A DNA stretch of 64,000 nucleotides from an uncultured Rikenella sp. (lineage in GTDB: Bacteria; Bacteroidota; Bacteroidia; Bacteroidales; VadinHA17): contig CAYVYM010000006.1 of the NCBI GenBank assembly GCA_964455705.1, positions 25,805-89,804 of the forward strand, given 5' to 3'. The translations under genes were made by a program, and so were the position numbers. The notes below the pieces were generated by a model. That model had not been told where the DNA came from. It saw only the letters and a program-made list of their open reading frames with translations, and did not search any database. Shown one piece after another: positions 1-64,000 of the stretch (positions are counted from its first letter, which is position 1; each line of letters begins with the position of its first letter).

Positions 1-1362
1 GGAGCCCGGCTCCATCACTCTTCCGGCCAGGGAGGCAATCAGCCTGCCGTCGGTATCATATATGCTCAGGGTCACATGTGATCTTTTTGTGATGGTGTAG
101 TGGATAACAGATTGTTCAGTGACAGGATTCGGAGTGATCTGCATGTTTCCGGCAGGTTCAGCCGTGGGCCCCTCCCCTGATGAGGTATAGCCTGCGATGA
201 AGGCTCTCTTCAGCCCTTCCCACAGTTCCGGTCTTCCGGCTTCGTAACTAAGGGCCCAGATGCCTATGCCGGCCAGGTTCATCTCCTTGGCGATATTGTT
301 TTTTATCCGGAGGCTGACGCTGTCATCGTACCACATCTGCCTCCACTGAGTTGTCTGATAGCTTATATACGGTACGCCTGTCACATCGTCAAAGATCCTG
401 GTATTGGAAGCGACCAGTCCAAGCGCGGTGTTGTAAATCCGTGATGTTCCCGTTCCCGTGGTGGCAGCCTTCCTCGCGCTGCTGGTGACAGGCCAGTCGT
501 ACCCGTACCACGGCACCCCGAGGAGCAGCTTGCCGGGAGGTACTCCGTCAGCAAAATAATCCTCATTGATGCTTTTCACAATGTTGTATGTCTCACCTGA
601 TACAGGAGCTACCGGCCCTGCGGTTGATGATCCGCTCCAATAGTAATTATACCCCATCATTATGATGTAATCGCAAATGCCGGCAAGGGCGCCGAGGTCC
701 CATCCGTCGGACCAGTTGACTGCCGGCGTGGCAAGCGATATCTCAGCATCAGGCATCACGGCCTTTATCCCTCTTACGGCCCTGCGGCAGAAAGAGACCA
801 TGTTTGCCTTCTGCGCTGCCGGAACAGACTCAAAGTCGAAGTTCACTCCGTCGCCGTTGCGCAGCTGCAGCTGGTTGATCACCGTGTTGATCAGGTTCCA
901 CTGCTTTACAGTATCGGTAAGTAGTTCAGTATTGCGTGCCGACCCGAAGTTGGTTACTGTCAGTGTCACTTTTACCCCTTTCACGTGAGCATAACTGATA
1001 ACAGAAGTGGTGTCCCATCCTCTCAGGGTTGTATATCCTCCTGTCGCGGTGTCAACCTCAAGGCTGAAGTATGCTATATGGGAGAGAGCGCTGTAATCAT
1101 AGAAGGTATATGCCATTGAACCTGCCCAGTATGGATGCCAGCCATATACCTTATGTGTCAGAGTGCCGGTACTCTTGCTCTTGAGCAGGGAGGGGAGGGC
1201 GGGCGAGAGGTCACCCCGAGTATGTAGATTACCGGTTATGCGTGAATAGAATTCACTCTCAGCCTGATGGATACCGACAAATGATGTGTCATATTCCTGG
1301 GCAGCTGCCACGAAAGATGCAACAGAAAACAGAATTGCGGTCAGTGTGGTCCTAATGCGCAT
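1..1362 (-). CDS. GH18 glycoside hydrolase (YaaH/chitinase-like) with a T9SS C-terminal sorting domain; the 3' end runs off the window
   Basis: Absent from the ORF track because no stop codon lies in the window. Manual minus-strand translation from the ATG at 1362 gives an open 454-codon frame. It has a signal peptide MRIRTTLTAILFSVASFVAAAQ, the GH18 catalytic block NGDGVNFDFE, and a tail ITPNPVTEQSVIHYTITKRSHVTLSIYDTDGRLIASL typical of type-A T9SS C-terminal domains. Confidence 0.8.
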   Translation of the reverse strand, partial: MRIRTTLTAILFSVASFVAAAQEYDTSFVGIHQAESEFYSRITGNLHTRGDLSPALPSLLKSKSTGTLTHKVYGWHPYWAGSMAYTFYDYSALSHIAYFSLEVDTATGGYTTLRGWDTTSVISYAHVKGVKVTLTVTNFGSARNTELLTDTVKQWNLINTVINQLQLRNGDGVNFDFESVPAAQKANMVSFCRRAVRGIKAVMPDAEISLATPAVNWSDGWDLGALAGICDYIIMMGYNYYWSGSSTAGPVAPVSGETYNIVKSINEDYFADGVPPGKLLLGVPWYGYDWPVTSSARKAATTGTGTSRIYNTALGLVASNTRIFDDVTGVPYISYQTTQWRQMWYDDSVSLRIKNNIAKEMNLAGIGIWALSYEAGRPELWEGLKRAFIAGYTSSGEGPTAEPAGNMQITPNPVTEQSVIHYTITKRSHVTLSIYDTDGRLIASLAGRVMEPGS

Positions 1363-1384
1363 GCATGCTGACTGAATGAATGTC

Positions 1385-2110
1385 TCAGCTGGTTTTAAAA
1401 TACTTCTTGTAAATCTCCATGTTACGCTCCAGGAGGCTGACGGAGACCTCGTAGGCCTTCCGGCTGTCCCTTTCCCTGAGAGCTTCAAGAAGCTCCAGCT
1501 GGTATTTCATTGTATATTCTTTTTCGCCTTCAATGTTTCCGTAGATCAGGTTCCTCATACGCGGCAGAAGGGAATAGACGGGTTCAAGGCTGATGATAAC
1601 AATTGGGTTGCCAGTGGCCTTTGAAAGATTCATGTGGAAGCGGTTGATGAGATCAACCTCAAGTTGGGTGTTGTCAGGATTGCATTTCTCCAGCTCGTGC
1701 TGGTTCTTCTGAAGGGTCCGGATGTCGTCATCGGTCCGGTTCCTCGCCGCAAGCCTTGCCACTTCAGGTTCAAAGAGCCGCCTCACCTCAATAATCTGGA
1801 GTATCAGGTCCGAGTTGAACCTCAGGTCATAAAAGAGATGCAGGGAGTTGATGGCATCCTCTATCTTCAGCTCGGAGATATACATACCGCTTCCCTTACG
1901 GATATCTATCAGTCCGCGTGCGCTCAGGCGACGCAGAGCCTCCCTGAGGGCCGTTCGGCTGACAGCGAACTGTCCGCATAGTTCCTTTTCCGTTGGCAGC
2001 TTGGAGCCCGGCAGGAGCTTCTTCTGTCTGATTGCTTCCTCAATCCTCCTCTCTATCTTCTGGCTGAGAGTGAGTCCTGAACCGATTTTGCTGAAGATAT
2101 CATTAGTCAT
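1385..2110 (-). CDS. GntR-family transcriptional regulator, FadR/FCD subfamily
   Basis: 241 aa. The N-terminal winged-helix block is PTEKELCGQFAVSRTALREALRRLSARGLIDIRKGSGMYI. An all-helical C-terminal effector half of about 150 aa follows. It is the last regulator-type gene of the murK-murQ transcription unit. Confidence 0.9.
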   Translation of the reverse strand: MTNDIFSKIGSGLTLSQKIERRIEEAIRQKKLLPGSKLPTEKELCGQFAVSRTALREALRRLSARGLIDIRKGSGMYISELKIEDAINSLHLFYDLRFNSDLILQIIEVRRLFEPEVARLAARNRTDDDIRTLQKNQHELEKCNPDNTQLEVDLINRFHMNLSKATGNPIVIISLEPVYSLLPRMRNLIYGNIEGEKEYTMKYQLELLEALRERDSRKAYEVSVSLLERNMEIYKKYFKTS

Positions 2111-2160
2111 GGCGGGTTATTTTATCAGGTCAGAATAATGTTTAAATCCTGATCTTTCCG

Positions 2161-3003
2161 TTATATATAGTTATCCCTGTAAAACTCCAGGGCTTTTTTA
2201 ACCGATCCCTGCTCGATGAGCAGAATACGGGCAGCCTCCCTTTGGATATTAAGCTCCTCCACAATCATCCTTGTGCCCCGTTCTATCAGCTTTTTATTGG
2301 TAAGCTGCATGTTAACCATTTTGTTGCCTTTGACCCTTCCGAGCTTTATCATGAGAGTGGTTGTGATCATATTGAGCACCAGCTTCTGGGCTGTGCCGGC
2401 CTTGAGCCTGGTACTTCCCGTGACAAACTCTGGTCCTACAACAACCACGACAGGAAATTCAGCGGCATCAACTATCGGGCCTGTCGGGTTGCATGTGATG
2501 CACCCTGTGAGGATGCCGTTATCCCTTGCCTTCTGTATGCCTCCTATGACATAGGGGGTAGTGCCGGAGGCTGCAATCCCGATTACTGAATCTTTTGTAT
2601 TGATATTGAATATTTCAAGTTCACTCCATGCTTTCAGCGGGTCATCTTCAGCAGACTCCACGGCCTTCCGGAGCGCTGTCTCTCCTCCTGCTATCAAACC
2701 TATGACCACCGTGTCAGGAACGCCAAAAGATGGAGGGACCTCAGATGCGTCGAGTACCCCAAGCCTGCCGCTGGTGCCTGCTCCCAGGTAAAAGAGCCTG
2801 CCACCCCTCTGCATCCGGCCCAGGATCTGATTTATCAGGATTCCTATTTGTGGGATGGCTTCCCTGACAGCAATATGTACCTTAGCATCTTCCTGATTTA
2901 TGTTAGTCAGCAGCTCGGTGACGGTCATCTTATCGAGATCCTCAAAATTAGAGGGTGATTCGGTTATGCTTAACGACTGCTTTATTAAAGCCTGTTTACT
3001 CAT
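2161..3003 (-). CDS. murQ: N-acetylmuramic acid 6-phosphate etherase
   Basis: 280-aa single-SIS protein. GGRLFYLGAGTSGRLGVLDASEVPPSFG and KAVESAEDD match the E. coli MurQ blocks LDASECPPTYG and AVEGAEDS. GSTRLKAGTAQKLVLNM is also present. Confidence 0.92.
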   Translation of the reverse strand: MSKQALIKQSLSITESPSNFEDLDKMTVTELLTNINQEDAKVHIAVREAIPQIGILINQILGRMQRGGRLFYLGAGTSGRLGVLDASEVPPSFGVPDTVVIGLIAGGETALRKAVESAEDDPLKAWSELEIFNINTKDSVIGIAASGTTPYVIGGIQKARDNGILTGCITCNPTGPIVDAAEFPVVVVVGPEFVTGSTRLKAGTAQKLVLNMITTTLMIKLGRVKGNKMVNMQLTNKKLIERGTRMIVEELNIQREAARILLIEQGSVKKALEFYRDNYI

Positions 3004-3007
3004 ACCT

Positions 3008-3856
3008 CTAAAAGTGTGAATTATGAATGTGAAACTTAACGAGGTTATCCATGGGAGAAGCGGTGAATATTCCGGGTTTCAGCCTGTGTTTTATCAGCAG
3101 CTCCTCAAGTAAGGGTCTGAAATGATATGCTATACTGCCCGTAAAATGAACCTCGTATTGTCTTGACTCCGGGTATGAGAGAACGTTACGCATTATGAAC
3201 TCGTCAAAACTCGAAACAATAATTGATCTTAGTTCGGGAATATGTAATTTATCATCAATGAACCGGGAAAACTGACCCAGGAACCGGTTGGGATAGGGCA
3301 TGTTGTAGACGTTTTCCAGGATTTCTGCAGGGGTAAATGGAAATGCCCTGAAAAAATCCACAATGATGTTTTCCGGCAATTGTTTCTTCAGAACACTAGA
3401 TACAATCTTTCTTCCTATCACTGCCCCGCCGCCTTCATCTCCCAGTATATAGCCCAGGGGCGGGACATTGGATACGATCTCCTTACCGTTGTAATAACAT
3501 GAGTTGGATCCTGTACCTATTATGCATGCTATCCCCGGATCATTCAAGCAGAGTGACCTTGCCGCACCGAGCAGGTCACTGCCGATAACAAGCTCCTTCG
3601 TGCCAAAGAATTCAGAAAGGGCTCGCCTCACAATATCTACCTTGGAGGCATGGCTCACTCCGGTTCCGTAAAAGAAGATGCGGCCCACACTTGCACCGCG
3701 CATCTCCGGTAACTCCCTGCGCAGGAGACGGATGATATCCTCACCTGAGATAAAAAATGGATTTAAACCTGAGGAGATGTATGACTTCCCGGGAACACCA
3801 TCTTTCACTACCATCCATTCGGTCTTTGTGGAACCGCTGTCAGCAATCAGCATCAT
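3008..3856 (-). CDS. murK: BadF/BadG/BcrA/BcrD-type sugar kinase (MurNAc/GlcNAc kinase, MurK-like)
   Basis: 282 aa. It has the ASKHA phosphate-1 motif MLIADSGSTKTEW and the GTGSNS block. It ends 4 bp upstream of murQ, the same arrangement as the Tannerella forsythia murK-murQ pair (recalled from memory). Confidence 0.65.
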   Translation of the reverse strand: MMLIADSGSTKTEWMVVKDGVPGKSYISSGLNPFFISGEDIIRLLRRELPEMRGASVGRIFFYGTGVSHASKVDIVRRALSEFFGTKELVIGSDLLGAARSLCLNDPGIACIIGTGSNSCYYNGKEIVSNVPPLGYILGDEGGGAVIGRKIVSSVLKKQLPENIIVDFFRAFPFTPAEILENVYNMPYPNRFLGQFSRFIDDKLHIPELRSIIVSSFDEFIMRNVLSYPESRQYEVHFTGSIAYHFRPLLEELLIKHRLKPGIFTASPMDNLVKFHIHNSHF

Positions 3857-3935
3857 ACGTGCAGGGAAATTGTTATTTACTTTTGTTCAGTTAATTAGGA
3901 GAAAAATAATCAATCTTCGCTTGAATGTGCATCAC

Positions 3936-3947
3936 TCGTAATAACAA
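3936..3947. promoter_or_regulatory. Degenerate operator-like site TCGTAATAACAA in the murK / amidase-like divergent region
   Basis: It has a GT-N4-AC core with one extra central base. It overlaps a minus-strand -7 box TATATTTG (3952-3945) upstream of murK-murQ-gntR. The match is weak. Confidence 0.3.
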
Positions 3948-4011
3948 ATATAAATAAAAATATTGAATAATCAGTTTTTTGTCAGATGTATGACATATTT
4001 AAAAAACTTTC

Positions 4012-4019
4012 TATTTTTG
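4012..4019 (+). promoter_or_regulatory. Bacteroidota-type -7 promoter box TATTTTTG upstream of the nine-gene plus-strand operon
   Basis: It matches TAnnTTTG and is 35 bp upstream of the ATG at 4054. The inverted repeat TGTCA-N6-TGACA (3980-3995) lies just upstream. Confidence 0.45.
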
Positions 4020-4053
4020 AATCTTATTTACTATATTAAGCAAAATCAATTCC

Positions 4054-7000
4054 ATGATGCGAGTTTCCCATCTCATTCATTACGTTGTATTTACGCTTAT
4101 CATGTTTGCCGTGCCGGCAAGCCTCTGCGGCCAGAAGGCCGGCAGGGCGGAGAGAGCTGCTGAGAACAGGCTTAAAGATTGGACAAGTACTGTTGAAGGG
4201 TGGCATTTCCCTGAAAAACTAAAGATTGATTCTCTCAGGGTTGACCAGGAGACAAAGGAGGTGAACATATGGTTCCCCGTCACCCTCTCATATAATCCCC
4301 TGAGAGAGGAGAACACCACGAGGCTTGTCACTTCGCTCAGGGATGAGCTCGGGAGAAAGTTTAGCGGTTACGATATCAATATATTTACCAACGGGTTTAG
4401 TATAAACCGGCTAATACCGAATTACTTCAGGTATATCACCCCGCATGATATGTCAAGGATACCGCCGGCCCCGGGTGAGAGGCCTGCTATTGTCAACCGT
4501 ATTGACAGGGTCAGCGCATCTGAAGGACTTGACGGAAGGTACATTGCCATGTGGCACAGCCATGGTTACTATTTTGACATGCCCCTCGACAGGTGGGAGT
4601 GGCAGCGTGCAAAACTCTTCGGCAGTGTTGAAGATCTTTCAGTGATGGCTTATGTGATTCCCTACCTGGCGCCTATGCTTGAAAACTCCGGTGCAACCCT
4701 GTTCCTGCCGCGAGAGAGAGATATCCAGTCAAATGAGGTAATTGTTGATAACGACCGTTCAACGGGAAGATCTGAATTTGTATTACATATTTCCACTCCA
4801 GCTGTGGAGGCCGGCAGGGGCTTTCTCCTGAGAGATACGCTTTTTACCGGAGACAATCCCTTCCTTATGGGCACCTCACTGCTGATCGGTGACGGCTTGG
4901 CAGAATATGTCCCTGAAATTCCCGAAAAGGGCTACTACGGTGTTACTGTCTCCTATCCACAACTGAAAGATAACGGCGGCAAGGTCCTGGTGAAGGTCAT
5001 GCACACCGGGGGGAGCACTGACTTCATTGTTGACCAGGCAATGGGAGGAGGCACATGGCTCTGGCTGGGATCTTTCAAGTTTGATGAAGGTATTAACCAC
5101 GCCAGGGGCTCGGTCACGATATCGGGTTATGATGGATCGGCGGCAGCTGTTGATGCCGTCCGTTTTGGCGGAGGCATGGGTAATGTTGCGCGGCGGCCTG
5201 CCGCAACGGTTATTTCCAACCAGTGGTCGCTCAACGCGGGCAGCCAGTCGCAGGAAGCCGGTCCTGTGTCAGACAGTATAACCTATAGCTGGAAGCTGAG
5301 CAGCAAACCCCGTTACCTCGAGGCTGCCCGCTACTGGCTACAGTATGCAGGCATGCCTGACACCCTTGTCTACACAATAAACAGAGGGAAGAACGATTAC
5401 AACGATGATTACATGTCACGTTCCGAATGGGTCAATTACCTTCTCCGCAAGCCGGACAGTGCAGGGCTCACAGGTATGGGCATTCCTTTGGACCTCTCCT
5501 TTGCATTCCATACCGATGCCGGAGTAACACCTGATGATTCCGTAATAGGCACCCTTGGCATTTATTCGACCCTTTCAAACCAGGGTCTGTTCCCCGACGG
5601 GACCAGCCGTCTTGCAAGTCGCGACCTTACTGATATTATCCAGACGCAGATCGTTGAGGATATCAGGGTGCTGTTTAACCCTGAGTGGACCCGTCGGGGG
5701 CTGTGGGACAGGTCATACTACGAAGCCCGCAAGCCTGACGTACCCGCCATGCTCCTTGAGCTATTGTCACATCAGAACCTTGCTGACCAGCGATACGGAT
5801 TTGACCCCCGTTTCAGGTTTCATGTCAGCCGGGCAGTCTACAAGGGCATCCTGAGGTACCTGGCAACTGCTTCAGGGACAGGTTATAGTGTTCATCCGCT
5901 TCCGGTATCTCACATGGCCCTGGCACACACCGGAGATATGAGCGTCAGGGTCAGTTGGGAGCCGGTAAATGACCCCCTGGAATCAACGGCGGTTCCATCC
6001 TCATACAGGGTATACATGCGCACCGGTGACGGAGGGTTTGACAATGGGACCCCTGTTAACGGTAACTATTTTGAAACAGAACTGCCATCTTATAACACCG
6101 CGTACAGTTTCCGGGTAACCGCCGTGAACGACGGTGGTGAGAGTTTCCCTTCCGAGACATTGTCAGTGGGACTGGTTCCGGAATCTGAAGGTACGGTGCT
6201 GATAGTCAATGGATTTGACCGCATATCGGGCCCTGCGTGGTTCGACCGCGGAGGAATGGCCGGCGTAGCCTGGTGGAATGACCGCGGAGTGGCCGATCAT
6301 TACAACTTCGTCAGCGTGGGCGACCAGTATGACTTTGACCGCAAGTCGCCGTGGACTGACGACGACAATGCCGGGTGGGGCTCATCATACTCTGACAGCG
6401 AGGGCCGGGTCATCGCAGGAAACACCTTTGACTTTCCATATATTCATGGCCTCTCTGTCATGGCTGCCGGAAAATCATTCGTTTCAGTGAGTGATGAGGT
6501 GTTCAACAGGGAAGATTTTGATCTGGATCCCTGGTGTGCTGTTGACCTGTTGTTTGGAGAAGAAAAGGCCACGGCATCAGCATATGATCCGGTGAAGAAG
6601 GATTTTCAGATATACACACCGGAGTTCCTGAGGAGTCTTGAGAGGCTGAAGGAGGCCTCTCTTCCGGTCTTTATGTCGGGGGCTTACCCGGGTACTGACC
6701 TGGTCATGCTGGCTGATACGGCGACTGCCGCAAGAGTGATGAAAACCCTGCATTTCAAACCCCGCACAGACCATGCCGTAAACACAGGCAGTCTCTATGC
6801 CACAGATATTGCCGGGCCGGACTTCACCGGCAGCTACAGCTTCAACACCGGATCAGTTGATGACATATATGCCGCTGAGGCTCCTGATGCCATCGAGCCG
6901 GCTGACAAGCTCTCAGCCACAGCATTCCGGTACACTGAGAACAATACTTCTGCCGCTGTCATGCACAGGGGTGAGGTGAGGAGCTTCGTCATGGGATTTC

Positions 7001-7080
7001 CCTTTGAAACAATAATGTCACAGGACGAGAGAGACGAGCTCATGAAACAGATACTGAACTTTTTACTGAAAATAAAATAG
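4054..7080 (+). CDS. Exported 1008-aa multidomain protein: Amidase_3-like (N-acetylmuramoyl-L-alanine amidase-like) core, Fn3 domain and an unassigned C-terminal domain
   Basis: Signal peptide MMRVSHLIHYVVFTLIMFAVPASLCGQ. The blocks WHSHGYYF, SFAFHTDAG and VPAMLLELLSHQNLADQRY resemble the Zn-ligand and C-terminal blocks of MurNAc-LAA amidases. The Fn3-like segment is SVRVSWEPV...YSFRVTAVNDGGESFPS. The last 300 aa or so have no motif I recognise. Confidence 0.55.
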   Translation: MMRVSHLIHYVVFTLIMFAVPASLCGQKAGRAERAAENRLKDWTSTVEGWHFPEKLKIDSLRVDQETKEVNIWFPVTLSYNPLREENTTRLVTSLRDELGRKFSGYDINIFTNGFSINRLIPNYFRYITPHDMSRIPPAPGERPAIVNRIDRVSASEGLDGRYIAMWHSHGYYFDMPLDRWEWQRAKLFGSVEDLSVMAYVIPYLAPMLENSGATLFLPRERDIQSNEVIVDNDRSTGRSEFVLHISTPAVEAGRGFLLRDTLFTGDNPFLMGTSLLIGDGLAEYVPEIPEKGYYGVTVSYPQLKDNGGKVLVKVMHTGGSTDFIVDQAMGGGTWLWLGSFKFDEGINHARGSVTISGYDGSAAAVDAVRFGGGMGNVARRPAATVISNQWSLNAGSQSQEAGPVSDSITYSWKLSSKPRYLEAARYWLQYAGMPDTLVYTINRGKNDYNDDYMSRSEWVNYLLRKPDSAGLTGMGIPLDLSFAFHTDAGVTPDDSVIGTLGIYSTLSNQGLFPDGTSRLASRDLTDIIQTQIVEDIRVLFNPEWTRRGLWDRSYYEARKPDVPAMLLELLSHQNLADQRYGFDPRFRFHVSRAVYKGILRYLATASGTGYSVHPLPVSHMALAHTGDMSVRVSWEPVNDPLESTAVPSSYRVYMRTGDGGFDNGTPVNGNYFETELPSYNTAYSFRVTAVNDGGESFPSETLSVGLVPESEGTVLIVNGFDRISGPAWFDRGGMAGVAWWNDRGVADHYNFVSVGDQYDFDRKSPWTDDDNAGWGSSYSDSEGRVIAGNTFDFPYIHGLSVMAAGKSFVSVSDEVFNREDFDLDPWCAVDLLFGEEKATASAYDPVKKDFQIYTPEFLRSLERLKEASLPVFMSGAYPGTDLVMLADTATAARVMKTLHFKPRTDHAVNTGSLYATDIAGPDFTGSYSFNTGSVDDIYAAEAPDAIEPADKLSATAFRYTENNTSAAVMHRGEVRSFVMGFPFETIMSQDERDELMKQILNFLLKIK

Positions 7081-7089
7081 CGGGATTCA

Positions 7090-8565
7090 ATGGATAATTC
7101 AATAACATGCTTCTTACCCTGGTCTGACTCGGCATCAGTCGCTGCAACAGTCAGTTCAATGAGAGCCTCCGGCGTTGTCAGCAAGATCTTTGTTGTGGTT
7201 GCGCCTGATCATCAGGAGACATTGCCGGGTGTTGAGGCCGATTACCTTCGCTCTGCCGGATTTGCTACCACCGATGCCCTGAAAAAAATGGCTGCCGTGA
7301 CTGACACTGACTTTGCTGTCACTTACAGCAAGGGCTTTCCTCTTGACCTCGGAAGTTTCGCCTTCAGCAGGATGATGCAGATCTGTAATGATACCGGGGC
7401 AGGAATGGTCTACTCAGATTATTTCGAAAGTAAGAACGGGGCCCTCTCTCCTCATCCCCTCATCGATTACCAGGAGGGAAGCCTTCGTGATGATTTCAAT
7501 TTCGGCTCTGTCATCCTCTGTAACGCAAAAGCATTCAGTGAAGCATGCAAGCGGATGGATGAAGATTACGGTTATGCCGGCCTGTATGACCTGAGGCTGA
7601 AAATTTCGCAGACGCACCCGATTGTGCACATCCAGGAGATGCTCTATACGGAGGTTGAGACCGATACCCGCAAGTCGGGCGAGAAGCAGTTCGATTATGT
7701 TGACCCGCGCAACAGGGCGGTGCAGGTTGAGATGGAGAACGCCTGCACCCATCACCTGAAATGCATCAACGCATGGTTAAAGCCTCATTTCCGTGATATA
7801 AAATTTGACGATCAGAGTTTTGATTTTGACGCCTCGGTGGTTATCCCGGTCAGAAACAGGGTCAGAACCATAGGTGATGCAATTGAATCTGTGCTGAGCC
7901 AGAAGACAAAGTACCGGTTCAATCTCATCATAGTAGACAATTACTCCACTGACGGCACAACCGATGTGATCAGATCATTTGCCGGTGATGAAAGGGTGGT
8001 GCATATCATACCTGAGAGAAAGGACCTTGGTATCGGAGGATGCTGGAATGAGGCCGTCATGAGTGAGAAATGCGGCAGGTTCGCCATTCAGCTCGACAGT
8101 GATGATCTTTATATTGATGACCTGGTAATCACACGGGTTATAGATGCCTTCCTTGATCAGCAGTGCGCTATGGTGGTCGGATCTTACAGGATGGTTAACT
8201 TTGACCTGAAGGAAATTCCTCCGGGACTGATAGATCACAGGGAGTGGACCCCTGACAACGGACGCAACAATGCACTCAGGATTAACGGTCTGGGTGCCCC
8301 GAGGGCATTCTACACGCCTGTCCTGAGGAGTATCAGGATTCCCAATGTAAGCTACGGAGAGGATTATGCAGTTGGGCTGGCAATAAGCCGTCACTACCGG
8401 ATCGGACGCATTTACGACCCGCTGTATCTTTGCCGCAGGTGGGATGAGAATTCGGATGCCATACTGGATGTGGGTAAGATGAATACGCACAATCTCTATA
8501 AAGACAAGATAAGGACAATTGAGCTCCTCGCCCGGAAACGGATGATGAGCAGTATTGATGATTAA
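7090..8565 (+). CDS. Family 2 glycosyltransferase with an extra N-terminal domain of about 250 aa
   Basis: The C-terminal half carries the GT-A/GT2 blocks VVIPVRNRVRTIGDAIESVLSQ, LIIVDNYSTDGT and QLDSDDLY (DxD). There is no signal peptide or TM segment. Confidence 0.8.
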   Translation: MDNSITCFLPWSDSASVAATVSSMRASGVVSKIFVVVAPDHQETLPGVEADYLRSAGFATTDALKKMAAVTDTDFAVTYSKGFPLDLGSFAFSRMMQICNDTGAGMVYSDYFESKNGALSPHPLIDYQEGSLRDDFNFGSVILCNAKAFSEACKRMDEDYGYAGLYDLRLKISQTHPIVHIQEMLYTEVETDTRKSGEKQFDYVDPRNRAVQVEMENACTHHLKCINAWLKPHFRDIKFDDQSFDFDASVVIPVRNRVRTIGDAIESVLSQKTKYRFNLIIVDNYSTDGTTDVIRSFAGDERVVHIIPERKDLGIGGCWNEAVMSEKCGRFAIQLDSDDLYIDDLVITRVIDAFLDQQCAMVVGSYRMVNFDLKEIPPGLIDHREWTPDNGRNNALRINGLGAPRAFYTPVLRSIRIPNVSYGEDYAVGLAISRHYRIGRIYDPLYLCRRWDENSDAILDVGKMNTHNLYKDKIRTIELLARKRMMSSIDD

Positions 8566-9511
8566 CCAACTTATGAAGGACTTTTCCGCTAAAATAAGAG
8601 ATCTTTTTGAAGGCCAGTTCAGGGAGTGGAGCCTGGCCCGGGACAATTACAGGCAGCTTGACGAGGTGAGGGTCCGGAAGGTCCCATTCAACGGTTACGA
8701 TATTGCCGTCCAGTACAACCCCGGAAGGATAATCTCGTCTGCTGCAAAGGTTGATGCAAAGTCGATAGAGGCCAGGCCCTGCTTTCTTTGTGACAGAAAC
8801 CGGCCGCCGGAACAGAGGGGTATCGGATTCGCCGGGAGCTATATCATACTGATAAACCCGTTCCCCATATTCCGGAGACACCTGACAATCGTGTCCGGAT
8901 CTCATAGCCCCCAGCGCATATCAGGAAGCTTCCCTGAAATGCTGGCAATGGCAGAGGCGCTACCCGGGTATGTCATATTTTATAACGGACCCCAATGCGG
9001 GGCATCGGCTCCCGATCACCTGCACTTTCAGGCCGGCAACAAGGGGTTTCTTCCGTTGGAGCAGGATTTCAGCAATCCGCAGCTTTGCTCAAAAGAGACA
9101 GCCTCCGGTGGCATTGAACTATGGCGGTGGCATAATTATGGCCGGGGCATGATGACTCTTACCGGATCTGACAGCGAGGCAATTGTCAATACATTCAATA
9201 AATTCCATGAGAGATTTGCGCCTCTCCAGCCAGACAGACCGGAACCCATGCTGAATATAATTGCGTACCATACCGGAGATAAATGGTTAGTGCATATCAT
9301 ACCGCGTAAAATCCACAGACCGGCATGTTATTTTTCCGGGGGAGATGAAAAAATCCTGCTCAGTCCTGCTTCAGTTGACTTAGGTGGAGTGTTCATTACA
9401 CCTCGCGAAGAGGATTATGAAAAAATCACCGCCACTGACATTGCAGGAATAATAAAAGAGGTGTGCCTTGACGAGGAAGAGCTTAAAACATTAACTCTAA
9501 ACCTGATATGA
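8558..9511 (+). CDS. DUF4922-like protein of the GalT/HIT-branch nucleotidyl transferase/phosphorylase fold
   Basis: The HxHxQ motif SAPDHLHFQAG is at 9017-9031. RHLTIVSGSH and CFLCDRN blocks are present. The ATG at 8558 overlaps the GT2 stop (8563-8565); an alternative ATG lies at 8573. The stop overlaps the next start (ATGA at 9508-9511). Confidence 0.6.
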   Translation: MINQLMKDFSAKIRDLFEGQFREWSLARDNYRQLDEVRVRKVPFNGYDIAVQYNPGRIISSAAKVDAKSIEARPCFLCDRNRPPEQRGIGFAGSYIILINPFPIFRRHLTIVSGSHSPQRISGSFPEMLAMAEALPGYVIFYNGPQCGASAPDHLHFQAGNKGFLPLEQDFSNPQLCSKETASGGIELWRWHNYGRGMMTLTGSDSEAIVNTFNKFHERFAPLQPDRPEPMLNIIAYHTGDKWLVHIIPRKIHRPACYFSGGDEKILLSPASVDLGGVFITPREEDYEKITATDIAGIIKEVCLDEEELKTLTLNLI

Positions 9512-10851
9512 CAGAAAAGCGAACACCCGAGATCAGCGCCGGTATTCTGTCCGGGAGCGGACTGACATTCACCCTGAACGGAGAGTATACTGCAGGAGAG
9601 GCAGGCAGGATGCTGTCAGGCAGGTTTACAGCCCTGATCCGGGAGGGGAAGCTTATTCTTAAAAGTGAAAAAGAAACGGTTGAGGCAGGTTCTGAAGTCA
9701 ATCTCACACCAAAAGATTATGGCAAATGCAGCTTTACCCTCCATGCCGTTACAATAGGCGTCGACTTTCACTGGCAGAGGAACGAGGATCAGACCTTCAG
9801 GGGCACCCTCAGGTTCATTACAAGGGGAGGGCAGGTGACAGCCGTTAATCTCCTTCCTGTTGAGGATTATCTTATCAGCGTAATTTCATCGGAGATGAGT
9901 GCCACATCGTCCGGAGGGCTTCTCAGGGCACATGCTGTCATATCGAGGAGCTGGCTGCTGGCACAGATAGACAAGACCCTGCATCTCAGTACCACGGCTG
10001 AGAAATACCGCACCAGCTTCGTCACAGACGCTGAGATCACAAGGTGGTATGACCGTGAGGATCACAAGGAGTTCGACGTTTGCGCCGATGATCACTGCCA
10101 GCGATACCAGGGCATTACCAGGGCCTCCACAAAGGAGGTCGAACAGGCGGTAAGGGATACCATCGGTGAGGTGCTGATGTCAGGAGATGCTATTTGTGAC
10201 GCCCGGTATTCAAAGTGCTGCGGGGGCATAACAGAGCAGTTCGAGAATGTATGGGAGCCGGTCAGCCACCCCTACCTGCAGAAACTCAATGACGGCCGAC
10301 AATCGCCGGAAGGCTTTGCCACTGACCTGACCATAGAGGAAAATGCGGTCCGGTGGATCATGGGAAACCCGGATGCTTTCTGCAATACAGCAGACGGCAG
10401 TATACTCTCGCAAGTACTCAACAACTATGATCAGGAAACCAATGACTTCTTCCGCTGGAGGGTTGAATATTCCCAGGGTGAACTGAGTGCCCTGGTAAGG
10501 GAGAGGACAGGCATTGACTTCGGGCTCATAACAGCCCTGGAGCCGTTGTCGAGAGGCACATCCGGGAGGATTATAAGGCTGAGAATAACCGGTGAGAACA
10601 AGACAATGATAATCGGCAAGGAGCTTGAGATCAGGAAAGCGCTCTCGAAATCGCACCTGTACAGCTCTGCCTTCGTTGTGGAGACTGTGGCCGGTGAAGG
10701 TGAGATGACTTTTATCCTTCACGGTGCAGGCTGGGGTCATGGTGTGGGGCTTTGCCAGATAGGTGCTGCAGTGATGGGCGCATCCGGATTTGGCTACAGG
10801 GAAATTTTGGGTCACTATTTCGTGAACGCGGTAATAACTAAAATGTACTGA
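9508..10851 (+). CDS. SpoIID/LytB-domain protein (lytic transglycosylase-like) with no detectable signal peptide
   Basis: The blocks DDHCQRYQG and GAGWGHGVGLCQIGAAVMG are typical of the SpoIID/LytB domain. The N-terminus MTEKRTPEISAGILSGSGLTF has no hydrophobic h-region. Confidence 0.75.
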   Translation: MTEKRTPEISAGILSGSGLTFTLNGEYTAGEAGRMLSGRFTALIREGKLILKSEKETVEAGSEVNLTPKDYGKCSFTLHAVTIGVDFHWQRNEDQTFRGTLRFITRGGQVTAVNLLPVEDYLISVISSEMSATSSGGLLRAHAVISRSWLLAQIDKTLHLSTTAEKYRTSFVTDAEITRWYDREDHKEFDVCADDHCQRYQGITRASTKEVEQAVRDTIGEVLMSGDAICDARYSKCCGGITEQFENVWEPVSHPYLQKLNDGRQSPEGFATDLTIEENAVRWIMGNPDAFCNTADGSILSQVLNNYDQETNDFFRWRVEYSQGELSALVRERTGIDFGLITALEPLSRGTSGRIIRLRITGENKTMIIGKELEIRKALSKSHLYSSAFVVETVAGEGEMTFILHGAGWGHGVGLCQIGAAVMGASGFGYREILGHYFVNAVITKMY

Positions 10852-10852
10852 G

Positions 10853-13324
10853 ATGAAAAAAGCAGCACTCTCAATTTTACTGCTCTGCCTGATTGTTATT
10901 TGCGCCCGGGCGGATTCATGGATCAGGATCAACCAGCTCGGATATATGCCGGGGTCAGTTAAGGTTGCGGTGTACATCTCCCGGGAAGTCGGAACGCCAT
11001 CTTCATTCACTGTTTGCGACGCTGTAACCGGTACGCAGGTCTTCAGGGGCAGAGCGTCGGCCTATGACGGAGCCGTATGGGGCATGGCCGCTGCAGCAAG
11101 ACTTGACTTCTCCGGTCTGACTGAACCGGGAGGATACTATATATTATATGGCCGCACGCGGTCAGAGACATTCCGCATCGGGGCAGGCGTCTATGACGGT
11201 ACAGCTGACTTTATTCTAAACTATATAAGGCAGCAGCGCTGCGGTTACAATCCCTTCCTTACCGATTCATGCCATGCGCATGACGGGATGATCGTAGATC
11301 ACCCGACCCTCTCAGGGACAGTCATCGATGTATGGGGAGGTTACCATGATGCCAGTGATCACCTCAGATACACTGCAACCACAGCCACCTCGGTCTACCA
11401 GATGATGTTCGCATGGCAGAGGGCTCCGGAGATCTACGGCGACACGCATGATGCCGCAGGGCTCCCCGGCAGCAACGGCATACCGGACATCCTTGATGAG
11501 GTCAGATGGGGCCTGGAGTGGCTCCTGAAAATGAATCCCGACAGCGGGGTGATGTACAACCAGGTGGCTGACGACCGTGACCATCAGGGCTTCCGGCTTC
11601 CGAACCTTGATAAGGCTGAGTACGGTCTCGGGCCCTACAGGCCGGTTTACTTCGTGACAGGCAAACCCCAGGGGCTGGCCAGGTTTAAGAACCGTACGGA
11701 GGGTGTAGCCTCTACGGCAGGCAAGTTTTCATCTGTCTTTGCCATGGGTGCGAAGATTTTTGCCGTGAATGACCCGGTGTTCGCGGAGACAATGGCTTCG
11801 AAGGCCGTTGATGCCTTTGAGTTTGCTCATACTGACCCCGGAGCCACCCAGACTGCATGCAACGTTTCGCCATATTTTTATGAGGAGGACAACTATGTTG
11901 ATGACATGCAGCTTGCAGCATGGGAGCTTTTCTCTCTGACCGGGGAGAACTACTACCTGACTCAGGCCGATTACTGGGGCACACTGGAGCCCTACACACC
12001 GTGGATAGAGAAAGACACTGCCCGCCATTACCAGTACTACCCCTTTGTGAACCTCGGCCATGCTAACCTTGGAGAATCCGGTACGGAATATTCACAGAAG
12101 TACCTTGACTTCATGCGCAAGGGGCTGGAGCTGATTTACATGCGTGACCAGAATGACGTATTCCAGGTAAAGATACCTTTTGTCTGGTGTTCAAATAATT
12201 ACATTGCTGCTGCGCTCACGCAGTGCAGGCTCTACCGTGATGCCACCGGCGACACCAGGTATGATCATATGGAAGCTGCAATGAGAGACTGGCTCTTCGG
12301 ATGCAACCCATGGGGCACCTCCATGATATGCGGCCTGCCTCAGGGCGGCGACTATCCCCTTTATCCTCATTCGGCCGTGACCCGCTTTCTGGGCCAGACC
12401 ACCACGGGCGGACTGGTTGACGGACCGATATACAAGGGTATCTACGAGACCCGCAGGGGACTGACGCTTCTTAACCCTGATCCCTATGCTGCATTCCAGG
12501 GCGGGAGAATCGTCTATCATGATGATATAGGCGATTACAGCACCAACGAGCCGACCCTTGACGGCACCGCCGGCCTCAGCTATTACCTCTCAACGCTTGA
12601 GAAAGAGGGGAGAGCTCAGAAAGAGCAGTCGGCGGGTAATGTTATTGATGTTCACGGTGCCCTGATCAGGAAGGGATCGGACGAGAAGACCATTTACCTG
12701 CTCTTCTCTGCAGATGAGTTTGGCGAAGGATTTGACCATATCCTGGATGTACTGGATGACAGAGACATAAAAGGTTCTTTTTTCCTGACCGGCAATTTTC
12801 TCAGGAACAGGAATTTTGCCCCGGTCACTAAAAGAATCATTGCGGATGGGCATTACACCGGACCCCATTCAGATGCTCATCTTCTGTACATACCCTGGGA
12901 GAACAGGGACACCCTTCTTATTACAAAGGAGCAGTTCAATAACGATCTGCGAAAAAATATTGTTGCACTGGGAAAAGCGGGTCTGAAGAAGCAGACGCCG
13001 CAGTACTTCCTGGCACCGTATGAATGGTACAACAGAGCCATAAGCCGCTGGACGGAAGAGATGGGGATGACCCTGATCAACTTCACCCCGGGCACCGGCA
13101 CCGGTGCTGACTATACCACGCCTGATATGGCCCGTTACAGGAGTTCTGATTACCTGATTGAACAGCTGGCCTCATTTGAAAAGAATACCTCCGGCGGGCT
13201 GAACGGTGCCCTGGTGCTCATTCATCCGGGAACCGCTGAGACACGGACTGACAAATTATATCTCAGGCTCGGAGAGCTGATTGATTATTACACAGACAAG
13301 GGATACATCTTTAAAAAGCTATAA
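10853..13324 (+). CDS. Exported bifunctional GH9 glycoside hydrolase / CE4-like polysaccharide deacetylase fusion
   Basis: Signal peptide MKKAALSILLLCLIVICARA. The N-terminal Ig-like CelD_N segment is SWIRINQLGYMPGSVKVAVY. GH9 blocks are GGYHDASDHLRY and YHDDIGDYSTNEPTLDGTA. The C-terminal 220 aa or so are NodB-like, with IYLLFSADEFGEGF and GPHSDAH (HxxxH). Confidence 0.75.
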   Translation: MKKAALSILLLCLIVICARADSWIRINQLGYMPGSVKVAVYISREVGTPSSFTVCDAVTGTQVFRGRASAYDGAVWGMAAAARLDFSGLTEPGGYYILYGRTRSETFRIGAGVYDGTADFILNYIRQQRCGYNPFLTDSCHAHDGMIVDHPTLSGTVIDVWGGYHDASDHLRYTATTATSVYQMMFAWQRAPEIYGDTHDAAGLPGSNGIPDILDEVRWGLEWLLKMNPDSGVMYNQVADDRDHQGFRLPNLDKAEYGLGPYRPVYFVTGKPQGLARFKNRTEGVASTAGKFSSVFAMGAKIFAVNDPVFAETMASKAVDAFEFAHTDPGATQTACNVSPYFYEEDNYVDDMQLAAWELFSLTGENYYLTQADYWGTLEPYTPWIEKDTARHYQYYPFVNLGHANLGESGTEYSQKYLDFMRKGLELIYMRDQNDVFQVKIPFVWCSNNYIAAALTQCRLYRDATGDTRYDHMEAAMRDWLFGCNPWGTSMICGLPQGGDYPLYPHSAVTRFLGQTTTGGLVDGPIYKGIYETRRGLTLLNPDPYAAFQGGRIVYHDDIGDYSTNEPTLDGTAGLSYYLSTLEKEGRAQKEQSAGNVIDVHGALIRKGSDEKTIYLLFSADEFGEGFDHILDVLDDRDIKGSFFLTGNFLRNRNFAPVTKRIIADGHYTGPHSDAHLLYIPWENRDTLLITKEQFNNDLRKNIVALGKAGLKKQTPQYFLAPYEWYNRAISRWTEEMGMTLINFTPGTGTGADYTTPDMARYRSSDYLIEQLASFEKNTSGGLNGALVLIHPGTAETRTDKLYLRLGELIDYYTDKGYIFKKL

Positions 13325-13325
13325 A

Positions 13326-14993
13326 ATGGCAGAGAAGAAAACGGACAGGTCTCCATGGGCATGGGTCCCCTCGCTCTACTTCTACCAGGGCATTCCCTAC
13401 AGTATTGTGATGACAACATCGGGTCTTATATACAAGACCATGGGCATCTCCGTTGCCTCGTTCGCATTCTGGACGAGCATACTCTATCTCCCGTGGGCAC
13501 TCAAGCCACTGTGGAGCCCGTATATTGATGTTGTATCGACAAAACGCAACTGGGTTGTCTGGACCCAGCTCCTGCTTGCCGTCACTTTCATCGGAGCCGG
13601 GTTGGCCATGCAACTGCCGATGTTTTATCCCATTACCATAGCAATCTTTGCCATTGTTGCCATCTCTTCGGCCAGTCATGATATTGCTGCCGACGGTTTT
13701 TACATGTATGCGCTCAACCAGCATAAGCAGGCCTATTTTGTAGGCATTCGAAGCACCTTTTACCGGTTTGCCATGCTTACCGCGCTGGGGCTGATTCCCC
13801 TTGTTGCCGGAATAATCCAGAAGAACACCGGGCTTGAGCCAGTCGCCTTCGAAGCGAGGTCGGTCCGCGTCGCAGATTATACTCCCTTTGACCCATCACT
13901 GATTGCCATATCAGAGGAGGAGGGGGAGCCGAGGATTCTTGTATTCCCTGAGGAAATAACAGTTCCCCTGTGGGAATCGGGTGTCTCGGACCTCGATTCG
14001 GCGGTGGTATATATTGCCCTCTCGGCGCCGCCGGAGGAGGGAGAGACCATCGTTGTAAATGTGTCACGCGAGGGTGGAAGCAAGGACATCGATATCCCGA
14101 GAAACCAGACGGGAAGGTTTGAATTTACCAGTGGCAACTGGGACGTACCTGCTGCTGTCTCACTGAAGTCGCACCATAACCTGAGGGAGGTGACCGCCAC
14201 GGAGTTTGGTATTACGGCAGGCAATATCGCATTCAGCTGGACGGTCTCGCTGGGCGTGCTCGGCATACTTCTGCTCCTGCTTGCCCTCTATAACCGTTTC
14301 ATCCTTCCCCGCCCGAAGGAGAATGAGCTGAAGGAGCGTGTCAGCCTGAAGGTCTTTGCGGAGGTCTTTGTCTCATTCTTCTCCAAACCCGGCGTGGTTG
14401 CAGCCCTGGCCTTCTTCCTGCTCTACAGGCTCGGCGAGGCGCAGCTGGTGAAGATAGCCACCCCCTTCCTTGTCGATTCAAGGAGCATGGGCGGCATTGG
14501 CCTTACATCTGCACAGTACGGTATTATTTACGGAACCATCGGGATGATCTGCCTGACCATCGGTGGCATCCTGGGCGGTATCCTTGCAGCGAAATTCGGG
14601 TTGAAAAAGCTTATCTGGTACATGGCCGCGGCGATGAACCTTCCTAACCTGGTGTATGTGTACCTTGCCTATGCCCAGCCTATGCCCGGCGATATGGGTG
14701 TTTACCTCTCGGTAGCAACCGAGCAGTTCGGCTATGGTTTCGGGTTCACGGCCTACTCTCTCTTCATGCTCTATTACGTTGGAGAAAGCAAATACAAGAC
14801 AGCAGAGTTCGCCATCGGGACATCGCTGATGGCACTGGGAATGATGCTTCCGGGAATGGTATCCGGGAAAATATACGAGGCAATCGGATATCAGCACTTT
14901 TTCATATGGGTACTGATCTGCACAATACCCGGGATGCTGTCAATTCTGTTCCTGAGGATTGATCCGACCTTCGGGCTGAAGAAGAATGAATAA
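13326..14993 (+). CDS. ampG: AmpG-family MFS muropeptide permease with an insertion of about 130 aa in the TM5-TM6 loop
   Basis: Start chosen at ATG 13326, 2 nt after the upstream stop, giving MAEKKTDRSPWAWVPSLYFYQGIPY. The AmpG-type block is LPWALKPLWSPYIDV. There are multiple TM segments. A hydrophilic acidic insert spans 13827-14225. Confidence 0.8.
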   Translation: MAEKKTDRSPWAWVPSLYFYQGIPYSIVMTTSGLIYKTMGISVASFAFWTSILYLPWALKPLWSPYIDVVSTKRNWVVWTQLLLAVTFIGAGLAMQLPMFYPITIAIFAIVAISSASHDIAADGFYMYALNQHKQAYFVGIRSTFYRFAMLTALGLIPLVAGIIQKNTGLEPVAFEARSVRVADYTPFDPSLIAISEEEGEPRILVFPEEITVPLWESGVSDLDSAVVYIALSAPPEEGETIVVNVSREGGSKDIDIPRNQTGRFEFTSGNWDVPAAVSLKSHHNLREVTATEFGITAGNIAFSWTVSLGVLGILLLLLALYNRFILPRPKENELKERVSLKVFAEVFVSFFSKPGVVAALAFFLLYRLGEAQLVKIATPFLVDSRSMGGIGLTSAQYGIIYGTIGMICLTIGGILGGILAAKFGLKKLIWYMAAAMNLPNLVYVYLAYAQPMPGDMGVYLSVATEQFGYGFGFTAYSLFMLYYVGESKYKTAEFAIGTSLMALGMMLPGMVSGKIYEAIGYQHFFIWVLICTIPGMLSILFLRIDPTFGLKKNE

Positions 14994-15013
14994 TCGGACT
15001 GCATGGAGCTGAG

Positions 15014-17944
15014 ATGAAGGAGAGCAAAAGGTTTGCAAGACTCGCGGGTGAGATCAGGGGTGATCTCTACACTGATGCAACACAGCGGATACTGTATGCA
15101 ACCGACGCATCGGCCTACCGCGAGATCCCGCTTGCAGTGACGAGGCCTGGCGGGAACGACGACATAAAGAAGATCCTCGCCTTCGCCCGCAGCGAGGGAA
15201 CCTCCGTCATCCCCCGCGGCGCCGGCACTTCATTGGCAGGGCAGGTAGTGGGTCCGGGTATCGTCATTGACATCTCGAAATACCTTAACCGCATACTGGA
15301 ATTCAATGCCGCTGAACGATGGGTGAAAGTTGAGCCTGGTGTGATACTGTCGGAGCTGAACCTCTACCTTGCTCCACACGGACTTCAGTTCGGGCCGGAG
15401 ACATCGACAGCTAACCGGTGCTGCATGGGCGGCATGCTGGGCAATAACTCATGCGGGGCACATTCGCTCATACACGGAAGTGTCAGGGACCATATCCTTG
15501 AGGTTGATGCCATCCTCTCAGACGGGTCTGAGGCTCACTTCGGAGCCCTTACAACGGAAGAGTTCAGGGCAAAGTGCGACGGTGACCCTGCCCTCGTTGA
15601 GACACGGATCTACAGGAACCTTCGTGACACACTCTCTGACAGCCGCAATGCGGAGGAGATAAGGAATGAATTCCCCCACCCGGAGCTGCGGCGACGCAAT
15701 AACGGCTACGCCCTCGACTCCCTGCTGCATACAGACCCCTTCACCGGCAACGGCGAAAAGCTGAATGTTTGTAAGCTTCTTGCAGGGTCGGAGGGGACCC
15801 TGGCCTTCACTACGGCGATGAAACTGAACCTGGTTCAGGTGACGGTACAGAAGACCGGGCTGCTGTGCGCCCATTTCAGCAGCCTACAGGATGCCGTCAG
15901 GGCCAACATCATCGCCCTCAGGCACAATCCTGCAGCTATTGAACTGATTGATGACTATATCCTTAACTGCACAAAAGACAACATAGAGCAGAGTCGTAAC
16001 CGCTTTTTCGTTAAGGGCGATCCGAAGGTCATTCTCATAATTGAGATTACCAGGCCGACCGATGCGGAGATCGAGAAGGCAGCTGCCGCGATGGAGAAGG
16101 ATATGGTCGCTGCCGGATACGGCTTCCACTTCCCTCTTGTGACTGAACCCGATGAGATGGCCAGGGTCTGGGAGCTTCGCAAGGCCGGGCTCGGTGTGTT
16201 GCTCAACATCCCGGGTGCGAAGAAGAGCGTGCAGGTGATTGAGGATACTGCCGTTCTGCCGGAGCTCTTCCCCGAATATATTGAAGAGGCGGGAGAGGTT
16301 CTGAAAAAATACGGGCTGAGCTGTGCCTACTATGCCCACATAGCCACGGGAGAGCTGCACCTCAGTCCACTGCTCGACCTCAAGGATCCTGATGACATTC
16401 GCACCTTCCACGGTTTGGCTGAGGATATCGCCCGCCTTGTAAAAAAGTACCGCGGCTCCCTGAGCGGTGAACATGGCGACGGAAGGCTCAGGGGTGAATT
16501 CATTCCCCTGATGCTGGGTGCACATAACTACGGATTGCTTAAGGAGTTGAAGAGAACATGGGATCCGTACAATCTTTTTAACCCCGGCAAGATAACCGAT
16601 ACGCCTCCCATCATTGAGAACCTGAGGTATCCCGCAGGTGTCAGGACCAGGGTGCCGGGACTTGTTTTTGAGTTCCCGGAGGAGGAGGGGCTTCTCTATG
16701 CCACCGAGAAGTGCAGCGGGTCAGCCGACTGCCGCAAGAGCGCCCTGATGGGCGGTACCATGTGTCCCACATTCATGGCCACGGGTGATGAGGACAAGTC
16801 GACCCGTGCCCGGGCCAACATACTCCGTGAGTTTCTTACAAGGTCGGATAAGAAGAACCGCTTTGACCACGAGGAGATCTACCGCGTGATGGATCTCTGC
16901 ATCTCATGCAAGGCCTGCAAGTCAGAGTGTCCCTCTAACGTTGATGTGGCCAAGTTCAAGGCAGAGTTCATGCAGCACTACTATGACATCCACCATGTGC
17001 CCTTCCGCGCCTGGCTGATAGCATGGCTGCCAAGACTATATGCACCGGGGATGATGGTGCGTCCGCTTACCAATTTCCTGACGGGCACATCACTCTTCAA
17101 GCGGGTGATAGGATTTTCCGTCAGGCGTCCCATACCGTCTCTCTCACCCGTCACCCTCAGGCGATGGAAGAGAAGGCAGGAGAGGAATCCGGGTGCGGTG
17201 AGCGGAAGGATAGGCAGTGTATGCCTCTTTGCCGATGAGTTCACCAACTACAATGAAAGTGATATCGGCATCAAGGCGGTGATGCTGCTTGAGCGGCTTG
17301 GATACGATGTGGTCATCCCCCTCCACAAAGAGAGCGGCCGGACCTTCCTCTCGAAGGGTCTGCTGAGTTCGGCGCGTAAGATTGCGGTAAAGAACATTCT
17401 CATGCTCAGGGACCTGGTCTCGGATGAGAGGCCGCTGATAGGCATCGAGCCGTCGGCGCTGCTCACCTTCCGTGATGAGTATCCGGAGATTGCCGGCAGC
17501 GCCCTTACGGGCGATGCCAGGGCCATCGCCCGCAATGCCCTCCTCTTTGAGGAATTCATCTGCAGAGAGATGGAGAAGGGAAACATCTCTTCCGCACAGT
17601 TTACAGATCAGCCCCTGAAGGTCCTCCTGCACGGTCACTGCCAGCAGAAGGCTATTGCCTCAACAGCACCCACCCTCAGGATGCTCTCCCTGCCGGCCAA
17701 CTACCATGTGGAGGAGATAAATGACGGCTGCTGTGGCATGGCAGGGGCTTTCGGGTATGAAAAGGAGCACTATGACCTGAGTATGAAGATAGGTGAGATG
17801 GTGCTCTTTCCGGCAGTGCGCAAGGCCGCTGAGGATACTGTTATCACCGCCCCCGGAACATCATGCCGGCATCACATAGCTGACGGCACCGGGAGGAAAG
17901 CCATTCACCCCATTGAGGTGATGTACAATGCTCTTAGGAAATAA
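15014..17944 (+). CDS. FAD-linked oxidase fused to Fe-S/CCG domains (YdiJ/GlcD-GlcF-like; candidate D-lactate or D-2-hydroxyacid dehydrogenase)
   Basis: 976 aa. The N-terminal PCMH-type FAD domain contains VIPRGAGTSLAGQVVG. A ferredoxin-type motif CISCKACKSECP lies in the middle. Cys-rich CCG-like repeats (DGCCGMAGAFG) lie at the C-terminus. Confidence 0.75.
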   Translation: MKESKRFARLAGEIRGDLYTDATQRILYATDASAYREIPLAVTRPGGNDDIKKILAFARSEGTSVIPRGAGTSLAGQVVGPGIVIDISKYLNRILEFNAAERWVKVEPGVILSELNLYLAPHGLQFGPETSTANRCCMGGMLGNNSCGAHSLIHGSVRDHILEVDAILSDGSEAHFGALTTEEFRAKCDGDPALVETRIYRNLRDTLSDSRNAEEIRNEFPHPELRRRNNGYALDSLLHTDPFTGNGEKLNVCKLLAGSEGTLAFTTAMKLNLVQVTVQKTGLLCAHFSSLQDAVRANIIALRHNPAAIELIDDYILNCTKDNIEQSRNRFFVKGDPKVILIIEITRPTDAEIEKAAAAMEKDMVAAGYGFHFPLVTEPDEMARVWELRKAGLGVLLNIPGAKKSVQVIEDTAVLPELFPEYIEEAGEVLKKYGLSCAYYAHIATGELHLSPLLDLKDPDDIRTFHGLAEDIARLVKKYRGSLSGEHGDGRLRGEFIPLMLGAHNYGLLKELKRTWDPYNLFNPGKITDTPPIIENLRYPAGVRTRVPGLVFEFPEEEGLLYATEKCSGSADCRKSALMGGTMCPTFMATGDEDKSTRARANILREFLTRSDKKNRFDHEEIYRVMDLCISCKACKSECPSNVDVAKFKAEFMQHYYDIHHVPFRAWLIAWLPRLYAPGMMVRPLTNFLTGTSLFKRVIGFSVRRPIPSLSPVTLRRWKRRQERNPGAVSGRIGSVCLFADEFTNYNESDIGIKAVMLLERLGYDVVIPLHKESGRTFLSKGLLSSARKIAVKNILMLRDLVSDERPLIGIEPSALLTFRDEYPEIAGSALTGDARAIARNALLFEEFICREMEKGNISSAQFTDQPLKVLLHGHCQQKAIASTAPTLRMLSLPANYHVEEINDGCCGMAGAFGYEKEHYDLSMKIGEMVLFPAVRKAAEDTVITAPGTSCRHHIADGTGRKAIHPIEVMYNALRK

Positions 17945-17970
17945 ACGGAGGAGTCAAAAAACAAGGAATT

Positions 17971-20307
17971 ATGAATAGTGCAGGGTTTAGCAAGGTTGAG
18001 CAGGCATTCTTTGCCCGTTCAGGAAGGGAAAAGACTTCGACAAAAATACCTTATGTGGTGGTAAAGAATTTCCCCGGTCTCGGACTGCTTACAGCACTGA
18101 GGTTCCTGGAATGGGTAGCCGGGAATCCGGACGGAGTAATCAGTCTCCCCACCGGGAAGACACCGGAATATTTTATCAAGTGGACACAGTACCTGCTCAA
18201 AAACTGGGATAAGCCCGAGGCGAAGAAGATCAGAGAGGATAATGGTCTTTTACTTAATGAGAGACCATCGCTGAGAGGACTGCATTTTGTCCAGATCGAT
18301 GAGTTTTACCCGATCAACCCGCGTCAGCACAACAGCTTCTTTGATTATGTAAGCAAATACTACATCGGAGGCTTCGACCTTGACCCGGGAAAAGCCCTGC
18401 TTATTAATACAGAGGAGATTGCACTTGCCGAAGGGAAGCATTTCTCGGAGGTTTTTCCTGACAACATCATCGACCTTTCACTGAGGAACAGGGAGGCACT
18501 CAATCCCTTTGAGAAGCTGCAGCAGGCTTCAATATTTAAAATTGACAACTGGTGCACCAACTATGAAAAAAGGATACGGGAGCTTGGAGGCATAGGTTTC
18601 TTCCTTGGGGGCATCGGCCCCGACGGCCATATAGCTTTCAACACCAGGGGCAGTGACCATAACTCCGCCACAAGACTGACCGCAACAAACTTCGAGACTC
18701 AGGCAGCATCAGCAGGTGACCTGGGAGGGATAGAGGTGTCACGGACGAGGCTGGTGATAACAATAGGGCTGGGAACAATAACCTGTAATCCGGATGCTGT
18801 ATCAATAATCTTTGCCGCCGGTGATGCCAAGGCCCATGTGGTGAGACATGCCCTCGAAAACGAACCTGACAACCTATACCCGGCAACGGTGCTGCAGAAC
18901 CAGAGGAATGCGAGGTTCTATCTCACTGAAGGAGCCTCCATGCAGCTTCATGACACAATTGAAAGATATTACAGGGAGAGCGATTGGAATTTTGAAAAGA
19001 CCGAAAGGGCAATCTTCGACCTCTGTCAGAAAATTGATAAATATGCTCATAAGCTGGAACTCGAAGATCTCATTAATGATGAGTACTGTTCACTTATTCC
19101 TGACCTGAGCCTCGACAGGGTCACTGATGTTATTGAGTCGACCAAGAGAAAGATTGAGGCCGGGCTTAAGAGGGAACATAATTCCATTTTCTTTCATACA
19201 GGCCCTCACCATGATGACATCATGCTGGGTATCTTCCCGGCAATAATCCCGCAGCTGCGGGAGATCACCAATAAATTTCACTTTTCGATACTGACATCGG
19301 GATTTACTGCTGTTACCAACACAATGCTTCTCGGTCTGCTTGAAGAGACACTTCGTCTCATCTCAATAGGCAAGATACAGATGCTGGGTTATCCTGACTT
19401 TTTCGAGGCAGGGTACAGGTTCAAGTGGGATAAGGATGTGAGTCATTACCTTGACAAGGTGGCTGACAAGGACAGTGCCGGAAAGCTCAGGGGCCTGTGC
19501 CACAGGATAGTCAGGGCGATGGTGGAGATCTACAGACTGCGTTCAAAGGATGAGCTGGTTGCGCAGATCAGGAAGAATATCGATCTGATAAATGCCAGTT
19601 ACAGCGGTGAGAAGAATCCGCCTGACATACAGAGACTTAAGGGGATGCTAAGGGAGTTCGAGGAAGAGCTGGTCTGGGCTCACTATGGGGTACCTGTAAG
19701 GAACATTGAGCATCTGAGGCTGGGTTTCTATACGGGTGACATCTTCACCCGGCAGCCAGACCTTCACAGGGATGTGGAACCGATACTCCAGTCCCTTAGG
19801 CGTATTCAGCCGACAGTGATCAGTCTTGCATTCGATCCTGAAGGGTCAGGGCCCGACACCCACTACAAGGTGCTGCAGGCCATAGCCGAGGCTCTGAGGC
19901 AGTGGAGTCTGGAGAAGGACCTGTCAGAGTTGAGGATAATAGGCTACCGCAATGTGTGGTTCAGGTTCCTGCCCTTCGAGGCAAACGTCTTTGTGCCGGT
20001 GTCACTCAACTCCATGGCTGTGCTTAACCAGTCGTTCCGCGACTGCTACGTCAGCCAGGTGAATGCCTCATTCCCGAGTCCTGTCTATGATGGCCCGTTC
20101 AGTGATCTGTCACAGCAGGTATGGGTTGAGCAGTTCAAATGGGTACAGCTGATACTGGGCAAGGACTTCTTTTATGAGAATGAGAGTCCCAAGATCAGGG
20201 GAACCCACGGCATGGTTTATTATAAGGAGATGGTTATCAATGAGTTCCTGCAGCATGCCCGTGAGCTTGAAAAGAGCGTCGAGGGCCAGGGCGACGTTAG
20301 CAGCTAG
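17971..20307 (+). CDS. nagB: Glucosamine-6-phosphate deaminase (NagB-like) fused to an LmbE/PIG-L-type deacetylase-like domain
   Basis: 778 aa. The NagB-fold motif is FLGGIGPDGHIAFN. The downstream block FFHTGPHHDDIMLG resembles the AHPDD signature of LmbE/PIG-L deacetylases. Confidence 0.7.
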   Translation: MNSAGFSKVEQAFFARSGREKTSTKIPYVVVKNFPGLGLLTALRFLEWVAGNPDGVISLPTGKTPEYFIKWTQYLLKNWDKPEAKKIREDNGLLLNERPSLRGLHFVQIDEFYPINPRQHNSFFDYVSKYYIGGFDLDPGKALLINTEEIALAEGKHFSEVFPDNIIDLSLRNREALNPFEKLQQASIFKIDNWCTNYEKRIRELGGIGFFLGGIGPDGHIAFNTRGSDHNSATRLTATNFETQAASAGDLGGIEVSRTRLVITIGLGTITCNPDAVSIIFAAGDAKAHVVRHALENEPDNLYPATVLQNQRNARFYLTEGASMQLHDTIERYYRESDWNFEKTERAIFDLCQKIDKYAHKLELEDLINDEYCSLIPDLSLDRVTDVIESTKRKIEAGLKREHNSIFFHTGPHHDDIMLGIFPAIIPQLREITNKFHFSILTSGFTAVTNTMLLGLLEETLRLISIGKIQMLGYPDFFEAGYRFKWDKDVSHYLDKVADKDSAGKLRGLCHRIVRAMVEIYRLRSKDELVAQIRKNIDLINASYSGEKNPPDIQRLKGMLREFEEELVWAHYGVPVRNIEHLRLGFYTGDIFTRQPDLHRDVEPILQSLRRIQPTVISLAFDPEGSGPDTHYKVLQAIAEALRQWSLEKDLSELRIIGYRNVWFRFLPFEANVFVPVSLNSMAVLNQSFRDCYVSQVNASFPSPVYDGPFSDLSQQVWVEQFKWVQLILGKDFFYENESPKIRGTHGMVYYKEMVINEFLQHARELEKSVEGQGDVSS

Positions 20308-21560
20308 TCGTAAAGGAAGTACTTTGATGCCGTCTCTCTGAATGCCGGGATATCATCATTCCACATTCCTTCGATATCACTCACCCTGAATGATTTTGTG
20401 AATGCCTTTCTTACCTCATCGGTACCACACACCTTGTCGAACATTGAATGCCGTGCCGGGTCGCAGATCTCAAACAGGTTTTTATCGGGCCACAGGGTGT
20501 GTGCCTCCTGCATTATGTAGAATTGCAGCAGTGAAAGAGGGGCTTCGGAAGGTTCAGTGAAGTGTATCTGCACGCCATGGACCATCTTGCCCTGAAGCGT
20601 ACTGTAGTAAGGCTTGTAATGGGTCGGTCTGAAGATCACTCCCGGAAGATTAAGCCCGTTGAGGTTTCTGGCCAGGGAGTCAGCGTTTATCCACTCAGCG
20701 GCAAAGGTCTGAAACGGGATTGTAAAGCCTACACCGATGCTCACGGCATACAGTTCGCCGGCTATTCCCGTGGCAGGGTAATATAATGGTGAGTCCTTAT
20801 GGGGCACATGGGGTGATGAAGGCACCCAGGGTAGTCCTGTCTCCTCAAAATACAACTTCCTTGACCAGCCTCTCATCTTTACTACCTGCAGGTCGCACCT
20901 GACGCCTCCCGCAAGCATTCCCTCCCCATTGAGGAACATAGCCAGTTCACCCACTGTCAGGCCATGTAAATATGGTATTGCAAACTGGCTCACGAAAGAG
21001 AAGAAGCCCGGTCTGGTGATGAGGCCTTCCATGCGGATCCCTCCGAGAGGATTGGGTCTGTCAAGCACCACGACGGGAATGCTGTTCTCCGCGGCCGCCT
21101 CCATCAGCAGCCCGAGGGTACTAATATAGGTATATGACCTGGAGCCGATGTCCTGGATATCATACACAAGGATATCTATATCCTTCAGCATCTCTTTCGT
21201 TGGTTTGCGAGTCTTTCCGTAGAGACTGTACACGGGAAGGCCGGTTGACGGGTCTGTCTCTGATGTAATGTGTTCACCAGCGGTGAACTCACCTCTCACG
21301 CCGTGTTCAGGTCCGTACAGCGCAACAAGTTTCATATCCGGTGCATTAAAGAGAATGTCTGCCGTTGATATGAGCCGGCTGTCGACACCGGTAGGATTGG
21401 TTACCAGGCCAACTTTTTTGCCCTTCAGAATCTCAAAGTTGCTCTTCATCAGGTTTTCCAGGCCTGTCTCTACGGACTGCCCGCTCATTACTCCGGTAAC
21501 TGCCACCGTCAGGATAACTGCCATCCCGATCCTTGCCACTTTTTTGCTAATTGTATTCAT
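20304..21560 (-). CDS. namZ: DUF1343/YbbC-family exo-beta-N-acetylmuramidase (NamZ-like)
   Basis: The blocks KVGLVTNPTGVDSRL, LYGPEHGVRGEF and VYDIQDIGSRSYTYISTL are characteristic of YbbC/NamZ. Start chosen at ATG 21560 (MNTISKKVARIGMAVILTVAV, a signal peptide) rather than the GTG at 21596 used by the track. Confidence 0.8.
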   Translation of the reverse strand: MNTISKKVARIGMAVILTVAVTGVMSGQSVETGLENLMKSNFEILKGKKVGLVTNPTGVDSRLISTADILFNAPDMKLVALYGPEHGVRGEFTAGEHITSETDPSTGLPVYSLYGKTRKPTKEMLKDIDILVYDIQDIGSRSYTYISTLGLLMEAAAENSIPVVVLDRPNPLGGIRMEGLITRPGFFSFVSQFAIPYLHGLTVGELAMFLNGEGMLAGGVRCDLQVVKMRGWSRKLYFEETGLPWVPSSPHVPHKDSPLYYPATGIAGELYAVSIGVGFTIPFQTFAAEWINADSLARNLNGLNLPGVIFRPTHYKPYYSTLQGKMVHGVQIHFTEPSEAPLSLLQFYIMQEAHTLWPDKNLFEICDPARHSMFDKVCGTDEVRKAFTKSFRVSDIEGMWNDDIPAFRETASKYFLYD

Positions 21561-21632
21561 CTCCCGATAATTTATATAACTTTTGACATTAAGCACTCTG
21601 GCTCACTTTAGTTCACTCCGAACTTAAAAAAA

Positions 21633-21643
21633 TTGTATTACAA
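21633..21643. promoter_or_regulatory. Perfect 11-bp palindrome TTGTATTACAA (TTGTAATACAA on the other strand); candidate GntR/FadR-type operator
   Basis: It lies in the divergent namZ / NlpC-P60 intergenic region. It fits the TNGTNNNACNA pattern reported for FadR-subfamily GntR regulators. Confidence 0.5.
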
Positions 21644-21688
21644 ATTAAATTAATTCATTTAACTATTGACTTGAATGTTATTAATATT

Positions 21689-21696
21689 TAATTTTG
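21689..21696 (+). promoter_or_regulatory. Bacteroidota-type -7 promoter box TAATTTTG
   Basis: It matches TAnnTTTG exactly. A TTG lies 20 bp upstream (21666-21668). The box is 27 bp upstream of the NlpC/P60 ATG. Confidence 0.5.
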
Positions 21697-21706
21697 GATT
21701 TGTAAG

Positions 21707-21717
21707 ATGTAATACAA
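21707..21717. promoter_or_regulatory. Near-perfect copy (ATGTAATACAA, 10/11) of the same palindrome
   Basis: It sits about 11 bp downstream of the -7 box at 21689-21696 and 5 bp upstream of the NlpC/P60 ATG (21723). That is a repressor-type position. Confidence 0.45.
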
Positions 21718-21722
21718 CTTTC

Positions 21723-22892
21723 ATGAAACACTTCAGCTACCTTATCCTCTTATTATGTGTGATTCAGCTCGCCGGATGTCAGAAAAAAGAGGTTCCTGCC
21801 GATCTGCAGGAACAGCTTGATTCGATCGCAGCTGTCATGGTTCCCCAGCACGCAGAAGCCCTGTGTGACGTAAAACTCTCAATGGGAGAGGGAAAAAGCA
21901 TTATCGTCAAAGGCGAAACGGACCTGCCGAAGGCAAAGGAAGAGATCCTTGCAATGCTTGGCAAATCGGGTTACACTTTCACTGACAGTATCATCGTGTT
22001 GCCTGACCCTGCGGTTGTGGCAAGGCCCTGGGGGCTGGTATCGGTCAGCGTTTGCAACATACGAAGCCGGCCTTCTCACACAGCCGAGTTGGTTACCCAG
22101 GCTCTTATGGGCACACCTGTAAAGATACTCAACCATCGTGGGGGATGGCTGTTGGTGCAGACGCCTGATTCCTATATCGGGTGGGTCAGAAGTACGGTGG
22201 TCGAACTGACTGACGATGAGATGGCCGCGTGGAAGGGCAGTGACAGGGTGATCTATCTCGGGTACGCCGGGGTGATAACCGACAGCAGGGGTGAGACCGT
22301 TTCGGACGTGTCCTTCGGGGCGATCCTTGTCATAAACGGCACACGCAGTGACAAATGGACTGTTGTCCTGCCTGACGGAAGGACCGGCGAGGTTAAGAAG
22401 AGTGAAGCGGCCGGGTTTAGAACATGGGCTGAGACCGCCGGCACTAAACCGCAGGGGCTGATTCGTTTTGCCAGGTCATTTATGGGCACACCATACCTGT
22501 GGGGCGGAACCTCGACCAAGGGGGTGGATTGCAGCGGCTACACAAAGATGATATATTATTATGGCGGTGTAATTATGACCCGTGATGCATCAGGGCAGTT
22601 CAGGTACGGTGACGAGGTAAGTATAGAGAAGCCGGGTGAGTCGCTGGCTCCCGGAGACCTCCTCTATTTCGGCAGTGTCAGTAACAGTATCACTCACACA
22701 GGCATGTTCATAGGAGACACTGAATTCATCCATGCATCAGGATCAGGGATGGTGATAATCAACAGTTTCGACTCAACGAGAACGAACTACAGCGAAAATC
22801 TGCTCCGGATACTGCAGGGCGCCAGGCGTGTGACAGGATTCACCGAAGGCAAGGGTCTGGAACGTGTTTCACAACACAGCTGGTATTTTTAA
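21723..22892 (+). CDS. NlpC/P60 (C40) lipoprotein with SH3b domains, similar to YkfC gamma-D-glutamyl-L-diamino acid endopeptidase
   Basis: Start at ATG 21723 gives MKHFSYLILLLCVIQLAGC, with a lipobox. The catalytic block is GTPYLWGGTSTKGVDCSGY. HTGMFIGDTEFIHAS is also present. Confidence 0.8.
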   Translation: MKHFSYLILLLCVIQLAGCQKKEVPADLQEQLDSIAAVMVPQHAEALCDVKLSMGEGKSIIVKGETDLPKAKEEILAMLGKSGYTFTDSIIVLPDPAVVARPWGLVSVSVCNIRSRPSHTAELVTQALMGTPVKILNHRGGWLLVQTPDSYIGWVRSTVVELTDDEMAAWKGSDRVIYLGYAGVITDSRGETVSDVSFGAILVINGTRSDKWTVVLPDGRTGEVKKSEAAGFRTWAETAGTKPQGLIRFARSFMGTPYLWGGTSTKGVDCSGYTKMIYYYGGVIMTRDASGQFRYGDEVSIEKPGESLAPGDLLYFGSVSNSITHTGMFIGDTEFIHASGSGMVIINSFDSTRTNYSENLLRILQGARRVTGFTEGKGLERVSQHSWYF

Positions 22893-22898
22893 ACGACA

Positions 22899-24053
22899 AT
22901 GAAAAAAAGAGATTTCATCAAGATCGGAGGCCTCGCGGCAGGGGCTATGATGGTTGGCTGTTCATCACCTGAAGCCGACGGTACAGGCAGAAACAGAGGT
23001 TCTGTGAAAAGTGGCAGCGGGGTTTTGAAACTCAGCTACAGGCCTTATGAGCTTCAGCTCAGGCATGTCTTCACGGTGGCTACGAGCTCCAGAACGACCA
23101 CTCCGGTGGTCCTTACCACGATTGAGTATGACGGTGTCACCGGTTTCGGCGAGGCCTCAATGCCTCCTTACCTGGGAGAGAGTCATGAATCTGTCTTGAA
23201 TTTCCTCTCAAAGGTGAACCTGGAACAGTTCAGTGACCCCTTCCTCATTGAGGATATTCTTACATATATAGAAGGTGTGATGCCAGGCAATTATGCAGCC
23301 AAGGCATCGCTTGACATCGCCCTGCATGATCTTACCGGCAAGCTTCTGGGACAGCCCTGGTTCAGGATCTGGGGGCTGAATCCGGCAAAGACACCGATGA
23401 CCAGCTTTACAATTGGGATCGATACCGCTGACGTGGTGCGTGAGAAGACCCTCGAAGCCAGCGCCTTTAAAATGCTGAAGATCAAGCTGGGGCGCGACAA
23501 CGACAGGGAGATGATAGAGACAGTGAGGTCAGTGACCGATGTTCCGATATTCGTCGATGTGAATCAGGGCTGGAAAGACAGGGTCTATGCCATGGAGATG
23601 GCACACTATCTGAAAGAGAAAAATGTTCTGTTCATTGAGCAACCCATGCCGAAGGAGCAGGTTGATGACATCGCCTGGCTCACGGCGGGCAGCCAAATTC
23701 CCATCGTTGCCGATGAAGCCCTTCAGACTGTCACTCAGCTGCTGTCGATGAAGGGAATATATTCCGGCATCAACATCAAGCTCATGAAGTGCGGCGGGAT
23801 GCATGCGGCATACAAGATGATAACCATGGCCAGACAGATGGATATGAAGGTTTTGATAGGATGTATGACCGAAACTTCATGCGCGGTCTCGGCTGCCGCC
23901 CAGCTCTCACCGCTGGTCGACTGGGCAGATCTTGATGGTAACCTTCTGATAGCCAATGATATTTATGAGGGCATGACTGTTGTTGACGGAAAAATCAGCC
24001 TTCCTGACAGGCCCGGTATTGGAATTATTGATAAGAAAAGTGAGAATTTGTAA
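22899..24053 (+). CDS. Dipeptide epimerase (L-Ala-D/L-Glu epimerase type, enolase superfamily) with a Tat-like lipoprotein signal
   Basis: MR/MLE-type blocks are MLKIKLG, FIEQPMP, VADEAL and NIKLMKCGG. The N-terminal extension is MKKRDFIKIGGLAAGAMMVGC (22899-22961). Confidence 0.8.
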   Translation: MKKRDFIKIGGLAAGAMMVGCSSPEADGTGRNRGSVKSGSGVLKLSYRPYELQLRHVFTVATSSRTTTPVVLTTIEYDGVTGFGEASMPPYLGESHESVLNFLSKVNLEQFSDPFLIEDILTYIEGVMPGNYAAKASLDIALHDLTGKLLGQPWFRIWGLNPAKTPMTSFTIGIDTADVVREKTLEASAFKMLKIKLGRDNDREMIETVRSVTDVPIFVDVNQGWKDRVYAMEMAHYLKEKNVLFIEQPMPKEQVDDIAWLTAGSQIPIVADEALQTVTQLLSMKGIYSGINIKLMKCGGMHAAYKMITMARQMDMKVLIGCMTETSCAVSAAAQLSPLVDWADLDGNLLIANDIYEGMTVVDGKISLPDRPGIGIIDKKSENL

Positions 24054-24085
24054 TACAACTTTAAATATATATTAATATCTTGCTT
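24048..24085 (+). promoter_or_regulatory. 38-bp conserved module TTGTAATACAAC-N16-TATCTTGCTT upstream of the GKRP-like gene
   Basis: The palindrome is at 24048-24058 and contains the TAA stop of the epimerase gene. The -7-like box TATCTTGC is at 24076-24083. The same two blocks recur with identical 16-bp spacing at 25982-26019. Confidence 0.55.
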
Positions 24086-24184
24086 GGCAGAAGACGATTA
24101 ATCATCATCAAATAAAACAACCTGATAAATTCTGTTTAACATCAATTCCAATACTTTTTCATTTTCACATTAAGAGAATAATTG

Positions 24185-25987
24185 ATGCATAAGAAAGCAC
24201 ATCTGGAGGCTGACCACTTCCTGAATAATGAGACACAGTTTCATCTTGGTATGCTGCCTACAGAGCAGGCGAATCCAAAGACCCGCAACCTTGACAAAAT
24301 TTTTGCTGAAAGTACCAGTGAGGGAGTGAAAACCCTGCTCTCTGTAGACATGGATATATATCTCATGGCTCAAAGGATTTTCAGAAGTAAGGAGTATGCC
24401 AGTCTTGTAAAGGCCGGAGTGAAGGCAATTTCTGAGGGGAAGAAGATAGTATTTTCGGGTTGCGGCGCCACAGGCCGGTTAAGTATCCTTCTGGAGTCTT
24501 TCTGGAGATGCTTTTTCAGAGACTTGCATCAGAAATATCCGGATATCTATAAGAAGGTAAAACATGTTGAGAACTCCGTATTCAGCATAATGACCGGGGG
24601 CGATTATGCACTCATCAGGGCTGTGGAGTATTTTGAGGATTACCAGGAATTTGGAAGACAGCAGGCCAGGGAACTGAACATTATTGAAGGAGATATTCTC
24701 ATAGCCATTACCGAAGGAGGGGAGACCTCGTCGGTTCTTGGCACCCTGGCTGAAGCTGCAGATCGTGGTGCTTTTGTATTCCTAATGTTCAATAACCCTG
24801 CCGACATTCTCTGCAAATATATTGAGCGCTCCAGGATAGCCATCGAAGATCCCAGGGTGACTGTGCTGGACCTGTTCTGCGGACCAATGGCAATTGCGGG
24901 TTCTACAAGAATGCAGGCAACAACCTCGGAACAGCTTATTGCCGGTGCTTCCCTTGAATCAATTTTAGGTCAGTATTTCAGGGAGCTGCTTTCCGTGGAG
25001 GAGCTGGAATTGCTGAATATCAGAGAGACAGACTATGCTGAGGCTTATAATGAAATGCTCGGTGAGATTCTCTCGGGACAAAACCCTGAGATCATCGGTA
25101 AATATATCCTGATGGAGAAAAGCACGTACCAGGAAAACGGGCTTGTGACATATTATGGCAATACTTTAATGCTCGATATTTTTACTGACACTACCGAACG
25201 GTCTCCAACTTTCATGTTGCCGCCTTTCAGGAAATATGACGACACTGTATCTCCGCCGTCATGGGCTTTCGTTAAGAATCCTCTTCTGCCAACACCTGAA
25301 GCCTGGGTAAACGTTTTAGGGCGTTCCCCAAGATGCCTGGAGTGGGATGCGAACCTTTACACGAAAATGAATGCTCCGCAGGCACTCATTTCAGACCCGC
25401 CTCCTTTGGATTTATCACAAATCCTTAAATTTCAAATTGGCAACGAAGAGGATAGCTCACGGATCTCAAAAAAACCTAATGTTGCCGTAAATGTTATCAG
25501 TCGGGTAGAACTATCCAGACCCGAATTTGGAAATTATCAGGCTGCCTTCAACAGAGCTGCAGAAAAGTATCAGGCCAAGTTTGCAATGATAATAGGAACT
25601 TGTGATGAGGCAGCCAGTTACAAGATCACCTGTTCACCGCAACAATCGGTGTTCAATCTTATGGACCGGCTGGCAGTCAAAATTGTCCTGAATACGGTCT
25701 CCACCGGAACTATGGTTGTGATGGGCAGGGTTCTGGGCAACTGGATGAGCTGGGTTGATGTTACAAACAAGAAGCTGAAAGACCGCGGAATAAGACTTAT
25801 TTCCGACATCTGCGGAATAAGCTACAAGGATGCCTGTTATGCTCTTCATGAATCACTGGAGGAATTGAAATCATTTGATGTTTCCACCGGTGAAAAACCT
25901 TCTCCTGTTCAGTACACTATTAACAGAACAGGACTTCCCGGCAACCCCGGGATTGGATTTGCCGAGAAAGAAATTGGTAACTTGTAA
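24185..25987 (+). CDS. Double-SIS, GKRP-like (glucokinase regulatory protein-like) long paralog of MurQ
   Basis: About 600 aa. LPTEQANPKTRNLDK, VFSGCGATGRLSILLE, MTGGDYALIRAVEYFEDY, IAGSTRMQATTSEQL and the C-terminal KIVLNTVSTGTMVVMGRVLGN line up block by block with human GKRP (ITEKSNPLTQDLDK, LSGGGTSGRMAFLM, IAGGDRSV..EGTEDS, GSSRMKGGSATK, WVLNTVSTGAHVLLGKILQN). The track start at 24182 is TTG; the ATG is at 24185. Confidence 0.75.
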   Translation: MHKKAHLEADHFLNNETQFHLGMLPTEQANPKTRNLDKIFAESTSEGVKTLLSVDMDIYLMAQRIFRSKEYASLVKAGVKAISEGKKIVFSGCGATGRLSILLESFWRCFFRDLHQKYPDIYKKVKHVENSVFSIMTGGDYALIRAVEYFEDYQEFGRQQARELNIIEGDILIAITEGGETSSVLGTLAEAADRGAFVFLMFNNPADILCKYIERSRIAIEDPRVTVLDLFCGPMAIAGSTRMQATTSEQLIAGASLESILGQYFRELLSVEELELLNIRETDYAEAYNEMLGEILSGQNPEIIGKYILMEKSTYQENGLVTYYGNTLMLDIFTDTTERSPTFMLPPFRKYDDTVSPPSWAFVKNPLLPTPEAWVNVLGRSPRCLEWDANLYTKMNAPQALISDPPPLDLSQILKFQIGNEEDSSRISKKPNVAVNVISRVELSRPEFGNYQAAFNRAAEKYQAKFAMIIGTCDEAASYKITCSPQQSVFNLMDRLAVKIVLNTVSTGTMVVMGRVLGNWMSWVDVTNKKLKDRGIRLISDICGISYKDACYALHESLEELKSFDVSTGEKPSPVQYTINRTGLPGNPGIGFAEKEIGNL

Positions 25988-26019
25988 TACAACATACCAA
26001 AGAAATTTGTATCTTGCTT
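25982..26019 (+). promoter_or_regulatory. Second copy of the TTGTAATACAAC-N16-TATCTTGCTT module, upstream of SusC pair 1
   Basis: The palindrome is at 25982-25992 and contains the TAA stop of the GKRP-like gene. TATCTTGCTT is at 26010-26019. All 22 conserved positions match at identical spacing to the copy at 24048-24085. Confidence 0.55.
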
Positions 26020-26091
26020 ATGGGACAGAAACCAATTTTCCAACTATCATATATAACCTAATCCATACTATTTAACCCTAAATCCAATCAC

Positions 26092-29000
26092 ATGAGAACA
26101 AAACTATTAATGTTGTTTGCGGTTTTGGGACTGATGCTTTCACAAAGCATTTATGCTCAGCCTAAAACCGTGACAGGGACTGTCACAGACGCCACGACGG
26201 GTGAAACGTTGCCTGGTGTCAATGTGATAATCCAGAACACCACCATCGGTACAAGCACTGATCTGAATGGTTCCTTCTCGATCAGCGTTTCTCCCGGACA
26301 GGTGCTAGTCTTTACCTCTCTTGGATACGCATCACACGAGATAGCTGTTGGCGCTGCCAACAGGATTGACGTGAGTTTGAGTCCTGATGTTGAGTTTATT
26401 GAAGAAGTAGTGGTCGTCGGGTATGGCACCCAGAGAAGGGCTAACCTGACAGGCGCAGTTTCTTCAGTGAATGTTGGAAAGACACTTGAGGCAAGGCCTA
26501 TAGCTGATGTCGGTCGTGGCCTGCAGGGTACAATGCCCGGTCTCAGCATAGTTATCCCCAGCGGTGAGATAGGATCAGATCCGATCATGAAGATCCGCGG
26601 TCAGATCGGTTCACTTCAGGGCGGATCTTCGCCTCTGATATTGGTCGATAACGTTGAGATACCCTCGATTCAGATGCTGAACCCGGATGATATTGAGTCG
26701 ATCTCAGTTCTGAAGGATGCAGCATCATCATCGATCTACGGTGCAAAGGCAGCCTTCGGTGTAATCCTGATAACCACAAAAAAGGGTGCGAAAAATCAGG
26801 GTGTGAATGTATCTTACAATGGCAACCTTTCTTTCCAGAACATCTCAAAGAAAATGGAAATGGGAGGTCTCGACGCGCTGGAATACACCCTTGCAGCACT
26901 TGAACGTGTTGGAGGTACTGTGGCCGGGGCATTCTGGTACGTCACTCGTGAGGGCTATGAAAAAGCTGTTGAGTGGAAGGAGAATTGGGGGGATATTGTC
27001 AAGCCTGATGACCCGATGCTCTATGGTCGTGACTGGTATGTTGATGCCAACAACTATAAAATCGGACTAAGGACTTATGACCCTTATCATTATATGATAA
27101 AGGAGTGGGCCCCGACTCAGTTGCATAACTTCTCAGTAAATGGTAAAACAGGAAACACAGATTACAATATAGGTCTTGGCTACCTGGACCAGACTGGCAT
27201 CAATAAGCCGGCAAAAATTGACGATTTCAAACGATATAACGGATCGATCAGGGTAGGAACTGATGTGAATGACTGGCTCAGAGTGACAGCAGGTGCATTA
27301 TATTCAAAGCGTAATAAAAGATATGCATATGCTACCAACTCTACAACGGCAGACCCATGGCTCTATCTTTACCGCTGGGCGCCTACATATCCGATGACCA
27401 CAGAAGACGGAGACCCGATCCGCAGCCCATATTACGAAATGGAAGCTGCCAACACAGCCTTCATGGAGAATAACTATACAAGCGTGAACGGTGGATTAGT
27501 AATCACTCCGGTTAAGGACTGGAGTATTAACTTCGACTATACACATGCCAACCTGGAATACATCAACAAAAGGCCGGGTACCAGGTATACGGCACGCAAC
27601 AGTTGGGGAGCAGCTCTTCCAAAGAATGATGAAAACGGTGACAGAATATATGTCGACGACAGCGGTCAGGTCGTCTCTTCAACTGCTCCCGGGGCAATGC
27701 CGGCATTTAAACTGGATATGTTGACATACACATCGCCCGGAGGTAATCCTGATCATGTTTACCGTCGTGTTCAGAATGATCAGCGGAATACTACGAACCT
27801 TTACACCACTTACGACTTGAATGTGATGGATGATCATCAGTTCAGGTTCATGGCGGGGATGAACAGGGTATCTTATGAGTATGCTTACAACTGGTCCCAG
27901 ACCACCCAGTTAATTGATTACAATAACCCACAGTTTGACCTTGCATACGGAACACAGACCACCAGTGGCGGAGAACATTGGGAGTCACAGTTGGGCTTCT
28001 ACGGACGCATCAACTACAATTTCAAGGAAAAATACCTGATTGAAGCAAATCTCAGGTATGACGGAACCTCAAAATTCCCAACGCATCTTCAGTGGCGCTG
28101 GTTCCCCTCATTCTCCGCAGGCTGGATAGCTACAGAGGAAGAGTTTTTTGATTGGGCAAGGCCGGCACTCAGTCTTCTTAAGTTTCGCGGGTCATGGGGT
28201 ACAATCGGGGACCAGTCAGTTTCCAACTCACTCTACATCCCCACTATGGGTGGTTCAGAGAACATGTGGTTGCTCGGAGGCGCCAAGCTTTACCAGTTCG
28301 CCACTCCCGGGTCTGTTTCTGCTTCAGTAACATGGCAGGATATCACAACGCTTAACCTGGGGGTCGATGCCCGTTTCCTGAGCAACCACTTTGGAGTTAC
28401 TTTCGACTGGTTCAGACGCGATACAAGGAATATGATTGTTCCTCAGGAGGGTCTTCCGACAACATTCGGTACAGGTGCACCTCAGAGCAACTTCGGATCA
28501 CTGCGCACCCACGGGATTGAACTTCAACTGGATTACAACTACCGGTTTGAGAACGGACTGGGTATTACAGTTACAGCAACCCTTGCTGACGCTGTATCCA
28601 CTATCACCGAATACGGCTCAACAAAGAGCATAGATTCATGGTATGTAGGGAAAACCTATGGTGAGATCTGGGGCTATGAAACCGATCGGCTCTTCCAGGC
28701 AGGGGACTTTGCCTATGACAATGAAGGCAACCTGATTAGGATTACGGTGCCCAATGAGACAGGAAGTGCCAATTATACCATAAATCAGCTTTCCGACCCG
28801 GCTAATGTTGCGATACAGGGAAGACTGCAGGCAGGTAACTTCTATTTTGGTCCCGGCGATGTGAAATTCGTTGATCAGAATGGCGACGGATACATCAATC
28901 CCGGAAACAGGCTGATAGAAGACGCAGACGGAAATCCGGACTATGGCGATCTCAAGATCATTGGCAACTCAACCCCGAGATTTATGTACGGGTTCCGTAC

Positions 29001-29508
29001 TGACCTTGATTTCAGGGGAGTAGATTTCTCATTCTTTTTACAGGGCGTCGGCAGACGTGAAGTCTGGGGCGATGGATTCCTGGCTATCCCGGGGTACTAT
29101 ACTTCAAATGGAGCCATGCCACAGGCTTTTGCCGGTGATTTCTGGAGAGAAGACAGAACCGATGCCTTCTACCCGCGTCCTTACAATCAGGCCGGAAGCA
29201 GCACGACACTTAACATGCAGCCCCAGACAAAGTATTTGCTGAATATGGCATATCTGAGGCTGAAGAATATTACTCTTGGTTATACATTACCTGCAAACCT
29301 GACGAAGAAGATAATGATAAGCAGATTACGCGTTTATGTCGCCCTTGAGAATTTCTTAACGTTTGACCATCTGGGTACAATACCTATTGACCCCGAAGAG
29401 ATACAGGGATATTCCATGTGGAATACATCTAACTATAACCTGGGTCGTACAGGTGTTGGTGTACCTACTTTCAAGAGCGCCTCGGTCGGTCTTCAGGTTA
29501 ACTTCTAA
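26092..29508 (+). CDS. susC: SusC/RagA-family TonB-dependent outer-membrane transporter (pair 1)
   Basis: 1138 aa. It has a signal peptide and the CarboxypepD_reg-like block TVTGTVTDATTGETLPGVNVIIQNTTIGTSTDLNGSFSI. The plug block is DIESISVLKDAASSSIYG. It ends in the terminal Phe ...VGLQVNF and is followed 11 bp later by a SusD gene. Confidence 0.92.
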   Translation: MRTKLLMLFAVLGLMLSQSIYAQPKTVTGTVTDATTGETLPGVNVIIQNTTIGTSTDLNGSFSISVSPGQVLVFTSLGYASHEIAVGAANRIDVSLSPDVEFIEEVVVVGYGTQRRANLTGAVSSVNVGKTLEARPIADVGRGLQGTMPGLSIVIPSGEIGSDPIMKIRGQIGSLQGGSSPLILVDNVEIPSIQMLNPDDIESISVLKDAASSSIYGAKAAFGVILITTKKGAKNQGVNVSYNGNLSFQNISKKMEMGGLDALEYTLAALERVGGTVAGAFWYVTREGYEKAVEWKENWGDIVKPDDPMLYGRDWYVDANNYKIGLRTYDPYHYMIKEWAPTQLHNFSVNGKTGNTDYNIGLGYLDQTGINKPAKIDDFKRYNGSIRVGTDVNDWLRVTAGALYSKRNKRYAYATNSTTADPWLYLYRWAPTYPMTTEDGDPIRSPYYEMEAANTAFMENNYTSVNGGLVITPVKDWSINFDYTHANLEYINKRPGTRYTARNSWGAALPKNDENGDRIYVDDSGQVVSSTAPGAMPAFKLDMLTYTSPGGNPDHVYRRVQNDQRNTTNLYTTYDLNVMDDHQFRFMAGMNRVSYEYAYNWSQTTQLIDYNNPQFDLAYGTQTTSGGEHWESQLGFYGRINYNFKEKYLIEANLRYDGTSKFPTHLQWRWFPSFSAGWIATEEEFFDWARPALSLLKFRGSWGTIGDQSVSNSLYIPTMGGSENMWLLGGAKLYQFATPGSVSASVTWQDITTLNLGVDARFLSNHFGVTFDWFRRDTRNMIVPQEGLPTTFGTGAPQSNFGSLRTHGIELQLDYNYRFENGLGITVTATLADAVSTITEYGSTKSIDSWYVGKTYGEIWGYETDRLFQAGDFAYDNEGNLIRITVPNETGSANYTINQLSDPANVAIQGRLQAGNFYFGPGDVKFVDQNGDGYINPGNRLIEDADGNPDYGDLKIIGNSTPRFMYGFRTDLDFRGVDFSFFLQGVGRREVWGDGFLAIPGYYTSNGAMPQAFAGDFWREDRTDAFYPRPYNQAGSSTTLNMQPQTKYLLNMAYLRLKNITLGYTLPANLTKKIMISRLRVYVALENFLTFDHLGTIPIDPEEIQGYSMWNTSNYNLGRTGVGVPTFKSASVGLQVNF

Positions 29509-29519
29509 AATTAAGAATT

Positions 29520-31346
29520 ATGAAAAGAAAATTAATCATAATAGCTGCGGTAGCTCTTGTATTAAGCGGATGCGAGGAATTCCTCGACAGACCGTCATTA
29601 ACTACCATGAACGACCAGAACTACTGGACTTCTGAAAATAATCTTCGCCTTTTTTCGCATGGGTTCTATATTAACTACTTTGTGGGTTATAACAATACAT
29701 GGGGTGTTGATTATGCACCTTTGAGGGGATATTACTTTTCCGATGACTTAACACAGACCGGTAAACAGATTGGCTTTGAGACCCAGCCTCCTGCATCCAG
29801 AGCATCAACAAGCGAAGCTCCTTCAATGATGATCACCTATGCCGGTCCATCCTGGAATTTTTCACATGTCAGAAAGTCAAACCTTTTCCTTGAAAGGATT
29901 GATGGAATGAAGGGTGGAATAATCACTGACGAAGCCTACAATCACTGGAGTGCCGTGGCCCGTTTCTTCAGGGGTTATGAGTACAGCCGGCTGGTCAGTG
30001 TGTTCGGTGATGTGCCCTACTACGACAAAGTGATACTCGATACAGAAACAGATCTGCTCTACAAAGACAGAGACAGCAGGACACTTGTCATGGACAAAGT
30101 CTATGATGATTTTGTCTATGTGCTGGCCAATATGCGCCTTGCTGACGGGAATGCCCAGTATCTTAACAGGTATATCGCAGCCGGATTTATTTCAAGGTTC
30201 ATGCTCTTCGAAGGTACATGGCAGAAATACCACCTGAACAATACTGAGAAAGCCCAGAAATATCTGCAACTGGCGGTGGATGCTGCGAACCTCGTTATGG
30301 AATCAGGCAAGTACACATTCACCAGCGATTTCCGATCCCTGTTCGGATCGCAGGATCTGGCAGGCAACAAAGAGGTGATCATGTATCGGCATTACGATGC
30401 AGCCCTGGGTGTTACACACCATATTGCATCCTATGCAAATACAACCGAAAGTCAGCCGCAGGCAGGCAACCTGTGGCTTGCCAAGTCATTCATCTGTGCT
30501 GACGGACAGGTTTACCAGTCATCGACACTGCCAGATGCAGACAAGCTTGATTTTGCGAGTATGATCGCAACACGCGACCCACGCTTTGAAGCCACTTTCT
30601 GGGATACGCCAATGAAAGAGGCTGGCACATTACTTCTCTCTGACAAGTTCATTGACAGGATAGGCCCGACCTATTATGGTGGTTCGTATCCTCCTCAATA
30701 CGGTTCGAACACCAATACAAATGATGCCCCTGTGATGAGGCTTGGTGAGGTTGTCCTTAACTGGATAGAGGCAAAGGCAGAAATAGCCTCGATGGGTGGC
30801 GCGGCTGTCACTCAGGCAGATATTGACGCTTCGATCAACGCGATACGCAATCGCCCGCTGGATGCAGTTGCCATTGACAAAGGGATACAAAAAACTGCTC
30901 CTATGACCCTGGCCGCTCTTCCTGATGATCCTGACCGTGATGCCGATGTCTCTCCACTGATCTGGGAGATACGCCGCGAGCGCAGAATGGAGTTTGTATA
31001 TGAACATTCACGTCTGCTCGATATCAAACGTTGGAAGAAGATCAGTTATATGGATGTCACTACAAATCCCGATCTACACCTGGGGCTATGGGTTGATTTC
31101 CAGAATGAGTATCCAGAGTGGCTGATCCCGGCCAAGGTAGACAAACTGAAGGTTCTTGACGGTGACGGTGTTGTGATAACCTATGACGGCACCAATGCCG
31201 CAGATATAGTAGGATTCTATATCCCTGATAACATTGCACCAAGGGATGCATTCACTGACAGGGTTTATCTTGCACCTGTTGGTATGAACCAGATAACCCA
31301 GTACACAGAGAAGGGTTATACGCTGACTCAGACGCCAGGCTGGTAG
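29520..31346 (+). CDS. susD: SusD/RagB-family nutrient-binding lipoprotein (pair 1)
   Basis: Lipoprotein signal MKRKLIIIAAVALVLSGC. The SusD-type block is RFFRGYEYSRLVSVFGDVPYY. The C-terminal segment is IRRERRMEFVYEHSRLLDIKRW. Confidence 0.9.
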   Translation: MKRKLIIIAAVALVLSGCEEFLDRPSLTTMNDQNYWTSENNLRLFSHGFYINYFVGYNNTWGVDYAPLRGYYFSDDLTQTGKQIGFETQPPASRASTSEAPSMMITYAGPSWNFSHVRKSNLFLERIDGMKGGIITDEAYNHWSAVARFFRGYEYSRLVSVFGDVPYYDKVILDTETDLLYKDRDSRTLVMDKVYDDFVYVLANMRLADGNAQYLNRYIAAGFISRFMLFEGTWQKYHLNNTEKAQKYLQLAVDAANLVMESGKYTFTSDFRSLFGSQDLAGNKEVIMYRHYDAALGVTHHIASYANTTESQPQAGNLWLAKSFICADGQVYQSSTLPDADKLDFASMIATRDPRFEATFWDTPMKEAGTLLLSDKFIDRIGPTYYGGSYPPQYGSNTNTNDAPVMRLGEVVLNWIEAKAEIASMGGAAVTQADIDASINAIRNRPLDAVAIDKGIQKTAPMTLAALPDDPDRDADVSPLIWEIRRERRMEFVYEHSRLLDIKRWKKISYMDVTTNPDLHLGLWVDFQNEYPEWLIPAKVDKLKVLDGDGVVITYDGTNAADIVGFYIPDNIAPRDAFTDRVYLAPVGMNQITQYTEKGYTLTQTPGW

Positions 31347-31388
31347 CAGTGCCAGAGCTCCGGAAGGAGTAGAACCAGGATTAGTTAT

Positions 31389-31419
31389 AGCAGAGACGCT
31401 GAAATACAGCGTCTCTGCT
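31389..31419 (+). terminator. Intrinsic-terminator-like hairpin after SusD pair 1
   Basis: A perfect 13-bp stem AGCAGAGACGCTG / CAGCGTCTCTGCT with loop AAATA, followed by TATTGTG. It is 43 bp after the stop codon. Confidence 0.7.
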
Positions 31420-31604
31420 TATTGTGCGCCCGGCATGAGCGATAACTTTAGGGTGAGAGTCCTGAGTATCAGATGCCTGGCGAAAAGTTAAAAGAACTTA
31501 GTGAAGCTAAAGGGCTTTTGCAAAGACAGGTTGCTGTTCAAATTTATTCTCTTGGTATTGGGGTTTAATTACCTTTAAATAGTAATCGAAATCAAAACTT
31601 ATAT

Positions 31605-32960
31605 ATGATGATGAATTTTACAATTATATTAAAGAGAGTGTTTTTGATCTGTGTTGGTATTTCCCTGGTAAGCGCATGTTCAACACAAAAGAACACGACT
31701 GTGCAAACCGAGATCTGCAAGTGGCAATATGGGAAAAGAGGCGCTGTATCAATTACATTCGATGGCGGCACAATAAACCAATTCCGTAAAGTCTTGCCTA
31801 TAATGAATAGTCTAGAGTTTCCCGGAACATTTTTCATCACTACCGGGATAATACCCGGCTCACAATACCAGGGAAGATTTATTGGCCGTTCGGTAGATAC
31901 AATTATCAAAGAGACAGCAACAATACCCACCAATGAAGATAATTTATTGGAGCGGTCCTCGGCAGCGCCATTCCTCGGCTATGCGGGTACTCTTGACTAC
32001 CAGCACACAGCCGGGAATCTAATCGAAAAAGAGATGTTCGAAGAAGCTTATATTATCATTGACGAGTTTTATGAAAAAGTACGAAATGGGGAGTTCGAGC
32101 CTGGACATTCTATCAATCCGGATCTATTAGTGGGCCTGGGTGTTACATGGGATGACATCAGGTTATATGCCACGCAGGGTCATGAGTTTGCAGGTCATAC
32201 GATTACACATCCAAATATGGCTGCCTTAGATGAGGCGAATATGCTTTATGAGCTTGAAAAGAGCGCAGAAGAAATTCGTAACCAACTTAGCCTCGAATAT
32301 GTATTTTCGGTAGAATGTCCTTACGGCACTGAAAATGAACGAGTAATGGAATATACATATAAAACATATCCTGCTTCGAGGAACAGAATGCCTGAACAAT
32401 ATCTGGAAGAGCTTAACCGCGGAAGCCGTAAAAATCCAGGTTCTTCAAATATGGAATATGTTCAGTGGCAACGCGGAGCACGTACTAAGTATACTCCAGA
32501 GTTGATGAAATCATGGATTGATACAACTGCCACTCATGACAATATCTGGCTTGTACTTGTATTCCATGGTGTTGACAGTATAGGATGGGAAGCTATTCCC
32601 AGCGAGTTGTATGATGAGTATTTCAAATATATTAAATCCAAAGAAAAGGATATCTGGATAGCTACGTTTGCTGATGTGACAAAATATATGCGTGAAAGAA
32701 AGAATTCAGATATTAAATCTGTAGGAAATTCAAGAAAGATAACAGTAAACATTTCGCATTCGCTCGATAAAGCAATGTATAACATTCCGTTAACCCTAAA
32801 AACCTATGTGCCTTCCGATTGGGACGAAGTACAAGTAAAACAGGGGGGCAATAAGAAAATAATACTCCCCCTTCGTGATGATAAAGGCAGTTTTGTGCTT
32901 TATCAGGCATATCCGAATTCAGATGATGTAGAAGTGTCCAAAAAGAATCTCGCTTTTTAG
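31605..32960 (+). CDS. CE4 (NodB-homology) polysaccharide deacetylase lipoprotein
   Basis: Lipoprotein signal ...ICVGISLVSAC. NodB motif 1 variant is GAVSITFDGG. Motif 2 is GHTITHPNM. The gene is low in GC (roughly 35-42% on sampled lines). Confidence 0.75.
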   Translation: MMMNFTIILKRVFLICVGISLVSACSTQKNTTVQTEICKWQYGKRGAVSITFDGGTINQFRKVLPIMNSLEFPGTFFITTGIIPGSQYQGRFIGRSVDTIIKETATIPTNEDNLLERSSAAPFLGYAGTLDYQHTAGNLIEKEMFEEAYIIIDEFYEKVRNGEFEPGHSINPDLLVGLGVTWDDIRLYATQGHEFAGHTITHPNMAALDEANMLYELEKSAEEIRNQLSLEYVFSVECPYGTENERVMEYTYKTYPASRNRMPEQYLEELNRGSRKNPGSSNMEYVQWQRGARTKYTPELMKSWIDTTATHDNIWLVLVFHGVDSIGWEAIPSELYDEYFKYIKSKEKDIWIATFADVTKYMRERKNSDIKSVGNSRKITVNISHSLDKAMYNIPLTLKTYVPSDWDEVQVKQGGNKKIILPLRDDKGSFVLYQAYPNSDDVEVSKKNLAF

Positions 32961-33119
32961 TCATTAATGATGCGTTAATATTTCACTGAAAATGAATAAG
33001 TTGAATTGTTCTTTGAGCTTCACAAAGTATTGTATGCTGCTTTAGTATACCACCATTACAAACCGGATAGAACCAGGCTCAAAAAATTCAATTTAAATAC
33101 TTAAGAAATACTTTATGTT

Positions 33120-36074
33120 ATGGCATTAAAAAGATTTTCTTCAATCCTAGCAATTACTCTTTGTACACTGGTTTATGCTTCTGTGTTAAAGTCGCAGCCA
33201 AAAGATCCTCCTTTCTTGCAGTATATGGATCATCCGTGGGTTGATTCAGTATTAAATACGCTGACGCTTGATCAGCAGATAGCACAATGTATTTGGGTTG
33301 CCGGCTGGTCCAACAAGGATGTATCGCATGCAGTTGAGATGAGCAATATTATTGAAAAATATGGAATCGGAGGTGTTGTCTTCTTTCAGGGCACTCCTGA
33401 AAAACAGGCTGAACTGACAAATTTCTACCAGAAAATATCCAGGGTGCCTTTGATAATATCAATTGATGCTGAATGGGGTGTTGGAATGAGACTCACAGGT
33501 GTTGAAAAATTTCCGTATCAGATGACACTGGGAGCTATAGAAAATGATTCACTGATTTATGAATTTGGTACAGTAGTCGCGTCTCAGCTCAGAAGACTTG
33601 GTGTTCATGTTAACCTGGCCCCTGTTGCAGATATAAATATCAACCCTCAAAATCCTGTGATCAACTACCGTTCATTCGGAGAAGTTCGGGTAAATGTTGC
33701 AGACAAGACTGCAATGTATCTGAAAGGAATGCAGGATAATGGAATTATTGGAAGTGCAAAGCATTTTCCCGGCCATGGCGTTACTAATGTTGATTCCCAT
33801 CTTGATCTGCCTCTTATATCATATTCAAGGACACAGCTCGACAGTATAGAGATGTTTCCTTTCCGAAGGCTGATAGAGGAAGGTGCCGGAAGCATAATGA
33901 CGGCTCACCTTAATCTCCCCTCGCTCGATACCACAACCTCTCTACCCGCCACCCTGTCGCAGATTATCATAACAGATCTGCTTAAGAATGAGTTGGGATT
34001 CAAGGGACTGATCATAACTGACGCAATGAATATGAAGAGCATAACAAAATATTTTAATCAGGGCGAAGCCAACGCCAAAGCTCTTGAAGCCGGGAATGAT
34101 GTTATCGAATTTGTTACAGACGTTGAAGGCGCAATTAAAGAAACAAAAAAGTTTATAGCTGCCCAAAAACTCACAAGTGAAGATATTGCCCTTAAAGTCA
34201 GAAAAATACTTGCTGTAAAATACTGGGCAGGACTGAATAAAATACAGCCGGTCAGCACTGAAAATATTGACAGAGATCTTTCGCCTATGTCAACAAAAGC
34301 ATTAATACGTGAACTATATGCAAATGCGATGACAGTGCTGAAGAATGATAAAAATATACTGCCGCTTAAGAACCTCGATAATACCAGTATTGCCACATTG
34401 GCTATAAACAGGAAGTATCCTTCACTTTTTCAGCAAAGAATTGCCACATATATCCCTGCAGATAATTTCTTCTTTAATCCATCTGATACAACTAACCCTG
34501 ACGACCTGCTATCTAAACTATCAGATTATGATATAGTTATTACCGGAGTATTTGGTCTCGACCAACGTCCGTACCGGGGATTCGGAATAGAACCAGGTGT
34601 AGAAAGTTTTATAAATAAGCTTGTTGCAAACAACAAGACAATAATTACATGGTTCGGAAATCCTTATGGTATTGATAAAATAGAATCGCTTAGTTCTTCT
34701 GATGCACTAATTCTTGCCTATCAGGAGAACGATTACAATGAAGATCTGGCTCCTCAGCTAATTTTCGGAGGCATTGGAGCACGTGGTGTTTTGCCTGTAA
34801 CGATTAACGAAAAATGGCCCTCTGGCTACGGAATTATCACCCCGGGCAATTTAAGACTTCAATATGGCATTCCTGAAAGCGTCGGCATTTCTTCGGAGTT
34901 TCTTGGGAACAGGATTGATTCAATTGTCAGTATCGGTTTGGCGGCAAAAGCATATCCGGGATGTGAGATTATTATAGCCCATAAAGGGATGGTTATTTTT
35001 CAGAAAAGCTATGGCTACCATACTTACGACAAAAGAGTGCTGGTTAAGGAAGATGATCTGTTTGATCTGGCTTCAGTAACCAAGGTGTCTTCATCTTTGC
35101 CAGGGTTTATGCTGCTTGATACTGAAGGAAAGTTTTCTCCTGACAAAACGCTGGGCAGCTATCTTCCTTATTACCAGCGTTCAAATAAAGGTGATCTTAT
35201 AATGAGGGACATATTTGCCCATCAGGCGGGATTAACCGGAGTATCATTCTGGCGAAAAACAATTAAAGAAGACGGCAGGTTTAAATGGCACACCCTGAGT
35301 AATGATTTTTCAAAGAGATATCCGGTTAAGGTCGCGCACAATATTTATCTCCACAAGAATTTCCGCAAAAAGATGTTTTCTGAAATGAAAAAAAGAAAAC
35401 TGGGAGAAAAGAAATATAACTATACAGATCTCACATTTATTATTACCCCGGAAATTATTGAGACAATAACCGGAGAGCATTGGCATAATTATGTGACAAC
35501 AAATATTTATAAAAAGATTGGGGCCTACGACCTGGGATTTAACCCTTATTTGAAATACCCTTTAAGCAGGATTGTCCCCACTGAATATGACTCTCTTTTC
35601 AGGAAACAACAGTTAGTTGGGACCGTGCATGATGAAACAGCAGGAATGCTCGGGGGTATATCGGGACATGCAGGATTATTTACCACAGCGAATGACCTCT
35701 TAAAGCTAATGGAGCTTTATCGTAGAATGGGCGATTATGGAGGAGAGCAAATTATTGGAAGGGATGTGATGGAAGAATATACAAGTGTGCAATTTCCGGA
35801 GAATAATAACCGTAGGGGTCTTGGGTTTGACAAACCACTGCTTAATAATTCTGAACTCACTCAGCGGGAATCTTATCCTACAAGAGGAGCCTCTCCTGAA
35901 AGCTTTGGACACTCAGGCTACACAGGTACATTTGTATGGGTTGATCCGGTTTATGAAATTTCTTATGTTTTCCTTAGCAACAGGGTTTATCCTACAAGAA
36001 ACAACTCGCGTTTGTACGATCTGAATATCAGGTCTGAAATACTCCAGGCTATTTACGATTCAATACAGGAATAG
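33120..36074 (+). CDS. GH3 beta-N-acetylglucosaminidase (NagZ-like) fused to a beta-lactamase-fold serine hydrolase (AmiE/YbbE-like) domain
   Basis: 984 aa with a signal peptide. The NagZ-type block is SAKHFPGHGVTNVDSHLDLP. The C-terminal half has SxxK (DLASVTKVSS) and the KTG-equivalent FGHSGYTGTFVWVDP. The gene is low in GC. Confidence 0.8.
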   Translation: MALKRFSSILAITLCTLVYASVLKSQPKDPPFLQYMDHPWVDSVLNTLTLDQQIAQCIWVAGWSNKDVSHAVEMSNIIEKYGIGGVVFFQGTPEKQAELTNFYQKISRVPLIISIDAEWGVGMRLTGVEKFPYQMTLGAIENDSLIYEFGTVVASQLRRLGVHVNLAPVADININPQNPVINYRSFGEVRVNVADKTAMYLKGMQDNGIIGSAKHFPGHGVTNVDSHLDLPLISYSRTQLDSIEMFPFRRLIEEGAGSIMTAHLNLPSLDTTTSLPATLSQIIITDLLKNELGFKGLIITDAMNMKSITKYFNQGEANAKALEAGNDVIEFVTDVEGAIKETKKFIAAQKLTSEDIALKVRKILAVKYWAGLNKIQPVSTENIDRDLSPMSTKALIRELYANAMTVLKNDKNILPLKNLDNTSIATLAINRKYPSLFQQRIATYIPADNFFFNPSDTTNPDDLLSKLSDYDIVITGVFGLDQRPYRGFGIEPGVESFINKLVANNKTIITWFGNPYGIDKIESLSSSDALILAYQENDYNEDLAPQLIFGGIGARGVLPVTINEKWPSGYGIITPGNLRLQYGIPESVGISSEFLGNRIDSIVSIGLAAKAYPGCEIIIAHKGMVIFQKSYGYHTYDKRVLVKEDDLFDLASVTKVSSSLPGFMLLDTEGKFSPDKTLGSYLPYYQRSNKGDLIMRDIFAHQAGLTGVSFWRKTIKEDGRFKWHTLSNDFSKRYPVKVAHNIYLHKNFRKKMFSEMKKRKLGEKKYNYTDLTFIITPEIIETITGEHWHNYVTTNIYKKIGAYDLGFNPYLKYPLSRIVPTEYDSLFRKQQLVGTVHDETAGMLGGISGHAGLFTTANDLLKLMELYRRMGDYGGEQIIGRDVMEEYTSVQFPENNNRRGLGFDKPLLNNSELTQRESYPTRGASPESFGHSGYTGTFVWVDPVYEISYVFLSNRVYPTRNNSRLYDLNIRSEILQAIYDSIQE

Positions 36075-36126
36075 TAAGATAACTCAAGGCTCTTCACGGT
36101 TTTAAATCCGCTTCTCCAGAGGAGAC

Positions 36127-36150
36127 CTCCCATCGGGGAGCTGCTTTTTT
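36127..36150 (+). terminator. Short hairpin plus T-tract after the GH3/beta-lactamase-fold gene
   Basis: CTCCC-ATCG-GGGAG followed by CTGCTTTTTT. The stem is short, so confidence is moderate. Confidence 0.45.
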
Positions 36151-36227
36151 GGATGAGCCGCTTATGCCTCCGGAAGGAGAAAACAAAAAAAGCACAATTA
36201 AACCCAATAATTTGTATTATGAATTAT

Positions 36228-36235
36228 GTATCTTG
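36228..36235 (+). promoter_or_regulatory. -7-like box TATCTTGG upstream of SusC pair 2
   Basis: It shares TGTATCTTG-N3-ATGG with the SusC pair 1 module at 26008-26024. It is preceded by the degenerate TTGTATTATGAA at 36211-36222. Confidence 0.4.
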
Positions 36236-36383
36236 GCCATGGAAAATGAATAGATGCGGAAGTGTGAGTTTGTTATTTTTCCTGGGATAAATCATGGAAA
36301 CTTGCTTAATTGATAAACATAATATGAGTAAGTCTGTTGTATTGTTTTACCTATTACTAAATACTAACCTAAAATCTTAATTT

Positions 36384-39300
36384 ATGCATGGTTTACAAAA
36401 ATTAACCGAATGGCGTAAGCGAATTATGCTTTCGGTGATCGCCATGGTTCTCGTTTCGGGAACCCTGGTAGCTCAGAACATACGAGTTACCGGCAGGGTG
36501 GTTGACAATACCGGCCTGCCTGCAATAGGTGTAACGGTAATAATCGAGGGTACCACCACCGGTGTGGCAACACTGAATGACGGTACCTATGCCATTGATG
36601 CCCCGGCCAATGCAGTTCTTCTCTTTTCTGCAATAGGTCTGGAAAACCAGAGAATCCCGATCAACAACAGAACAGTCATCAATGTTACTATGGCCGAATC
36701 GGCAATCGCTGTTGAGGAGGTGGTGGTTACTGCCCTGGGTATAGAGAAGGAGAAGAAGGCCCTTGGCTATTCTGTCCAGGATCTGAAGAGCGATGAGATC
36801 ATGAGGAACAAACAGACGAACGTGATCAACTCTCTGGCAGGTAAAGTTGCAGGGGTAAATATCACACAGTCAAGCGGATCAGCCGGGGCGGGTTCAACCA
36901 TTATCATCCGCGGAGGCAACTCGGCGAGTGAGTCGCGTGACAACCAGCCGTTGTTCGTGGTTGACGGCATCATTTACGACAACTCCACTGTGAACAGCGG
37001 CAACTCGGGAACAGACGGTGTAACCAAGGTGAATACATCATTTGGTAACCGTGTGATGGATATCAACCCTGATGATATCGAAAGCATGTCTATCCTTAAG
37101 GGTGCCGCAGCCTCTGCTCTTTACGGCTCGCGTGCAGCAGACGGAGTGGTGATCATTACTACAAAGAAAGGCAGTGCTGGTCCTGTAAAAGTAGATTTCA
37201 GCTCCAAATACTCATACTCCTGGACAGGTATCCTGCCTGAGCTGCAGGGTGTATACGGAAGAGGATTCTATAACCAGGCAGGCGTCTTCAGTGATTACAC
37301 CACCCAATCATGGGGCAATCCTATAACCGGAACTGTTTATGACAACGTTGGTGGTTTCTTCCAGGGTGGAAATGTATTCGACAACAGCCTGAGTATCTCC
37401 GGCGGAAGTCAGAGCAACAGCTTTTACCTGTCGGTCTCCAATTTTGATCAGACAGGCGTTGTCCCTCTGACCGGATATGATAAAACCACCTTCCGTTTCA
37501 ACGGCGAACAGAGATACGGGAAGCTGACTGTAGGTGCGAATGCCGCCTACTCCCTTTCAAATACCGTCAAGACTCTTACCTCAGCCGGATTATACAATGG
37601 CGGTGGTAACGGGACCATGACTGCCTTGTACGGGTGGTCGCGAGGTGATGATATAACCAGGTACCTGAACGACGACGGAACAAAATACAGGATGTTCGAA
37701 GGTCTGCAGGAACTTGCGAACGATGTTGAGAATCCATACTGGATTATCAACAAAAACGAACTGACAGACAAGGTGAACCGTTTTACCGGGGGCATTAATG
37801 CCTCTCTTGACCTGACCGACTGGTTCAATGTACTATACCGTGTCGGCTATGATAGCTATAACAGTGGTGCATACACTTACATTGCTCCCGGTGGAGCTGT
37901 CCTGGAGAGGTATCAGGATGGACGCCTCAGCAAGAGCAGTGTGGATTATCAATTCGTCACATCAAACCTGATGCTTAACTTTAATAAGAAGCTCGGTGAC
38001 ATTGATCTGAACCTGTTATTGGGACATTCTCTGGAAAGCACCAACAGAGTCCTGCGGACAATCTGGGGATATGGTTTTTCAACTGCAGGGACTGTCAGCT
38101 TTGCAAACATCGTCAATGAACAGAAGTTTTTTACGGAAAGGAATGTTACAAAACGTCTGTTAGGTGCGTTCGGTGAATTCCGTGCCTCCTACAAAAGCAT
38201 TGCTTATCTGACTGTGACAGGAAGAAATGACTGGTCGTCAACTCTTCCGATAGAGAACAGATCATACTTTTATTCGTCAGTATCGGGTAGTCTTGTATTC
38301 ACGGAGCTGCTCCCAAAGAATGACATTCTTTCATTCGGGAAGCTCCGCGCATCATGGGCGCAGGTTGGTAAGGATGCCGATGCCTATGCCACAAACACTT
38401 ATCTCTGGGCACCTCAGATTGTCAGCGCCCAGTTTGTTGGCACTGGTAACAGTTGGACAGGTGGCAGTCCGAACCTTGTTCCTGAAATCCAGACATCTAC
38501 CGAGTTAGGTACAGAACTGCAATTCCTTCAGGGAAGGCTTGGGCTGGATTTTACATACTATAGCAGTATAACCAAAAACCAGCTGGCAAGTCCGCGCCTT
38601 GCCCAGTCAACCGGTTTTATCTTTCTGACATTGAACAGCGGTTCGGTGCACAACAAGGGCATGGAGCTTTCAATTAATGCAACTCCCGTCAGGAACCAGA
38701 ACTTTACCTGGGATGTGACACTGAATCTTTCAGGGAACCGCGGCACACTGGGGGATTTCCTTCCTGGTGTCGGATTGTTTTATGTTACCGATGTTCAGAT
38801 TGGTGGGGTAAAAGCTGCTTCCGTTCCTAACGGTGGATACTTCCTTGGCCTTACCGGTGATTACTGGACCAGGGAGAAGGATGAGGATGGAAATGAAATC
38901 CCTGATGGAAGGTATATCGTTGATGAAGCCACAGGCTTATATGCACCAACTAATGTAGAAACAAACGTTATCGGGAATCGTGAACCTGATTTCATCGGAG
39001 GTCTGAACAACAACTTAAGTTATAAGAACCTCAACTTCTCTTTCCTGTTCGATATCAGAAAAGGAGGTGACATTTACAACGGAACTGAATATTATCTGAC
39101 AGTGAATGGATTGAGTACAAGGACACTCGACCGTGAATCGGTTACCGTTTCAGGTGTTTCAAAAGCAACCGGAGAACCCCTCACATATACCTATGAGGCC
39201 GGACAAACATATGTAGTTAACGGAGCTTCACGTTCCGGTGAATATATGATACAGCAATATTGGGCGAATAATTATGCCAGAAACGCATACAATTTCATGA

Positions 39301-39560
39301 CCAGCACCAACTGGCTGAGACTCCGCTCAATGGCGCTTTCGTATGACTTTACTGAACTGCTTGGAAACGGGACTTTCATTAAAGGCTTATCAGCATCCGT
39401 AGCAGGGTATAACCTGTTCTTGTGGACCAACTATAAGGGCATGGATCCGGAGGTCAGTGTATCCGGATCAGGAACGGGAGGATCTGGCTCGATGGGTATC
39501 GACTATGCCGGTGTGCCTGCAACCAGGAGTATCACATTTGGCCTCAATGCAACATTTTAA
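36384..39560 (+). CDS. susC: SusC/RagA-family TonB-dependent outer-membrane transporter (pair 2)
   Basis: 1058 aa. The CarboxypepD_reg-like block is IRVTGRVVDNTGLPAIGVTVIIEGTTTGVATLNDGTYAI. The plug block is DIESMSILKGAAASALYGSRAADGVVIITTKKG. It ends in ...FGLNATF. The start could instead be the internal Met at 36426. Confidence 0.9.
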   Translation: MHGLQKLTEWRKRIMLSVIAMVLVSGTLVAQNIRVTGRVVDNTGLPAIGVTVIIEGTTTGVATLNDGTYAIDAPANAVLLFSAIGLENQRIPINNRTVINVTMAESAIAVEEVVVTALGIEKEKKALGYSVQDLKSDEIMRNKQTNVINSLAGKVAGVNITQSSGSAGAGSTIIIRGGNSASESRDNQPLFVVDGIIYDNSTVNSGNSGTDGVTKVNTSFGNRVMDINPDDIESMSILKGAAASALYGSRAADGVVIITTKKGSAGPVKVDFSSKYSYSWTGILPELQGVYGRGFYNQAGVFSDYTTQSWGNPITGTVYDNVGGFFQGGNVFDNSLSISGGSQSNSFYLSVSNFDQTGVVPLTGYDKTTFRFNGEQRYGKLTVGANAAYSLSNTVKTLTSAGLYNGGGNGTMTALYGWSRGDDITRYLNDDGTKYRMFEGLQELANDVENPYWIINKNELTDKVNRFTGGINASLDLTDWFNVLYRVGYDSYNSGAYTYIAPGGAVLERYQDGRLSKSSVDYQFVTSNLMLNFNKKLGDIDLNLLLGHSLESTNRVLRTIWGYGFSTAGTVSFANIVNEQKFFTERNVTKRLLGAFGEFRASYKSIAYLTVTGRNDWSSTLPIENRSYFYSSVSGSLVFTELLPKNDILSFGKLRASWAQVGKDADAYATNTYLWAPQIVSAQFVGTGNSWTGGSPNLVPEIQTSTELGTELQFLQGRLGLDFTYYSSITKNQLASPRLAQSTGFIFLTLNSGSVHNKGMELSINATPVRNQNFTWDVTLNLSGNRGTLGDFLPGVGLFYVTDVQIGGVKAASVPNGGYFLGLTGDYWTREKDEDGNEIPDGRYIVDEATGLYAPTNVETNVIGNREPDFIGGLNNNLSYKNLNFSFLFDIRKGGDIYNGTEYYLTVNGLSTRTLDRESVTVSGVSKATGEPLTYTYEAGQTYVVNGASRSGEYMIQQYWANNYARNAYNFMTSTNWLRLRSMALSYDFTELLGNGTFIKGLSASVAGYNLFLWTNYKGMDPEVSVSGSGTGGSGSMGIDYAGVPATRSITFGLNATF

Positions 39561-39578
39561 TAACGGATTTAATAAGAT

Positions 39579-41510
39579 ATGACTATGAAAAAGATATTCT
39601 ATATCACTTTAACTCTGGCCTTTCTTTTAGGTTCGTCCTCTTGTGAGAAGTGGCTGGATGTCAACGTTGACCCTGATAATCCAAATGACCTGAGTGCAAC
39701 CCCGGAGATCAGGCTTCCATGGATACAGCACTATTATATGTATGCATGGGGTACAGCAAATATGCGTACCAGTACAATTGCAGGGATACTGACCCAGAGT
39801 TCGGCTACTGCTGCAAACGGCAGACTCGCCGCATGGAATCCGCTTCAGAGCAGCTGCACAACAATATATCAGAACTGGTTCCTTGGCGCAGCAGTTAACC
39901 TGAATCCTCTGATTGCCAGGGCTGAAGAGGCAGGTGCCTATCACTATTTGGGGGCTGCACACTGTATTAAGGCTATGGGCTTTATGATGATGCTTGATCT
40001 TCATGGTGAGATGCCTTACACAGAAGCAATGACAGGGAAGTACAATCCTGCTTATGATCAGGGAGATGCCATTTACAACGGATGTCTGGCAGACCTCGAT
40101 AAAGCCATTGAGTTCTTCGGACAAGCTCAGGAACCAGGCGCTCCGGCCCTTGCGGAAGGAGATACCTGGAATGGAGGCGATGTTAACAAATGGATCAAAT
40201 TATGCTACGGCCTCAAGGCGCGCTATCTGCTACAGGTATCTAAGAAATCAATTTATGATCCTGCAGCTGTACTGGCAGCTCTTCAAAATGCACCCCAGTC
40301 AAATGCTGACAATACTAGTATGAAGCATTACAATGTTGAAGGTGACGCCCTTAACTTTACTGTCGCGGACCCGTATCAGACAAACTCCACATGGAATTCA
40401 GCTGCATACGGAACAGGCCAGCGGGCAACCAGATGGTACGCCGATCTGTTAACCAACAGCTTCACAGGCGGTTCAGGTGTTATAGATCCGCGCATGCCCA
40501 AACTTCTGCCTGCCACGATGACGAATACTGTCCTTAACTCATCAGGAGATATAATAAGCCATGAGTGGTTAAGGGATGTTGGTGTCGATATGATGAATTC
40601 TGATATCCGTCTTAACGGTGGACCTCTTGGTGCCTCATACAACACTGCCGAGAGGCTTTACACATATACTATTGCCGATGATACAGAGAGAGCAAATTTC
40701 ATTGCATCAATCCCTCATTCCTATACAATAACTGGCACGAGTGTTACTGTGACATATCCGAGGGGTTCTTTCTATATTAATAATGCAAACCACAAGAGGG
40801 CCGGAGATACCATTTATGTCAACATGAGGGCCAACAGTATGTCAACCAGCGGGGTATCAGTTACAGATATGTACTACTATCCTACAGCAGGCCAGCCTGC
40901 AGTGGCAGGAACCGGGACCTTCTATGCCAGACCTGACTCTGATTCTGATATCCTGACCTATTCCGAAATGTGCTTTATCAAGGCTGAGGTCTACCTCAGG
41001 CAGGGTAATGCCCCGGAAGCATTTACTGCATACAGGGCAGGTATCCAGGCACACTTCGACCGCATGCAGATCAAACTCGGTGAATGGCAGTCAGCCGGCA
41101 CCATCAATCCGGATCAGATGCCAATGGATGAGGCAGATATTGCCGCCTATATGGCCAGTGCCGCTGTAGTGCAGAATGCTGCCTCGTTAACAATGGCTGA
41201 TATTATGCAGCAGAAAACCATATCCATGGGCCTTAATTTGCAAAACTGGAATGATATGCGCCGTTTCAACTACAGCGCAGGTAATATTGGCAGCTTTGGT
41301 GTTGTATACAGAGACTACAAGAGACCTTTCGAGTTTACTGCAACAAATATCATGACCGGAACGAGTCCGGCTGACCCGACATACTGGTTCCGTCGTTTCA
41401 GTCAGAGTCCGCACGAGAGCAACTATAACAATGAGCAGCTTATGCTGTCCAACCCGTTAGCTATGGAGGATGCTATCTGGAGTGATCCCGTATGGTGGGA
41501 TAAAGAATAG
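39579..41510 (+). CDS. susD: SusD/RagB-family nutrient-binding lipoprotein (pair 2)
   Basis: Lipoprotein signal MTMKKIFYITLTLAFLLGSSSC. It lies immediately downstream of SusC pair 2. The C-terminal SusD-like segment is IMQQKTISMGLNLQNWNDMRRFNY. Confidence 0.85.
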   Translation: MTMKKIFYITLTLAFLLGSSSCEKWLDVNVDPDNPNDLSATPEIRLPWIQHYYMYAWGTANMRTSTIAGILTQSSATAANGRLAAWNPLQSSCTTIYQNWFLGAAVNLNPLIARAEEAGAYHYLGAAHCIKAMGFMMMLDLHGEMPYTEAMTGKYNPAYDQGDAIYNGCLADLDKAIEFFGQAQEPGAPALAEGDTWNGGDVNKWIKLCYGLKARYLLQVSKKSIYDPAAVLAALQNAPQSNADNTSMKHYNVEGDALNFTVADPYQTNSTWNSAAYGTGQRATRWYADLLTNSFTGGSGVIDPRMPKLLPATMTNTVLNSSGDIISHEWLRDVGVDMMNSDIRLNGGPLGASYNTAERLYTYTIADDTERANFIASIPHSYTITGTSVTVTYPRGSFYINNANHKRAGDTIYVNMRANSMSTSGVSVTDMYYYPTAGQPAVAGTGTFYARPDSDSDILTYSEMCFIKAEVYLRQGNAPEAFTAYRAGIQAHFDRMQIKLGEWQSAGTINPDQMPMDEADIAAYMASAAVVQNAASLTMADIMQQKTISMGLNLQNWNDMRRFNYSAGNIGSFGVVYRDYKRPFEFTATNIMTGTSPADPTYWFRRFSQSPHESNYNNEQLMLSNPLAMEDAIWSDPVWWDKE

Positions 41511-41535
41511 TCAGTATAAGAATTACATAATTGCT

Positions 41536-41569
41536 AAAAGGGGTGCCATTAAACAATGGCACCCCTTTT
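41536..41569. terminator. Bidirectional intrinsic terminator between convergent SusD pair 2 and dcp
   Basis: AAAAGGGGTGCCATT-AAAC-AATGGCACCCCTTTT is a 15-bp perfect stem flanked by an A-tract on one side and a T-tract on the other, so it can serve both strands. Confidence 0.85.
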
Positions 41570-41625
41570 ACTCGTTGCGGAAATTGATCAGCAATGATAA
41601 TGCGGTCAGAAACTGGTGGTGATAT

Positions 41626-43680
41626 TTACAGTTTTTTGAATCCGCTTCTCTCAATGAGGGCATCAATTGAGGGTTCACGGCCGCGGAAGTCGCGGTAGAG
41701 CACATCTGGTTCACGGCTGCCTCCCTTTTCAAGTATGTTGCGTCTGAATGAGTCTGCCGTCTCCCGGTCAAAGATGCCTCTCTCCCTGAAGAGGCTATAG
41801 GCATCGGCATCGAGCACCTCGGCCCACTTGTAGCCGTAATATCCTGCTGCATAGCCTCCTGAGAAGAGATGGGCAAATGAGACACTCATGCACGTACCGT
41901 CGGCAGGAGGCAGGATGTCAGCCGGGGCCATCGCCGTGCGCTCAAATGCCACAATATCACCCGTGAATGGCTCTGAAAGCGTGTGCCATGCCATGTCAAG
42001 CAGACCAAAGCTGAGCTGCCTCATGCATGAATAACCCTCGTTGTAAGTGAGTGATTCCTTAAGTCTGACAAGTATTTCGTCCGGAATTTTCTCCCCTGTC
42101 CGGTAATGCGAGGCCCATGAGTCGAGCCACTCTTTCTCCCACGCCCAGTTCTCCATTATCTGCGACGGCAGTTCAACGAAGTCGCGCTTCACATTGGTGC
42201 CGGAGAGGCTTTCATATGAGCAATCTGACAGCATTCCGTGCAACGCATGTCCGAACTCATGCAGGAAGGTGTTCATCTCGCTGTGTGAGAGGAGTGACGG
42301 CCTCTCCGGCGTCTCGCGGGTGAAATTCATCACCAGTGAGACCACCGGGATGACCCTGGTGCCATTCTCCCTGCTCTGCTCACGGAAGCCTGTCATCCAT
42401 GCACCGCCACCCTTACCCTTGCGCGGGTGGAAATCAAGCATCAGGATGGCAATAATGCCCTTATCCCCGTCATGGACCTCATAAGCCGTGACTTCAGGAT
42501 TATAAACAGGTATCGCGCTGTTCCCAGTGAATGTGAGTCCGTAAAGCTTTGTCGCCAGTCCCAGTACTGCCTCTTTTACCTTTTCAAGTGGCATGTATGG
42601 GCGCAGCGCTTCGTCATCAATATTGTACCGTTCAAGTCTCAGCTTCTCTGACCAGTAAGCCCAGTCCCAGCGCTCCACTCTGCCCTGGTGTCCCAGTTTG
42701 CGGGCATACTCTTCAATATCGTCATGGTCACGTCTGGCGGCTGGTGCTGAAGCCTTAAGGAGGTTATCAAGAAAGCTGTTCACCTCTGAGGGTTTGGAGG
42801 CCATCCGGTCCTCGAGCGCGTATGATGCATAATTGTCGAACCCAAGCAGTTGCGCCAGCTGCAGACGCAGATCGGCGATACGTGTCACAAGAGCCCTGTT
42901 ATCATGTTCATTCCCCCTGAATGATCGGATAGCGTATGCCCTGAAGATCTTCTCCCTGAGATCACGGCGACCGGAGTATTGCATGAATGGGACATAGCTC
43001 GGTGCGTGCAGGGTAAAGAGCCAACCCTCCATGCTCTTCTCACGGGCCAGTACTGCAGCTGCCTGACGTACCCCTTCTGGAAGTCCTGCCATCTCCTCTT
43101 CGGTAGTGAGGTGAAGGGTAAAATCGTTGGTCTCCGCCAGCACATTCTCCTCGAACTGAAGTGACAGGGTCGCCAATTCCACAGTGATTGTCCTGAATTT
43201 ATCCTTATCCTCCCCGGAGAGAGCTGCCCCGCCTCTGACAAATCCCTTGTACTTGCGATCGAGCAGAATATACTGTTCAGGGTCAAGGTTCAGGCTTTCT
43301 CTTTTTTCATAGACATCCCTGACTTTTCTGAAGAGTTCAGGATTGAGGCTGATGTCATTGGCGAAGCTGGTCAGGAGGGGAGAGATCTCCCTGGCAGCAG
43401 CCTGCAACTCCGGAGTGGTGTCGGAGCTGTTGAGGTTAAAGAGAATGGGAGTAATACGGTTCAGCAGCCCCCCTGCCTGTTCGAGCGTTTCGATGCAGTT
43501 CTCAAATCCGGGTTCTTCAGTGCATGACACGATCTCATCTATCTGCTTGCGGGCGACCTCAATGGCGTGCTCAACCGCCGGCTTGAAATGTTCCGGCCTG
43601 ATCAGGTCAAAGGGGGGAACGATGAAAGGGGTGTTCCACTCCTGCAGGAGGGGGTTGGGTTGAGGGTGGTCTGAGGTCAT
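41626..43680 (-). CDS. dcp: M3-family peptidyl-dipeptidase (Dcp/OpdA-like), cytoplasmic
   Basis: 684 aa. The zinc motif is LHEFGHALHG. The N-terminus NPLLQEWNTPFIVPPFDLIRPEHFKPA is typical of Dcp. There is no signal peptide. Confidence 0.85.
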   Translation of the reverse strand: MTSDHPQPNPLLQEWNTPFIVPPFDLIRPEHFKPAVEHAIEVARKQIDEIVSCTEEPGFENCIETLEQAGGLLNRITPILFNLNSSDTTPELQAAAREISPLLTSFANDISLNPELFRKVRDVYEKRESLNLDPEQYILLDRKYKGFVRGGAALSGEDKDKFRTITVELATLSLQFEENVLAETNDFTLHLTTEEEMAGLPEGVRQAAAVLAREKSMEGWLFTLHAPSYVPFMQYSGRRDLREKIFRAYAIRSFRGNEHDNRALVTRIADLRLQLAQLLGFDNYASYALEDRMASKPSEVNSFLDNLLKASAPAARRDHDDIEEYARKLGHQGRVERWDWAYWSEKLRLERYNIDDEALRPYMPLEKVKEAVLGLATKLYGLTFTGNSAIPVYNPEVTAYEVHDGDKGIIAILMLDFHPRKGKGGGAWMTGFREQSRENGTRVIPVVSLVMNFTRETPERPSLLSHSEMNTFLHEFGHALHGMLSDCSYESLSGTNVKRDFVELPSQIMENWAWEKEWLDSWASHYRTGEKIPDEILVRLKESLTYNEGYSCMRQLSFGLLDMAWHTLSEPFTGDIVAFERTAMAPADILPPADGTCMSVSFAHLFSGGYAAGYYGYKWAEVLDADAYSLFRERGIFDRETADSFRRNILEKGGSREPDVLYRDFRGREPSIDALIERSGFKKL

Positions 43681-43699
43681 AGTTATGTTTTGTGTTGCC

Positions 43700-43707
43700 C
43701 AAATATA
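43700..43707 (-). promoter_or_regulatory. -7 promoter box TATATTTG (minus strand) for dcp
   Basis: The plus strand reads CAAATATA, 20 bp upstream of the dcp ATG (43680). The heptamer array begins 4 bp further upstream. Confidence 0.45.
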
Positions 43708-43710
43708 GTT

Positions 43711-43744
43711 ATTTGCGAATTGCGATTTTCGATTTGCGATTTCG
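43711..43744. repeat. Tandem heptamer array related to the 63-bp repeat, in opposite orientation
   Basis: ATTTGCG AATTGCG ATTTTCG ATTTGCG ATTTCGG is five heptamers, the complement of the AATCGCA units. It lies directly upstream of the dcp -7 box. Confidence 0.8.
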
Positions 43745-43905
43745 GCTACAATACCATAACCCCTTCGGGGTATGGATCAAATCACCATGTATGTGCTACA
43801 ATACTATAACCGCTACGCGGTAAGGTTGCCCGTAGGGCATCCATTATGGTAGAAGAAGATTGTTACAAGAACATGTTGGTCGTAGACCATAAAGTATTGT
43901 AGATG
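43745..43905. repeat. Array of four short GC-stem hairpins with a repeated GCTACAATAC(C/T)ATAACC leader and long-range inverted ends
   Basis: The hairpins are ACCCC-TTCG-GGGT (43759-43771), ACCGC-TAC-GCGGT (43809-43821), TGCCC-GTA-GGGCA (43827-43839) and TGGTC-GTA-GACCA (43877-43889). GCTACAATAC occurs at 43745 and 43795. CTACAATACT (43796-43805) pairs with AGTATTGTAG (43893-43902). Confidence 0.6.
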
Positions 43906-43920
43906 AAATACATAATAGAA

Positions 43921-43951
43921 AAATGCCATACCCGCACCGGATATGGCATTT
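43921..43951 (-). terminator. Intrinsic terminator after the DUF3127 gene
   Basis: AAATGCCATA ... TATGGCATTT is a 10-bp stem. On the minus strand the stem is followed by a TTTTTC run. It starts 21 bp after the stop codon. Confidence 0.75.
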
Positions 43952-43971
43952 CAAAATCCTTTCAATGAAAT

Positions 43972-44355
43972 TCAGAACGGCAGGTCATCCAGCTCGGGGT
44001 TGGGTGAGGGGGCATCCTCAAGCGTCGGATTGCGGATAGCCTGTTGGCCGTTCTCCGCTACGGTGATGCCACGCGTAACCGAGAGGGCATTAAGGTTGGT
44101 TATGTAATTTACCATCCCGTTCTTCTCCCACCGGTTACCCTTTATATTAAAGGTGACTGTCACATCCTGCCTCAGCCATGATTCATCAATGATCTCGCAT
44201 TTGTCCTGTGTGAGCTGGAACTTGATGAAGTCGACATAAGCCTGACCACTTCCGCTATCCTTGTGTTCAATGACGAACTCACGCTTGCGGAAGCGCTCAT
44301 TGACCCTGTTGACGGGGTAGACCTCGGCAACCTTGCCTGTAATCTGATATTCCAT
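43972..44355 (-). CDS. DUF3127-like small OB-fold-type protein with an SSB-like acidic C-terminal tip
   Basis: 127 aa, starting [31 protein letters not shown] polar linker follows, and the protein ends ...NPELDDLPF. Its ATG overlaps the upstream stop (TAATG at 44353-44357). Confidence 0.7.
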   Translation of the reverse strand: MEYQITGKVAEVYPVNRVNERFRKREFVIEHKDSGSGQAYVDFIKFQLTQDKCEIIDESWLRQDVTVTFNIKGNRWEKNGMVNYITNLNALSVTRGITVAENGQQAIRNPTLEDAPSPNPELDDLPF

Positions 44356-44816
44356 TATTCTGTCTCTGTTATGACTATCTTGTCAATGCCGTCACCGGCC
44401 CTGATAAGATCAATCACCTCGTCTCCTTCAACAACTTTACCGAAACAGGTATGTTTTCCGTCAAGATGTTTCGTGTTTGACCTTGAGTGGCAGATGAAGA
44501 ATTGCGAGCCGCCGGTGTCTTTCCCGGCATGAGCCATGGAGAGGACACCGCGGTCATGGTACTGTTTGTTACCGGTAAGCTCACATTTGATCTTGTATCC
44601 CGGTCCGCCCGTACCGACTCGCGGGTCAGCCATGTCTTTCGAGAACGGGCATCCGCCCTGGATGACGAAGTCAGGAATGACCCTGTGAAATGCCAGTCCT
44701 TCATAAAACCCCTTTCCGGCCAGTGTCACGAAGTTCTCAACAGTGCCGGGAGCATCGTCATCATACAGATGTGCCTTTATTACCCCTTTGGAGGTATGTA
44801 TCTCGGCAAACCTCAT
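44355..44816 (-). CDS. ppiB: Cyclophilin-type peptidyl-prolyl cis-trans isomerase
   Basis: 153 aa. Cyclophilin blocks present are [34 protein letters not shown] and GSQFFIC. Confidence 0.9.
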
Positions 44817-45508
44817 TGTTTTACGATTTCGAGCAACTCAACCTCAAATACCAGTGTTGAATAGGGAGGAACCGGACCGGTACCGGGCTCACCATAACCC
44901 AGTTCGTAGGGAATGTAAAACTTGAATTTCGAACCTGCCGGCATGAGCTGGATGCCTTCCTGCCATCCCTGAATGACCTGGTTTACTCCAAATTCAACAG
45001 GTTCACCACGTTCAACTGAGGAGTCAAATGTGGTACTGTCAAGAAGAGTTCCGGTATAGTGCACCTTTACAACATCCGTGGGAGTTGGCTTGTCTCCAGT
45101 ACCCAACGTTATAACCTCGTACTGAAGGCCACTGGGTGTCTCCTGAACGCCGTCACGTTTCTTATTATCAGCAAGGAATTTTTCACCATCGTCGATGTTC
45201 TTGCTGTACATCGCTTTCATCCTTGCTGCCTGCCTGTTCTGCATATATGTCATAACATATCCCTGGGCGCTGGTTTCATCAAGAGTGTTCTTTCCCTTCC
45301 TGGAGTCGATCATCCCCTTGGCAAAAAGGACAGGGTCAATGTCAACGCTGTCACTCATATAATAGAAATAGCTTGCAATGCCAAGTGAATAGGCGAGAGA
45401 GTCTTCTGCACTCCTGACTTTCGCACTTGAGATTCCCGACTGGGTGTTGCATGAGGTTGCGATTACGGCTGCTATCACAGCGAAGATTACTAAACCTTTG
45501 ATTTTCAT
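44813..45508 (-). CDS. FKBP-type peptidyl-prolyl isomerase (FkpA/FklB-like), exported
   Basis: It has a signal or lipoprotein N-terminus. The FKBP_C block is [58 protein letters not shown]. It overlaps the cyclophilin gene by ATGA. Confidence 0.9.
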
Positions 45509-45533
45509 TGTATCTGTTTTAATTAAATTTTGG

Positions 45534-45541
45534 CAAAGATA
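45534..45541 (-). promoter_or_regulatory. -7 promoter box TATCTTTG (minus strand) for the FKBP-cyclophilin-DUF3127 unit
   Basis: The plus strand reads CAAAGATA. It matches TAnnTTTG exactly and is 25 bp upstream of the ATG at 45508. Confidence 0.5.
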
Positions 45542-45570
45542 ATGTTTTGAAAGTCAATCAGAGGGTATTG

Positions 45571-46257
45571 CTACTCTTTTATTACCTCAATCAGCTCAAC
45601 TTCAAAGATGAGTGTTTCAAAAGGCTTGATGATATTACCCGCACCCCTCTCACCGTAGGCAAGATCGTAAGGAATATAGAGCATCATTTTAGTGCCTTCC
45701 TGCATGAGCTGCAATCCTTCAACCCATCCCCTGATCACGTTGTTCACCCTGAACTGTGCGGGTTCGCCGCGGTCAAGCGAGGAGTCGAACTTCGTTCCGT
45801 CAATGGTGGTGCCCGTATAGTGCACCTTTACTACATCTTCCGGCCCCGGTGTTGAACCCGTGCCAGCCGTGATTATTTTATACTGGAGTCCGTTCGGAAG
45901 AGTGACTACCCCCTCTTTTTTACTGTTTTCGATCAGCCACGCCTTTGCAGCCTCGATCTGCTGACTGTATTCAGCCATGAGCACCGCGTTCTGACGTTTT
46001 TGCATGTAACTGACAATAAAGGCGCTGGCAGTAGTGTCATTCATAAGAGCCTTATCCTTAGATGCATCCGTCATCCCCCTGGTGAACATCTTTGTGCTGA
46101 TGTTGATGCTGTCAGACACATAGTATTGATAGTTTGCCACGCCGAGTGCATAGGAAAGTGAGTCTTCGGAGGTGGCAAGTTTTGATTTCTGAGCTGTTGC
46201 GGTAAGGATTGTCACGGCAGACAGAGCCACGACCAAAATCATTTTAACAAGTTTCAT
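45571..46257 (-). CDS. FKBP-type peptidyl-prolyl isomerase, tandem paralog
   Basis: It has the same architecture as the neighbouring gene: [58 protein letters not shown]. Confidence 0.9.
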   Translation of the reverse strand: MKLVKMILVVALSAVTILTATAQKSKLATSEDSLSYALGVANYQYYVSDSINISTKMFTRGMTDASKDKALMNDTTASAFIVSYMQKRQNAVLMAEYSQQIEAAKAWLIENSKKEGVVTLPNGLQYKIITAGTGSTPGPEDVVKVHYTGTTIDGTKFDSSLDRGEPAQFRVNNVIRGWVEGLQLMQEGTKMMLYIPYDLAYGERGAGNIIKPFETLIFEVELIEVIKE

Positions 46258-46338
46258 ATTTTCAGTTTTAAGTTTTCCGGCAGGGATGTTGCATGCAACC
46301 TCTCCACGTGTTTTTCAGTGGCGCAAATATACCACAAT

Positions 46339-46998
46339 TCATCTCTTCACCGCTCTTGTTATCACCCTTTTTCCCGGAGGGCCCGGGAGGAGGGTGACTT
46401 CAAACCCAAATGTCCTCAGTAAACGCTTCAGGCTTCCCTTTGCCGAGTATGTTACAAAGACCGACCCGGAACGGGTGACGGCGGCAATCCTGCCCAACAC
46501 CTCCCCGGTCCACATCTCAGGCTGCTTGTCAGGTCCGAAGGCGTCAAAATAGACCAGGTCGTACATTCCCCGGAGGTCATCGGTTGTCAGGTCTGTTAGT
46601 ATTTTGTTCAGCGAGAACCACTCTGTGATGTTTACCACTGATCCCCAAGGCGTGTCATGGATTGCTGCAAAGAGCTCCGGTCCGTTTTTTCCGGCTAGGT
46701 GGCCGTAATTAAGCTGCCGGACAATTGACGGGTCAAGCGGGTATTTTTCGAGGGTGGTATAACTAATCCTGGTATTATGTTCACCTGCATGGAGTGCGGT
46801 GAGAAGAGCATTGAGTCCTGTGCCGAAGCCGACTTCAAGGATGGAGACCGTATCGCCGGAAAGGCTTGCCAGACCTGCATTGATGAATATATGTTTTGAT
46901 TCAGTCAGGGCACCGAAATGCGAGTGGTAGTGCTCGTCAATGGAAGGCACATAAAGAGTGTGGGAGCCATCTTGGGTTATAATAAGTTCGGTGTCCAT
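46339..46998 (-). CDS. mnmD: MnmD-type tRNA (mnm5s2U34) methyltransferase (DUF752, MnmC methyltransferase-domain homolog)
   Basis: 219 aa. The N-terminal block is ITQDGSHTLYVPSIDEHYHSHFGALTESKHIF. The SAM-binding-like block is ILEVGFGTGLN. YFDAFGP is also present. Confidence 0.65.
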   Translation of the reverse strand: MDTELIITQDGSHTLYVPSIDEHYHSHFGALTESKHIFINAGLASLSGDTVSILEVGFGTGLNALLTALHAGEHNTRISYTTLEKYPLDPSIVRQLNYGHLAGKNGPELFAAIHDTPWGSVVNITEWFSLNKILTDLTTDDLRGMYDLVYFDAFGPDKQPEMWTGEVLGRIAAVTRSGSVFVTYSAKGSLKRLLRTFGFEVTLLPGPPGKRVITRAVKR

Positions 46999-47043
46999 AT
47001 GAAAATAGTCAGCAGTCTTCAGTCGGTTCAGGCAATAAGTAAT

Positions 47044-47106
47044 AGAGGAATTTTCGATTTCAGATTTTCGATTGTCGATTTAATCGCAAATCGCAAATCG
47101 CAAATC
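47044..47106. repeat. 63-bp heptamer-based imperfect-palindrome repeat, copy A
   Basis: AGAGGAATTTTCGATTTCAGATTTTCGATTGTCGATTTAATCGCAAATCGCAAATCGCAAATC is identical to 47769-47831. The left arm is (ATTTTCG)n-like and the right arm is (AATCGCA)3. Confidence 0.9.
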
Positions 47107-47125
47107 TTTCAGACTTTCGACTCTG

Positions 47126-47725
47126 CTAATAGCCCGAGTCATACCATGTTCTTACATCGGTGGCGATCATACCAGCTCTCCTTGCAGCCTCGATCCCCAG
47201 GTCGCCGTCTTCAAACACCTCACAATCAGAGGGTAATACCTTCATCAGTTCAGCGCACTTCAGGAATGTCTCCGGATGCGGTTTGTGTTTCTTTACATCA
47301 TTTGCAGTGACGATGACGTCAAAGTACTGCCTGATCCCTATTATCTCCAGTGTTTTCTCCACGGAGTCGCGGTTGCCTCCCGTGCCGACTGACATAGGCA
47401 GCTTCCCGTAGTATTTCTGCACCAGGGCAGTAACCGGTTCGACGGGGGTCATCTTATGCTGAATGGCGGAAAACTCCTCAAGTTTGACCCCGATGATCTC
47501 TTCAGGGGATACTTTTCCGGTCATGCCGTTTTGTTCAATAATCTCCTCAGCTATCTTCCAGCCAGGTGACCCTGTCCGGGCCTGAAGAAATGCGGTGTCC
47601 ATGGTGAAGCCGAACCTGAGGCATGCCTTCTGCCATGCCTGGTAGTGACACGGCATGTTGTTGGCGAGAGTACCGTCAAGATCAAATATCAGTGCTTTTA
47701 CTCCGGGAGTAATGTCGAAATTCAT
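47126..47725 (-). CDS. HAD-superfamily hydrolase (beta-phosphoglucomutase/phosphatase-like)
   Basis: 199 aa. HAD motif I is LIFDLDGTLANN. The C-terminal block is VFEDGDLGIEAARRAGM. Confidence 0.8.
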   Translation of the reverse strand: MNFDITPGVKALIFDLDGTLANNMPCHYQAWQKACLRFGFTMDTAFLQARTGSPGWKIAEEIIEQNGMTGKVSPEEIIGVKLEEFSAIQHKMTPVEPVTALVQKYYGKLPMSVGTGGNRDSVEKTLEIIGIRQYFDVIVTANDVKKHKPHPETFLKCAELMKVLPSDCEVFEDGDLGIEAARRAGMIATDVRTWYDSGY

Positions 47726-47744
47726 TTAGAACACATTTGAGGGG

Positions 47745-47752
47745 CAAAAGTA
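47745..47752 (-). promoter_or_regulatory. -7 promoter box TACTTTTG (minus strand) for the HAD gene
   Basis: The plus strand reads CAAAAGTA. It is 20 bp upstream of the ATG at 47725. Confidence 0.45.
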
Positions 47753-47768
47753 GCACTAATCAGGCAAA

Positions 47769-47831
47769 AGAGGAATTTTCGATTTCAGATTTTCGATTGT
47801 CGATTTAATCGCAAATCGCAAATCGCAAATC
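47769..47831. repeat. 63-bp heptamer-based imperfect-palindrome repeat, copy B
   Basis: It matches copy A at 63/63 positions in the same orientation. Similarity continues for about 8 bp beyond the end (TTTCAGAC versus CTTGAGAC). Confidence 0.9.
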
Positions 47832-47840
47832 CTTGAGACC

Positions 47841-49874
47841 TTATATGCCAAGGAACTTCCTTACCTCCTTCGCAATGTTCTCGCCTGTGAATCCGAATTT
47901 TTCATCGAGCATGTTGTACGCTGCCGAAAAGCCGAAGCTTTCGAGACCCCATACCTTGCCCTCTGATCCGGCAAATCCCAGCATAGTCACCGGCAGGCCG
48001 GCCGTCAGACAGAATACGGGAATTCCCGGCGTGATGACACTCTGCCTGTATTTCTCATCCTGCAATCTGAATAGCCCCTCCGAAGGTGCAGAGACTATCC
48101 TTGGTTTAATACCTTCTGCCGACAGTATCGCTGCGGCATCTACAAGTGTTGCCACCTCTGAGCCGCTGGCCACCATAATCACATCAGGCGTTCCTTCTGC
48201 ATCAGTGACTATATAGGCGCCCCTGAAGGCCATAGCCGCAGCCTCTATCCTCGACTTGCCCGTAAAAGGCAGTGTCTTGATATTCTGTCGTGACAGGATC
48301 AATGCCGTAGGCGTGGTTTTATTCTCCAGTGCCAGTTTCCAGGCAATATTGGTCTCAATTGCATCAGCAGGCCTTAATACAAGCATGCTGTTTTCACCGT
48401 TATGGTTTTTGAGGTGCTCCATAAGCCTTATCTGTGCCTCCTGTTCTACTGGCTGGTGGGTTGGACCGTCTTCGCCAACGCGGAAGGAGTCATGCGTCCA
48501 TATATACTTGACAGGAAGGCGCATCAGCGCTGCCAGTCTCACGGCCGGCTTCATAAAGTCAGAGAAGACGAAAAAGGTTCCGCACGCAGGAATAACTCCT
48601 CCGTGGAGTGCCATCCCGTTCATCACGCCAGCCATTGTCAGCTCGGATACACCGGCATGGAGGAAGGCGCCGGAAAAGTCTCCCCTGACCAGAGGCTTAC
48701 TCTTCTTGAGGAAACCATCAGTCTTGTCAGAATTGGCAAGGTCAGCCGATGCGACTATCATGTTCGGGATTTTTTCCGCGAAGTAAGAGAGGATCGCAGC
48801 CGAGGCGTTGCGGGTGGCATCATTTTCCTTCTGGGCAATTGCCGTGAAGTCTATTTCGGGGACAACCCCTGCATAGAATTCCTCAAGCTGACGGGCGGCT
48901 TCTGGATTCCCGGCAGCCCAAGCCTTCTTTTTCTTTCTCCAGCTTGTCGCGGTAGCGGTTTTACCTGCCAGCACCATCTCATATAGCTGCTTCACGTCAC
49001 TGAATATCTCAAACGGTCTCTCCGGGTCACCGCCAAGGATGGCGACAGATTTCTTAAAGGATGCTCCGGCATGGGTAACCGGCTGACCGTGTATTGAAGT
49101 CTTTCCTTCGAAGCTGTTGCCCGCTTCGTCAATGAGGCCTTTCCCCATCACCGTTTTACCAATGATTAAAACGGGTTTTTCATTCTCATCTCCTGCCATG
49201 CGCAGTGCTCCTCGGATCTGGTCATGGCTGTGTCCGTCTATCTCCAGTACGCGCCATCCCCAGGCTTTGTATTTGGCAGCTGTGTTTTCAGATGTGACCA
49301 CCGATGTCACTGTGGAGAGCTGTATATCATTGGAATCATAGAAGAGGATCAGGTTACTAAGTCCGAGGTGACCTGCCAGTCGGCCTGCCCCCTGAGAGAT
49401 CTCCTCCTGTATTCCCCCGTCGGAGATGTATGAATAGATCTTATGCTCGAAGAGACGGCCGAAGCGGTCTGCGAGGAAGCGTTCGGCCACGGCAGCTCCG
49501 ACGGCCATCGTATGACCCTGGCCAAGAGGACCGGAGGTGTTCTCGATGGCGTGCTTCAGGTCAAGCTCGGGGTGGCCGGGAGTAACACTGCCCCACTGGC
49601 GGAACTGCATGATATCGTCAACGGTGAAATGTCCGGTGAGTGTCAGCACCGAATAAAGCATAGGTGACATGTGCCCCGGGTCAAGGAAGAAGCGGTCCCT
49701 GTTTATCCAGGCCGGGTCAGCGGGGTCAAAGCGGAGAAACTCCGAGAAGAGGATATGGATGAAATCAGCTCCGCCCATCGCCCCGCCAGGGTGTCCTGAA
49801 TTGGCCTTCTCAACCATCGCCATTGAGAGGATACGGATATTGTCTGCTGCTCGTTCGTTAACGTTCCTGATCAT
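47841..49874 (-). CDS. tkt: Transketolase
   Basis: 677 aa. Transketolase blocks present are ANSGHPGGAMGGADF, GPLGQG and DGGIQEEISQGAGRLAGHLGL. Confidence 0.92.
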   Translation of the reverse strand: MIRNVNERAADNIRILSMAMVEKANSGHPGGAMGGADFIHILFSEFLRFDPADPAWINRDRFFLDPGHMSPMLYSVLTLTGHFTVDDIMQFRQWGSVTPGHPELDLKHAIENTSGPLGQGHTMAVGAAVAERFLADRFGRLFEHKIYSYISDGGIQEEISQGAGRLAGHLGLSNLILFYDSNDIQLSTVTSVVTSENTAAKYKAWGWRVLEIDGHSHDQIRGALRMAGDENEKPVLIIGKTVMGKGLIDEAGNSFEGKTSIHGQPVTHAGASFKKSVAILGGDPERPFEIFSDVKQLYEMVLAGKTATATSWRKKKKAWAAGNPEAARQLEEFYAGVVPEIDFTAIAQKENDATRNASAAILSYFAEKIPNMIVASADLANSDKTDGFLKKSKPLVRGDFSGAFLHAGVSELTMAGVMNGMALHGGVIPACGTFFVFSDFMKPAVRLAALMRLPVKYIWTHDSFRVGEDGPTHQPVEQEAQIRLMEHLKNHNGENSMLVLRPADAIETNIAWKLALENKTTPTALILSRQNIKTLPFTGKSRIEAAAMAFRGAYIVTDAEGTPDVIMVASGSEVATLVDAAAILSAEGIKPRIVSAPSEGLFRLQDEKYRQSVITPGIPVFCLTAGLPVTMLGFAGSEGKVWGLESFGFSAAYNMLDEKFGFTGENIAKEVRKFLGI

Positions 49875-50024
49875 GATATTGTATTACTATGGATTTTGAG
49901 TAAAATTAATAAAATTATCAGGAGCAGGAAAATACGCACTCCTCCTGAAACGCTTCGAAGCGAACTTTACGGCCCGGGTGTCGGAATCTGAGTGCCGGGG
50001 ATGAACCATTTATAACAAAGGCAA

Positions 50025-51473
50025 TCAGGCGTTATAGGTGGAAGATGCGGTGTCACCACCACGGCCGGTCCAGTTGGTGTGAAAGAATTCACCTTCCGGT
50101 TTGTCGATCCGCTGGTAGGTATGTGCTCCGAAATAGTCGCGCTGAGCCTGCAGGAGATTGGCCGGCAGCCAGGCCGACCGGTAGCTGTCGAACCAGGCCA
50201 GCGCGGCGCTCATGGCAGGCACCGGGATGCCGTCCCTGACAGCCCCTGCTATAACCCGTCTCCAGCTCTCGCTGTTCTCCCTGAGGATGGCTGAGAAATA
50301 GCCGTCCATGATGAGGTTGGGCAGCTTCGGGTCACGGGTGAATGCCTCGTAGATCTTGTTCAGGAAGGCAGACCTGATGATGCACCCTGCCCTCCAGATC
50401 ATAGCTATCTCACCGTAATTGAGGTCCCAGTTATATTCGCCTGCAGCGCTCCTGAGCAGGTTGAATCCCTGTGCATAAGAGACGATCTTTGAGGCGTAGA
50501 GCGCCTTGCGTATGTCGTCAATGAACAGTTTCTTATCAAGGAGAGGACCTTTGGCAGGAGTGCTGAAGAGGGGGGCGGCCTGCACCCGCTCCTTCTTCAT
50601 TGAGGAGATGAACCTTGCGAAGACCGATTCTCCGATGAGGCTCAGCGGCACCCCATGATCGAGGGCGCTGACAACGGTCCATTTGCCTGTTCCCTTCTGG
50701 CCTGCCGAGTCAAGTATCTTTGTGACAATGGACTGGCCGTCAGTATCCTTGTATCTCAGTATCTCTCCAGTGATCTCAATCAGGTATGAATCGAGTTCAA
50801 CCTTGTTCCACTCTTCGAAGATGCCGGCCATCTCATCATAGGAGAATGCCCCGGAACTGACCAGCAGGTGAAAGGCTTCGCATATGAGCTGCATATCACC
50901 GTACTCGATGCCGTTATGGGCCATCTTCACGAAGTGCCCTGCCCCGTTATCGCCTATCCAGGTGACGCATGGGGCTCCGTCATCAGCTCTTGCAGCAATT
51001 GCATGGAAGATATCCTTAAGATGAGGCCAGGCCTCCTTTGATCCGCCCGGCATCAGGGACGGTCCTAAAAGAGCGCCCTCTTCACCACCGGAGACGCCTG
51101 TACCAATGTACAGGAGACCTTTGCTCTCAACATACTGTGTTCTCCTTATTGTATCGGGGAAGTGTGAGTTGCCTCCCTCAATAATTATATCTCCCTTGTC
51201 GAGCAGGGGTATGATCATCTCAATAAAGTCATCAACAGGCTCACCTGCCTTGACCATCAGCATCACCCTGCGTGGCCTGCTGAGGTTCGAGACAAGCTCC
51301 TCAAGTGAGTATGAGGGTATGATCTTTTTTCCTTTCCCGCGCCCGTTGACGAAATTTGTCACTTTGTCGGTGGTACGGTTGAATACTGCCACCGTGAAGC
51401 CCCTGCTTTCAATGTTTAGAACGAGGTTTTCTCCCATCACGGCGAGACCTATCAATCCTATATCTGCTTTCAT
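50025..51473 (-). CDS. gnd: 6-phosphogluconate dehydrogenase, decarboxylating
   Basis: 482 aa. The Rossmann block is IGLIGLAVMGENLVLN. AGHFVKMAHNGIEYGDMQLICE and the C-terminal block RDYFGAHTYQRID are also present. Confidence 0.92.
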   Translation of the reverse strand: MKADIGLIGLAVMGENLVLNIESRGFTVAVFNRTTDKVTNFVNGRGKGKKIIPSYSLEELVSNLSRPRRVMLMVKAGEPVDDFIEMIIPLLDKGDIIIEGGNSHFPDTIRRTQYVESKGLLYIGTGVSGGEEGALLGPSLMPGGSKEAWPHLKDIFHAIAARADDGAPCVTWIGDNGAGHFVKMAHNGIEYGDMQLICEAFHLLVSSGAFSYDEMAGIFEEWNKVELDSYLIEITGEILRYKDTDGQSIVTKILDSAGQKGTGKWTVVSALDHGVPLSLIGESVFARFISSMKKERVQAAPLFSTPAKGPLLDKKLFIDDIRKALYASKIVSYAQGFNLLRSAAGEYNWDLNYGEIAMIWRAGCIIRSAFLNKIYEAFTRDPKLPNLIMDGYFSAILRENSESWRRVIAGAVRDGIPVPAMSAALAWFDSYRSAWLPANLLQAQRDYFGAHTYQRIDKPEGEFFHTNWTGRGGDTASSTYNA

Positions 51474-51495
51474 CCTGTATTATGAGGTTATTGAG

Positions 51496-52623
51496 TTAAT
51501 GGATTATTTTAAAACCGAGATCAGAAAGGATCTGACATGCAACCGGATCTGCGGTCTTCACCCCGTAAGATCCAAATTCTCTCCTGATTCTGTAGTTATC
51601 GCGAAGATACTCGAATTTTCCCGGGTCACTTCGAAAGAGGCGGTCATCCTCTTCCAAAGGATAAGTATGTCTGACGGCCGTGGCAATGAGGCCAGCCAGG
51701 TCTCCGGCATCAGTATAACGATTTAAGTCTATCAGTGGTTCGGAAGGCTGCGGCAGTGAGTCCGGTGACCAGTCATACAGGGGAATGCTGAGTGCTGCCG
51801 AGACCTCTCTCACGGAATTTACTGTTGCATTGGCCTTGCCGTCGACGGAGTATCCGGCAATGTGCGGAGTGGCTACATCAACAAGTTCAACAAGTCGCCT
51901 GTCGGTTTCGGGCTCTCCTTCCCAGACATCAAGGACAGCACCGCGCAACATTCTCTTTTCAAGTGACACCCTCAGTGCGATGTTATCAACCACCTCACCG
52001 CGTGAGGTGTTTATGAGGATACTGTTCCTCTTAAGCCGTGCCAGGCTGGCGCTGTTGATGAGATGCCGGGTCATGTCCTCTCCCTCAAGCGTCAGCGGGA
52101 CATGCAATGTAAGTATATCAGACTCTGCGAGCAGTTTTTCAAGAGGAAGGAATTCTTTCCCACCTTCGCGCCTCTGTCTCGGAGGGTCATTCTGCAATAC
52201 CTTCATACCTATGGCTTCCGCTGCCCTGACAACCTTTGATCCGACGTTGCCCACTCCCACAACTCCCAGTGTGAGGGAAGGGAGATCAAGCGAGTGTTTC
52301 GAGGCTAGAAGGAAAAGAGCTGCGGTGATGTAATGCATTACCGAGCCCGAGTTGCAGCCCGGGGCATTCACCCATCTTATGCCTGCCTGTTCAAGCCAGG
52401 CTGTGTCAAAGTGGTCAAACCCGATGGTGGCCGAAGCCACTATTTTGACTTTGCTGCCGGCGAGCAGGTGGTGGTCGCACCTGGTGCGGGTCCGTACAAT
52501 AAGTGCATCGGCATCGGCAACCATCTGAGCATCTATTGCCCGGCCGGGACTGTAGATAACATCAGCCCAGGGCTCAAAGACCCCTTTAATATATGGTATA
52601 TGCTCGTCGATTACGATTTTCAT
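51496..52623 (-). CDS. pdxB: 4-phosphoerythronate dehydrogenase
   Basis: 375 aa. It is collinear with E. coli PdxB from MKIVIDEHIPY through GVVGVGNVG and HIAGYS to the C-terminal dimerisation-domain block LRDNYRIRREF...LGFKIIH. Confidence 0.85.
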   Translation of the reverse strand: MKIVIDEHIPYIKGVFEPWADVIYSPGRAIDAQMVADADALIVRTRTRCDHHLLAGSKVKIVASATIGFDHFDTAWLEQAGIRWVNAPGCNSGSVMHYITAALFLLASKHSLDLPSLTLGVVGVGNVGSKVVRAAEAIGMKVLQNDPPRQRREGGKEFLPLEKLLAESDILTLHVPLTLEGEDMTRHLINSASLARLKRNSILINTSRGEVVDNIALRVSLEKRMLRGAVLDVWEGEPETDRRLVELVDVATPHIAGYSVDGKANATVNSVREVSAALSIPLYDWSPDSLPQPSEPLIDLNRYTDAGDLAGLIATAVRHTYPLEEDDRLFRSDPGKFEYLRDNYRIRREFGSYGVKTADPVACQILSDLGFKIIH

Positions 52624-52627
52624 CGAT

Positions 52628-53908
52628 TCACCGGGATGCTTTCCAGAGTCCCGTGGCCGGGTTGGAGATAAAATAATACTCTTCGCCGTCGGGAGTGGAG
52701 TGGAATCCTGTCATCCTGCCCAGAGGGTCGTATCTTTTAATTAACGCTTTGATGTCACCGAAGTTGTAGCCGGCGGCCTCCACCTCCTTACGGGTAAGAT
52801 GGCCGGCTGCGTATGTCACGCTGAACCTGTTCTCATGAGAGCCGTGGATGAGATGAGCTGCAGCGCTCAGATTATCCTTCAGGTCGTCATTTTCCTCAAC
52901 GAACTTCATTATCTCCGGTGTGGTCCTGTAGCCGTATTTTCTTATCAGGGAGTCAATGGAGGGGTCCTCACCGAATGCCCTCACTCCCTGGGCCAACACC
53001 ACAAGTTCGCCACCGTCGGCGATGGCCATACGGGTGCGGTAGATGCTCTTGTTGCCAAGCCATGTGCTCTTGAATTCACCGGGGTCAAGCCACACAACCA
53101 CCTTCTTCAGTCTTTCAGGCAGGGTGGTAAAATTAACTTGTCCCGACAGTGAGGCTGCCTGCCTGAAGCACTCAACATCATCGCCTGCAAAGAACCCCCT
53201 GAGTTTCAGTTCACCCTTGTGGTCCGGTGAGACAACCGTCAGTAAGTAGAGCAGCGGAAGTCTGCCTTTTGTTATCTCCGAGGCCTTGTTCAGGACAGCC
53301 CTGACGGGATTGTCAACTGTTCCGAGGATATTTTCAATGCCGTGAACGGCACCCATGAAATGACTTTTGTTTATTGCCTCGCTTCCGCCGCACCCGACGA
53401 AGATATTTTTATTGTAATTAGCCATTCCCGTCACCTCGTGCGGCACAACCTGTCCGACTGAGATTATCAGGTCATGCCCGCCCGATGAGAGCAGCCGGTT
53501 GACCTGCACCGGGTAGTCAAAGTCAAGCTTCCCGCCGGTCACCTCTGAAACAAACGCAGACGGAACCCTGCCGAGCTCTTCGATATCGGTTCTCCAATTG
53601 TGGTCTCTGAAGAGTGAAAGCGGTACTGTGCCGAACATTTTTGATATCTCGCCGCTCTCCATTGGTATATGTGTTCCAAGGGCAGGGAGTATATCTTTTA
53701 CCTTTTTGTCGAAGTGCTCCCATAACAATTCAGTGATCATACCCGCCCCGGAGTGGGCGCGGGTAATATCTGGTGGAATTATCAGAATCCTCCTCCGCTG
53801 AGAAAAGATTCCCAGTGCATTCTTCAGAGCCTCACGCAAGTCTTCCCTTGTCAACTCTCTATCTGGTCCTGCTGCTGCGTAATATATCATATTCCTCTGT
53901 TTTGCCAT
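52628..53908 (-). CDS. LarA-like (lactate racemase domain, DUF2088) putative NPN-dependent 2-hydroxyacid racemase/epimerase
   Basis: 426 aa. In VVPHEVTGMANYNKNIFVGCGGSEAINKSH the spacing is His-(10)-Lys-(16)-His. This equals the His174/Lys184/His200 spacing of Lactobacillus plantarum LarA as I recall it. The start may be 53890, which would avoid the 22-nt overlap with the upstream gene. Confidence 0.7.
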   Translation of the reverse strand: MAKQRNMIYYAAAGPDRELTREDLREALKNALGIFSQRRRILIIPPDITRAHSGAGMITELLWEHFDKKVKDILPALGTHIPMESGEISKMFGTVPLSLFRDHNWRTDIEELGRVPSAFVSEVTGGKLDFDYPVQVNRLLSSGGHDLIISVGQVVPHEVTGMANYNKNIFVGCGGSEAINKSHFMGAVHGIENILGTVDNPVRAVLNKASEITKGRLPLLYLLTVVSPDHKGELKLRGFFAGDDVECFRQAASLSGQVNFTTLPERLKKVVVWLDPGEFKSTWLGNKSIYRTRMAIADGGELVVLAQGVRAFGEDPSIDSLIRKYGYRTTPEIMKFVEENDDLKDNLSAAAHLIHGSHENRFSVTYAAGHLTRKEVEAAGYNFGDIKALIKRYDPLGRMTGFHSTPDGEEYYFISNPATGLWKASR

Positions 53909-54771
53909 GAAGGTTTTTCAGGCAGCGACTCCATGAACTCCTTCAGGAGTCTCTCCTGGTAGTCACCCTTGTATGTTCCTGCGATAAATCTGTCAAGACC
54001 TTCGTCGAAAAATAGCTTCCACGACCTGTTTTCATGGCCGGGGACCACCGGGAAGAAGAGGGCGTTGTTGCCGAGGGCTGCCTTGTAGTCGCCAGGTGCA
54101 TCGCCTATCATTAGTATCTTGTCATCTGCGTATTTACCCCTGGCTGCCAGGGTTATATGTTCGGTCTTGGTGCCATGCTCCTGTCCGGCGATAGCCTTGA
54201 CATACCGGTCGATGGCGTGTTCTTCCCACTCCCTTACCAGGGCTTCATGGGGTGTCTGTGACACAACAATGGCGTCGGCCAGAGTGCACAGTCTCTCAAT
54301 CGATTTACGGGCGAATGGGAAAGGAGGAGTATTACGGAGCCATTTTGCTATGTCTTCATTCACGGCCAGGGTCCAGTTAAGTACAGGCTTCAGGGCAGGG
54401 TGGGGGTTACTCAGGAAATACTCCCTGAAGACCGGGTTCCCGAGCCTGGTCTCCCTGGTAGTCCATTCCCGGAGGGGTTCCATGTCAGGAAGTTTAAACC
54501 CCAGCTCAATAATCTCCGGCCTCTCAGCCAGAAGATCCATCACCCTGATCAGTGCCGGGAAACGGTTTGTGCCTCTCGTTACTGAGTAGAGGTTGACGAA
54601 ATCCCAGGTCTCGCGCACATACCTGGAGATGGCAAAGAGACCGAAATATTTGACGGTGTTCGGGCAGAAGAACTCCTTGTGTTTGACCTCCATGGTATCG
54701 AAGACGCATCCGTCAGAGTCGATCCCTATGAAGAACTCCTTCTCCGGCTTCAGTTGTTCAAGTATGTTCAT
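53887..54771 (-). CDS. HAD-superfamily hydrolase (putative sugar or acid-sugar phosphatase)
   Basis: 294 aa. HAD motif I is FIGIDSDGCVFDT. The distal block is MIGDAPGDYKAA. Confidence 0.7.
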   Translation of the reverse strand: MNILEQLKPEKEFFIGIDSDGCVFDTMEVKHKEFFCPNTVKYFGLFAISRYVRETWDFVNLYSVTRGTNRFPALIRVMDLLAERPEIIELGFKLPDMEPLREWTTRETRLGNPVFREYFLSNPHPALKPVLNWTLAVNEDIAKWLRNTPPFPFARKSIERLCTLADAIVVSQTPHEALVREWEEHAIDRYVKAIAGQEHGTKTEHITLAARGKYADDKILMIGDAPGDYKAALGNNALFFPVVPGHENRSWKLFFDEGLDRFIAGTYKGDYQERLLKEFMESLPEKPSWQNRGI

Positions 54772-54833
54772 ACTGCCAGGGCTCTAAGGTTCATATATGT
54801 ATATATTACAATTGCCTGTCAATTTTGTTTCGT

Positions 54834-55688
54834 TTAAACACCGCTGTATGCGCTGAAGCCTCCGTCTACAGGTATCACCACTCCCGTCACAAACGATGAG
54901 GCCTCTGACACCAGGTAGAGCATGGTACCAACGAGCTCTTCAGGCTCAGCATATCTGCCCATCGGTGTAGCGGATATTATCTTTTTACCGCGCGGGGTCA
55001 TATCTCCGGTCTGTTCATCGGTGAGCAGGAAGCGATTCTGGTTGGTAAGAAGGAAACCCGGGGCGATTGCGTTGACCCTGACGCCTGATGGTGCAAAGTG
55101 CACTGCCAGCCACTGCGTGAAGTTATTGACGGCAGCCTTTGCGGCCGAATAGGCCGGTATCTTCGTGAGCGGCCTGTAGGCGTTCATGGATGATATATTC
55201 AATATGGATCCGCTCCCTCTCCTGACCATATCTTCGCTGAGTATCATTGAAGGAAGGACAGTCCCTTTGAAGTTCAGGTCAAATACACCGTCAAATCCCT
55301 CGATGTCGAGATCAAAAAAGGTCCCTTTCAGGTCTTTGTCATCACCGCTGATGTACTCTCTTGCTGTTGTGGCGGAGGCTTTATTGCCGCCTGCACAGTT
55401 TACCAGTATGTCGAGGGTCCCGAAGGCGGATCGTATCTCTTCACGTGCTTTCAGGAGCGACTCCCTGTCGGTCACGCTGGCGCCGATGGCAGCAGCCACG
55501 CTGCAGTCGGGCCTCGCGACCATCTCTGCAGCGGTGATGGCACCCCTGGCCGGGTTCACATCCAGAATGATGACTGTCACTCCGGCCTGGCACAGTCCTT
55601 TTACAAGGGTTTGCCCTATCACTCCGCTGCCGCCGGTGATGGCGGCTACTTTTCCTTTCAGATCGCTGAAATCATTCATAAGTTCCAA
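54834..55688 (-). CDS. SDR-family oxidoreductase (UxuB/YjmF-type fructuronate reductase-like)
   Basis: 284 aa. The Rossmann block is KGKVAAITGGSGVIG. The catalytic YxxxK is PAYSAAKAAV. It lies within a hexuronate gene cluster. Confidence 0.7.
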   Translation of the reverse strand: MELMNDFSDLKGKVAAITGGSGVIGQTLVKGLCQAGVTVIILDVNPARGAITAAEMVARPDCSVAAAIGASVTDRESLLKAREEIRSAFGTLDILVNCAGGNKASATTAREYISGDDKDLKGTFFDLDIEGFDGVFDLNFKGTVLPSMILSEDMVRRGSGSILNISSMNAYRPLTKIPAYSAAKAAVNNFTQWLAVHFAPSGVRVNAIAPGFLLTNQNRFLLTDEQTGDMTPRGKKIISATPMGRYAEPEELVGTMLYLVSEASSFVTGVVIPVDGGFSAYSGV

Positions 55689-55693
55689 TGTTT

Positions 55694-57223
55694 CTAATCA
55701 ACTATAATGGGTTTATATTTTGGCACAAGCATTTTCATCACTATCCAACCTATCAGGTAAGCCACCGCGCAGATGCAGAATATGATGAAATAGCCAGCCC
55801 TTATTCCCTCGAATCCGAAGAATTTCATCGGTTCAGTGGCATATTGGGCGCCGGTCGCAAGAAGCTCCTTTGTCATCACACTCACCTTGCCAGCTGCCAT
55901 AGTGGTTCCTGATGCAAAGTCAAACAGAACGCCGGATCCTTTATTAATGAGGAATGCTCCGAAGCCTCCGGCCATGCCTCCGATGCCCGTGATGGTTGCT
56001 ACGGCTGATTTCGGGAACATGTCACCGATGGTAGAGAAAAGGTTGGCAGACCAGGCCTGGTGGGCGGCAGCTGCAATACCAATGATGACAACCGGGAACC
56101 AGTAGGAGAGATGCCCCAGTGGTTGTGCGAGCAGGGCCAGCAGGGGGAAGAAGGCAAAGATCAGCATGGCGCGCATCCGACCTGAGTAGGGATTCATCCC
56201 CAGTTTATCTACGAAATACCTTGGAAGCCAGCCCCCGATGATAGAGAGCATGACGATGGCATAAAGGACAAATATCAGTAGCTTGGCCATGTTGGTATCG
56301 GAAGTAAGTCCGTAGACATCACTGAGGTAGGCAGGAGTCCAGAAGAGGTAGAACCACCAGACGCCGTCAGTCATGAATTTGCCGAAGGCAAATGCCCAGG
56401 TCTGTTTGTATCTGAAACATTGCCTGAATGACATCTTCTTCTCTATCTTTTCTATATTGTTGTTTGCCTTTGTCTCTGCAATGGTGTCCTGGTTGATGTA
56501 GTCAAGTTCAGCCTTATTTACCCGCGGGTGAGCATGAGGTTTCTTATACATGAAAATCCAGAATCCCATCCAGATGAAGCCAATTGCACCGATGGCAACA
56601 AATGCCATTTCCCATCCCCATTTTGCAGCAATAACGGGTATGGATATCGGGGCGATGAGGGCACCTATCTGAGCCCCGGAATTGAAGATACTGGTTGAGA
56701 ATGCCCGGTCCTTTTTCGGGAAGAACTCGGCAGTGGTCTTTATTGCTGCCGGGAAGTTGCCCGCCTCACCGAGGGCCAGTACGAAGCGCGCGAAGATGAA
56801 TAATGTCACACTGACAGAGGTCACCAATCCGATATCATCTACCGTGCCAATTATTTGGCGGGCCTCTTCAAAGCCTACGAACCACTTTCCGGCCGTGATC
56901 CCGGAGGTGGCTATACCGCAGAATGCGTGAAGCACGGCACCTGCCGACCAGATGCCGATGGCCCAGAGGAATCCTTTTTTGGTGTCTATCCAGTCGACAA
57001 ACCGGCCGGCAACAAGCAAGGAGACGGCGTAGAAGATTGAGAAGAGACCGGTGATTGTGCCGTAGTCATTGTTGGTCCAGTGAAATTCTGGTGCAATAAA
57101 GTCCTTCCATGTCAGGGACAGAACCTGACGGTCCATGTAGTTGATGGCTACGGAAAAAAACAACAGGCCGGTGATGGCCCACCTGTAGTTTGTCATTTTG
57201 GCATCAGTGGTTTGTGCAGGCAT
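55694..57223 (-). CDS. MFS transporter (ExuT/ACS-family hexuronate transporter-like)
   Basis: 509 aa with multiple TM segments. The N-terminal block is YRWAITGLLFFSVAINYMDRQVLS. It is adjacent to uxaC, uxaE and eda. Confidence 0.75.
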   Translation of the reverse strand: MPAQTTDAKMTNYRWAITGLLFFSVAINYMDRQVLSLTWKDFIAPEFHWTNNDYGTITGLFSIFYAVSLLVAGRFVDWIDTKKGFLWAIGIWSAGAVLHAFCGIATSGITAGKWFVGFEEARQIIGTVDDIGLVTSVSVTLFIFARFVLALGEAGNFPAAIKTTAEFFPKKDRAFSTSIFNSGAQIGALIAPISIPVIAAKWGWEMAFVAIGAIGFIWMGFWIFMYKKPHAHPRVNKAELDYINQDTIAETKANNNIEKIEKKMSFRQCFRYKQTWAFAFGKFMTDGVWWFYLFWTPAYLSDVYGLTSDTNMAKLLIFVLYAIVMLSIIGGWLPRYFVDKLGMNPYSGRMRAMLIFAFFPLLALLAQPLGHLSYWFPVVIIGIAAAAHQAWSANLFSTIGDMFPKSAVATITGIGGMAGGFGAFLINKGSGVLFDFASGTTMAAGKVSVMTKELLATGAQYATEPMKFFGFEGIRAGYFIIFCICAVAYLIGWIVMKMLVPKYKPIIVD

Positions 57224-57276
57224 AGTATTGTTTTGAAGTTTTGATACTTATAGATGAACGGGTCAGGCCGGACTGG

Positions 57277-57957
57277 TCAGGCGGTTGCAGTCCTGATTTT
57301 CCTGATCATGGCAAGCGTCTCTTTCACTTTGACGGTTATGGCATTCCAGTCTCCGGCCTTCACAATTTTATCGGTGATTAGAGCTGACCCCATCCCGACA
57401 CATGTCACACCTGCGGTAAACCATTTTTCCAGGTTTTCCTCCGAAGGGTCAACACCGCCGGTAGGCATTATGCTTGTCCACGGACATGGTCCTTTGACCG
57501 CTTTGACGAAAGAGGGTCCGCCGACGGCGTTTCCCGGAAAGATCTTCACTATCTCGGTACCAAGCTCCTCGGCCTGTGAAATCTCGGTGAGCGTGCCGCA
57601 TCCCGGTATCCACATGACCTTCCTCCGGTTGCAGATTCTCGCCACTTCAGGATTAAGCACCGGGGAGACGATGAAGTCGGCGCCCATCTGCATGTAGATT
57701 CCTGCCGTGGGTGCATCAGCGACAGAGCCTGCCCCTATCATCATCCCCGGGCAGTTTTCCACGGCCCACCTCTTCACCGAGGCAAAAACCTCATGCGCGA
57801 AGTCGCCCCTGTTGGTAAACTCGAATACCTTTGCACCACCGTTATAGCAAGCAGAGATAACCTTTTTGCATATCTCATCGTCGTGATGATAAAAGAGCGG
57901 CACCAGGCCTGTCTCCTCCATTGTAAGTGCTACCTGAATTCGTGTAAAACCGGACAT
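57277..57957 (-). CDS. eda: KDPG/KHG aldolase
   Basis: Start taken at the internal ATG 57957 (MSGFTRIQV...), about 226 aa. Blocks present are GADFIVSP and the Schiff-base Lys context EIVKIFPG. Confidence 0.8.
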   Translation of the reverse strand: MSGFTRIQVALTMEETGLVPLFYHHDDEICKKVISACYNGGAKVFEFTNRGDFAHEVFASVKRWAVENCPGMMIGAGSVADAPTAGIYMQMGADFIVSPVLNPEVARICNRRKVMWIPGCGTLTEISQAEELGTEIVKIFPGNAVGGPSFVKAVKGPCPWTSIMPTGGVDPSEENLEKWFTAGVTCVGMGSALITDKIVKAGDWNAITVKVKETLAMIRKIRTATA

Positions 57958-57976
57958 ATTTCCTCTCTTAAATGGT

Positions 57977-59383
57977 TCAGAAACCGAAATAGTTTTTTGC
58001 GTTGTAGTATGAGATGTTCTCAACCATCTTTGCTATGGTGACTGTCTCTGATACCGGAAGCTTACCCTTTTCAATATCCTCACCGAGCATATTGCAGAGA
58101 ATTCTCCTGAAGTATTCATGACGAGGATATGAGATAAAGCTTCTCGAATCAGTGAGCATCCCGACGAATCTGCTCAGCAGTCCCATCAGAGAGAGGGCGT
58201 TAAGCTGGTTGGTCATACCTGTCTCCTGGTCAAGGAACCACCATCCGGCACCAAACTGGATCTTCCCGGGCACACTACCGTCCTGGAAGTTACCGATCAT
58301 TGAGGCAATCAGTTCGTTATCTCCCGGGTTGAGGTTATAGAGGATGGTCTTTGTCAGCCTGCCTTTGGAGTCGAGCCTGTCAAGGAACGTGGCTAAATCC
58401 TTTGCCACCGTGAAGTCGCCCATTGAGTCATAGCCTGTGTCAGGTCCGAGTCTGGCCAGCATACGGCTGTTGTTATTGCGGATGGCACCGTAGTGGAACT
58501 GTTGTGTCCAGCCCCGCTCAGCATCCATCACCGCCAGTTCGTGAAGCATGGCCGATTTAAATTTTGACACCTCCTCGCGGCTGAGAGGGGTTCCCGCAGT
58601 GACTTTTATGAAAATGATGTCTGCCTCTCTTACGGTGCAGTCATCTGCATAAAACTGTTCTATTCCATGGTCACTGAGAACGCAGCCGGCTTCGGCAAAA
58701 TACTGATGTCTTTTTCTCAGGGCTTCATGCAGGGAGTCAAAATTTTTAATCTCAGTGTCTGATACTTCCTCAAGTGTTTTGACATAGTCTCTGAATTTTG
58801 CCGGATCTTCCACAGCCATGGCCCTGTCGGGCCTCCAGGCAGGGAGGACTTTTACTTCAAAACCACTGTTTTTCAGTTTTTTATGATGCTCCAGGTTATC
58901 TACGGGGTCATCGGTAGTGCAGATCACCTCGACGTTGAACTTTTTTATCAGTCCGCGTGCCGAGTATTCGGGTTTCCGGAGCATGGCAGTGCACTCTTCC
59001 CATATCTCCGCCGCGGTTGAAGAGTTGAGTATCCGGTTGATTCCGAATACCCTTTTCAGTTCGAGGTGTGTCCATGCATAGAGAGGGTTGCGCATAGTAA
59101 AGGGAACCGTCCCGGCCCAGCGGTCATACTTCTCGCGGAAGGAGGTCTCGTTCCCTGTGATGTATCTCTCATCTACACCGTTTGTTCTCATGGCCCTCCA
59201 CTTGTAATGATCGCCTTCGAGCCATAACTGGCCGAGGTCGTCAAAACGCCTGTCGACGTCAATTGCCTCAGGACTGATATGACAGTGATAGTCTATTATC
59301 GGCATGCCTTCTGAATGCTCATGATAGAGTTTTCTGGCAAAATCATTCTGCAGCAGGAAGTCTTCGTGGATAAATTCTTTCAT
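57977..59383 (-). CDS. uxaC: Glucuronate/galacturonate isomerase
   Basis: Start taken at ATG 59383, giving MKEFIHEDFLLQNDFARKLYHEHSEGMPIIDYHCHISP, the UxaC signature N-terminus. This removes the apparent overlap with uxaE. Confidence 0.9.
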   Translation of the reverse strand: MKEFIHEDFLLQNDFARKLYHEHSEGMPIIDYHCHISPEAIDVDRRFDDLGQLWLEGDHYKWRAMRTNGVDERYITGNETSFREKYDRWAGTVPFTMRNPLYAWTHLELKRVFGINRILNSSTAAEIWEECTAMLRKPEYSARGLIKKFNVEVICTTDDPVDNLEHHKKLKNSGFEVKVLPAWRPDRAMAVEDPAKFRDYVKTLEEVSDTEIKNFDSLHEALRKRHQYFAEAGCVLSDHGIEQFYADDCTVREADIIFIKVTAGTPLSREEVSKFKSAMLHELAVMDAERGWTQQFHYGAIRNNNSRMLARLGPDTGYDSMGDFTVAKDLATFLDRLDSKGRLTKTILYNLNPGDNELIASMIGNFQDGSVPGKIQFGAGWWFLDQETGMTNQLNALSLMGLLSRFVGMLTDSRSFISYPRHEYFRRILCNMLGEDIEKGKLPVSETVTIAKMVENISYYNAKNYFGF

Positions 59384-59400
59384 AGGATGAGAGATATATG

Positions 59401-60657
59401 TTACTGACGTGTAAAGAGGCGCACTATGTGTCTGCGGTAGATATTCTCCCACACGCATGATTCTATAATGGCAGAGTAGGCATCAATGGCATCAGTATAA
59501 TCCTTACCCATTTCGGCGGCCACTTTATAGCCCACATGAATAAGCTGGCGGAAGCTGGGGTTATAGTCAGGGTGTCCAGGGACATGCCTCAGAGTTTCGG
59601 CGTATTTCTTTGTGTCCCAGGTGTCAACAACCTCCGGAGCAGGAAGCAGTTCCGGTTTGATATCAATTACGGTGGCATACGGACCGCAGAGTTCATCACG
59701 TCTTTCGTATGCACTACGGTATATCCGCTTAGCTATATCGAGTCCTGCGCCACCGGCCAGGGCAAGGCCTATCACCTCCTCGAGCCATGTTGTTCCGGCC
59801 GTTTTGACGTGGAGCCCGCAATCGTGCTTCTTTATTATCTGCCCCATGATGGGGTAGATCGAAAACTTGTCGCTTCCCGAATGCACACTCAGCTTGAGAT
59901 CTGAAGGCAGACCGAACATCTTTACCGCATACCTGATGACGAGGATATCCTCTTCAAACTCCTTCCCGAAGTGGGCCGGATCACCCTCATAGTCAACGCC
60001 TTTGTTAAACCGACCTGTGAATTTCGGGGCTATGGTCTGTACAGGGACCTTCAGATCGGCGAGCGCCTTCAGGATGAAGAGCATCTCCAGTGGCTGCTGC
60101 GGCTGGTCAACCTCATCCATTGAGACCTCGGTGACAAAGTTGCCTTCGCCCTTAACCGATGCTATATGCCTGTAGATTGCGGCGGCCTCATTGATGGCAA
60201 AGAGAAATTTTTCAGCGAAGGCCCTGAGGTAACCCTCAGTGATGGTGAAGTGGCCATTGATGCCGGGGATACTCAGGTCACCGTATAATGAACTGTGTGC
60301 CTCCACAAATCTTTCGATATCTGTGTTGGATGCGCTCTTACCTATAAAATCAGCCACATCAAGGGTGAAGAAGTCGGAGTGGTCAATGAACCGACCGACG
60401 GTTGTCAGGTTAATGTGGTCAGCATCAACGAAGTACGGACCATCGTAACCAAGGTCGCGGACAGCAGCATCAGCCTCAGCGCGGGTGTCAGCGGGTTCCG
60501 AGTGAACTATATTATGTTCCCTGTTTGATTTGTTCCAGACGGGAGTGATATCAATGCCCAGTTCGGAAGAAGCCTTAATCAGGGCTTTTAACTGGGCTTT
60601 GCCCTGGTGTGAGAACCTGTCCCCGATCCCAAACGAATACTTGCCTGTCTCTTTCAT
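59401..60657 (-). CDS. uxaE: Tagaturonate/fructuronate epimerase (UxaE family)
   Basis: 418 aa. The blocks SFGIGDRFSHQG, FVDADHIN, LKLSVHSGSDKFSIYP, LHVKTAGTTWLEEV and FRQLIHVGY match the Thermotoga UxaE blocks I recall (SFGTGDRLG, GADADHV, ISLHSGSDKFSVYP, FHVKTAGTSYLEAV, VRQLIHVTY). Confidence 0.8.
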   Translation of the reverse strand: MKETGKYSFGIGDRFSHQGKAQLKALIKASSELGIDITPVWNKSNREHNIVHSEPADTRAEADAAVRDLGYDGPYFVDADHINLTTVGRFIDHSDFFTLDVADFIGKSASNTDIERFVEAHSSLYGDLSIPGINGHFTITEGYLRAFAEKFLFAINEAAAIYRHIASVKGEGNFVTEVSMDEVDQPQQPLEMLFILKALADLKVPVQTIAPKFTGRFNKGVDYEGDPAHFGKEFEEDILVIRYAVKMFGLPSDLKLSVHSGSDKFSIYPIMGQIIKKHDCGLHVKTAGTTWLEEVIGLALAGGAGLDIAKRIYRSAYERRDELCGPYATVIDIKPELLPAPEVVDTWDTKKYAETLRHVPGHPDYNPSFRQLIHVGYKVAAEMGKDYTDAIDAYSAIIESCVWENIYRRHIVRLFTRQ

Positions 60658-60746
60658 TTTGATGATTTAAATGGTTTTCAGCTATGTCGGAAAAATAACA
60701 ATAAAAAACTAAATTAGGGTCTTAATTACTCATTAATTCAGCTTTC

Positions 60747-61056
60747 ATGAAGAGGTTTGTACTCCTTGCTGTAGTTGCCCTGCAATCGGTTGTATTCTTC
60801 GGTCAGCCAGGGCATATCACGGTGGCTTCCGACGGGAGCGGTGAGTTCACCTCCGTGCAGGAAGAGGTGAACTACGTGCAGGAACAATCGTTCTAACGAA
60901 GAGACGGCCAGGTATGCCGAGTACCGCAACAGCGGCCCCGGGGCCAACCCCGGGGCACGTGTTGTATGGAGCCGTCAGCTGAGCAGGAGGGAGGCAAAGA
61001 GATACACGGTTGAGAGGGTCTTTACCCGCCATGACGGCTGGAGTCCTGTGAGATAA
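60747..61056 (+). pseudogene. Remnant of a CE8 pectin methylesterase: N-terminus joined to C-terminus with the catalytic beta-helix core deleted and a +1 frame change
   Basis: Manual translation from ATG 60747 gives MKRFVLLAVVALQSVVFFGQPGHITVASDGSGEFTSVQEEVNYVQEQSF*, a signal peptide plus the canonical PME start VA.DGSG.F.T(V/I)Q.A(V/I). The stop is at 60894-60896. The +1 frame then reads ...ARYAEYRNSGPGANPGARVVWSRQLSRREAKRYTVERVFTRHDGWSPVR*, the canonical PME C-terminus EY.N.GPGA...RV.W...L...EA..YT. That stop is at 61054-61056. Only about 100 of the 300 or so expected codons remain. Confidence 0.7.
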
Positions 61057-61060
61057 CACT

Positions 61061-62455
61061 TCAGAGAGCTATCTTTTCTCCGTTGATGTACACCTTTTTC
61101 AGTCTCACCCGCTCAGCTCCGGTGATTGATGTTCCCTCCTGAACACCGTTGAAGCTGCAGTCTATGAGGTTGATGTCAGAGACATTGACCGATTCATCAA
61201 GGCCTATGATAAAGATACCGTACTTGCTTTCCTGAGAGGTCACATTATCAAGTGTCACGTTCCTGACAAAGGGGGGAAACCCTCTCTTGCACTCCTCGCG
61301 GGGTTCATACATAAGGTTGATCTTAAGAACAGCTTCTGAACACTTTCCCACCTTTACATTCCTGACATTCACATTATCAATGATGCCGCCACGACAGTCG
61401 GATGTCTTGATCCTGATGACCCTCAGCAGTTCGGGACTGTCCATCTCACAATCCTCGACAAAGAGGTTGTAAAACCCTCCCGAGATCTCGCTGCCGATTA
61501 CAACTCCGCCGTGACCGTCTGCCATGCGGCAGTTGCGAACAATTATATTCTGTGACGGTATCGCCCATCTCCTGCCGTCATTGTTTCGTCCGGATTTAAT
61601 GGCGATGCAGTCGTCACCCGTGTCGAAGTAGCAGTTCTCAATCAGGACGCCGTTGCATGATTCGGGGTCACAGCCGTCAGAGTTGGGACCGGCGCTGATG
61701 ATCGTTACCCCCCTGAGGATGAAGTTATCAGTCCTGACCGGGTGGATCACCCAGAAGGGGGAGTTCTTAAGTGTCAGGTCTTCTATCAGGACGGTGTTGC
61801 AGTTGTTGAAGTTCACCAGTTGTGGCCTGAGAGCCCCCTCGAGTCCGAAGCGGCGTTCTTCAACGGGCGTCTGGTTCTGTTCGTGGCCCAGCAACTGAAG
61901 TCTGCCGGATATCTTCTGGTTATTCATCCCCTCGCGCCAGCCGTAATCAGGATTGCCGTTCATCCACCACCACGCCTCGTTGGAGGCCTGACCGTCAATG
62001 GTTCCCTTGCCTGTGAGGGCAATGTTGGAGGCATCGATTGCATAGATCAACGGGTGAATATTATAGCAGTCCATACCTTCCCAGCGTGTCAGTACAGGAG
62101 GGAGGTAAATATCATAGTCAGTTGAAAAGAGCAGTGTCGCCTTTTCTGAGATATGCAGGTTTACATTGCTCAGCAGTATCACCGGGCCTGTGGTCCAGAT
62201 GCCTGAAGGCACGTAGACCACTCCTCCTCCGCTGCCGTGACACTTCCGTATGGCTGCCTCAATGGCTTCTGTGTTAAGGAACGAAGTGTCATCAGCCACT
62301 GCCCCGAAATCGATAATATTGAAAGTGTCGGCAGGGAATGATACCGTGAGTATCGATTGTTCGATCTCCGCGGCCATCTTCCACTTGTCACTGCCCGTGC
62401 AGGAAGGCAGGGCAGCGACAAGGAAGATTAACAGATTAGGCAAAAAGCGGATCAT
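61061..62455 (-). CDS. GH28 polygalacturonase-family lipoprotein
   Basis: 464 aa. Lipobox ...VAALPSC. GH28 blocks are LKNSPFWVIHP, GPNSDGCDPESC, TGDDCIAIKSG and GHGGVVIGSE. Confidence 0.88.
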   Translation of the reverse strand: MIRFLPNLLIFLVAALPSCTGSDKWKMAAEIEQSILTVSFPADTFNIIDFGAVADDTSFLNTEAIEAAIRKCHGSGGGVVYVPSGIWTTGPVILLSNVNLHISEKATLLFSTDYDIYLPPVLTRWEGMDCYNIHPLIYAIDASNIALTGKGTIDGQASNEAWWWMNGNPDYGWREGMNNQKISGRLQLLGHEQNQTPVEERRFGLEGALRPQLVNFNNCNTVLIEDLTLKNSPFWVIHPVRTDNFILRGVTIISAGPNSDGCDPESCNGVLIENCYFDTGDDCIAIKSGRNNDGRRWAIPSQNIIVRNCRMADGHGGVVIGSEISGGFYNLFVEDCEMDSPELLRVIRIKTSDCRGGIIDNVNVRNVKVGKCSEAVLKINLMYEPREECKRGFPPFVRNVTLDNVTSQESKYGIFIIGLDESVNVSDINLIDCSFNGVQEGTSITGAERVRLKKVYINGEKIAL

Positions 62456-62457
62456 AT

Positions 62458-64000
62458 CTAGTAACCCGGGTTTTGCCAGAAGCCTTCAGGATCGGGACCT
62501 GAGGTCTTATTTGTAATGGCGTCCATCTGCGGCTGTGGTATGGGCCTCAGTGTGTGGAACGTCTGGATATTTGGGGCAGCAGCGCCGTTGTACAGTGTGA
62601 CTCTTTCAACAAGGGTGCCGGTACGCTTGAGGTCGAACCAGCGCTGCTGTTCACCGCACAGCTCGCGTGCCCTCTCGTCAAGTATCACACTGATATCCTT
62701 AGCAGATACCTGTGCCAGTTCGGAAGTGGTCAGCGTATTATCTTGACCGGGAATGGCGCGTACTGTCCGCAGGTCATTCAGTTTTTGTGTTGCGGGGCCC
62801 GACTGACCGGCCATCATATAACCTTCTGCGGCGATAAGGTACATCTCTGAGAGCCTGAAGATAAAGGCATCCTTTGAACCAAGGTCTCTGATTACGGTTC
62901 CGGTATAGTCATCGAACTTCTTAAGGGCTATGAACATACGGTTACCCCTATAGTTCTGCACACCGCTGGTTGAGGTGGCAATCGTAGGCATTGTTGCTGC
63001 TTCGGTCTCATAGAGCGGCCACACCACTGGGTCTCCCACGTCGGTGCGTGAGAAAAGGACATACCTGTTGGCTGCCCTGGCTACCTGTGCGGCCGTTACA
63101 GTCTCAGGTGAGAGGTAGAGTCCGGTGTCACGCATGAGTGCATAACCTGCAGGAGGCTCCACCCCGCCTTCAAAGGCTGCAGTAAACTGAGGAGCAATGT
63201 AGTAGACATCACGGAACGAGGCCTGGTAGCGCTGGTCAGTCTCACGGTTGAACACATCAAGAAGGTAACCTGAAGGTACATACCTCGTAAATCCTTTTGA
63301 ATAAGGCTGATAGCTCAGTCCAACATTATAGACCTCACCCCTGAAGGTAATATTCTTATTGGCTTCAGTATCTGTCCGCCGGAGGATAGCTGAGGTAGCC
63401 GGGACACTGTTCCAGACGCCTGTAAACATCAGGTGGGCCGGGCTGCCACCGATAGCGTTGGCTGCATTTCTGAGTATCATCCCTGACCATGTCATCTGGT
63501 TGTTGTTGGCATCAAGTTTGAGCCTTGGAGGCATGATATTGAATGCCAGCTCGGTTGAGTAGTCTACGTGCCAGATGACCTCCCTGTTATTTACCCCGTC
63601 TTCGTTTGCTCCCAGCCAGCAGTCGGCATAGCTGGTGAAGAATGATGCGCCGCTGCCTGTGATCACCTCCTCAGCCTGAGCTGCTGCGGCTGTGTAAGCA
63701 GCAGCATCATTGAACTTGCTGGCTTTATAGATCAGCAGTCGTGCCCGCAATGCTTTTGCAGCCCACAGATTGATGCGGCCTGTCCTGGCTGTACGGGCCT
63801 GCAGGTGCACGATGGATTCATCGACATCATTAAGCATGAATGTATAGACATCCTGTTCCGAAGAGCGGTATGCCAGGCTTGATATGCTGCTCACCGGTTC
63901 ACTGTTTATCTGAACGGGGCCCCATGTCTCAACCAGGTGCCAGTAATAGAAAGCCCTGAGGGCCTTCAGTTCTCCGAGGAACTGATCCCTTTCAAGAGCT
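62458..64000 (-). CDS. susD: SusD/RagB-family protein; the 5' end lies beyond the window
   Basis: The track start at 63894 is an internal GTG. The frame stays open to position 64000 and reads ALERDQFLGELKALRAFYYWHLVETWGPVQINSEP..., a typical SusD block. The C-terminus is ...RWFDLKRTG...GFWQNPGY. Confidence 0.85.
   Translation of the reverse strand, partial: ALERDQFLGELKALRAFYYWHLVETWGPVQINSEPVSSISSLAYRSSEQDVYTFMLNDVDESIVHLQARTARTGRINLWAAKALRARLLIYKASKFNDAAAYTAAAAQAEEVITGSGASFFTSYADCWLGANEDGVNNREVIWHVDYSTELAFNIMPPRLKLDANNNQMTWSGMILRNAANAIGGSPAHLMFTGVWNSVPATSAILRRTDTEANKNITFRGEVYNVGLSYQPYSKGFTRYVPSGYLLDVFNRETDQRYQASFRDVYYIAPQFTAAFEGGVEPPAGYALMRDTGLYLSPETVTAAQVARAANRYVLFSRTDVGDPVVWPLYETEAATMPTIATSTSGVQNYRGNRMFIALKKFDDYTGTVIRDLGSKDAFIFRLSEMYLIAAEGYMMAGQSGPATQKLNDLRTVRAIPGQDNTLTTSELAQVSAKDISVILDERARELCGEQQRWFDLKRTGTLVERVTLYNGAAAPNIQTFHTLRPIPQPQMDAITNKTSGPDPEGFWQNPGY

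Follow-up and report, generated by a model that had tools for sequence, protein, structure and literature searches.

Relation to Described Systems

A described counterpart of part of the locus is the ampG-namZ1-murKQ operon of Tannerella forsythia, which is experimentally studied and co-transcribed and serves the use of exogenous muropeptides; NamZ1 makes GlcNAc-MurNAc from peptide-free glycan, and AmpG imports this disaccharide (PMC5388701; bioRxiv 10.1101/2021.12.02.470905). A cluster with two SusC/SusD pairs, "mostly involved in murein metabolism", has also been drawn for a Urechidicola MAG without experiments (PMC10199937). The full-text literature searched, an incomplete collection, yielded neither an experimentally characterised peptidoglycan PUL nor any experimental study of relatives of the SusC1/SusD1 or SusC2/SusD2 pairs described here; this agrees with the first-pass annotation, but the idea is not wholly new in view of the Urechidicola cluster.

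The window analysed here is a stretch of 64,000 nucleotides from an uncultured Rikenella sp., whose positions 1-43680 hold 23 genes (Table 1), all of them real open reading frames according to the ORF list and a six-frame reading of the window start. Judging from its genes, this span is probably a PUL-like regulon with peptidoglycan from other bacteria as its predicted substrate, and most likely the cluster would enable a member of the Bacteroidales to import and break down the peptidoglycan debris of other bacteria via two Sus-type outer-membrane transporters. The block at 4054-14993 (amidase-like, GT, DUF4922, SpoIID and AmpG genes), with NamZ, MurK and MurQ nearby, agrees with the T. forsythia operon in gene order and annotated functions, as had been proposed for the ampG/mur region. 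The 1008-aa protein is the counterpart of the "xanthan lyase" encoded by the first gene of that operon, the GT2 gene takes the position of "gtf", AmpG that of TfAmpG, and the counterpart of the SpoIID-like gene is described as LytB (PMC5388701 / bioRxiv 10.1101/2021.12.02.470905).

Table 1. Genes and operator-like sites of the locus, in window coordinates
Feature	Position	Strand	Remarks
GH18 glycosidase, partial	1..1362	-	PF00704 108.9 bits; signal peptide; start of T9SS C-terminal sorting domain
GntR/FCD transcription regulator	1385..2110	-	GntR 76 bits, FCD 66 bits
MurQ, MurNAc-6-phosphate etherase	2161..3003	-	NF003915 358.6 bits (cutoff 168); SIS domains
MurK-like sugar kinase	3008..3856	-	BadF/BadG/ROK-like fold; weak PF01869
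Operator-like site TGTATGACA	3987..3995	.	Half-divergent variant; MurK/amidase-like divergent promoter region
1008-aa exported protein	4054..7080	+	Probable Amidase_3 with Golvesin_C (55 bits), then fn3 and C-terminal alpha/beta domain
GT2 glycosyltransferase	7090..8565	+	247-aa N-terminal part without assignment
DUF4922 protein	8555..9511	+	208 bits; weak GalT; GalT/Ap4A-phosphorylase-like nucleotidyl-transferase fold
SpoIID/LytB-like protein (lytic transglycosylase or amidase enhancer)	9508..10851	+	PF08486 78.6 bits
GH9 (with CelD_N) fused to CE4 deacetylase	10853..13324	+	Domain search; exported
AmpG-family MFS permease	13281..14993	+	TIGR00901 150 bits (below cutoff); MFS_1
FAD/4Fe-4S D-2-hydroxyacid oxidase	15014..17944	+	YdiJ/GlcD-GlpC-like; profile searches
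NagB-like deaminase fused to LmbE/PIG-L-like deacetylase	17971..20307	+	778 aa
NamZ (GH171) exo-beta-N-acetylmuramidase	20304..21596	-	NamZ1 type; NamZ_N 277.6 bits, NamZ_C 133.6 bits; exported
Perfect operator palindrome TTGTATTACAA	21633..21643	.	NamZ/YkfC divergent region
YkfC-like gamma-D-Glu-diamino-acid endopeptidase	21675..22892	+	Lipoprotein (lipobox); SH3b-SH3b-NlpC/P60 domains
Second NamZ/YkfC operator site	21707-21717		One mismatch
L-Ala-D/L-Glu-type dipeptide epimerase	22899..24053	+	Enolase superfamily; Tat-like lipoprotein signal
Perfect operator palindrome TTGTAATACAA	24048..24058	.	Upstream of GKRP-like gene
GKRP-like double-SIS paralogue of MurQ	24182..25987	+	601 aa; domain searches
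Perfect operator palindrome TTGTAATACAA	25982..25992	.	~100 nt upstream of SusC1
SusC1, TonB-dependent transporter	26092..29508	+	60-89% identical in related loci
SusD1 lipoprotein	29520..31346	+	Highly conserved SusD lineage
CE4 deacetylase lipoprotein	31605..32960	+	Domain search; in inserted cassette
GH3 (Bacillus NagZ/YbbD-like) fused to beta-lactamase-fold domain	33120..36074	+	Exported; in inserted cassette
SusC2, TonB-dependent transporter	36384..39560	+	Domain search
SusD2 lipoprotein	39579..41510	+	SusD-like_2 type
M3 dipeptidyl carboxypeptidase, Dcp-like	41626..43680	-	430.8 bits; without signal peptide

Gene Content and Predicted Activities

For almost all genes, domain searches recovered the murein-breakdown domains named in the first-pass annotation, whose reading of a peptidoglycan-directed, PUL-style locus survived all tests run. 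"Near-complete" was nevertheless an overstatement: MurT and AnmK, already noted as missing, are absent from the locus, and no cytoplasmic enzyme cleaving GlcNAc-MurNAc was identified in it. The GntR/FCD regulator, GT2, DUF4922 and the GKRP-like MurQ paralogue had been overlooked.

The closest solved relative of NamZ is B. fragilis NamZ1 (4K05, 524 bits), and that of the GH3 domain is B. subtilis NagZ/YbbD (3BMX, 226 bits); the beta-lactamase-fold domain fused to it may be AmiE-like, judging by architecture. Homologues of this fusion (39-60% identity) flank SusC1/SusD1 in many other lineages; in the window, the CE4 and GH3-beta-lactamase genes form a low-GC insertion at 31.5-36.3 kb that is missing in the closest relatives. 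GH9 and GH18 are among the weaker items of the putative peptidoglycan-active set. The nearest solved structures to GH9 are endoglucanases, the family also includes exo-glucosaminidases, and GH9-CE4 homologues adjoin SusC1/SusD1 in three related loci (L032, L068 and L080). The GH18 gene, which follows the co-oriented GntR gene after 22 nt, had been described as T9SS-secreted; the glycosidase domain and signal peptide are clear, but the sorting domain reaches 19.9 bits for TIGR04183 against a cutoff of 23, below threshold because the gene runs past the window start.

The chitin utilisation locus of Flavobacterium johnsoniae combines a T9SS GH18 with two SusC/SusD pairs, an arrangement that the window's GH18 and two pairs resemble. 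Chitin, chitosan or another GlcNAc-rich glycan as the substrate, with the MurNAc genes as passengers, would make use of GH18, both CE4 domains, GH9, the GH3 hexosaminidase and NagB, and for GH18, GH9 and CE4 chitin or chitosan is an equally good fit. This is nevertheless very improbable, since nothing in chitin use involves NamZ, MurQ, the MurK pocket, YkfC or the L-Ala-D/L-Glu epimerase, which are also the functions most consistently linked to SusC1/SusD1, the locus contains no GH20 or GH19, and GH18 is nowhere else syntenic with SusD1 (none within 10 kb in any related locus fetched).

With regard to MurNAc catabolism, the residues for MurNAc recognition in MurK have been named (PMC10465942), and sequence inspection of the window kinase finds them matched, lactyl pocket included (DSGST 6-10, N32/F34/F35, S93-D94, T115-G116, N118, P132-P133-L134 and D140). 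The proposed NagB-LmbE fusion was borne out: Pfam detects no LmbE half in this protein, but the C-terminal domain of its model (pLDDT 92) resembles LmbE/PIG-L structures, 9 of 32 homologues give PIG-L matches, and an H..P..DD motif is invariant. The neighbouring FAD/4Fe-4S oxidase, a candidate D-lactate dehydrogenase, is kept beside the NagB-LmbE gene in a related locus (L083). The GKRP-like gene occurs, among the related loci compared, in the closest relatives only.

Among the stem-peptide enzymes, the YkfC-like protein matches YkfC-type structures of Bacteroides (3NPF, 174 bits; 3PVQ, 170 bits) and 3H41 (88 bits), with its true start probably at M17 (21723), and for the epimerase the closest solved relative is the dipeptide epimerase of B. 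thetaiotaomicron (3IJI, 522 bits). The "Amidase_3-like giant" of the earlier reading is the 1008-aa protein, whose Amidase_3 domain is probably split by the inserted Golvesin_C domain. The match is weak (22-25 bits, under the Pfam cutoff of 27), and the poor structure model does not confirm the fold, but PF01520 is found in about half of the homologues; H168/H170, H486 and E569 are invariant. The C-terminal part of the DUF4922 protein gave no family match in the domain search, and AmpG probably starts at an ATG near 13326. Export signals are consistent with the compartments proposed below.

AmpG, NagZ, MurQ, LmbE/NagB and the SpoIID-like protein are familiar from classical recycling, and a salvage branch might be supplied by GT2 and DUF4922; the locus might then serve to recycle turnover products of the bacterium's own wall, in the manner of E. 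coli or Pseudomonas, with SusC/SusD recapturing leaked fragments or being unrelated neighbours. This appears distinctly unlikely: own turnover products are already periplasmic, which makes TonB-dependent import needless; the GH18 here and amidases in relatives are T9SS-secreted; the end steps (NagB, the D-lactate-type oxidase, Dcp) are catabolic, not anabolic; SusC1 and NamZ have an operator in common; and the homologous T. forsythia operon is directed to exogenous muropeptides.

SusC/SusD Neighbourhoods in Related Loci

Close relatives of SusC1/SusD1 occur in at least 585 species, and relatives of SusC2/SusD2 in many of the loci examined. SusD1 is unusually conserved, with 63-89% identity in 80 fetched loci, which are its best-scoring relatives and not phylogenetically independent. 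Synteny across Bacteroidota had been set as a test of the peptidoglycan reading, and the linkage is present: of the 56 related loci that span 15 kb or more, 41 have a peptidoglycan-linked gene at most 10 kb from SusD1, and 30 have a strictly peptidoglycan-specific one there. Gene order around SusC1/SusD1 is shuffled between lineages, while the link with peptidoglycan genes is kept across Bacteroidota orders; YkfC and the epimerase are the commonest immediate neighbours, NamZ, GH3-beta-lactamase, AmpG and GH9-CE4 repeatedly adjoin the pair in several lineages, SusC2 adjoins SusD1 in relatives, and Dcp is syntenic at 75-77% identity.

In the remaining 15 of the 56 loci, both pairs stand amid housekeeping genes with only an M24 aminopeptidase P, a stand-alone beta-lactamase-fold protein and an S9 peptidase, and the cargo could therefore be peptide rather than glycan. 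Both pairs would then be RagAB-like importers of stem peptides or general oligopeptides, glycan would enter the periplasm otherwise, and the locus would be a peptide-plus-amino-sugar catabolic neighbourhood. The position of the peptide enzymes YkfC and epimerase next to the pair, the synteny of Dcp, and the finding of no solved relative for SusD1, glycan-binding ones included, are consistent with such a role. It is nonetheless unlikely, given the glycan-related genes that recur beside SusC1/SusD1, the weak similarity of SusD2 to glycan-binding SusD homologues, the T9SS Amidase_3 directly upstream of the SusC1/SusD1 pair in one lineage, which would yield naked glycan as well as free peptide, and the operator common to the NamZ and SusC1 promoters.

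Operator Sites and the GntR/FCD Regulator

The GntR/FCD protein is the probable repressor of the locus; in 12 or more related loci, its orthologues (61-82% identity) lie beside SusC1/SusD1. The GntR-type palindrome TTGTAWTACAA precedes SusC1, NamZ/YkfC and the GKRP-like gene, and all three perfect sites are at promoters within the locus. The window contains six operator sites against 0.79 expected, a number reached in 0 of 100 shuffles. In relatives, the motif is found upstream of SusC1 in 24 of 69 cases (about 1.6 expected), and 25 of the 98 matches across loci lie before SusC1 and 21 before NamZ; the TGTATGACA variant also precedes SusC1 in Marinilabiliales loci. No strict operator is present upstream of SusC2 in this window. 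The link between the SusC/SusD system and peptidoglycan is supported because the motif is common to the SusC1 and NamZ promoters.

Proposed Pathway and Boundaries of the Locus

The following scheme for peptidoglycan harvesting predicts all substrates, activities and regulatory interactions from the observed family assignments, synteny, signal sequences and operator sites. Outside the cell, wall debris would be attacked by the T9SS-secreted GH18, and in relatives by a T9SS Amidase_3; the SusD1 and SusD2 lipoproteins would capture the fragments, and SusC1 and SusC2 would bring them across the outer membrane. In the periplasm, stem peptides would be stripped by the amidase-like giant, the beta-lactamase-fold (AmiE-like) domain, or both, terminal GlcNAc removed by the fused NagZ-type GH3, GlcNAc-MurNAc freed from peptide-free strands by the NamZ1-type GH171, and modified strands trimmed by the CE4, GH9 and SpoIID-like proteins, while the YkfC-like lipoprotein would cut gamma-D-Glu-diamino acid bonds and the exported epimerase would convert L-Ala-D-Glu to L-Ala-L-Glu. 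AmpG would carry the disaccharide across the inner membrane into the cytoplasm, where MurK and MurQ would give GlcNAc-6-P and D-lactate, the LmbE-NagB fusion would turn GlcNAc-6-P into fructose-6-P in place of NagA and NagB, the FAD/Fe-S oxidase would oxidise D-lactate, and Dcp would complete peptide breakdown. The GntR/FCD repressor, acting on TTGTAWTACAA, would govern the SusC1, NamZ/YkfC, GKRP-like and MurK/amidase-like promoters.

The right boundary of the locus is sound: DUF3127, PPIase and FKBP genes, assigned by synteny with L083, come next, followed by pentose-phosphate genes and then by a separate pectin/hexuronate PUL.

Gene content of the locus

By the ORF list, and by reading the beginning of the window in six frames, the first 43.7 kb of the window contain 23 genes (table), and domain searches confirm almost all of the gene set that the first-pass annotation had described for this span, including the absence of a MurT gene among the ORFs of positions 1-43680. 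Both SusC proteins carry CarbopepD_reg_2 and Plug domains in the domain search, with a TonB barrel in SusC1, and the SusD proteins carry SusD_RagB or SusD-like_2 domains together with visible lipoboxes. The co-localised CAZymes are GH18, GH9, GH171, GH3 and two CE4 domains.

Features of the locus and its right flank, with copies of the candidate operator TTGTAWTACAA (positions in the window)
Feature	Position	Strand	Remarks
GH18	1362 to beyond window	minus	left-edge four-gene unit; 108.9 bits; signal peptide; T9SS tail truncated, sub-threshold
GntR/FCD regulator	2110-1385	minus	left-edge four-gene unit
MurQ	3003-2161	minus	left-edge four-gene unit; NCBIfam NF003915, 358.6 bits (cutoff 168)
MurK-like kinase	3856-3008	minus	left-edge four-gene unit
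Operator variant TGTATGACA	3987		between MurK and amidase-like gene
Eight-gene block diverging from MurK unit		plus	1008-aa Golvesin_C/fn3 protein with weak Amidase_3 match (4054-7080), GT2 and DUF4922 (7090-9511), SpoIID, GH9+CE4, AmpG-family MFS, FAD/Fe-S oxidase, 778-aa NagB-like protein (17971-20307)
NamZ		minus	after eight-gene block
Operator, perfect copy	21633		divergent region between NamZ and YkfC
Operator, one-mismatch copy	21707		same NamZ/YkfC region
YkfC-like SH3b-NlpC/P60 lipoprotein, then enolase-superfamily epimerase	21675-24053		adjacent; epimerase at 22899-24053
Operator, perfect copy	24048		upstream of GKRP-like gene
601-aa double-SIS (GKRP-like) protein	24182-25987		between epimerase and SusC1/SusD1
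Operator, perfect copy	25982		upstream of SusC1
SusC1/SusD1	26092-31346		
CE4 lipoprotein, then GH3+beta-lactamase fusion	31347-36383		cassette after SusC1/SusD1
SusC2/SusD2	36384-41510		after cassette
M3 peptidase (Dcp)			convergent; after SusC2/SusD2
Repeat-bearing intergenic region	43711-43929		upstream of Dcp
Operator, one-mismatch copy TTGTATTACTA	49879-49889		5 nt upstream of transketolase start codon
Hexuronate/pectin cluster	55694-63894	minus	reaches window end

Enzyme assignments

The NamZ protein matches the solved structures 4K05 (524 bits) and 4JJA (183 bits), which are B. fragilis NamZ1 and NamZ2, respectively, the former being grouped with the NamZ1 of Tannerella forsythia (TfNamZ1), by which GlcNAc-MurNAc is released from peptide-free glycan (bioRxiv 10.1101/2021.12.02.470905); by similarity, the window protein is assigned as a NamZ1-type GH171. 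The GH3 domain has B. subtilis NagZ/YbbD as its top solved match (3BMX, 226 bits), and the beta-lactamase domain fused to it, a putative AmiE-like domain, scores 128.8 bits in the domain search. The epimerase matches 3IJI, 3IJL and 3IJQ (522 bits), which we take to be the Bacteroides thetaiotaomicron dipeptide epimerase, and also 1JPM, while the endopeptidase matches 3NPF and 3PVQ, presumably Bacteroides proteins, and 3H41, presumably Bacillus cereus YkfC. The nearest solved structures are, in this way, in agreement with the NamZ, NagZ-like, YkfC-like and epimerase functions proposed in the first pass.

The Pfam match of the kinase is only weak. The space for the lactyl ether in MurK is defined by S133-P134-L135, by T94 rather than Asn and by a DxGxT motif (PMC10465942), and the window kinase presents P132-P133-L134, S93-D94 and D6-S-G-S-T10 at a constant offset of -1 to these residues, as read by inspection and not by structural alignment. 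The lactyl-pocket residues favor the MurK-like assignment, and the NF003915 score that of MurQ. GH9 and GH18 had also been listed as cleaving the glycan of peptidoglycan; both families are present, but peptidoglycan cannot be assigned from sequence as the substrate of either of them, and the nearest solved GH9 structures are endoglucanases.

The identity of the 1008-aa protein, previously described as an Amidase_3-like giant, is uncertain. The Amidase_3 match is restricted to the C-terminal half of the profile and scores 22-25 bits (cutoff 27), around half of the 120 best homologues have a precomputed Amidase_3 match, one being named amidase, and the homologue alignment contains conserved His and Glu columns, presumably compatible with the Amidase_3 Zn site. 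Fold comparison, however, gave no support: the AlphaFold model is poor (pLDDT 63, with low confidence in the Amidase_3 region), Foldseek of this model returned only fn3 domains and a weak C-terminal alpha/beta (GATase-like) match, and with a genuine T9SS Amidase_3 as target, hhalign reached a probability of 2.7%, which is not significant.

The proposed NagB-LmbE fusion did not pass the direct domain test, as no family was found in a Pfam search with the C-terminal half of the protein, but the predicted structure (AlphaFold, mean pLDDT 92) argues for it. In this model, the N-terminus adopts a NagB fold (target-normalised TM-scores of 0.8-0.9), and the C-terminal domain resembles LnmX and the diacetylchitobiose deacetylases of Pyrococcus, all of them LmbE/PIG-L proteins; moreover, PF02585 matches in 9 of 32 homologues, and H409, P412, D415 and D416, an HxDD-type metal motif, are near-invariant (at least 90% of the 32 sequences). 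The protein is a NagB fold joined to a PIG-L/LmbE fold, PRK02122-like, and a credible substitute for the missing NagA.

The GT2 gene, with a 247-aa N-terminal part of no family, and DUF4922 (GalT/Ap4A-phosphorylase-like) keep their operon position, T. forsythia included; a scheme of catabolism alone does not account for them, and they may form a nucleotide-sugar salvage or phosphorolysis branch.

Predicted compartments

The N-termini, read by inspection, suggest that GH18, with its signal peptide and T9SS tail, is secreted or located at the surface, as is possibly the 1008-aa protein, that SusD1, SusD2, the 451-aa CE4 protein and YkfC are lipoproteins, that NamZ, the GH3-beta-lactamase and GH9-CE4 are periplasmic, and that MurK, MurQ, GT2, DUF4922, the oxidase, NagB-LmbE, the GKRP-like protein and Dcp are cytoplasmic. 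In the epimerase, a lipobox comes after a Tat-like motif (KRDFIK), and the solved Bacteroides homologue begins at query residue 43; the N-terminus of the window protein suggests export. The dipeptide epimerases of E. coli and Bacillus are cytoplasmic; if that of the window is exported, stem-peptide epimerisation would be periplasmic.

The SusC1/SusD1 family and its genomic neighbourhood

More than 3300 homologues of SusD1 are detected at E <= 1e-20, the top 120 all being at least 73% identical, the mean column identity reaches 83% in a 12-sequence alignment, and a scan that took a single genome from each species found relatives in at least 585 species. At 87% identity, the nearest come from Bacteroidales MAGs, several of which bear the label 'uncultured Rikenella sp.'. 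No solved relatives of SusD1 were found at E <= 1e-5 and, therefore, no ligand is inferable by homology.

The 80 related loci fetched are those of the best-scoring SusD1 relatives, and thus not independent samples, and they belong to Bacteroidales, to Marinilabiliales (Prolixibacteraceae, Draconibacterium, Mariniphaga, Gaoshiqia, Tangfeifania) and to Cytophagales (Cyclobacteriaceae, Flammeovirgaceae, Roseivirgaceae, Chryseosolibacter, Flexithrix). Neighbourhoods were compared by tblastn with all window proteins, and the counts refer to the 56 loci of at least 15 kb among these relatives. SusD1 is always accompanied by SusC1, many relatives have SusC2/SusD2 directly after SusD1, and GntR/FCD orthologues adjoin SusD1 in many loci. 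A peptidoglycan-linked gene lies within 10 kb of SusD1 in 41 of the 56 loci, and a strictly specific one (NamZ, YkfC, epimerase, MurQ, AmpG, SpoIID or T9SS Amidase_3) in 30, so the linkage of SusC/D to peptidoglycan genes recurs in this synteny check across Bacteroidota. The orders vary by lineage, with NamZ on either side, the GH3-beta-lactamase upstream or downstream and MurK-MurQ-GntR sometimes directly adjoining; therefore, the linkage has been kept through rearrangements. A Prolixibacteraceae lineage carries a T9SS-secreted Amidase_3 before the SusC1/SusD1 pair and a GntR orthologue after it.

In one Prolixibacteraceae locus (L081:1318-6251), the T9SS Amidase_3 and a T9SS DUF4623/DUF4957 protein are found immediately upstream of SusC1, and the NTP_transferase and GHMP-kinase genes downstream of GntR may be a sugar-1-phosphate salvage pair.

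In the remaining 15 of the 56 loci, both pairs lie among housekeeping genes, together with aminopeptidase P, a stand-alone beta-lactamase-fold protein and an S9 peptidase. This M24/S9-flanked version is a peptide-oriented form of the locus and, with such peptidase neighbours, at least one pair might carry peptides; nevertheless, the import of peptide only by the SusC/D pairs is considered unlikely. The stand-alone beta-lactamase-fold protein is distant from the fused domain of the window (26% identity over 100 aa). The tandem SusC1/D1-SusC2/D2 followed by M24 aminopeptidase P, the beta-lactamase-fold protein and the S9 peptidase is seen in the related loci L018, L024, L035, L038, L041 and L045 (e.g., L045:17473-21682), the peptidase families having been identified by Pfam in L045 only and carried to the other loci of the group by matching ORF sizes; the housekeeping neighbours in L045 are EF-Ts, S2, Dus and LpxK.

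In the window, the two pairs are separated by the CE4 and GH3-beta-lactamase cassette (31.5-36.3 kb), with a GC content of around 40% versus 44-55% in the rest of the span. The insertion is bordered on one side by the conserved terminator hairpin of SusD1 and on the other by the promoter of SusC2. The closest relatives (L002 and L003) do not carry it, SusC2 there being directly after SusD1, and the cassette is probably a recent acquisition. Homologues of the GH3-beta-lactamase with 39-60% identity flank SusC1/D1 in other lineages and, therefore, the same function has been recruited repeatedly.

Candidate operator and regulator

Alignment of the regions upstream of SusC1 across loci reveals a conserved palindrome that precedes the start codon by about 100-110 nt. 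If a single mismatch is allowed, TTGTAWTACAA is observed six times in the window against 0.79 expected, a number that none of 100 shuffles reached. Among the related loci, 24 of 69 have the motif in the 300 nt before SusC1, compared with around 1.6 expected from its overall density, and its 98 occurrences over all loci include 25 before SusC1, 21 before NamZ, 8 before YkfC and 5 before SusC2. The shape of the palindrome presumably fits GntR/FadR-type operators. From a palindromic motif common to four promoter regions of the locus and a linked GntR/FCD gene, we infer one regulon that would comprise SusC1/D1 and the MurNAc- and peptide-specific enzymes. No strict operator copy was found before SusC2 in the window; the closest relatives have a TTGTCATACA site in this position. 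The copy at the transketolase gene may be due to chance or reflect a regulon link to pentose-phosphate genes.

The GntR palindrome is absent from the Cytophagales loci L016, L040, L050, L052, L064, L067, L071-L073, L075 and L078, which instead have CAGTGATATTnnnAAATCACCnTTTTCAGTGAT about 60-130 nt upstream of SusC1, implying another regulator for the same transporter. The 601-aa bacterial protein, with the two-SIS-plus-lid layout of the eukaryotic glucokinase regulatory protein (GKRP) and an N-terminal half that resembles MurQ, is confined to the nearest relatives and to L037, a further related locus, and its gene is preceded by a perfect operator copy of its own.

Comparison with known systems

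The T. forsythia operon Tanf_08345-08385, with the order 'xanthan lyase', two gtf, lytB, ampG, namZ1 and murTKQ, is co-transcribed, regulated by GppX and required for growth on muropeptides (PMC5388701; bioRxiv 10.1101/2021.12.02.470905; PMC7670621); TfAmpG imports GlcNAc-MurNAc and GlcNAc-anhMurNAc, and TfNamZ1 makes the disaccharide (bioRxiv 10.1101/2021.12.02.470905). By annotated function and order, the window has the same succession of a giant 'xanthan lyase'-like gene, a GT, a second 'GT' (here DUF4922), LytB/SpoIID and AmpG, with the NamZ1-type GH171, MurK and MurQ close by, the NamZ and MurK tests and the annotated functions being the basis for orthology, and the predicted route would likewise lead from peptide-free glycan to GlcNAc-MurNAc and, through AmpG, to MurK/MurQ. 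The parallel previously drawn with the ampG/murTKQ region holds, then, for gene order, NamZ1, MurK and MurQ, but not for MurT, which the locus lacks. The two also differ in the GH9-CE4 gene inserted ahead of AmpG, in the divergent orientation of MurK-MurQ, which form a unit with the GntR regulator and GH18, and in the regulator, a GntR/FCD protein taking the place of the hybrid two-component GppX; in addition, the locus has two SusC/D pairs, YkfC, the epimerase, LmbE-NagB, the oxidase, Dcp and the GH3-beta-lactamase.

The likeness to the B. subtilis murQ-murR-murP-amiE-nagZ-namZ recycling cluster plus ykfABCD, also proposed in the first pass, is seen in several functions: a NagZ-type GH3, NamZ and MurQ occur together, YkfC adjoins the YkfB-type epimerase, and the GH3 domain, closest to NagZ (YbbD), has a beta-lactamase-fold domain beside it, as AmiE is beside NagZ, although both are fused in the window. 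In contrast to B. subtilis, the layout is Gram-negative, with outer-membrane SusC/D. The PTS transporter MurP and the RpiR-type regulator MurR are absent, AmpG and GntR/FCD standing in their positions, and there is no YkfA or YkfD in the locus. A service of the locus in endogenous recycling is regarded as quite improbable, and purely endogenous recycling was considered and rejected.

As in canonical Bacteroidota PULs, SusC and SusD genes adjoin each other in pairs, and they are accompanied by CAZymes predicted to be periplasmic and surface-bound or secreted, by a linked candidate regulator and by a permease of the inner membrane; the locus departs from them in the predicted substrate, a glycopeptide polymer, with peptidases and an epimerase as integral parts, in the probable cytoplasmic GntR/FCD repressor versus an HTCS or ECF-sigma/anti-sigma pair, and in a SusD that is far more conserved than usual for PULs. 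The chitin utilisation locus of Flavobacterium johnsoniae reportedly combines a T9SS-secreted GH18 and two SusC/D pairs feeding the amino-sugar pathway, but the MurNAc- and stem-peptide-specific enzymes of the window have no counterpart there and the locus has no GH20; a chitin-type substrate is regarded as very improbable, and a chitin PUL was considered and rejected. Similar in gene content is a ~27-kb 'PUL' of a Urechidicola (Flavobacteriaceae) MAG, with two susCD pairs plus murQ, nagB, ampG, an L-Ala-D/L-Glu epimerase, an amidase and GH3/GH18/GH171, where most genes belong to murein metabolism and the substrate was left open between host mucus and environment (PMC10199937, Fig. 5). That description of a Flavobacteriaceae MAG is based on annotation alone, without synteny, regulator or operator analysis.

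Proposed outer-membrane uptake of peptidoglycan fragments

Peptidoglycan makes up one of the largest pools of carbon and nitrogen in bacterial necromass, and in host-associated communities it gives rise to immune-active fragments. For Bacteroidota, the salvage steps at the inner membrane and in the cytoplasm have been worked out in T. forsythia (PMC5388701; bioRxiv 10.1101/2021.12.02.470905; PMC7670621); the T. forsythia papers examined name no step by which fragments would cross the outer membrane. SusC, SusD and TonB do not occur in the NamZ1/NamZ2 preprint (bioRxiv 10.1101/2021.12.02.470905), and 'outer membrane' appears in the reference list only of the TfAmpG paper. An experimentally characterised peptidoglycan SusC/D PUL was not found in a full-text search with most subscription journals outside its scope, which is absence of evidence only; the search returned only automated 'peptidoglycan' PUL labels and the Urechidicola figure (PMC10199937).

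The earlier interpretation as a peptidoglycan PUL is supported at the level of comparative genomics, and gene content and linkage make it rather likely that the locus is a peptidoglycan- or muropeptide-directed PUL-like regulon. It combines two known kinds of system, the PUL and the Tannerella-type salvage operon. The novelty lies not in the gene set itself but in the conserved SusD1/SusC1 family and its tandem partner, and in the candidate GntR operator tying both to NamZ, YkfC and MurK. More tentatively, and with somewhat less than even confidence, SusC1/SusD1 and SusC2/SusD2 may be a phylum-wide, peptidoglycan-dedicated importer pair, one for peptide-free glycan or disaccharide and the other for stem peptides or muropeptides, under a GntR/FCD repressor sensing a MurNAc-pathway metabolite; they would then constitute the missing outer-membrane step, and much of the bacterial necromass turnover in sediments, digesters and guts might pass through them. 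The two candidate SusC/D families, together with the candidate regulator and operator, make this step testable in cultured strains, the cultured carriers being Draconibacterium, Mariniphaga, Gaoshiqia, Flexithrix and Chryseosolibacter. If confirmed, peptidoglycan would join the list of PUL substrates, and the very conserved SusD1 would be a marker gene for necromass recycling in metagenomes.

Right border and flanking sequence

To the right of 43.7 kb lie DUF3127, PPIase and FKBP genes (by synteny with the related locus L083) and, further on, transketolase, 6-phosphogluconate dehydrogenase and a hexuronate/pectin PUL; the gene content thus changes and, therefore, the right edge set near 43.7 kb in the first pass is sensible. 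No RNA families were found in the window by Rfam. The hexuronate/pectin genes (MFS, UxaC, UxaE, GH28, SusD) form a separate cluster. In the intergenic region upstream of Dcp, a 31-nt element (GCTACAATACYATAACC..., with an internal hairpin) is present twice in direct orientation and once as an inverted partial copy, next to a tandem ATTTGCGA-like 14-mer in the same region.

What the first reader, a model, noticed from the sequence alone, without database searches (positions are those of the whole stretch)
21633..26019. A recurrent palindrome TTGTAATACAA and a duplicated 38-bp promoter module may define a regulon for the locus-encoded GntR/FadR regulator
The 11-mer palindrome occurs perfectly three times, always intergenic or straddling a stop codon.
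- Perfect copies: 21633-21643 (namZ / NlpC-P60 divergent region), 24048-24058 (upstream of the GKRP-like gene) and 25982-25992 (upstream of SusC pair 1).
- One 10/11 copy lies at 21707-21717, between a TAATTTTG -7 box and the NlpC/P60 ATG.
- Degenerate versions lie at 3936-3947 (overlapping a -7 box for murK-murQ-gntR) and 36211-36222 (upstream of SusC pair 2).

The copies at 24048 and 25982 are embedded in TTGTAATACAAC-N16-TATCTTGCTT with identical spacing, giving 22 matching positions. A single repeated 12-mer could be chance in 64 kb, but this module cannot.

The sequence fits the TNGTNNNACNA pattern of FadR-subfamily GntR operators, and the only regulator in the locus is such a protein (1385-2110). 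An alternative reading is an ECF-sigma-type promoter, with a -35 element ending in AAC, a 16-bp spacer and a -10 element.
Basis: partly seen in the sequence, partly recalled or inferred. Interest (0 to 1): 0.65.

Follow-up and report, generated by a model that had tools for sequence, protein, structure and literature searches.

The report
GntR operator sites in peptidoglycan-utilisation locus
The repeated palindrome is real and is almost certainly the DNA site where the locus's own GntR/FadR-type regulator binds to switch a set of cell-wall (peptidoglycan) scavenging genes on and off; this is an ordinary regulatory design applied to an unusual substrate.

Summary
TTGTAATACAA and its reverse complement occur where stated, and the 38-bp module TTGTAATACAAC-N16-TATCTTGCTT occurs twice against 0 expected.

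A weight matrix trained only on relatives finds six sites in the window. The 36211 site is a decayed copy of a full module that relatives carry upstream of SusC2.

The sites are conserved in position across syntenic loci whose GKRP-like protein is 68-90% identical. They lie on or just upstream of Bacteroidetes -7 promoter boxes.

The palindrome is 11/12 identical to the E. coli DgoR operator and fits the FadR-subfamily consensus TKGT-N3-ACMA.

The decisive evidence is that the motif tracks the regulator. It lies beside gntR orthologues at 61-68% identity, and 13-72 nt upstream of six homologues at 34-46% identity in unrelated contexts. More distant homologues carry TGGTCnnACCA instead.

The module is an operator centred near -35 plus a variant -7 box (TAnnTTGC). 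It is not an ECF-sigma promoter.

The closest known system is AusR of Zobellia, a PUL-encoded FadR-type repressor. I rate this a new member of a known kind. Repression and the effector are inferred, not shown.

The parts
1385..2110 (-). The regulator gene: a GntR winged-helix domain plus an FCD effector domain (FadR subfamily). It is the last gene of murK-murQ-gntR.
   Evidence: Pfam GntR 1.3e-21 and FCD 4.8e-18. It reaches no NCBIfam equivalog cut-off; the best match is the NanR subfamily, 115 bits against 260. DgoR (7c7e) is the second-best PDB hit, E 7e-19. It is always linked to murK-murQ and the divergent amidase operon in relatives.
3979..3999 (.). Operator A, TTGTCAGATGTATGACATATT (core 3986-3996; reverse complement TGTCATACA). 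It lies in the murK / amidase-operon divergent region, 14 nt upstream of the amidase -7 box.
   Evidence: PWM 21.3. Conserved in L081, L082, L084, L091, L096 and L098, and in the 68% and 61% GntR orthologue loci L093 and L094.
4012..4019 (+). Canonical Bacteroidetes -7 box TATTTTTG of the amidase-GT2-DUF4922-SpoIID-GH9/CE4-AmpG-oxidase-NagB-like operon
   Evidence: Matches TAnnTTTG and lies 35 nt upstream of the ATG. Conserved together with operator A.
3945..3952 (-). Candidate -7 box TATATTTG of murK-murQ-gntR. Operator A is centred about 50 nt upstream of the start site this box implies.
   Evidence: The position is only roughly conserved in relatives. Inference.
4778..4788 (.). Operator-like core inside the amidase coding sequence (codons E-F/V-V-L/I-H)
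   Evidence: PWM 22.9. Kept in L081, L082, L084, L091 and L096, including synonymous positions. A Leu->Ile change preserves the palindrome. Function not established.
21630..21646 (.). Operator B (core 21633-21643), proximal to namZ. Its left arm on the minus strand overlaps a -7-like TAATTTG.
   Evidence: PWM 24.5. Conserved as TTGTCATACA in L004, L006, L008 and L015-L018. It lies 74-75 bp from operator C in the seven relatives that have both sites.
21689..21696 (+). Canonical -7 box TAATTTTG of the NlpC/P60-epimerase unit
   Evidence: Conserved in all relatives.
21700..21720 (.). Operator C, TTGTAAGATGTAATACAACTT (core 21707-21717). [quoted passage not shown]
   Evidence: PWM 24.9. Identical in all 12 relatives examined, including L010 and L014 (75%), and also in L019 (68%, 44% GC).
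24045..24061 (.). Operator D (core 24048-24058), upstream of the GKRP-like gene. It contains the epimerase TAA stop.
   Evidence: PWM 26.2. Present only in the closest relatives L001 and L004; absent or replaced in the others. This is a lineage-specific gain.
24076..24083 (+). Variant -7 box TATCTTGC of the GKRP-like gene promoter
25979..25995 (.). Operator E (core 25982-25992), upstream of SusC1/SusD1. It contains the GKRP-like gene's TAA stop.
   Evidence: PWM 22.7. The T-TGTA..ACA columns are invariant in a 12-locus alignment that includes L019.
26010..26017 (+). Variant -7 box TATCTTGC of the SusC1 promoter (family consensus TAnnTTGC)
   Evidence: T, A, T, T are invariant and G nearly so in alignment A2. 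Variants seen are TAACTTGC, TAAATTGC and TACCTTC, plus TACCTTGC in L002.
36211..36236 (+). Decayed module upstream of SusC2: TTGTATTATGAA...TATCTTGG, about 11 bp shorter than the intact form
   Evidence: PWM 12.3. Relatives L006 and L016-L018 have an intact TTGTCATACATC-N16-TATCTTGC at this place.

Best explanation
The palindrome is the operator of the FadR-subfamily GntR regulator encoded at 1385-2110. Its full form is a 17-bp inverted repeat, AAnTTGT(A/C)ATACAAnTT.

A dimer of this protein is proposed to bind six places in the locus. Through them it would control at least five transcription units of a peptidoglycan/MurNAc-utilisation locus:
- the amidase-to-NagB-like operon, and probably the divergent murK-murQ-gntR operon (autoregulation), through operator A;
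- namZ, through operator B;
- NlpC/P60-epimerase, through operator C;
- the GKRP-like gene, through operator D;
- SusC1/SusD1, through operator E.

In relatives the regulon also includes SusC2/SusD2. In this genome that operator has decayed.

The '38-bp module' is one promoter design used repeatedly: the operator centred about 35 nt upstream of the start site, an A/T-rich spacer of 15-17 nt, then a variant -7 box TAnnTTGC.

The most likely action is repression by blocking RNA polymerase. Repression would be relieved when a peptidoglycan-derived carboxylate binds the FCD domain. Candidates are MurNAc, MurNAc-6-phosphate or D-lactate.

Shown here: the existence, non-randomness, conservation and promoter-proximal position of the sites, and the co-occurrence of the motif with this regulator clade.

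Inferred: physical binding, the sign of regulation, the effector, and the transcription start sites.
For: Non-random occurrence:
- Searches give the in-window statistics.
- A PWM trained on relatives alone recovers six window sites at >=21 bits. The next independent hit scores <=15.
- 45 of 59 core hits in 372 kb of related loci are non-coding, against 5.9% non-coding sequence (P = 3e-43).

Positional conservation:
- Operator C lies downstream of the -7 box.
- Operator E plus TAnnTTGC form islands of invariance in a 12-locus alignment.
- Operator A lies next to the amidase -7 box.
- The SusC2 module is intact in relatives.
- In the 68% lineage L019, the SusC1 operator varies only in its central three bases (TTGTAGCACA).

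Family fit:
- The protein has GntR + FCD domains.
- FadR-subfamily operators are TKGT-N3-ACMA (PMC4494728).
- DgoR IR1 is TTGTAGTACAAC (PMC11705089), and DgoR is the second-best solved homologue.

The motif tracks the regulator:
- The same operator sits in the murK/amidase region beside GntR orthologues of 68% (L093) and 61% (L094) identity.
- In six of nine loci of 34-46% homologues, with no peptidoglycan genes nearby, it sits 13-72 nt upstream of the gntR start (P about 1e-16).
- Homologues at <=35% identity instead carry TGGTCnnACCA.

No competing regulator: none is encoded in the window up to 60.6 kb.

Repression:
- Operators B and C overlap a -7 box or the predicted start site.
- The characterised Bacteroidetes analogue AusR is a repressor with the same layout (PMC7641319).
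Against: - There are no binding, expression or start-site data, because the organism is an uncultured MAG.
- At four promoters the operator sits where a -33 element would be, and the -7 box there is non-canonical (TAnnTTGC rather than TAnnTTTG). That layout would also suit an activator-dependent promoter. Some FadR-family proteins, such as FadR and GlcC, do activate.
- Operator A is about 50 nt upstream of the presumed murK start, so direct autoregulation is uncertain.
- All 80 metagenome loci were selected through the same recognition-helix peptide pattern, VSRT[AV][LIV]RE. The switch from TGT..ACA to GGT..ACC operators therefore cannot be traced to that helix.
- Whether gntR and the distal sites lie in the same genome in all relatives could not be verified.
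Confidence: 0.8

Rival explanations
1. The protein and sites are the same, but the regulator acts as an activator, or as a dual regulator, at the module promoters (GKRP-like, SusC1, SusC2, amidase). Bound at about -35, it would stand in for the missing -33 element and recruit RNA polymerase to a weak TAnnTTGC box. At NlpC/P60 and namZ it would repress.
For: - The operator-to-box distance is confined to 26-29 nt at four independent promoters and across species.
- The -7 box at the GKRP-like, SusC1 and SusC2 module promoters lacks one T of the canonical TAnnTTTG. In annotated non-coding sequence of the window, that variant is seen only next to the operator.
- No TTTG lies at the canonical -33 distance.
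- FadR and GlcC are precedents for activation (general knowledge of the family).
Against: - The spacing varies by +/-1-2 nt, which class-II-type activation rarely tolerates.
- The amidase promoter has a canonical TATTTTTG box and still has the operator at -35.
- The operators overlapping the start site (C) and a -7 box (B) can only repress.
- Sites 13-72 nt upstream of gntR homologues look like classic autorepression.
- AusR, the characterised Bacteroidetes counterpart, is a pure repressor (PMC7641319).
Confidence: 0.15
2. The module is the promoter of an alternative (ECF-type) sigma factor. TGTAATACAAC would be its -35 element and TATCTTGC its -10 element, separated by 16 bp.
For: - There are two boxes at near-fixed spacing, and the first box ends in AAC.
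- Many Bacteroidetes PULs are ECF-controlled (general knowledge).
- B. thetaiotaomicron has an unexplained second promoter motif, PM2, with -10 and -30 elements (PMC7366714). Its sequence could not be compared here.
Against: - The first box is a two-fold symmetric inverted repeat, the signature of a dimeric regulator.
- It occurs without the second box at NlpC/P60 (downstream of a canonical promoter), at namZ, and inside the amidase gene. At the amidase promoter it pairs with a canonical sigma-A box.
- It occurs directly upstream of gntR homologues in unrelated loci.
- SusC1 and SusC2 have no STN domain, and the window has no sigma or anti-sigma pair.
- The second box varies as TAnnTTGC, like a -7 box.
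Confidence: 0.03
3. The palindrome is bound by another regulator encoded elsewhere in the genome, for example a global carbohydrate regulator. Its association with the locus GntR would then be coincidental.
For: Only 64 kb of the genome is visible. In some relatives the gntR operon and the SusC loci could not be shown to be contiguous.
Against: - The GT-N3-AC architecture is diagnostic of GntR-family operators (PMC4494728).
- The motif follows this GntR clade into unrelated genomic contexts.
- The operator switches to a different type in the neighbouring clade.
- The background rate of the motif is about 5 per Mb.
Confidence: 0.02

Closest known systems
AusR of Zobellia galactanivorans (PUL-encoded FadR-subfamily GntR repressor of the alginate utilisation system; PMC7641319)
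   Same: - Both are Bacteroidetes.
- The regulator is encoded inside the polysaccharide utilisation locus.
- The operator matches TKGT-N2-3-ACMA.
- Single or multiple operators lie at or near -7 boxes of several promoters, including the TonB-dependent transporter (susC-like) promoter.
- One site is associated with the regulator's own operon.
- New genes are recruited into the regulon by gaining sites. Operator D here compares with alyA1 there.
   Different: - The substrate is peptidoglycan/MurNAc rather than alginate.
- Most operators here are centred at about -35, upstream of the -7 box, rather than overlapping it.
- At three promoters the partner is a variant TAnnTTGC box.
- gntR is the last gene of murK-murQ-gntR.
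- Nothing here is experimentally verified.
DgoR of Escherichia coli (FadR-subfamily repressor of D-galactonate catabolism; PMC11705089, PMC7674646)
   Same: - The operator is almost identical: TTGTAGTACAAC against TTGTAATACAAC.
- Inverted repeats overlap the regulated promoter.
- It is the second-best solved homologue of the window protein (E 7e-19, covering both domains).
- The SR..LRE recognition-helix residues are shared.
   Different: - The proteins are distant homologues: the hit covers both domains but only at E 7e-19.
- The phylum and promoter type differ.
- The regulon differs: a single dgo operon with two adjacent repeats, against five or six dispersed sites.
- The effector is presumably not galactonate.
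MurR of E. coli and B. subtilis (regulators of MurNAc catabolism; from my own knowledge, not checked in the library)
   Same: It has the same physiological role: a repressor of murQ-containing MurNAc-6-phosphate catabolic genes, encoded next to murQ.
   Different: MurR belongs to the RpiR/SIS family and senses MurNAc-6-P through a SIS domain. The protein here is GntR/FCD. The resemblance is functional analogy, not homology.

Membership tests
FadR subfamily of GntR transcription factors (the regulator) | N-terminal GntR winged helix-turn-helix domain | tested here: met
   PF00392, residues 15-78, E 1.3e-21, 76 bits against a cut-off of 27
FadR subfamily of GntR transcription factors (the regulator) | All-helical C-terminal FCD / FadR_C effector and dimerisation domain | tested here: met
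   PF07729 FCD, residues 105-228, E 4.8e-18, 66 bits against 24. Full-length alignments to the FCD proteins 6az6, DgoR 7c7e and NanR 6on4.
FadR-subfamily operator (the palindrome) | A/T-rich inverted repeat with TKGT / ACMA boxes and 3 nt between GT and AC (PMC4494728) | tested here: met
   TTGT-AAT-ACAA, TTGT-CAT-ACAT and ATGT-ATG-ACAT at all six sites. The 17-mer consensus is AATTTGTAATACATCTT, with high information at TGT.ATACA and at the last flank T, and partial conservation at the leading AA.
FadR-subfamily operator (the palindrome) | Sites lie in promoter regions of the regulated genes, typically including the regulator's own operon or divergon | tested here: met
   Five of six sites are non-coding and adjacent to -7 boxes. 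Operator A lies in the gntR-operon divergon. Sites lie 13-72 nt upstream of gntR homologues. The promoter boxes themselves are predicted, not mapped.
FadR-subfamily operator (the palindrome) | Specific binding by the cognate regulator, relieved by its effector | not testable with these tools
   Needs EMSA, DAP-seq or ChIP. Only co-occurrence and covariation were obtained.
ECF-sigma-dependent promoter | Both boxes always occur together at fixed spacing, and a cognate sigma / anti-sigma pair (plus an STN-domain SusC for trans-envelope signalling) is present | tested here: not met
   The palindrome occurs alone at 21707, 21633, 4778 and 3986. SusC1 and SusC2 lack an STN domain. No sigma or anti-sigma gene is in the window.
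Canonical Bacteroidetes sigma-A promoter (-33 TTTG / -7 TAnnTTTG; PMC7366714) | -7 box TAnnTTTG | tested here: inconclusive
   Met at the amidase, NlpC/P60 and murK promoters. The module boxes are TAnnTTGC, one T short. No start-site data.

The most novel reading that the evidence does not exclude
The operator-N15-17-TAnnTTGC module is a distinct, activator-dependent promoter class of Bacteroidales. In this reading a FadR-type GntR dimer bound at -35 replaces the -33 element and recruits the housekeeping polymerase to an otherwise defective -7 box. The same protein would then activate the SusC/D transporters and repress the hydrolase genes (namZ, NlpC/P60) from start-site-proximal operators.
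Probability: 0.12. Interest if true: 0.6.

Novelty: new member of a known kind. Interest (0 to 1): 0.35.

Why it matters
It gives a concrete, testable regulatory map for a peptidoglycan-scavenging locus in uncultured Bacteroidales: regulator, 17-bp operator, six sites and five or more transcription units. The locus includes SusC/D, NamZ, an amidase, NlpC/P60, an L-Ala-D/L-Glu-epimerase-like enzyme, AmpG, MurK and MurQ.

Regulators of MurNAc catabolism known so far are RpiR-type, and PULs are mostly controlled by hybrid two-component systems, SusR-like proteins or ECF sigma factors. A FadR-type repressor for cell-wall necromass use would be a second example, after AusR, of this control logic in the phylum.

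The operator can also serve as a search key for further regulon members, and for this regulator clade, in metagenomes.

The regulatory mechanism itself is conventional.

Tried and rejected
- Plasmid database search with 21-27 kb of the window: no match.
- Rfam scan of the whole window at gathering thresholds: no RNA family, so the conserved intergenic blocks are not a known riboswitch or sRNA.
- RNA hairpin or terminator reading: rejected from the sequence alone. The arms are 5 nt with a 1-nt loop.
- Recent 38-bp duplication: rejected. The two spacers share only 7 of 16 positions, and each copy has its own orthologues.
- Functional meaning of the stop codon inside the palindrome: rejected. The overlap exists only in the closest relatives.
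It is not conserved.
- Looking for gntR within 10 kb of the GKRP-like gene in 80 genomes: none found. Linkage therefore had to be tested from the gntR side instead.
- Showing that gntR and the GKRP/SusC locus lie on one contig in a relative: inconclusive. The hits came from the same sample but different contigs.
- Comparison with the B. thetaiotaomicron PM2 promoter motif: not possible. The motif appears only in a figure.
- Literature searches for a GntR regulator of MurNAc or peptidoglycan loci in Bacteroidetes: nothing found.
- An extra half-site (TTGTAAGA) 8 bp upstream of the core is shared by operators A and C, and a TACCA half-site follows operator E. The pattern is too inconsistent across sites to claim a longer composite operator.

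Full report
**1. The observation**

- The 11-mer TTGTAATACAA is exact at 24048 and 25982 on the plus strand. At 21633 it is exact on the minus strand.
- A 10/11 copy lies at 21707.
- At <=1 mismatch there are 9 matches, against 0.81 expected.
- The composite TTGTAATACAAC-N16-TATCTTGCTT is exact at 24048-24085 and 25982-26019, against 0.00 expected.
- The core TGTMATACA gives six hits against 0.76 expected.
- Five of these six are non-coding, in a window that is 93% coding (P = 7e-6).

**2. The locus**

Pfam and NCBIfam show a peptidoglycan/MurNAc-utilisation locus of an uncultured Bacteroidales (Rikenellaceae-like) genome. The gene order is:
- gntR (GntR + FCD), murQ and a murK-like gene on the minus strand;
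- divergently, an amidase/golvesin protein, GT2, DUF4922, SpoIID, GH9+CE4, an AmpG-like transporter, a YdiJ-like FAD/Fe-S 2-hydroxyacid dehydrogenase, and a protein with a NagB-like domain;
- namZ on the minus strand;
- NlpC/P60, an enolase-superfamily epimerase, and a 600-aa double-SIS 'GKRP-like' protein;
- SusC1/SusD1, CE4 and a GH3-beta-lactamase fusion;
- SusC2/SusD2.

Neither SusC has an STN domain. No other regulator, sigma factor or anti-sigma factor is encoded up to 60.6 kb.

**3. Phylogenetic footprinting from the GKRP-like gene**

I fetched 80 genomic loci around GKRP-like homologues. The syntenic ones are L001-L019 and L029, with 68-90% protein identity. They were compared region by region.

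*NlpC/P60 upstream region*
- The sequence TAnnTTTG-(3 nt)-TTGTAAGATGTAATACAAC-(3-4 nt)-ATG is essentially invariant in all 12 relatives shown, including the 75% lineage. It is also kept in the 68% lineage L019, which has 44% GC.
- This operator therefore lies between a canonical -7 box (21689-21696) and the start codon (21723). It overlaps the predicted start site.

*namZ-proximal copy (21633)*
- It is conserved as TTGTCATACA, and it lies 74-75 bp from the NlpC/P60 site in seven relatives.

*SusC1 upstream region.* A 12-locus alignment (A2) shows three islands of invariance:
- T-TGTA..ACA, the operator;
- TA..TTG, the box, with variants TATCTTGC, TAACTTGC and TAAATTGC (TACCTTGC in L002);
- a roughly 45-nt leader that ends at the ATG.

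In L019 the operator differs only in its central triplet (TTGTAGCACA), as expected for a GT-N3-AC operator.

*GKRP-like upstream copy (24048)*
- It exists only in the two closest relatives. In others the epimerase stop abuts the GKRP-like start, or a different spacer is present.
- It is therefore a recent recruitment.
- The two window modules share 7 of 16 spacer positions, so they are not fresh copies of one another.

*SusC2 upstream region*
- Relatives carry an intact TTGTCATACATC-N16-TATCTTGC.
- The window's 36211 sequence is an 11-bp-shorter, decayed version.

*Stop codons*
- The TAA-in-palindrome coincidence disappears in relatives whose GKRP-like gene ends earlier.

**4. Footprinting from the regulator gene**

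- GntR orthologues are unusually conserved, at 83-96% identity over the top 120 hits.
- They always sit in murK-murQ-gntR, divergent from the amidase operon.
It reads ATGTATGACAT at 3986-3996 in the window and TTGTAAGATGTATGACAAATTTAAAAAACTTTCTAnnTTTG in relatives. It lies 14 nt upstream of the canonical amidase -7 box.
- A further core inside the amidase coding sequence (4778-4788) is retained at synonymous positions in the three relatives aligned. In one of them a Leu->Ile change flips the free central base and preserves the palindrome. PWM hits at the matching position in L091 and L096 extend this.

**5. A matrix trained without the window**

- A 17-mer PWM was built from 27 distinct sites of relatives. 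Its consensus is AATTTGTAATACATCTT.
- It scores six window sites at 21-26 bits: 24045, 21704, 21630, 4775, 25979 and 3983. The next independent hits score <=15.
- In 372 kb of related loci, 45 of 59 core hits are non-coding, against 5.9% non-coding sequence.

**6. Which protein binds it?**

*Family fit*
- The architecture is that of FadR-subfamily operators: TKGT/ACMA boxes with 3 nt between GT and AC (PMC4494728).
- E. coli DgoR IR1 is CTAAATTGTAGTACAACAATAT (PMC11705089), which matches the 12-mer here at 11 of 12 positions.
- DgoR is the second-best solved homologue of the window protein.

*The motif follows the regulator.* This is the strongest evidence.
- A search of 50%-identity cluster representatives showed that the nearest other clusters are at <=55% identity.
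- A metagenome scan with those distant homologues returned a 68% orthologue (L093) and a 61% orthologue (L094). Both lie next to murQ/murK, and both have the operator in the corresponding divergent region.
- In six of nine loci of 34-46% homologues, with no peptidoglycan genes nearby, a TGTMATACA palindrome lies 13-72 nt upstream of the gntR start.
- The background rate is 2 hits in 444 kb, which gives P about 1e-16.
- Homologues at <=35% identity instead carry TGGTCnnACCA about 100-150 nt upstream.

So the operator type changes with the regulator clade. One caveat applies. All these loci were selected through the same recognition-helix peptide, so the determinant of T against G at that operator position must lie elsewhere in the protein.

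**7. How it probably works**

Canonical -7 boxes (TAnnTTTG) lie 20-90 nt upstream of the amidase, NlpC/P60, murK and several housekeeping genes.

Operator positions relative to the boxes:
- Operators B and C overlap a -7-like box or the predicted start site.
- Operators A, D and E, and the relatives' SusC2 operator, begin 26-29 nt upstream of the first base of the -7 box. That puts the operator around -35, in place of a -33 element.

The simplest unified model is repression by occlusion, relieved by an effector that binds the FCD domain.
- FCD regulators typically sense carboxylates.
- MurNAc and MurNAc-6-P carry a D-lactyl carboxylate, and MurQ releases D-lactate. The operon also encodes a D-2-hydroxyacid-dehydrogenase-like enzyme.
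- These compounds are therefore the candidate effectors (inference).

The variant TAnnTTGC box and the constrained spacing leave room for activation at the transporter promoters. That is the rival reading, and it is also the most novel reading not excluded.

The ECF-promoter reading is rejected for three reasons:
- the first box is symmetric;
- it occurs without the second box at four places, and it occurs upstream of gntR homologues elsewhere;
- the signalling components are absent.

**8. What is known**

- AusR of Zobellia galactanivorans is a PUL-encoded FadR-type repressor. Its operators match TKGT-N2-3-ACMA and lie at -7 boxes of several promoters, including the TonB-dependent transporter promoter and its own. 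Its authors described it as the first FadR-like regulator characterised in Bacteroidetes (PMC7641319).
- The present case uses the same logic for a different substrate and with a different preferred operator position.
- The FadR-subfamily set analysed in PMC4494728 included no Bacteroidetes regulator.
- The library searches found no report of a GntR regulator for MurNAc or peptidoglycan loci in this phylum.
- Known MurNAc regulators (MurR) are RpiR-type. That statement rests on my own knowledge.

**9. Verdict**

- This is a new member of a known kind and is of modest interest.
- It is useful as a ready-made hypothesis for experiments, and as a search key for the regulon in metagenomes.

Noticed in passing
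window 26047-26091 and 36340-36383; also L006, L019, L081, L085, L089: Every SusC gene seen has TAACC(C)TAAA(A)T 8-10 nt upstream of its ATG. The roughly 45-nt SusC1 leader (...TACTATTTAACCCTAAATCCAATCAC-ATG) is more conserved across relatives than the promoter itself. It may be a translational or sRNA-targeted leader element. There is no Rfam hit.
   Followed up: partly
window 4778-4788 (inside the amidase gene): An operator-like TTGTATTACA is kept in relatives at synonymous codon positions. A Leu->Ile substitution flips only the free central base. It may be an auxiliary operator (roadblock or looping) about 790 bp downstream of operator A.
   Followed up: partly
window 1-1384: No ORF longer than 103 aa lies downstream of gntR. 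Relatives have GH18 and/or GH3-beta-lactamase genes there, so this may be a decayed or gene-poor stretch.
   Followed up: no
window 24185-25987 and loci L001-L080: The 600-aa 'GKRP-like' protein has an N-terminal MurQ-like SIS region and a long, highly conserved C-terminal extension. It is conserved at 50-90% identity across Bacteroidota, Verrucomicrobiota/Lentisphaerota and Planctomycetota MAGs. Its function is unknown.
   Followed up: no
window 23858-23874 (minus strand, inside the epimerase gene): TTTCGGTCATACATCCT is a decayed copy of a TGTCATACA site that L003, L005, L016 and L018 keep about 250 nt upstream of the GKRP-like start. The window lineage instead gained operator D in the intergenic spacer.
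   Followed up: partly
window 49879-49889: A one-mismatch copy (TAGTAATACAA, minus strand) lies 5 nt upstream of the transketolase start codon. Its PWM score is low, so it is probably chance.
   Followed up: no
L093 9040-9350: Four copies of a repeat of about 60 nt (…GATGAAACGAGCATGGCAA…CATCCGAC…) lie between the operator and the amidase gene in the 68% GntR orthologue locus.
   Followed up: no
L117-L152 (upstream of distant GntR homologues): TGGTC-nn-ACCA palindromes recur about 100-150 nt upstream of GntR/FCD genes from soil metagenomes. This looks like a separate autoregulated clade with a classic FadR/PdhR-like operator.
   Followed up: partly
window 15014-17944: A 976-aa FAD-oxidase/4Fe-4S protein (YdiJ-like D-2-hydroxyacid dehydrogenase) sits inside the amidase operon. 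That would fit oxidation of the D-lactate released by the MurQ etherase (inference).
   Followed up: no

Follow-up and report, generated by a model that had tools for sequence, protein, structure and literature searches.

Why does a homologue of lactate racemase (LarA) lie within a hexuronate operon of an uncultured Rikenella sp., and which reaction might its product catalyze? The first-pass annotation had proposed that the protein epimerizes a hexonate at C2, converting mannonate to gluconate and linking uronates to 6-phosphogluconate (6PG) and the pentose phosphate pathway (PPP). We followed up this proposal in the whole 64-kb stretch of DNA analyzed (hereafter, the window) and in a comparison set of 70 species-level loci from many phyla (80 loci fetched) that carry the same group-18 homologue of LarA, LarAH18.

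A tightly packed hexuronate operon

Profile searches of the window (41 ORFs called and 40 scanned, the one left out being a 115-aa ORF at 1634..1981) placed the gene in a run of nine tightly packed genes encoding UxaE, UxaC, Eda, an MFS transporter, a UxuB-type SDR, a HAD-like protein, LarAH18, PdxB, and Gnd, the last of the run. From UxaE through Gnd, the spacing between successive genes is 17, 19, 53, 5, 62, -4, 4, and 22 nt. No intergenic terminator-like sites were found on the minus strand between UxaE and Gnd, and an Rfam scan of the window returned no RNA family. The features are as follows, in the direction of transcription.

61061..63999, minus strand: GH28 polygalacturonase-type hydrolase and SusD-like protein, closing a pectin PUL that lies upstream of the operon
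59401..60657, minus strand: tagaturonate-fructuronate epimerase UxaE (PF16257, 175 bits)
57977..59458, minus strand: glucuronate/galacturonate isomerase UxaC (PF02614, 679 bits; NF002794, 648 bits)
57277..58023, minus strand: KDPG/KHG aldolase Eda (NF005499, 360.8 bits, cut-off 275)
55694..57223, minus strand: MFS transporter, anion:cation symporter type, hexuronate/hexonate-like (MFS_1, E = 3e-47)
54834..55688, minus strand: UxuB-type SDR, fructuronate/D-mannonate oxidoreductase (NF006132, 374.7 bits, cut-off 281)
53887..54771, minus strand: divergent HAD-superfamily protein, 294 aa, with a large C1-type cap (invariant HAD motifs, AF2 model, Foldseek, ATGA junction)
52628..53908, minus strand: LarAH group-18 protein (LarAH18), putative NPN-dependent hexonate 2-epimerase, GntE-type (NF052594, 4NAR, signature residues, Foldseek)
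53360..53440, minus strand: LarAH18 codons for the catalytic His157, the GntE-type specificity loop Glu158-Val159, the NPN tether Lys167, and the Ni ligand His183, with roles assigned by homology to LarA H174/K184/H200
51496..52623, minus strand: PdxB-type 4-phosphoerythronate dehydrogenase (NF001309, 432.5 bits, cut-off 434; DUF3410 present)
50025..51473, minus strand: decarboxylating 6-phosphogluconate dehydrogenase Gnd (TIGR00873, 737 bits)
47126..49874, minus strand: transketolase (Tkt) and YqaB-like HAD phosphatase, downstream, after gaps of 150 and 115 nt

UxaC likely starts at Met26 (59383), and the best NCBIfam match of the transporter was the D-galactonate transporter subfamily, under its cut-off. 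The profile scores bear out the neighbors listed by the first-pass annotation, with the MFS transporter, SDR, UxaC, UxaE, and Eda upstream and a PdxB-like protein, Gnd, and Tkt downstream. UxuA and KdgK, which it had reported missing from the window, were indeed not among the 40 scanned ORFs, and neither was a gluconate kinase. The PdxB-type gene begins 4 nt past the epimerase stop codon. The idea that it encodes a module-specific paralogue (e.g., a 2-keto-6-phosphogluconate reductase) was unsupported, because a related locus (L036) has a single PdxB-type gene, the one in the module, its second copy being SerA-like.

LarAH18 is an intact member of a described LarA branch by sequence

LarAH18 aligned end to end with NCBIfam family NF052594, "nickel-dependent putative hexonate epimerase," at 606.4 bits (cut-off 500; E = 2e-182), with the next-best NCBIfam family at 71 bits, and it fell short of the equivalog for LarA proper, NF033504 (36.6 bits, cut-off 460). 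Pfam Lar_N was matched with an E value of 1.1e-13, and the nearest solved structure was PDB 4NAR, a D-gluconate 2-epimerase from Thermotoga maritima (E = 2e-36). All 20 residues of the published LarAH group-18 signature (D R H H E V K H V W L N K S A A L I H S; Desguin 2020) are present in LarAH18, which also carries the AAH motif, W283, and E-V following the catalytic His, all GntE hallmarks. At the positions of the LarA specificity residues Phe175/Phe176 and Trp358, it has Glu158, Val159, and small residues. The top 19 (all significant) Foldseek matches to its AF2 model were LarA-family structures, with 4NAR first at a TM-score of 0.70, although the model has a pLDDT of 73 overall and below 50 in the active-site loops. 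These matches place LarAH18 in the LarA superfamily, in the group 18/NF052594 branch, as an intact member of a branch already described and curated rather than as an unclassified LarA-like protein. The NCBI name of NF052594 retains the word "putative."

Counted from Met1, the intact, full-length ORF encodes 426 aa. The real start is probably Met7 at 53890, judging from the resulting 420 aa, the length of most homologues; with this start, the TGA of the HAD-like gene overlaps the LarAH18 ATG as an ATGA junction (-4 nt). The first-pass annotation had singled out a His157/Lys167/His183 triad with LarA-like spacing. We verified the codons (53438-40, 53408-10, and 53360-62, respectively), and the spacing of 10 and 16 residues equals that of LarA His174/Lys184/His200, with roles taken from Desguin 2020. 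Absent from that annotation were the second catalytic His, His80, as well as Asp47, Arg50, and Lys287. H80, H157, D47, and K287, equivalent to LarA H108, H174, D72, and K298, are invariant in our alignments, and the NPN-binding set comprises R50, K167, and H183 (LarA R75, the K184 tether, and the Ni ligand H200). Catalytic and NPN residues alike are invariant among relatives of 53-95% identity from several phyla, which argues for purifying selection on LarAH18. An exact-sequence look-up of LarAH18 returned no record, and its best match among the searched genome contigs was 77% identical.

An SDR and Gnd accompany LarAH18 across phyla

Gnd adjoins LarAH18 in 52 of the 70 species-level loci and a UxuB-type SDR in 46. 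A dedicated PfkB kinase, from a clade distinct from KdgK, is adjacent in 26, UxaC or UxaE is present at 17-23, and a PdxB-type gene separates LarAH18 from Gnd in 22. The commonest order is SDR, PfkB kinase, LarAH18, Gnd; in alternative orders, LarAH is ahead of the kinase or the kinase is past Gnd. For the group-18 contexts surveyed by Desguin 2020, the corresponding frequencies were 36% for an SDR, 32% for Gnd, and 16% for a ribokinase-family kinase. The adjacency of Gnd and the SDR across phyla supports the reading in which mannonate is converted to gluconate for the PPP, and so do the NF052594 name and the complete signature. The same idea is already a published hypothesis (Rodionova 2012, Desguin 2020), so the first-pass annotation was correct to propose it, but the proposal is not new.

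A proposed route from hexuronates to ribulose-5-phosphate

We consider it reasonably likely that LarAH18 is an NPN-dependent 2-hydroxy-acid epimerase of the GntE type that converts D-mannonate to D-gluconate and feeds the PPP; here the substrate, the loading of the cofactor, and the order of epimerization and phosphorylation are what we infer. Hexuronates would be taken up by the MFS transporter and isomerized by UxaC, with UxaE turning galacturonate-derived tagaturonate into fructuronate, from which the UxuB-type SDR would form D-mannonate. LarAH18 would then invert C2 to give D-gluconate by passing a hydride transiently to NPN, His80 and His157 alternating as acid and base and the cofactor being held by Lys167, His183, and Arg50. 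Gluconate would be phosphorylated by a kinase encoded outside the window, and Gnd would convert the resulting 6PG to ribulose-5-phosphate.

The whole route would constitute a redox-balanced branch alongside UxuA/KdgK/Eda. It had been described earlier as a bypass of UxuA and KdgK, in keeping with the absence of both from the window, but it looks like a branch instead, since Eda is encoded in the operon and a related locus (L031) has UxuA, KdgK, and Eda together with the LarAH18 module. The presence of Eda in an operon without UxuA or KdgK is not accounted for by the mannonate-to-gluconate scheme alone. Neither a kinase for the step from gluconate to 6PG nor larB, larC, or larE was found in the 64-kb window, and both absences count against the scheme.

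A HAD-fold neighbor and the question of phosphorylated substrates

The HAD-like protein had no Pfam match at default thresholds (HAD_2, 15.4 bits against a gathering cut-off of 23.8), while a homologue 62% identical to it passes with 33.1 bits; PDB sequence and profile searches also gave no match. All four HAD motifs are invariant (D18xD20, S171/T173, K202, and D224/D228, representing DxD, S/T, K, and GDxxxD). Its AF2 model has a pLDDT of 94.8, and Foldseek returned HAD-IA structures (phosphatases and beta-PGM) at 12-16% identity, with essentially all of the top 50 PDB fold matches being HAD-fold proteins, natural or engineered. Invariant motifs and fold matches confined to HAD-IA point to a HAD-fold enzyme. 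The fold in the earlier label "HAD phosphatase" is thus upheld, and the phosphatase activity is a prediction. The gene is translationally coupled to that of LarAH18. We suggest that the protein may be an accessory phosphoryl-transfer enzyme, acting most likely on a phospho-sugar acid.

The HAD-like gene stands where other lineages carry the PfkB kinase, and it is also found elsewhere without LarAH. The two genes occur at 5 and 26 of the 70 loci, respectively, with no overlaps, a mutual exclusivity that is only suggestive (hypergeometric p ~0.09). A PPi-PFK-like gene beside the HAD gene was considered as the module kinase, but it is a weak candidate, being a standard member of the PPi-PFK subfamily; a class II FBA gene is also nearby, so this may simply be clustering of central-metabolism genes.

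It is possible, though in our view unlikely, that LarAH18 acts on 6-phospho-D-mannonate to give 6PG for Gnd, mannonate having been phosphorylated first, in other lineages by the LarAH-linked PfkB kinase. Extracts of Lactobacillus suebicus epimerized the 6-phospho form only: no gluconate was formed from mannonate without ATP, and 6-phosphomannonate and 6PG were interconverted (Valk 2020). This organism's mannonate kinase activity and its 6-phosphomannonate 2-epimerase activity are orphans without assigned genes. Our literature search found 6-phosphomannonate mentioned in no paper besides Valk 2020, and no paper linking NPN enzymes to phosphogluconate. Also consistent with a phosphorylated substrate are the most frequent gene order, the absence of a canonical gluconate kinase from every compared locus, and a 2024 survey whose substrate panel contained no phospho-substrates. 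For free mannonate, the assayed GntEs have high Km values (9-120 mM), so the true substrate may be another one. However, LarAH15, a probable group-18 orthologue, has a narrow spectrum and a turnover rate of 111 per s on free mannonate, T. maritima couples GntE2 with a gluconate kinase, and there are loci in which LarAH precedes the kinase or the kinase follows Gnd. An extended version, to which we give somewhat less credence, would make LarAH18 the missing 6-phosphomannonate 2-epimerase and the PfkB clade (~360 aa) the missing mannonate kinase, with the HAD-fold protein, in the lineage of the window, supplying or editing the phospho-ester by non-kinase transfer. If this is true, no NPN enzyme before LarAH18 would have been known to use a phosphorylated substrate.

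We regard as improbable a different uronate-derived acid as the native substrate, such as the D-fructuronate/5-keto-D-gluconate pair, which shares the same C2 center, or another hexonate or aldarate, with the mannonate activity being promiscuous. Desguin 2020 names group 18 only a "hexonate" epimerase and takes a Km of 120 mM in the neighboring group 19 as a hint that the native substrate there is not mannonate; in addition, Gfo/Idh/MocA oxidoreductases lie beside the gene in 13 of the 70 loci. These points are set against the linkage to Gnd and to a mannonate-forming SDR, which argues for a product that becomes 6PG, and against a LarAH18 signature nearly identical to those of proven GntEs. 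Epimerization of free D-mannonate to D-gluconate remains the reading we prefer.

No NPN cofactor genes found in the window

The first-pass annotation had reported no larB, larC, or larE in the window; none was among the 40 scanned ORFs, and tblastn with Bacteroidota LarB, LarC, and LarE was also empty. Published group-18 contexts likewise contain no lar genes in cis. Both observations would fit a cofactor-less or decaying relic in a genome without NPN biosynthesis, whose protein is inactive or moonlighting, but we find this very unlikely given the intact, full-length ORF, the invariant catalytic and NPN residues, and the translational coupling of the epimerase within a tight operon. Moreover, lar genes are found near the module in 3 of the 80 fetched loci, from three phyla. 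In Saccharicrinis sp. FJH62 (L048), larB, larC, larE, and nikR directly adjoin the same module, and in two other phyla (L063 and L085) lar genes lie at most 8 kb from it. LarC is also widespread in Bacteroidota. Marinilabiliales proteins, with identities of at least 66%, filled the best 120 matches to the Saccharicrinis LarC.

Lactate racemase activity is highly improbable: many close homologues (72-94% identical) carry the JGI name "nickel-dependent lactate racemase," but the failed LarA equivalog, the substituted Phe175/Phe176/Trp358 positions, and a context without lactate genes speak against it, and the name points to systematic mis-annotation of the family.

Implications

If the D-mannonate 2-epimerase assignment is right, use of pectin and hexuronates in this Bacteroidales lineage would depend partly on nickel and NPN, and a redox-neutral route to ribulose-5-phosphate would exist besides the classical KDG route, with consequences for fermentation balances and metabolic models. 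The cross-phylum module of SDR, PfkB kinase, LarAH18, and Gnd also offers candidate genes for the two orphan activities of 2020.

Comparison with known systems

The closest known system is group 18 itself ("G2E3," NF052594; Desguin 2020). LarAH18 is 53-55% identical to published Acidobacteria members and has the SDR/Gnd/MFS/UxaC context in common with the group, with no family-defining difference. The module in the window differs in belonging to a Bacteroidales operon linked to a pectin PUL, in carrying the HAD-fold gene instead of the PfkB kinase, and in the insertion of PdxB before Gnd.

Mannonate and gluconate are interconverted by GntE1, GntE2, LarAH15, and LarAH10, and in vitro conversion of D-mannonate to D-gluconate is on record for the first three. 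LarAH15 of Phytophthora nicotianae, a GntE assayed for this reaction with a narrow spectrum (JBC 2024), is eukaryotic and lacks operon context. Its cloning primer encodes the N-terminus "MTLLFAEG," which matches PITG_09435, a P. infestans protein of group 18; judging from this N-terminus, LarAH15 is probably a group-18 orthologue, and a member of the group has very probably been assayed already.

GntE2 of T. maritima (TM0442; 4NAR, group 20) and LarAH18 have in common the catalytic and NPN residues, the Glu after the catalytic His, the helix 11 Trp, and a UxuB-type SDR neighbor. In contrast, their Foldseek identity is ~24%, the loop is E-S in GntE2 and E-V in LarAH18, the helix 11 and 14 residues are T-G-K and V-I-N in GntE2 and L-N-K and L-I-H in LarAH18, and the partner kinase of GntE2 is the FGGY-type GntK, neither PfkB nor HAD. 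L. plantarum LarA (5HUQ) has the same fold as LarAH18 and the same pair of catalytic His residues, NPN-tethering Lys, and Ni-coordinating His, as well as the Arg, Asp, and Lys residues, but Foldseek identity is ~15% and the specificity residues of LarAH18 are not of the lactate racemase type. The L. suebicus route (Valk 2020) follows the same logic as the one proposed here, with UxaC, UxaE, and UxuB, then C2 inversion and phosphorylation, then Gnd, and provides a redox-neutral path from galacturonate to ribulose-5-phosphate in which phosphorylation precedes epimerization.

LarAH18 matches the putative hexonate epimerase group of the LarA family

Translation of the LarAH18 ORF confirmed that His157, Lys167 and His183 lie where the first-pass annotation had placed them, at the following positions:

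52628-53908, minus strand, LarAH18 ORF (426 aa)
53438-53440, minus strand, His157 codon
53408-53410, minus strand, Lys167 codon
53360-53362, minus strand, His183 codon

Their 10- and 16-residue spacing, claimed in the same annotation, is indeed that of L. plantarum LarA His174, Lys184 and His200, which are respectively catalytic, the tether of the cofactor nickel-pincer nucleotide (NPN) and a nickel ligand (Desguin et al. 2020). The second catalytic histidine is also there (His80, equivalent to LarA His108), and Asp47, Arg50 and Lys287 are kept. Matches to Pfam Lar_N (E 1.1e-13), PDB 4NAR (E 2e-36, residues 18-355) and NCBIfam NF052594 (606 bits end to end; curated cut-off 500 bits) show that this residue pattern is not due to chance. 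Because most homologues are 420 aa long, the true start is probably Met7, with which the upstream gene's TGA and the LarAH18 ATG overlap as ATGA.

Desguin et al. 2020 (PMC7583248) sorted LarA homologues into groups, and NF052594 ("nickel-dependent putative hexonate epimerase") is equivalent to their group 18; LarAH18 has 20/20 residues of the 20-position signature given for it in that dataset (D R H H E V K H V W L N K S A A L I H S). In groups 18, 19 and 20 the catalytic His is followed by a Glu-Val/Ser loop, and helix 11 has a Trp; in vitro, D-mannonate is converted to D-gluconate by groups 19 and 20 (GntE1 and GntE2), while a hexonate substrate for group 18 was put forward as a hypothesis (PMC7583248). 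The AF2 model of LarAH18 was of moderate confidence only (pLDDT 73, active-site loops below 50), and a fold search of the PDB with it returned 19 significant matches, all 19 in the LarA family, led by T. maritima GntE2 (TM 0.70).

One group-18 orthologue has very probably been assayed already. LarAH15 of Phytophthora nicotianae is a narrow-spectrum GntE with a Km of 9.4 mM and a kcat of 111 per s, and its cloning primer encodes M-A-TLLFAEG (PMC11770544, 2024). Since the group-18 entry P. infestans PITG_09435 reads MTLLFAEG where its LarA-like part begins, we infer from this N-terminal match that LarAH15 is that orthologue.

Lactate racemase identity was rejected for LarAH18, which scored 36.6 bits with the LarA model against a cut-off of 460. 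Close homologues (P0242-P0359) carry the JGI label "nickel-dependent lactate racemase" and the NCBI labels "DUF2088" or "lactate racemase domain-containing"; as a functional name for this clade, the public label misleads.

The window carries a hexuronate gene set and a MurNAc-type locus

Family matches bore out the neighbours that had been named for LarAH18 (MFS transporter, SDR, UxaC, UxaE and Eda on one side; PdxB-like, Gnd and Tkt on the other). The gene order, all on the minus strand, is SusD-like, GH28, UxaE, UxaC, Eda, MFS transporter, UxuB-type SDR, 294-aa HAD-like protein, LarAH18, PdxB-like, Gnd, Tkt and YqaB-like HAD. The SDR scored 375 bits with the D-mannonate oxidoreductase model (cut-off 281), and the PdxB-like protein (51496-52623) scored 432.5 bits against a cut-off of 434, with DUF3410 present. 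Successive genes from UxaE to Gnd are separated by gaps of 17, 19, 53, 5, 62, -4, 4 and 22 nt, and Gnd and Tkt by 150 nt. As these gaps are short and no terminator-like site was seen on the minus strand in the intergenic gaps before Gnd, UxaE to Gnd are most simply read as a single operon.

The transketolase and YqaB-like HAD phosphatase genes (47126-49874) recur as a pair at L003:11637-14277, an unrelated contig with a 294-aa HAD-like gene also near the pair. The YqaB-like protein scored 181 bits with the fructose-1-P/6-phosphogluconate phosphatase model (cut-off 215).

The window's other 40 kb (1-41510) looks, from its gene content, like a peptidoglycan/MurNAc-type utilisation locus. It encodes GH18, a MurQ-like SIS protein, a BadF-type ATPase, a 1008-aa amidase/fn3 protein, SpoIID, a GH9+CE4 fusion, NamZ, NlpC/P60, an enolase-superfamily (Ala-Glu epimerase-like) protein, a GH3+beta-lactamase fusion and two SusC/SusD pairs. 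Within it are a 976-aa protein in which an FAD-linked oxidase is fused to a 4Fe-4S dicluster domain (D-lactate/glycolate-oxidase type; 15014-17944), and which could oxidise D-lactate freed from MurNAc, and a 778-aa ORF (17971-20307) that matched no Pfam family (E up to 0.001). G+C falls to 0.40 at 32-36 kb.

A reductase, kinase, putative epimerase and Gnd form the core of related loci

Species-representative genomes were scanned with the group-18 alignment, and ORFs were called and clustered in the 80 loci returned, which span Bacteroidota, Ignavibacteriota, Planctomycetota, Acidobacteriota, Spirochaetota, Verrucomicrobiota and others. In close relatives, whose HAD-like proteins are 76-91% identical, gene order is as in the window. 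Neighbours were counted on the same strand within four gene positions in the 70 loci where LarAH18 was called. Gnd was the most frequent (52/70), followed by SDR (46), PfkB-family kinase (26), PdxB-like (22), LacI regulator (21) and Gfo/Idh/MocA oxidoreductases (13); UxaC or UxaE occurred in about 17-23 loci, the HAD-like protein in five and a PPi-PFK-like protein in two.

The PfkB cluster divides cleanly into a ~345-aa clade beside Eda and UxaC, which is KdgK proper, and ~360-aa clades beside LarAH18 and Gnd (L008-L083, e.g. L047:179-1258 and L048:8881-9990). The ~360-aa proteins, which within the PDB come closest to T. maritima KdgK (2AFB, E 7e-33), are candidate mannonate or gluconate 6-kinases. 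Because they adjoin LarAH18 and Gnd and are distinct from KdgK, the conserved core is reductase, kinase, epimerase and 6-phosphogluconate (6PG) dehydrogenase.

The first-pass annotation proposed a bypass of UxuA and KdgK. Neither was found among 40 scanned of the 41 window ORFs, nor were gluconate kinase, Zwf, LarB, LarC or LarE, and tblastn of the window with Bacteroidota LarB, LarC and LarE gave no match; the absence of UxuA, KdgK and the lar genes agrees with that annotation. One related locus (L031), however, has UxuA (573 bits), KdgK and Eda alongside the LarAH18 module, so the epimerase route is better described as a branch beside the classical route than as its replacement.

A PdxB-type gene is kept between LarAH18 and Gnd in Bacteroidota, Ignavibacteriota and one gammaproteobacterial MAG. 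This PLP-synthesis gene seems to encode a genuine 4-phosphoerythronate dehydrogenase, since L036 has just one further member of the family and that one is SerA-like. In several lineages the HAD-like gene has a PPi-dependent phosphofructokinase gene (365-374 bits) just upstream, and a class II fructose-bisphosphate aldolase (588 bits) follows Gnd (L022:7534-8844 and 14373-15452; L031:14028-15107; L004:8702-9988), which suggests a wider central-carbon gene cluster.

NPN synthesis genes lie beside some relatives. In Saccharicrinis sp. FJH62 (L048) the module runs LacI, SDR, PfkB, LarAH18, Gnd, and directly after Gnd a convergent set (L048:12819-18599) encodes a TonB-dependent receptor, NikR, a multi-pass membrane protein of 244 aa that matched no NCBIfam model and may be a nickel permease, LarB (301 bits), LarC (219 and 151 bits) and LarE (288 bits). 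Taken together, these genes look like a full unit for nickel uptake and NPN synthesis next to the enzyme that it would serve. larB, larE and larC lie 4-7 kb from the module in a Spirochaetota locus, larE lies 8 kb away in a Planctomycetota locus, and LarC is widespread among Marinilabiliales and Prolixibacteraceae. These associations, seen in related loci, support the view that group 18 depends on NPN and that Bacteroidota have the pathway.

A HAD-fold protein occupies the kinase slot

The 294-aa protein matched no Pfam family at default thresholds (HAD_2 only 15 bits), and no PDB sequence relatives were found. Its homologues number over 7,800, all four HAD motifs are unchanged across the family alignment, and a confident AF2 model (pLDDT 94.8) has HAD-IA phosphatases and beta-phosphoglucomutases as fold neighbours (12-16% identity), at a TM of only 0.45-0.6 because its cap is unusually large. 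Together these identify a HAD-fold enzyme. The earlier label of HAD phosphatase thus holds for the fold; for activity, our best guess is a phospho-sugar-acid phosphatase or phosphotransferase, because the conserved cap is Arg/Lys-rich.

The HAD-like stop and LarAH18 start overlap by 4 nt in the window and in loci L004 and L005 (61% identical), and a neighbour-joining tree of LarAH18 places the association in at least six separate lineages. The HAD-like gene is always in or near the slot held by the PfkB kinase in other lineages and never occurs together with it; in the sister clade of the window (L008, L009) the kinase takes its place. This exclusivity is only suggestive (p about 0.09). On three other contigs the family occurs without the epimerase, beside hydrogenase genes, so it is not obligatorily tied to LarAH18.

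Proposed route and comparison with known systems

In the most likely route, epimerisation precedes phosphorylation. UxaC would take hexuronate to fructuronate, with UxaE added for the galacturonate branch, and the SDR would reduce fructuronate to D-mannonate. LarAH18 would then convert D-mannonate to D-gluconate by NPN-mediated C2 inversion, and gluconate would be phosphorylated to give 6PG, which Gnd would convert to ribulose-5-P.

The main rival swaps phosphorylation and epimerisation, such that mannonate is phosphorylated first and 6-phosphomannonate is epimerised to 6PG. Both activities were reported, without genes, in L. suebicus extracts, which did not epimerise free mannonate (Valk et al. 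2020, PMC6978723). The frequent gene order SDR, kinase, epimerase, Gnd would fit this sequence of steps, as would the high Km of assayed GntEs for free mannonate (9-120 mM), but LarAH15 turns over free mannonate robustly and in Thermotoga GntE is paired with a gluconate kinase. The substrate panel of the 2024 LarAH survey had no phospho-substrates (PMC11770544). Our literature search found no mention of 6-phosphomannonate after Valk et al. 2020 and no link between NPN enzymes and phosphogluconate.

The first-pass reading of a LarA-homologue hexonate epimerase is supported. Because observation and reading coincide with a published, curated prediction, LarAH18 is a further member of a known family. 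The remaining interest lies in a bacterial group-18 enzyme and its free or phosphorylated substrate, in the HAD-fold partner in the kinase slot, and in the conservation of PdxB before Gnd. The conserved core agrees with the published group-18 context table and refines it.
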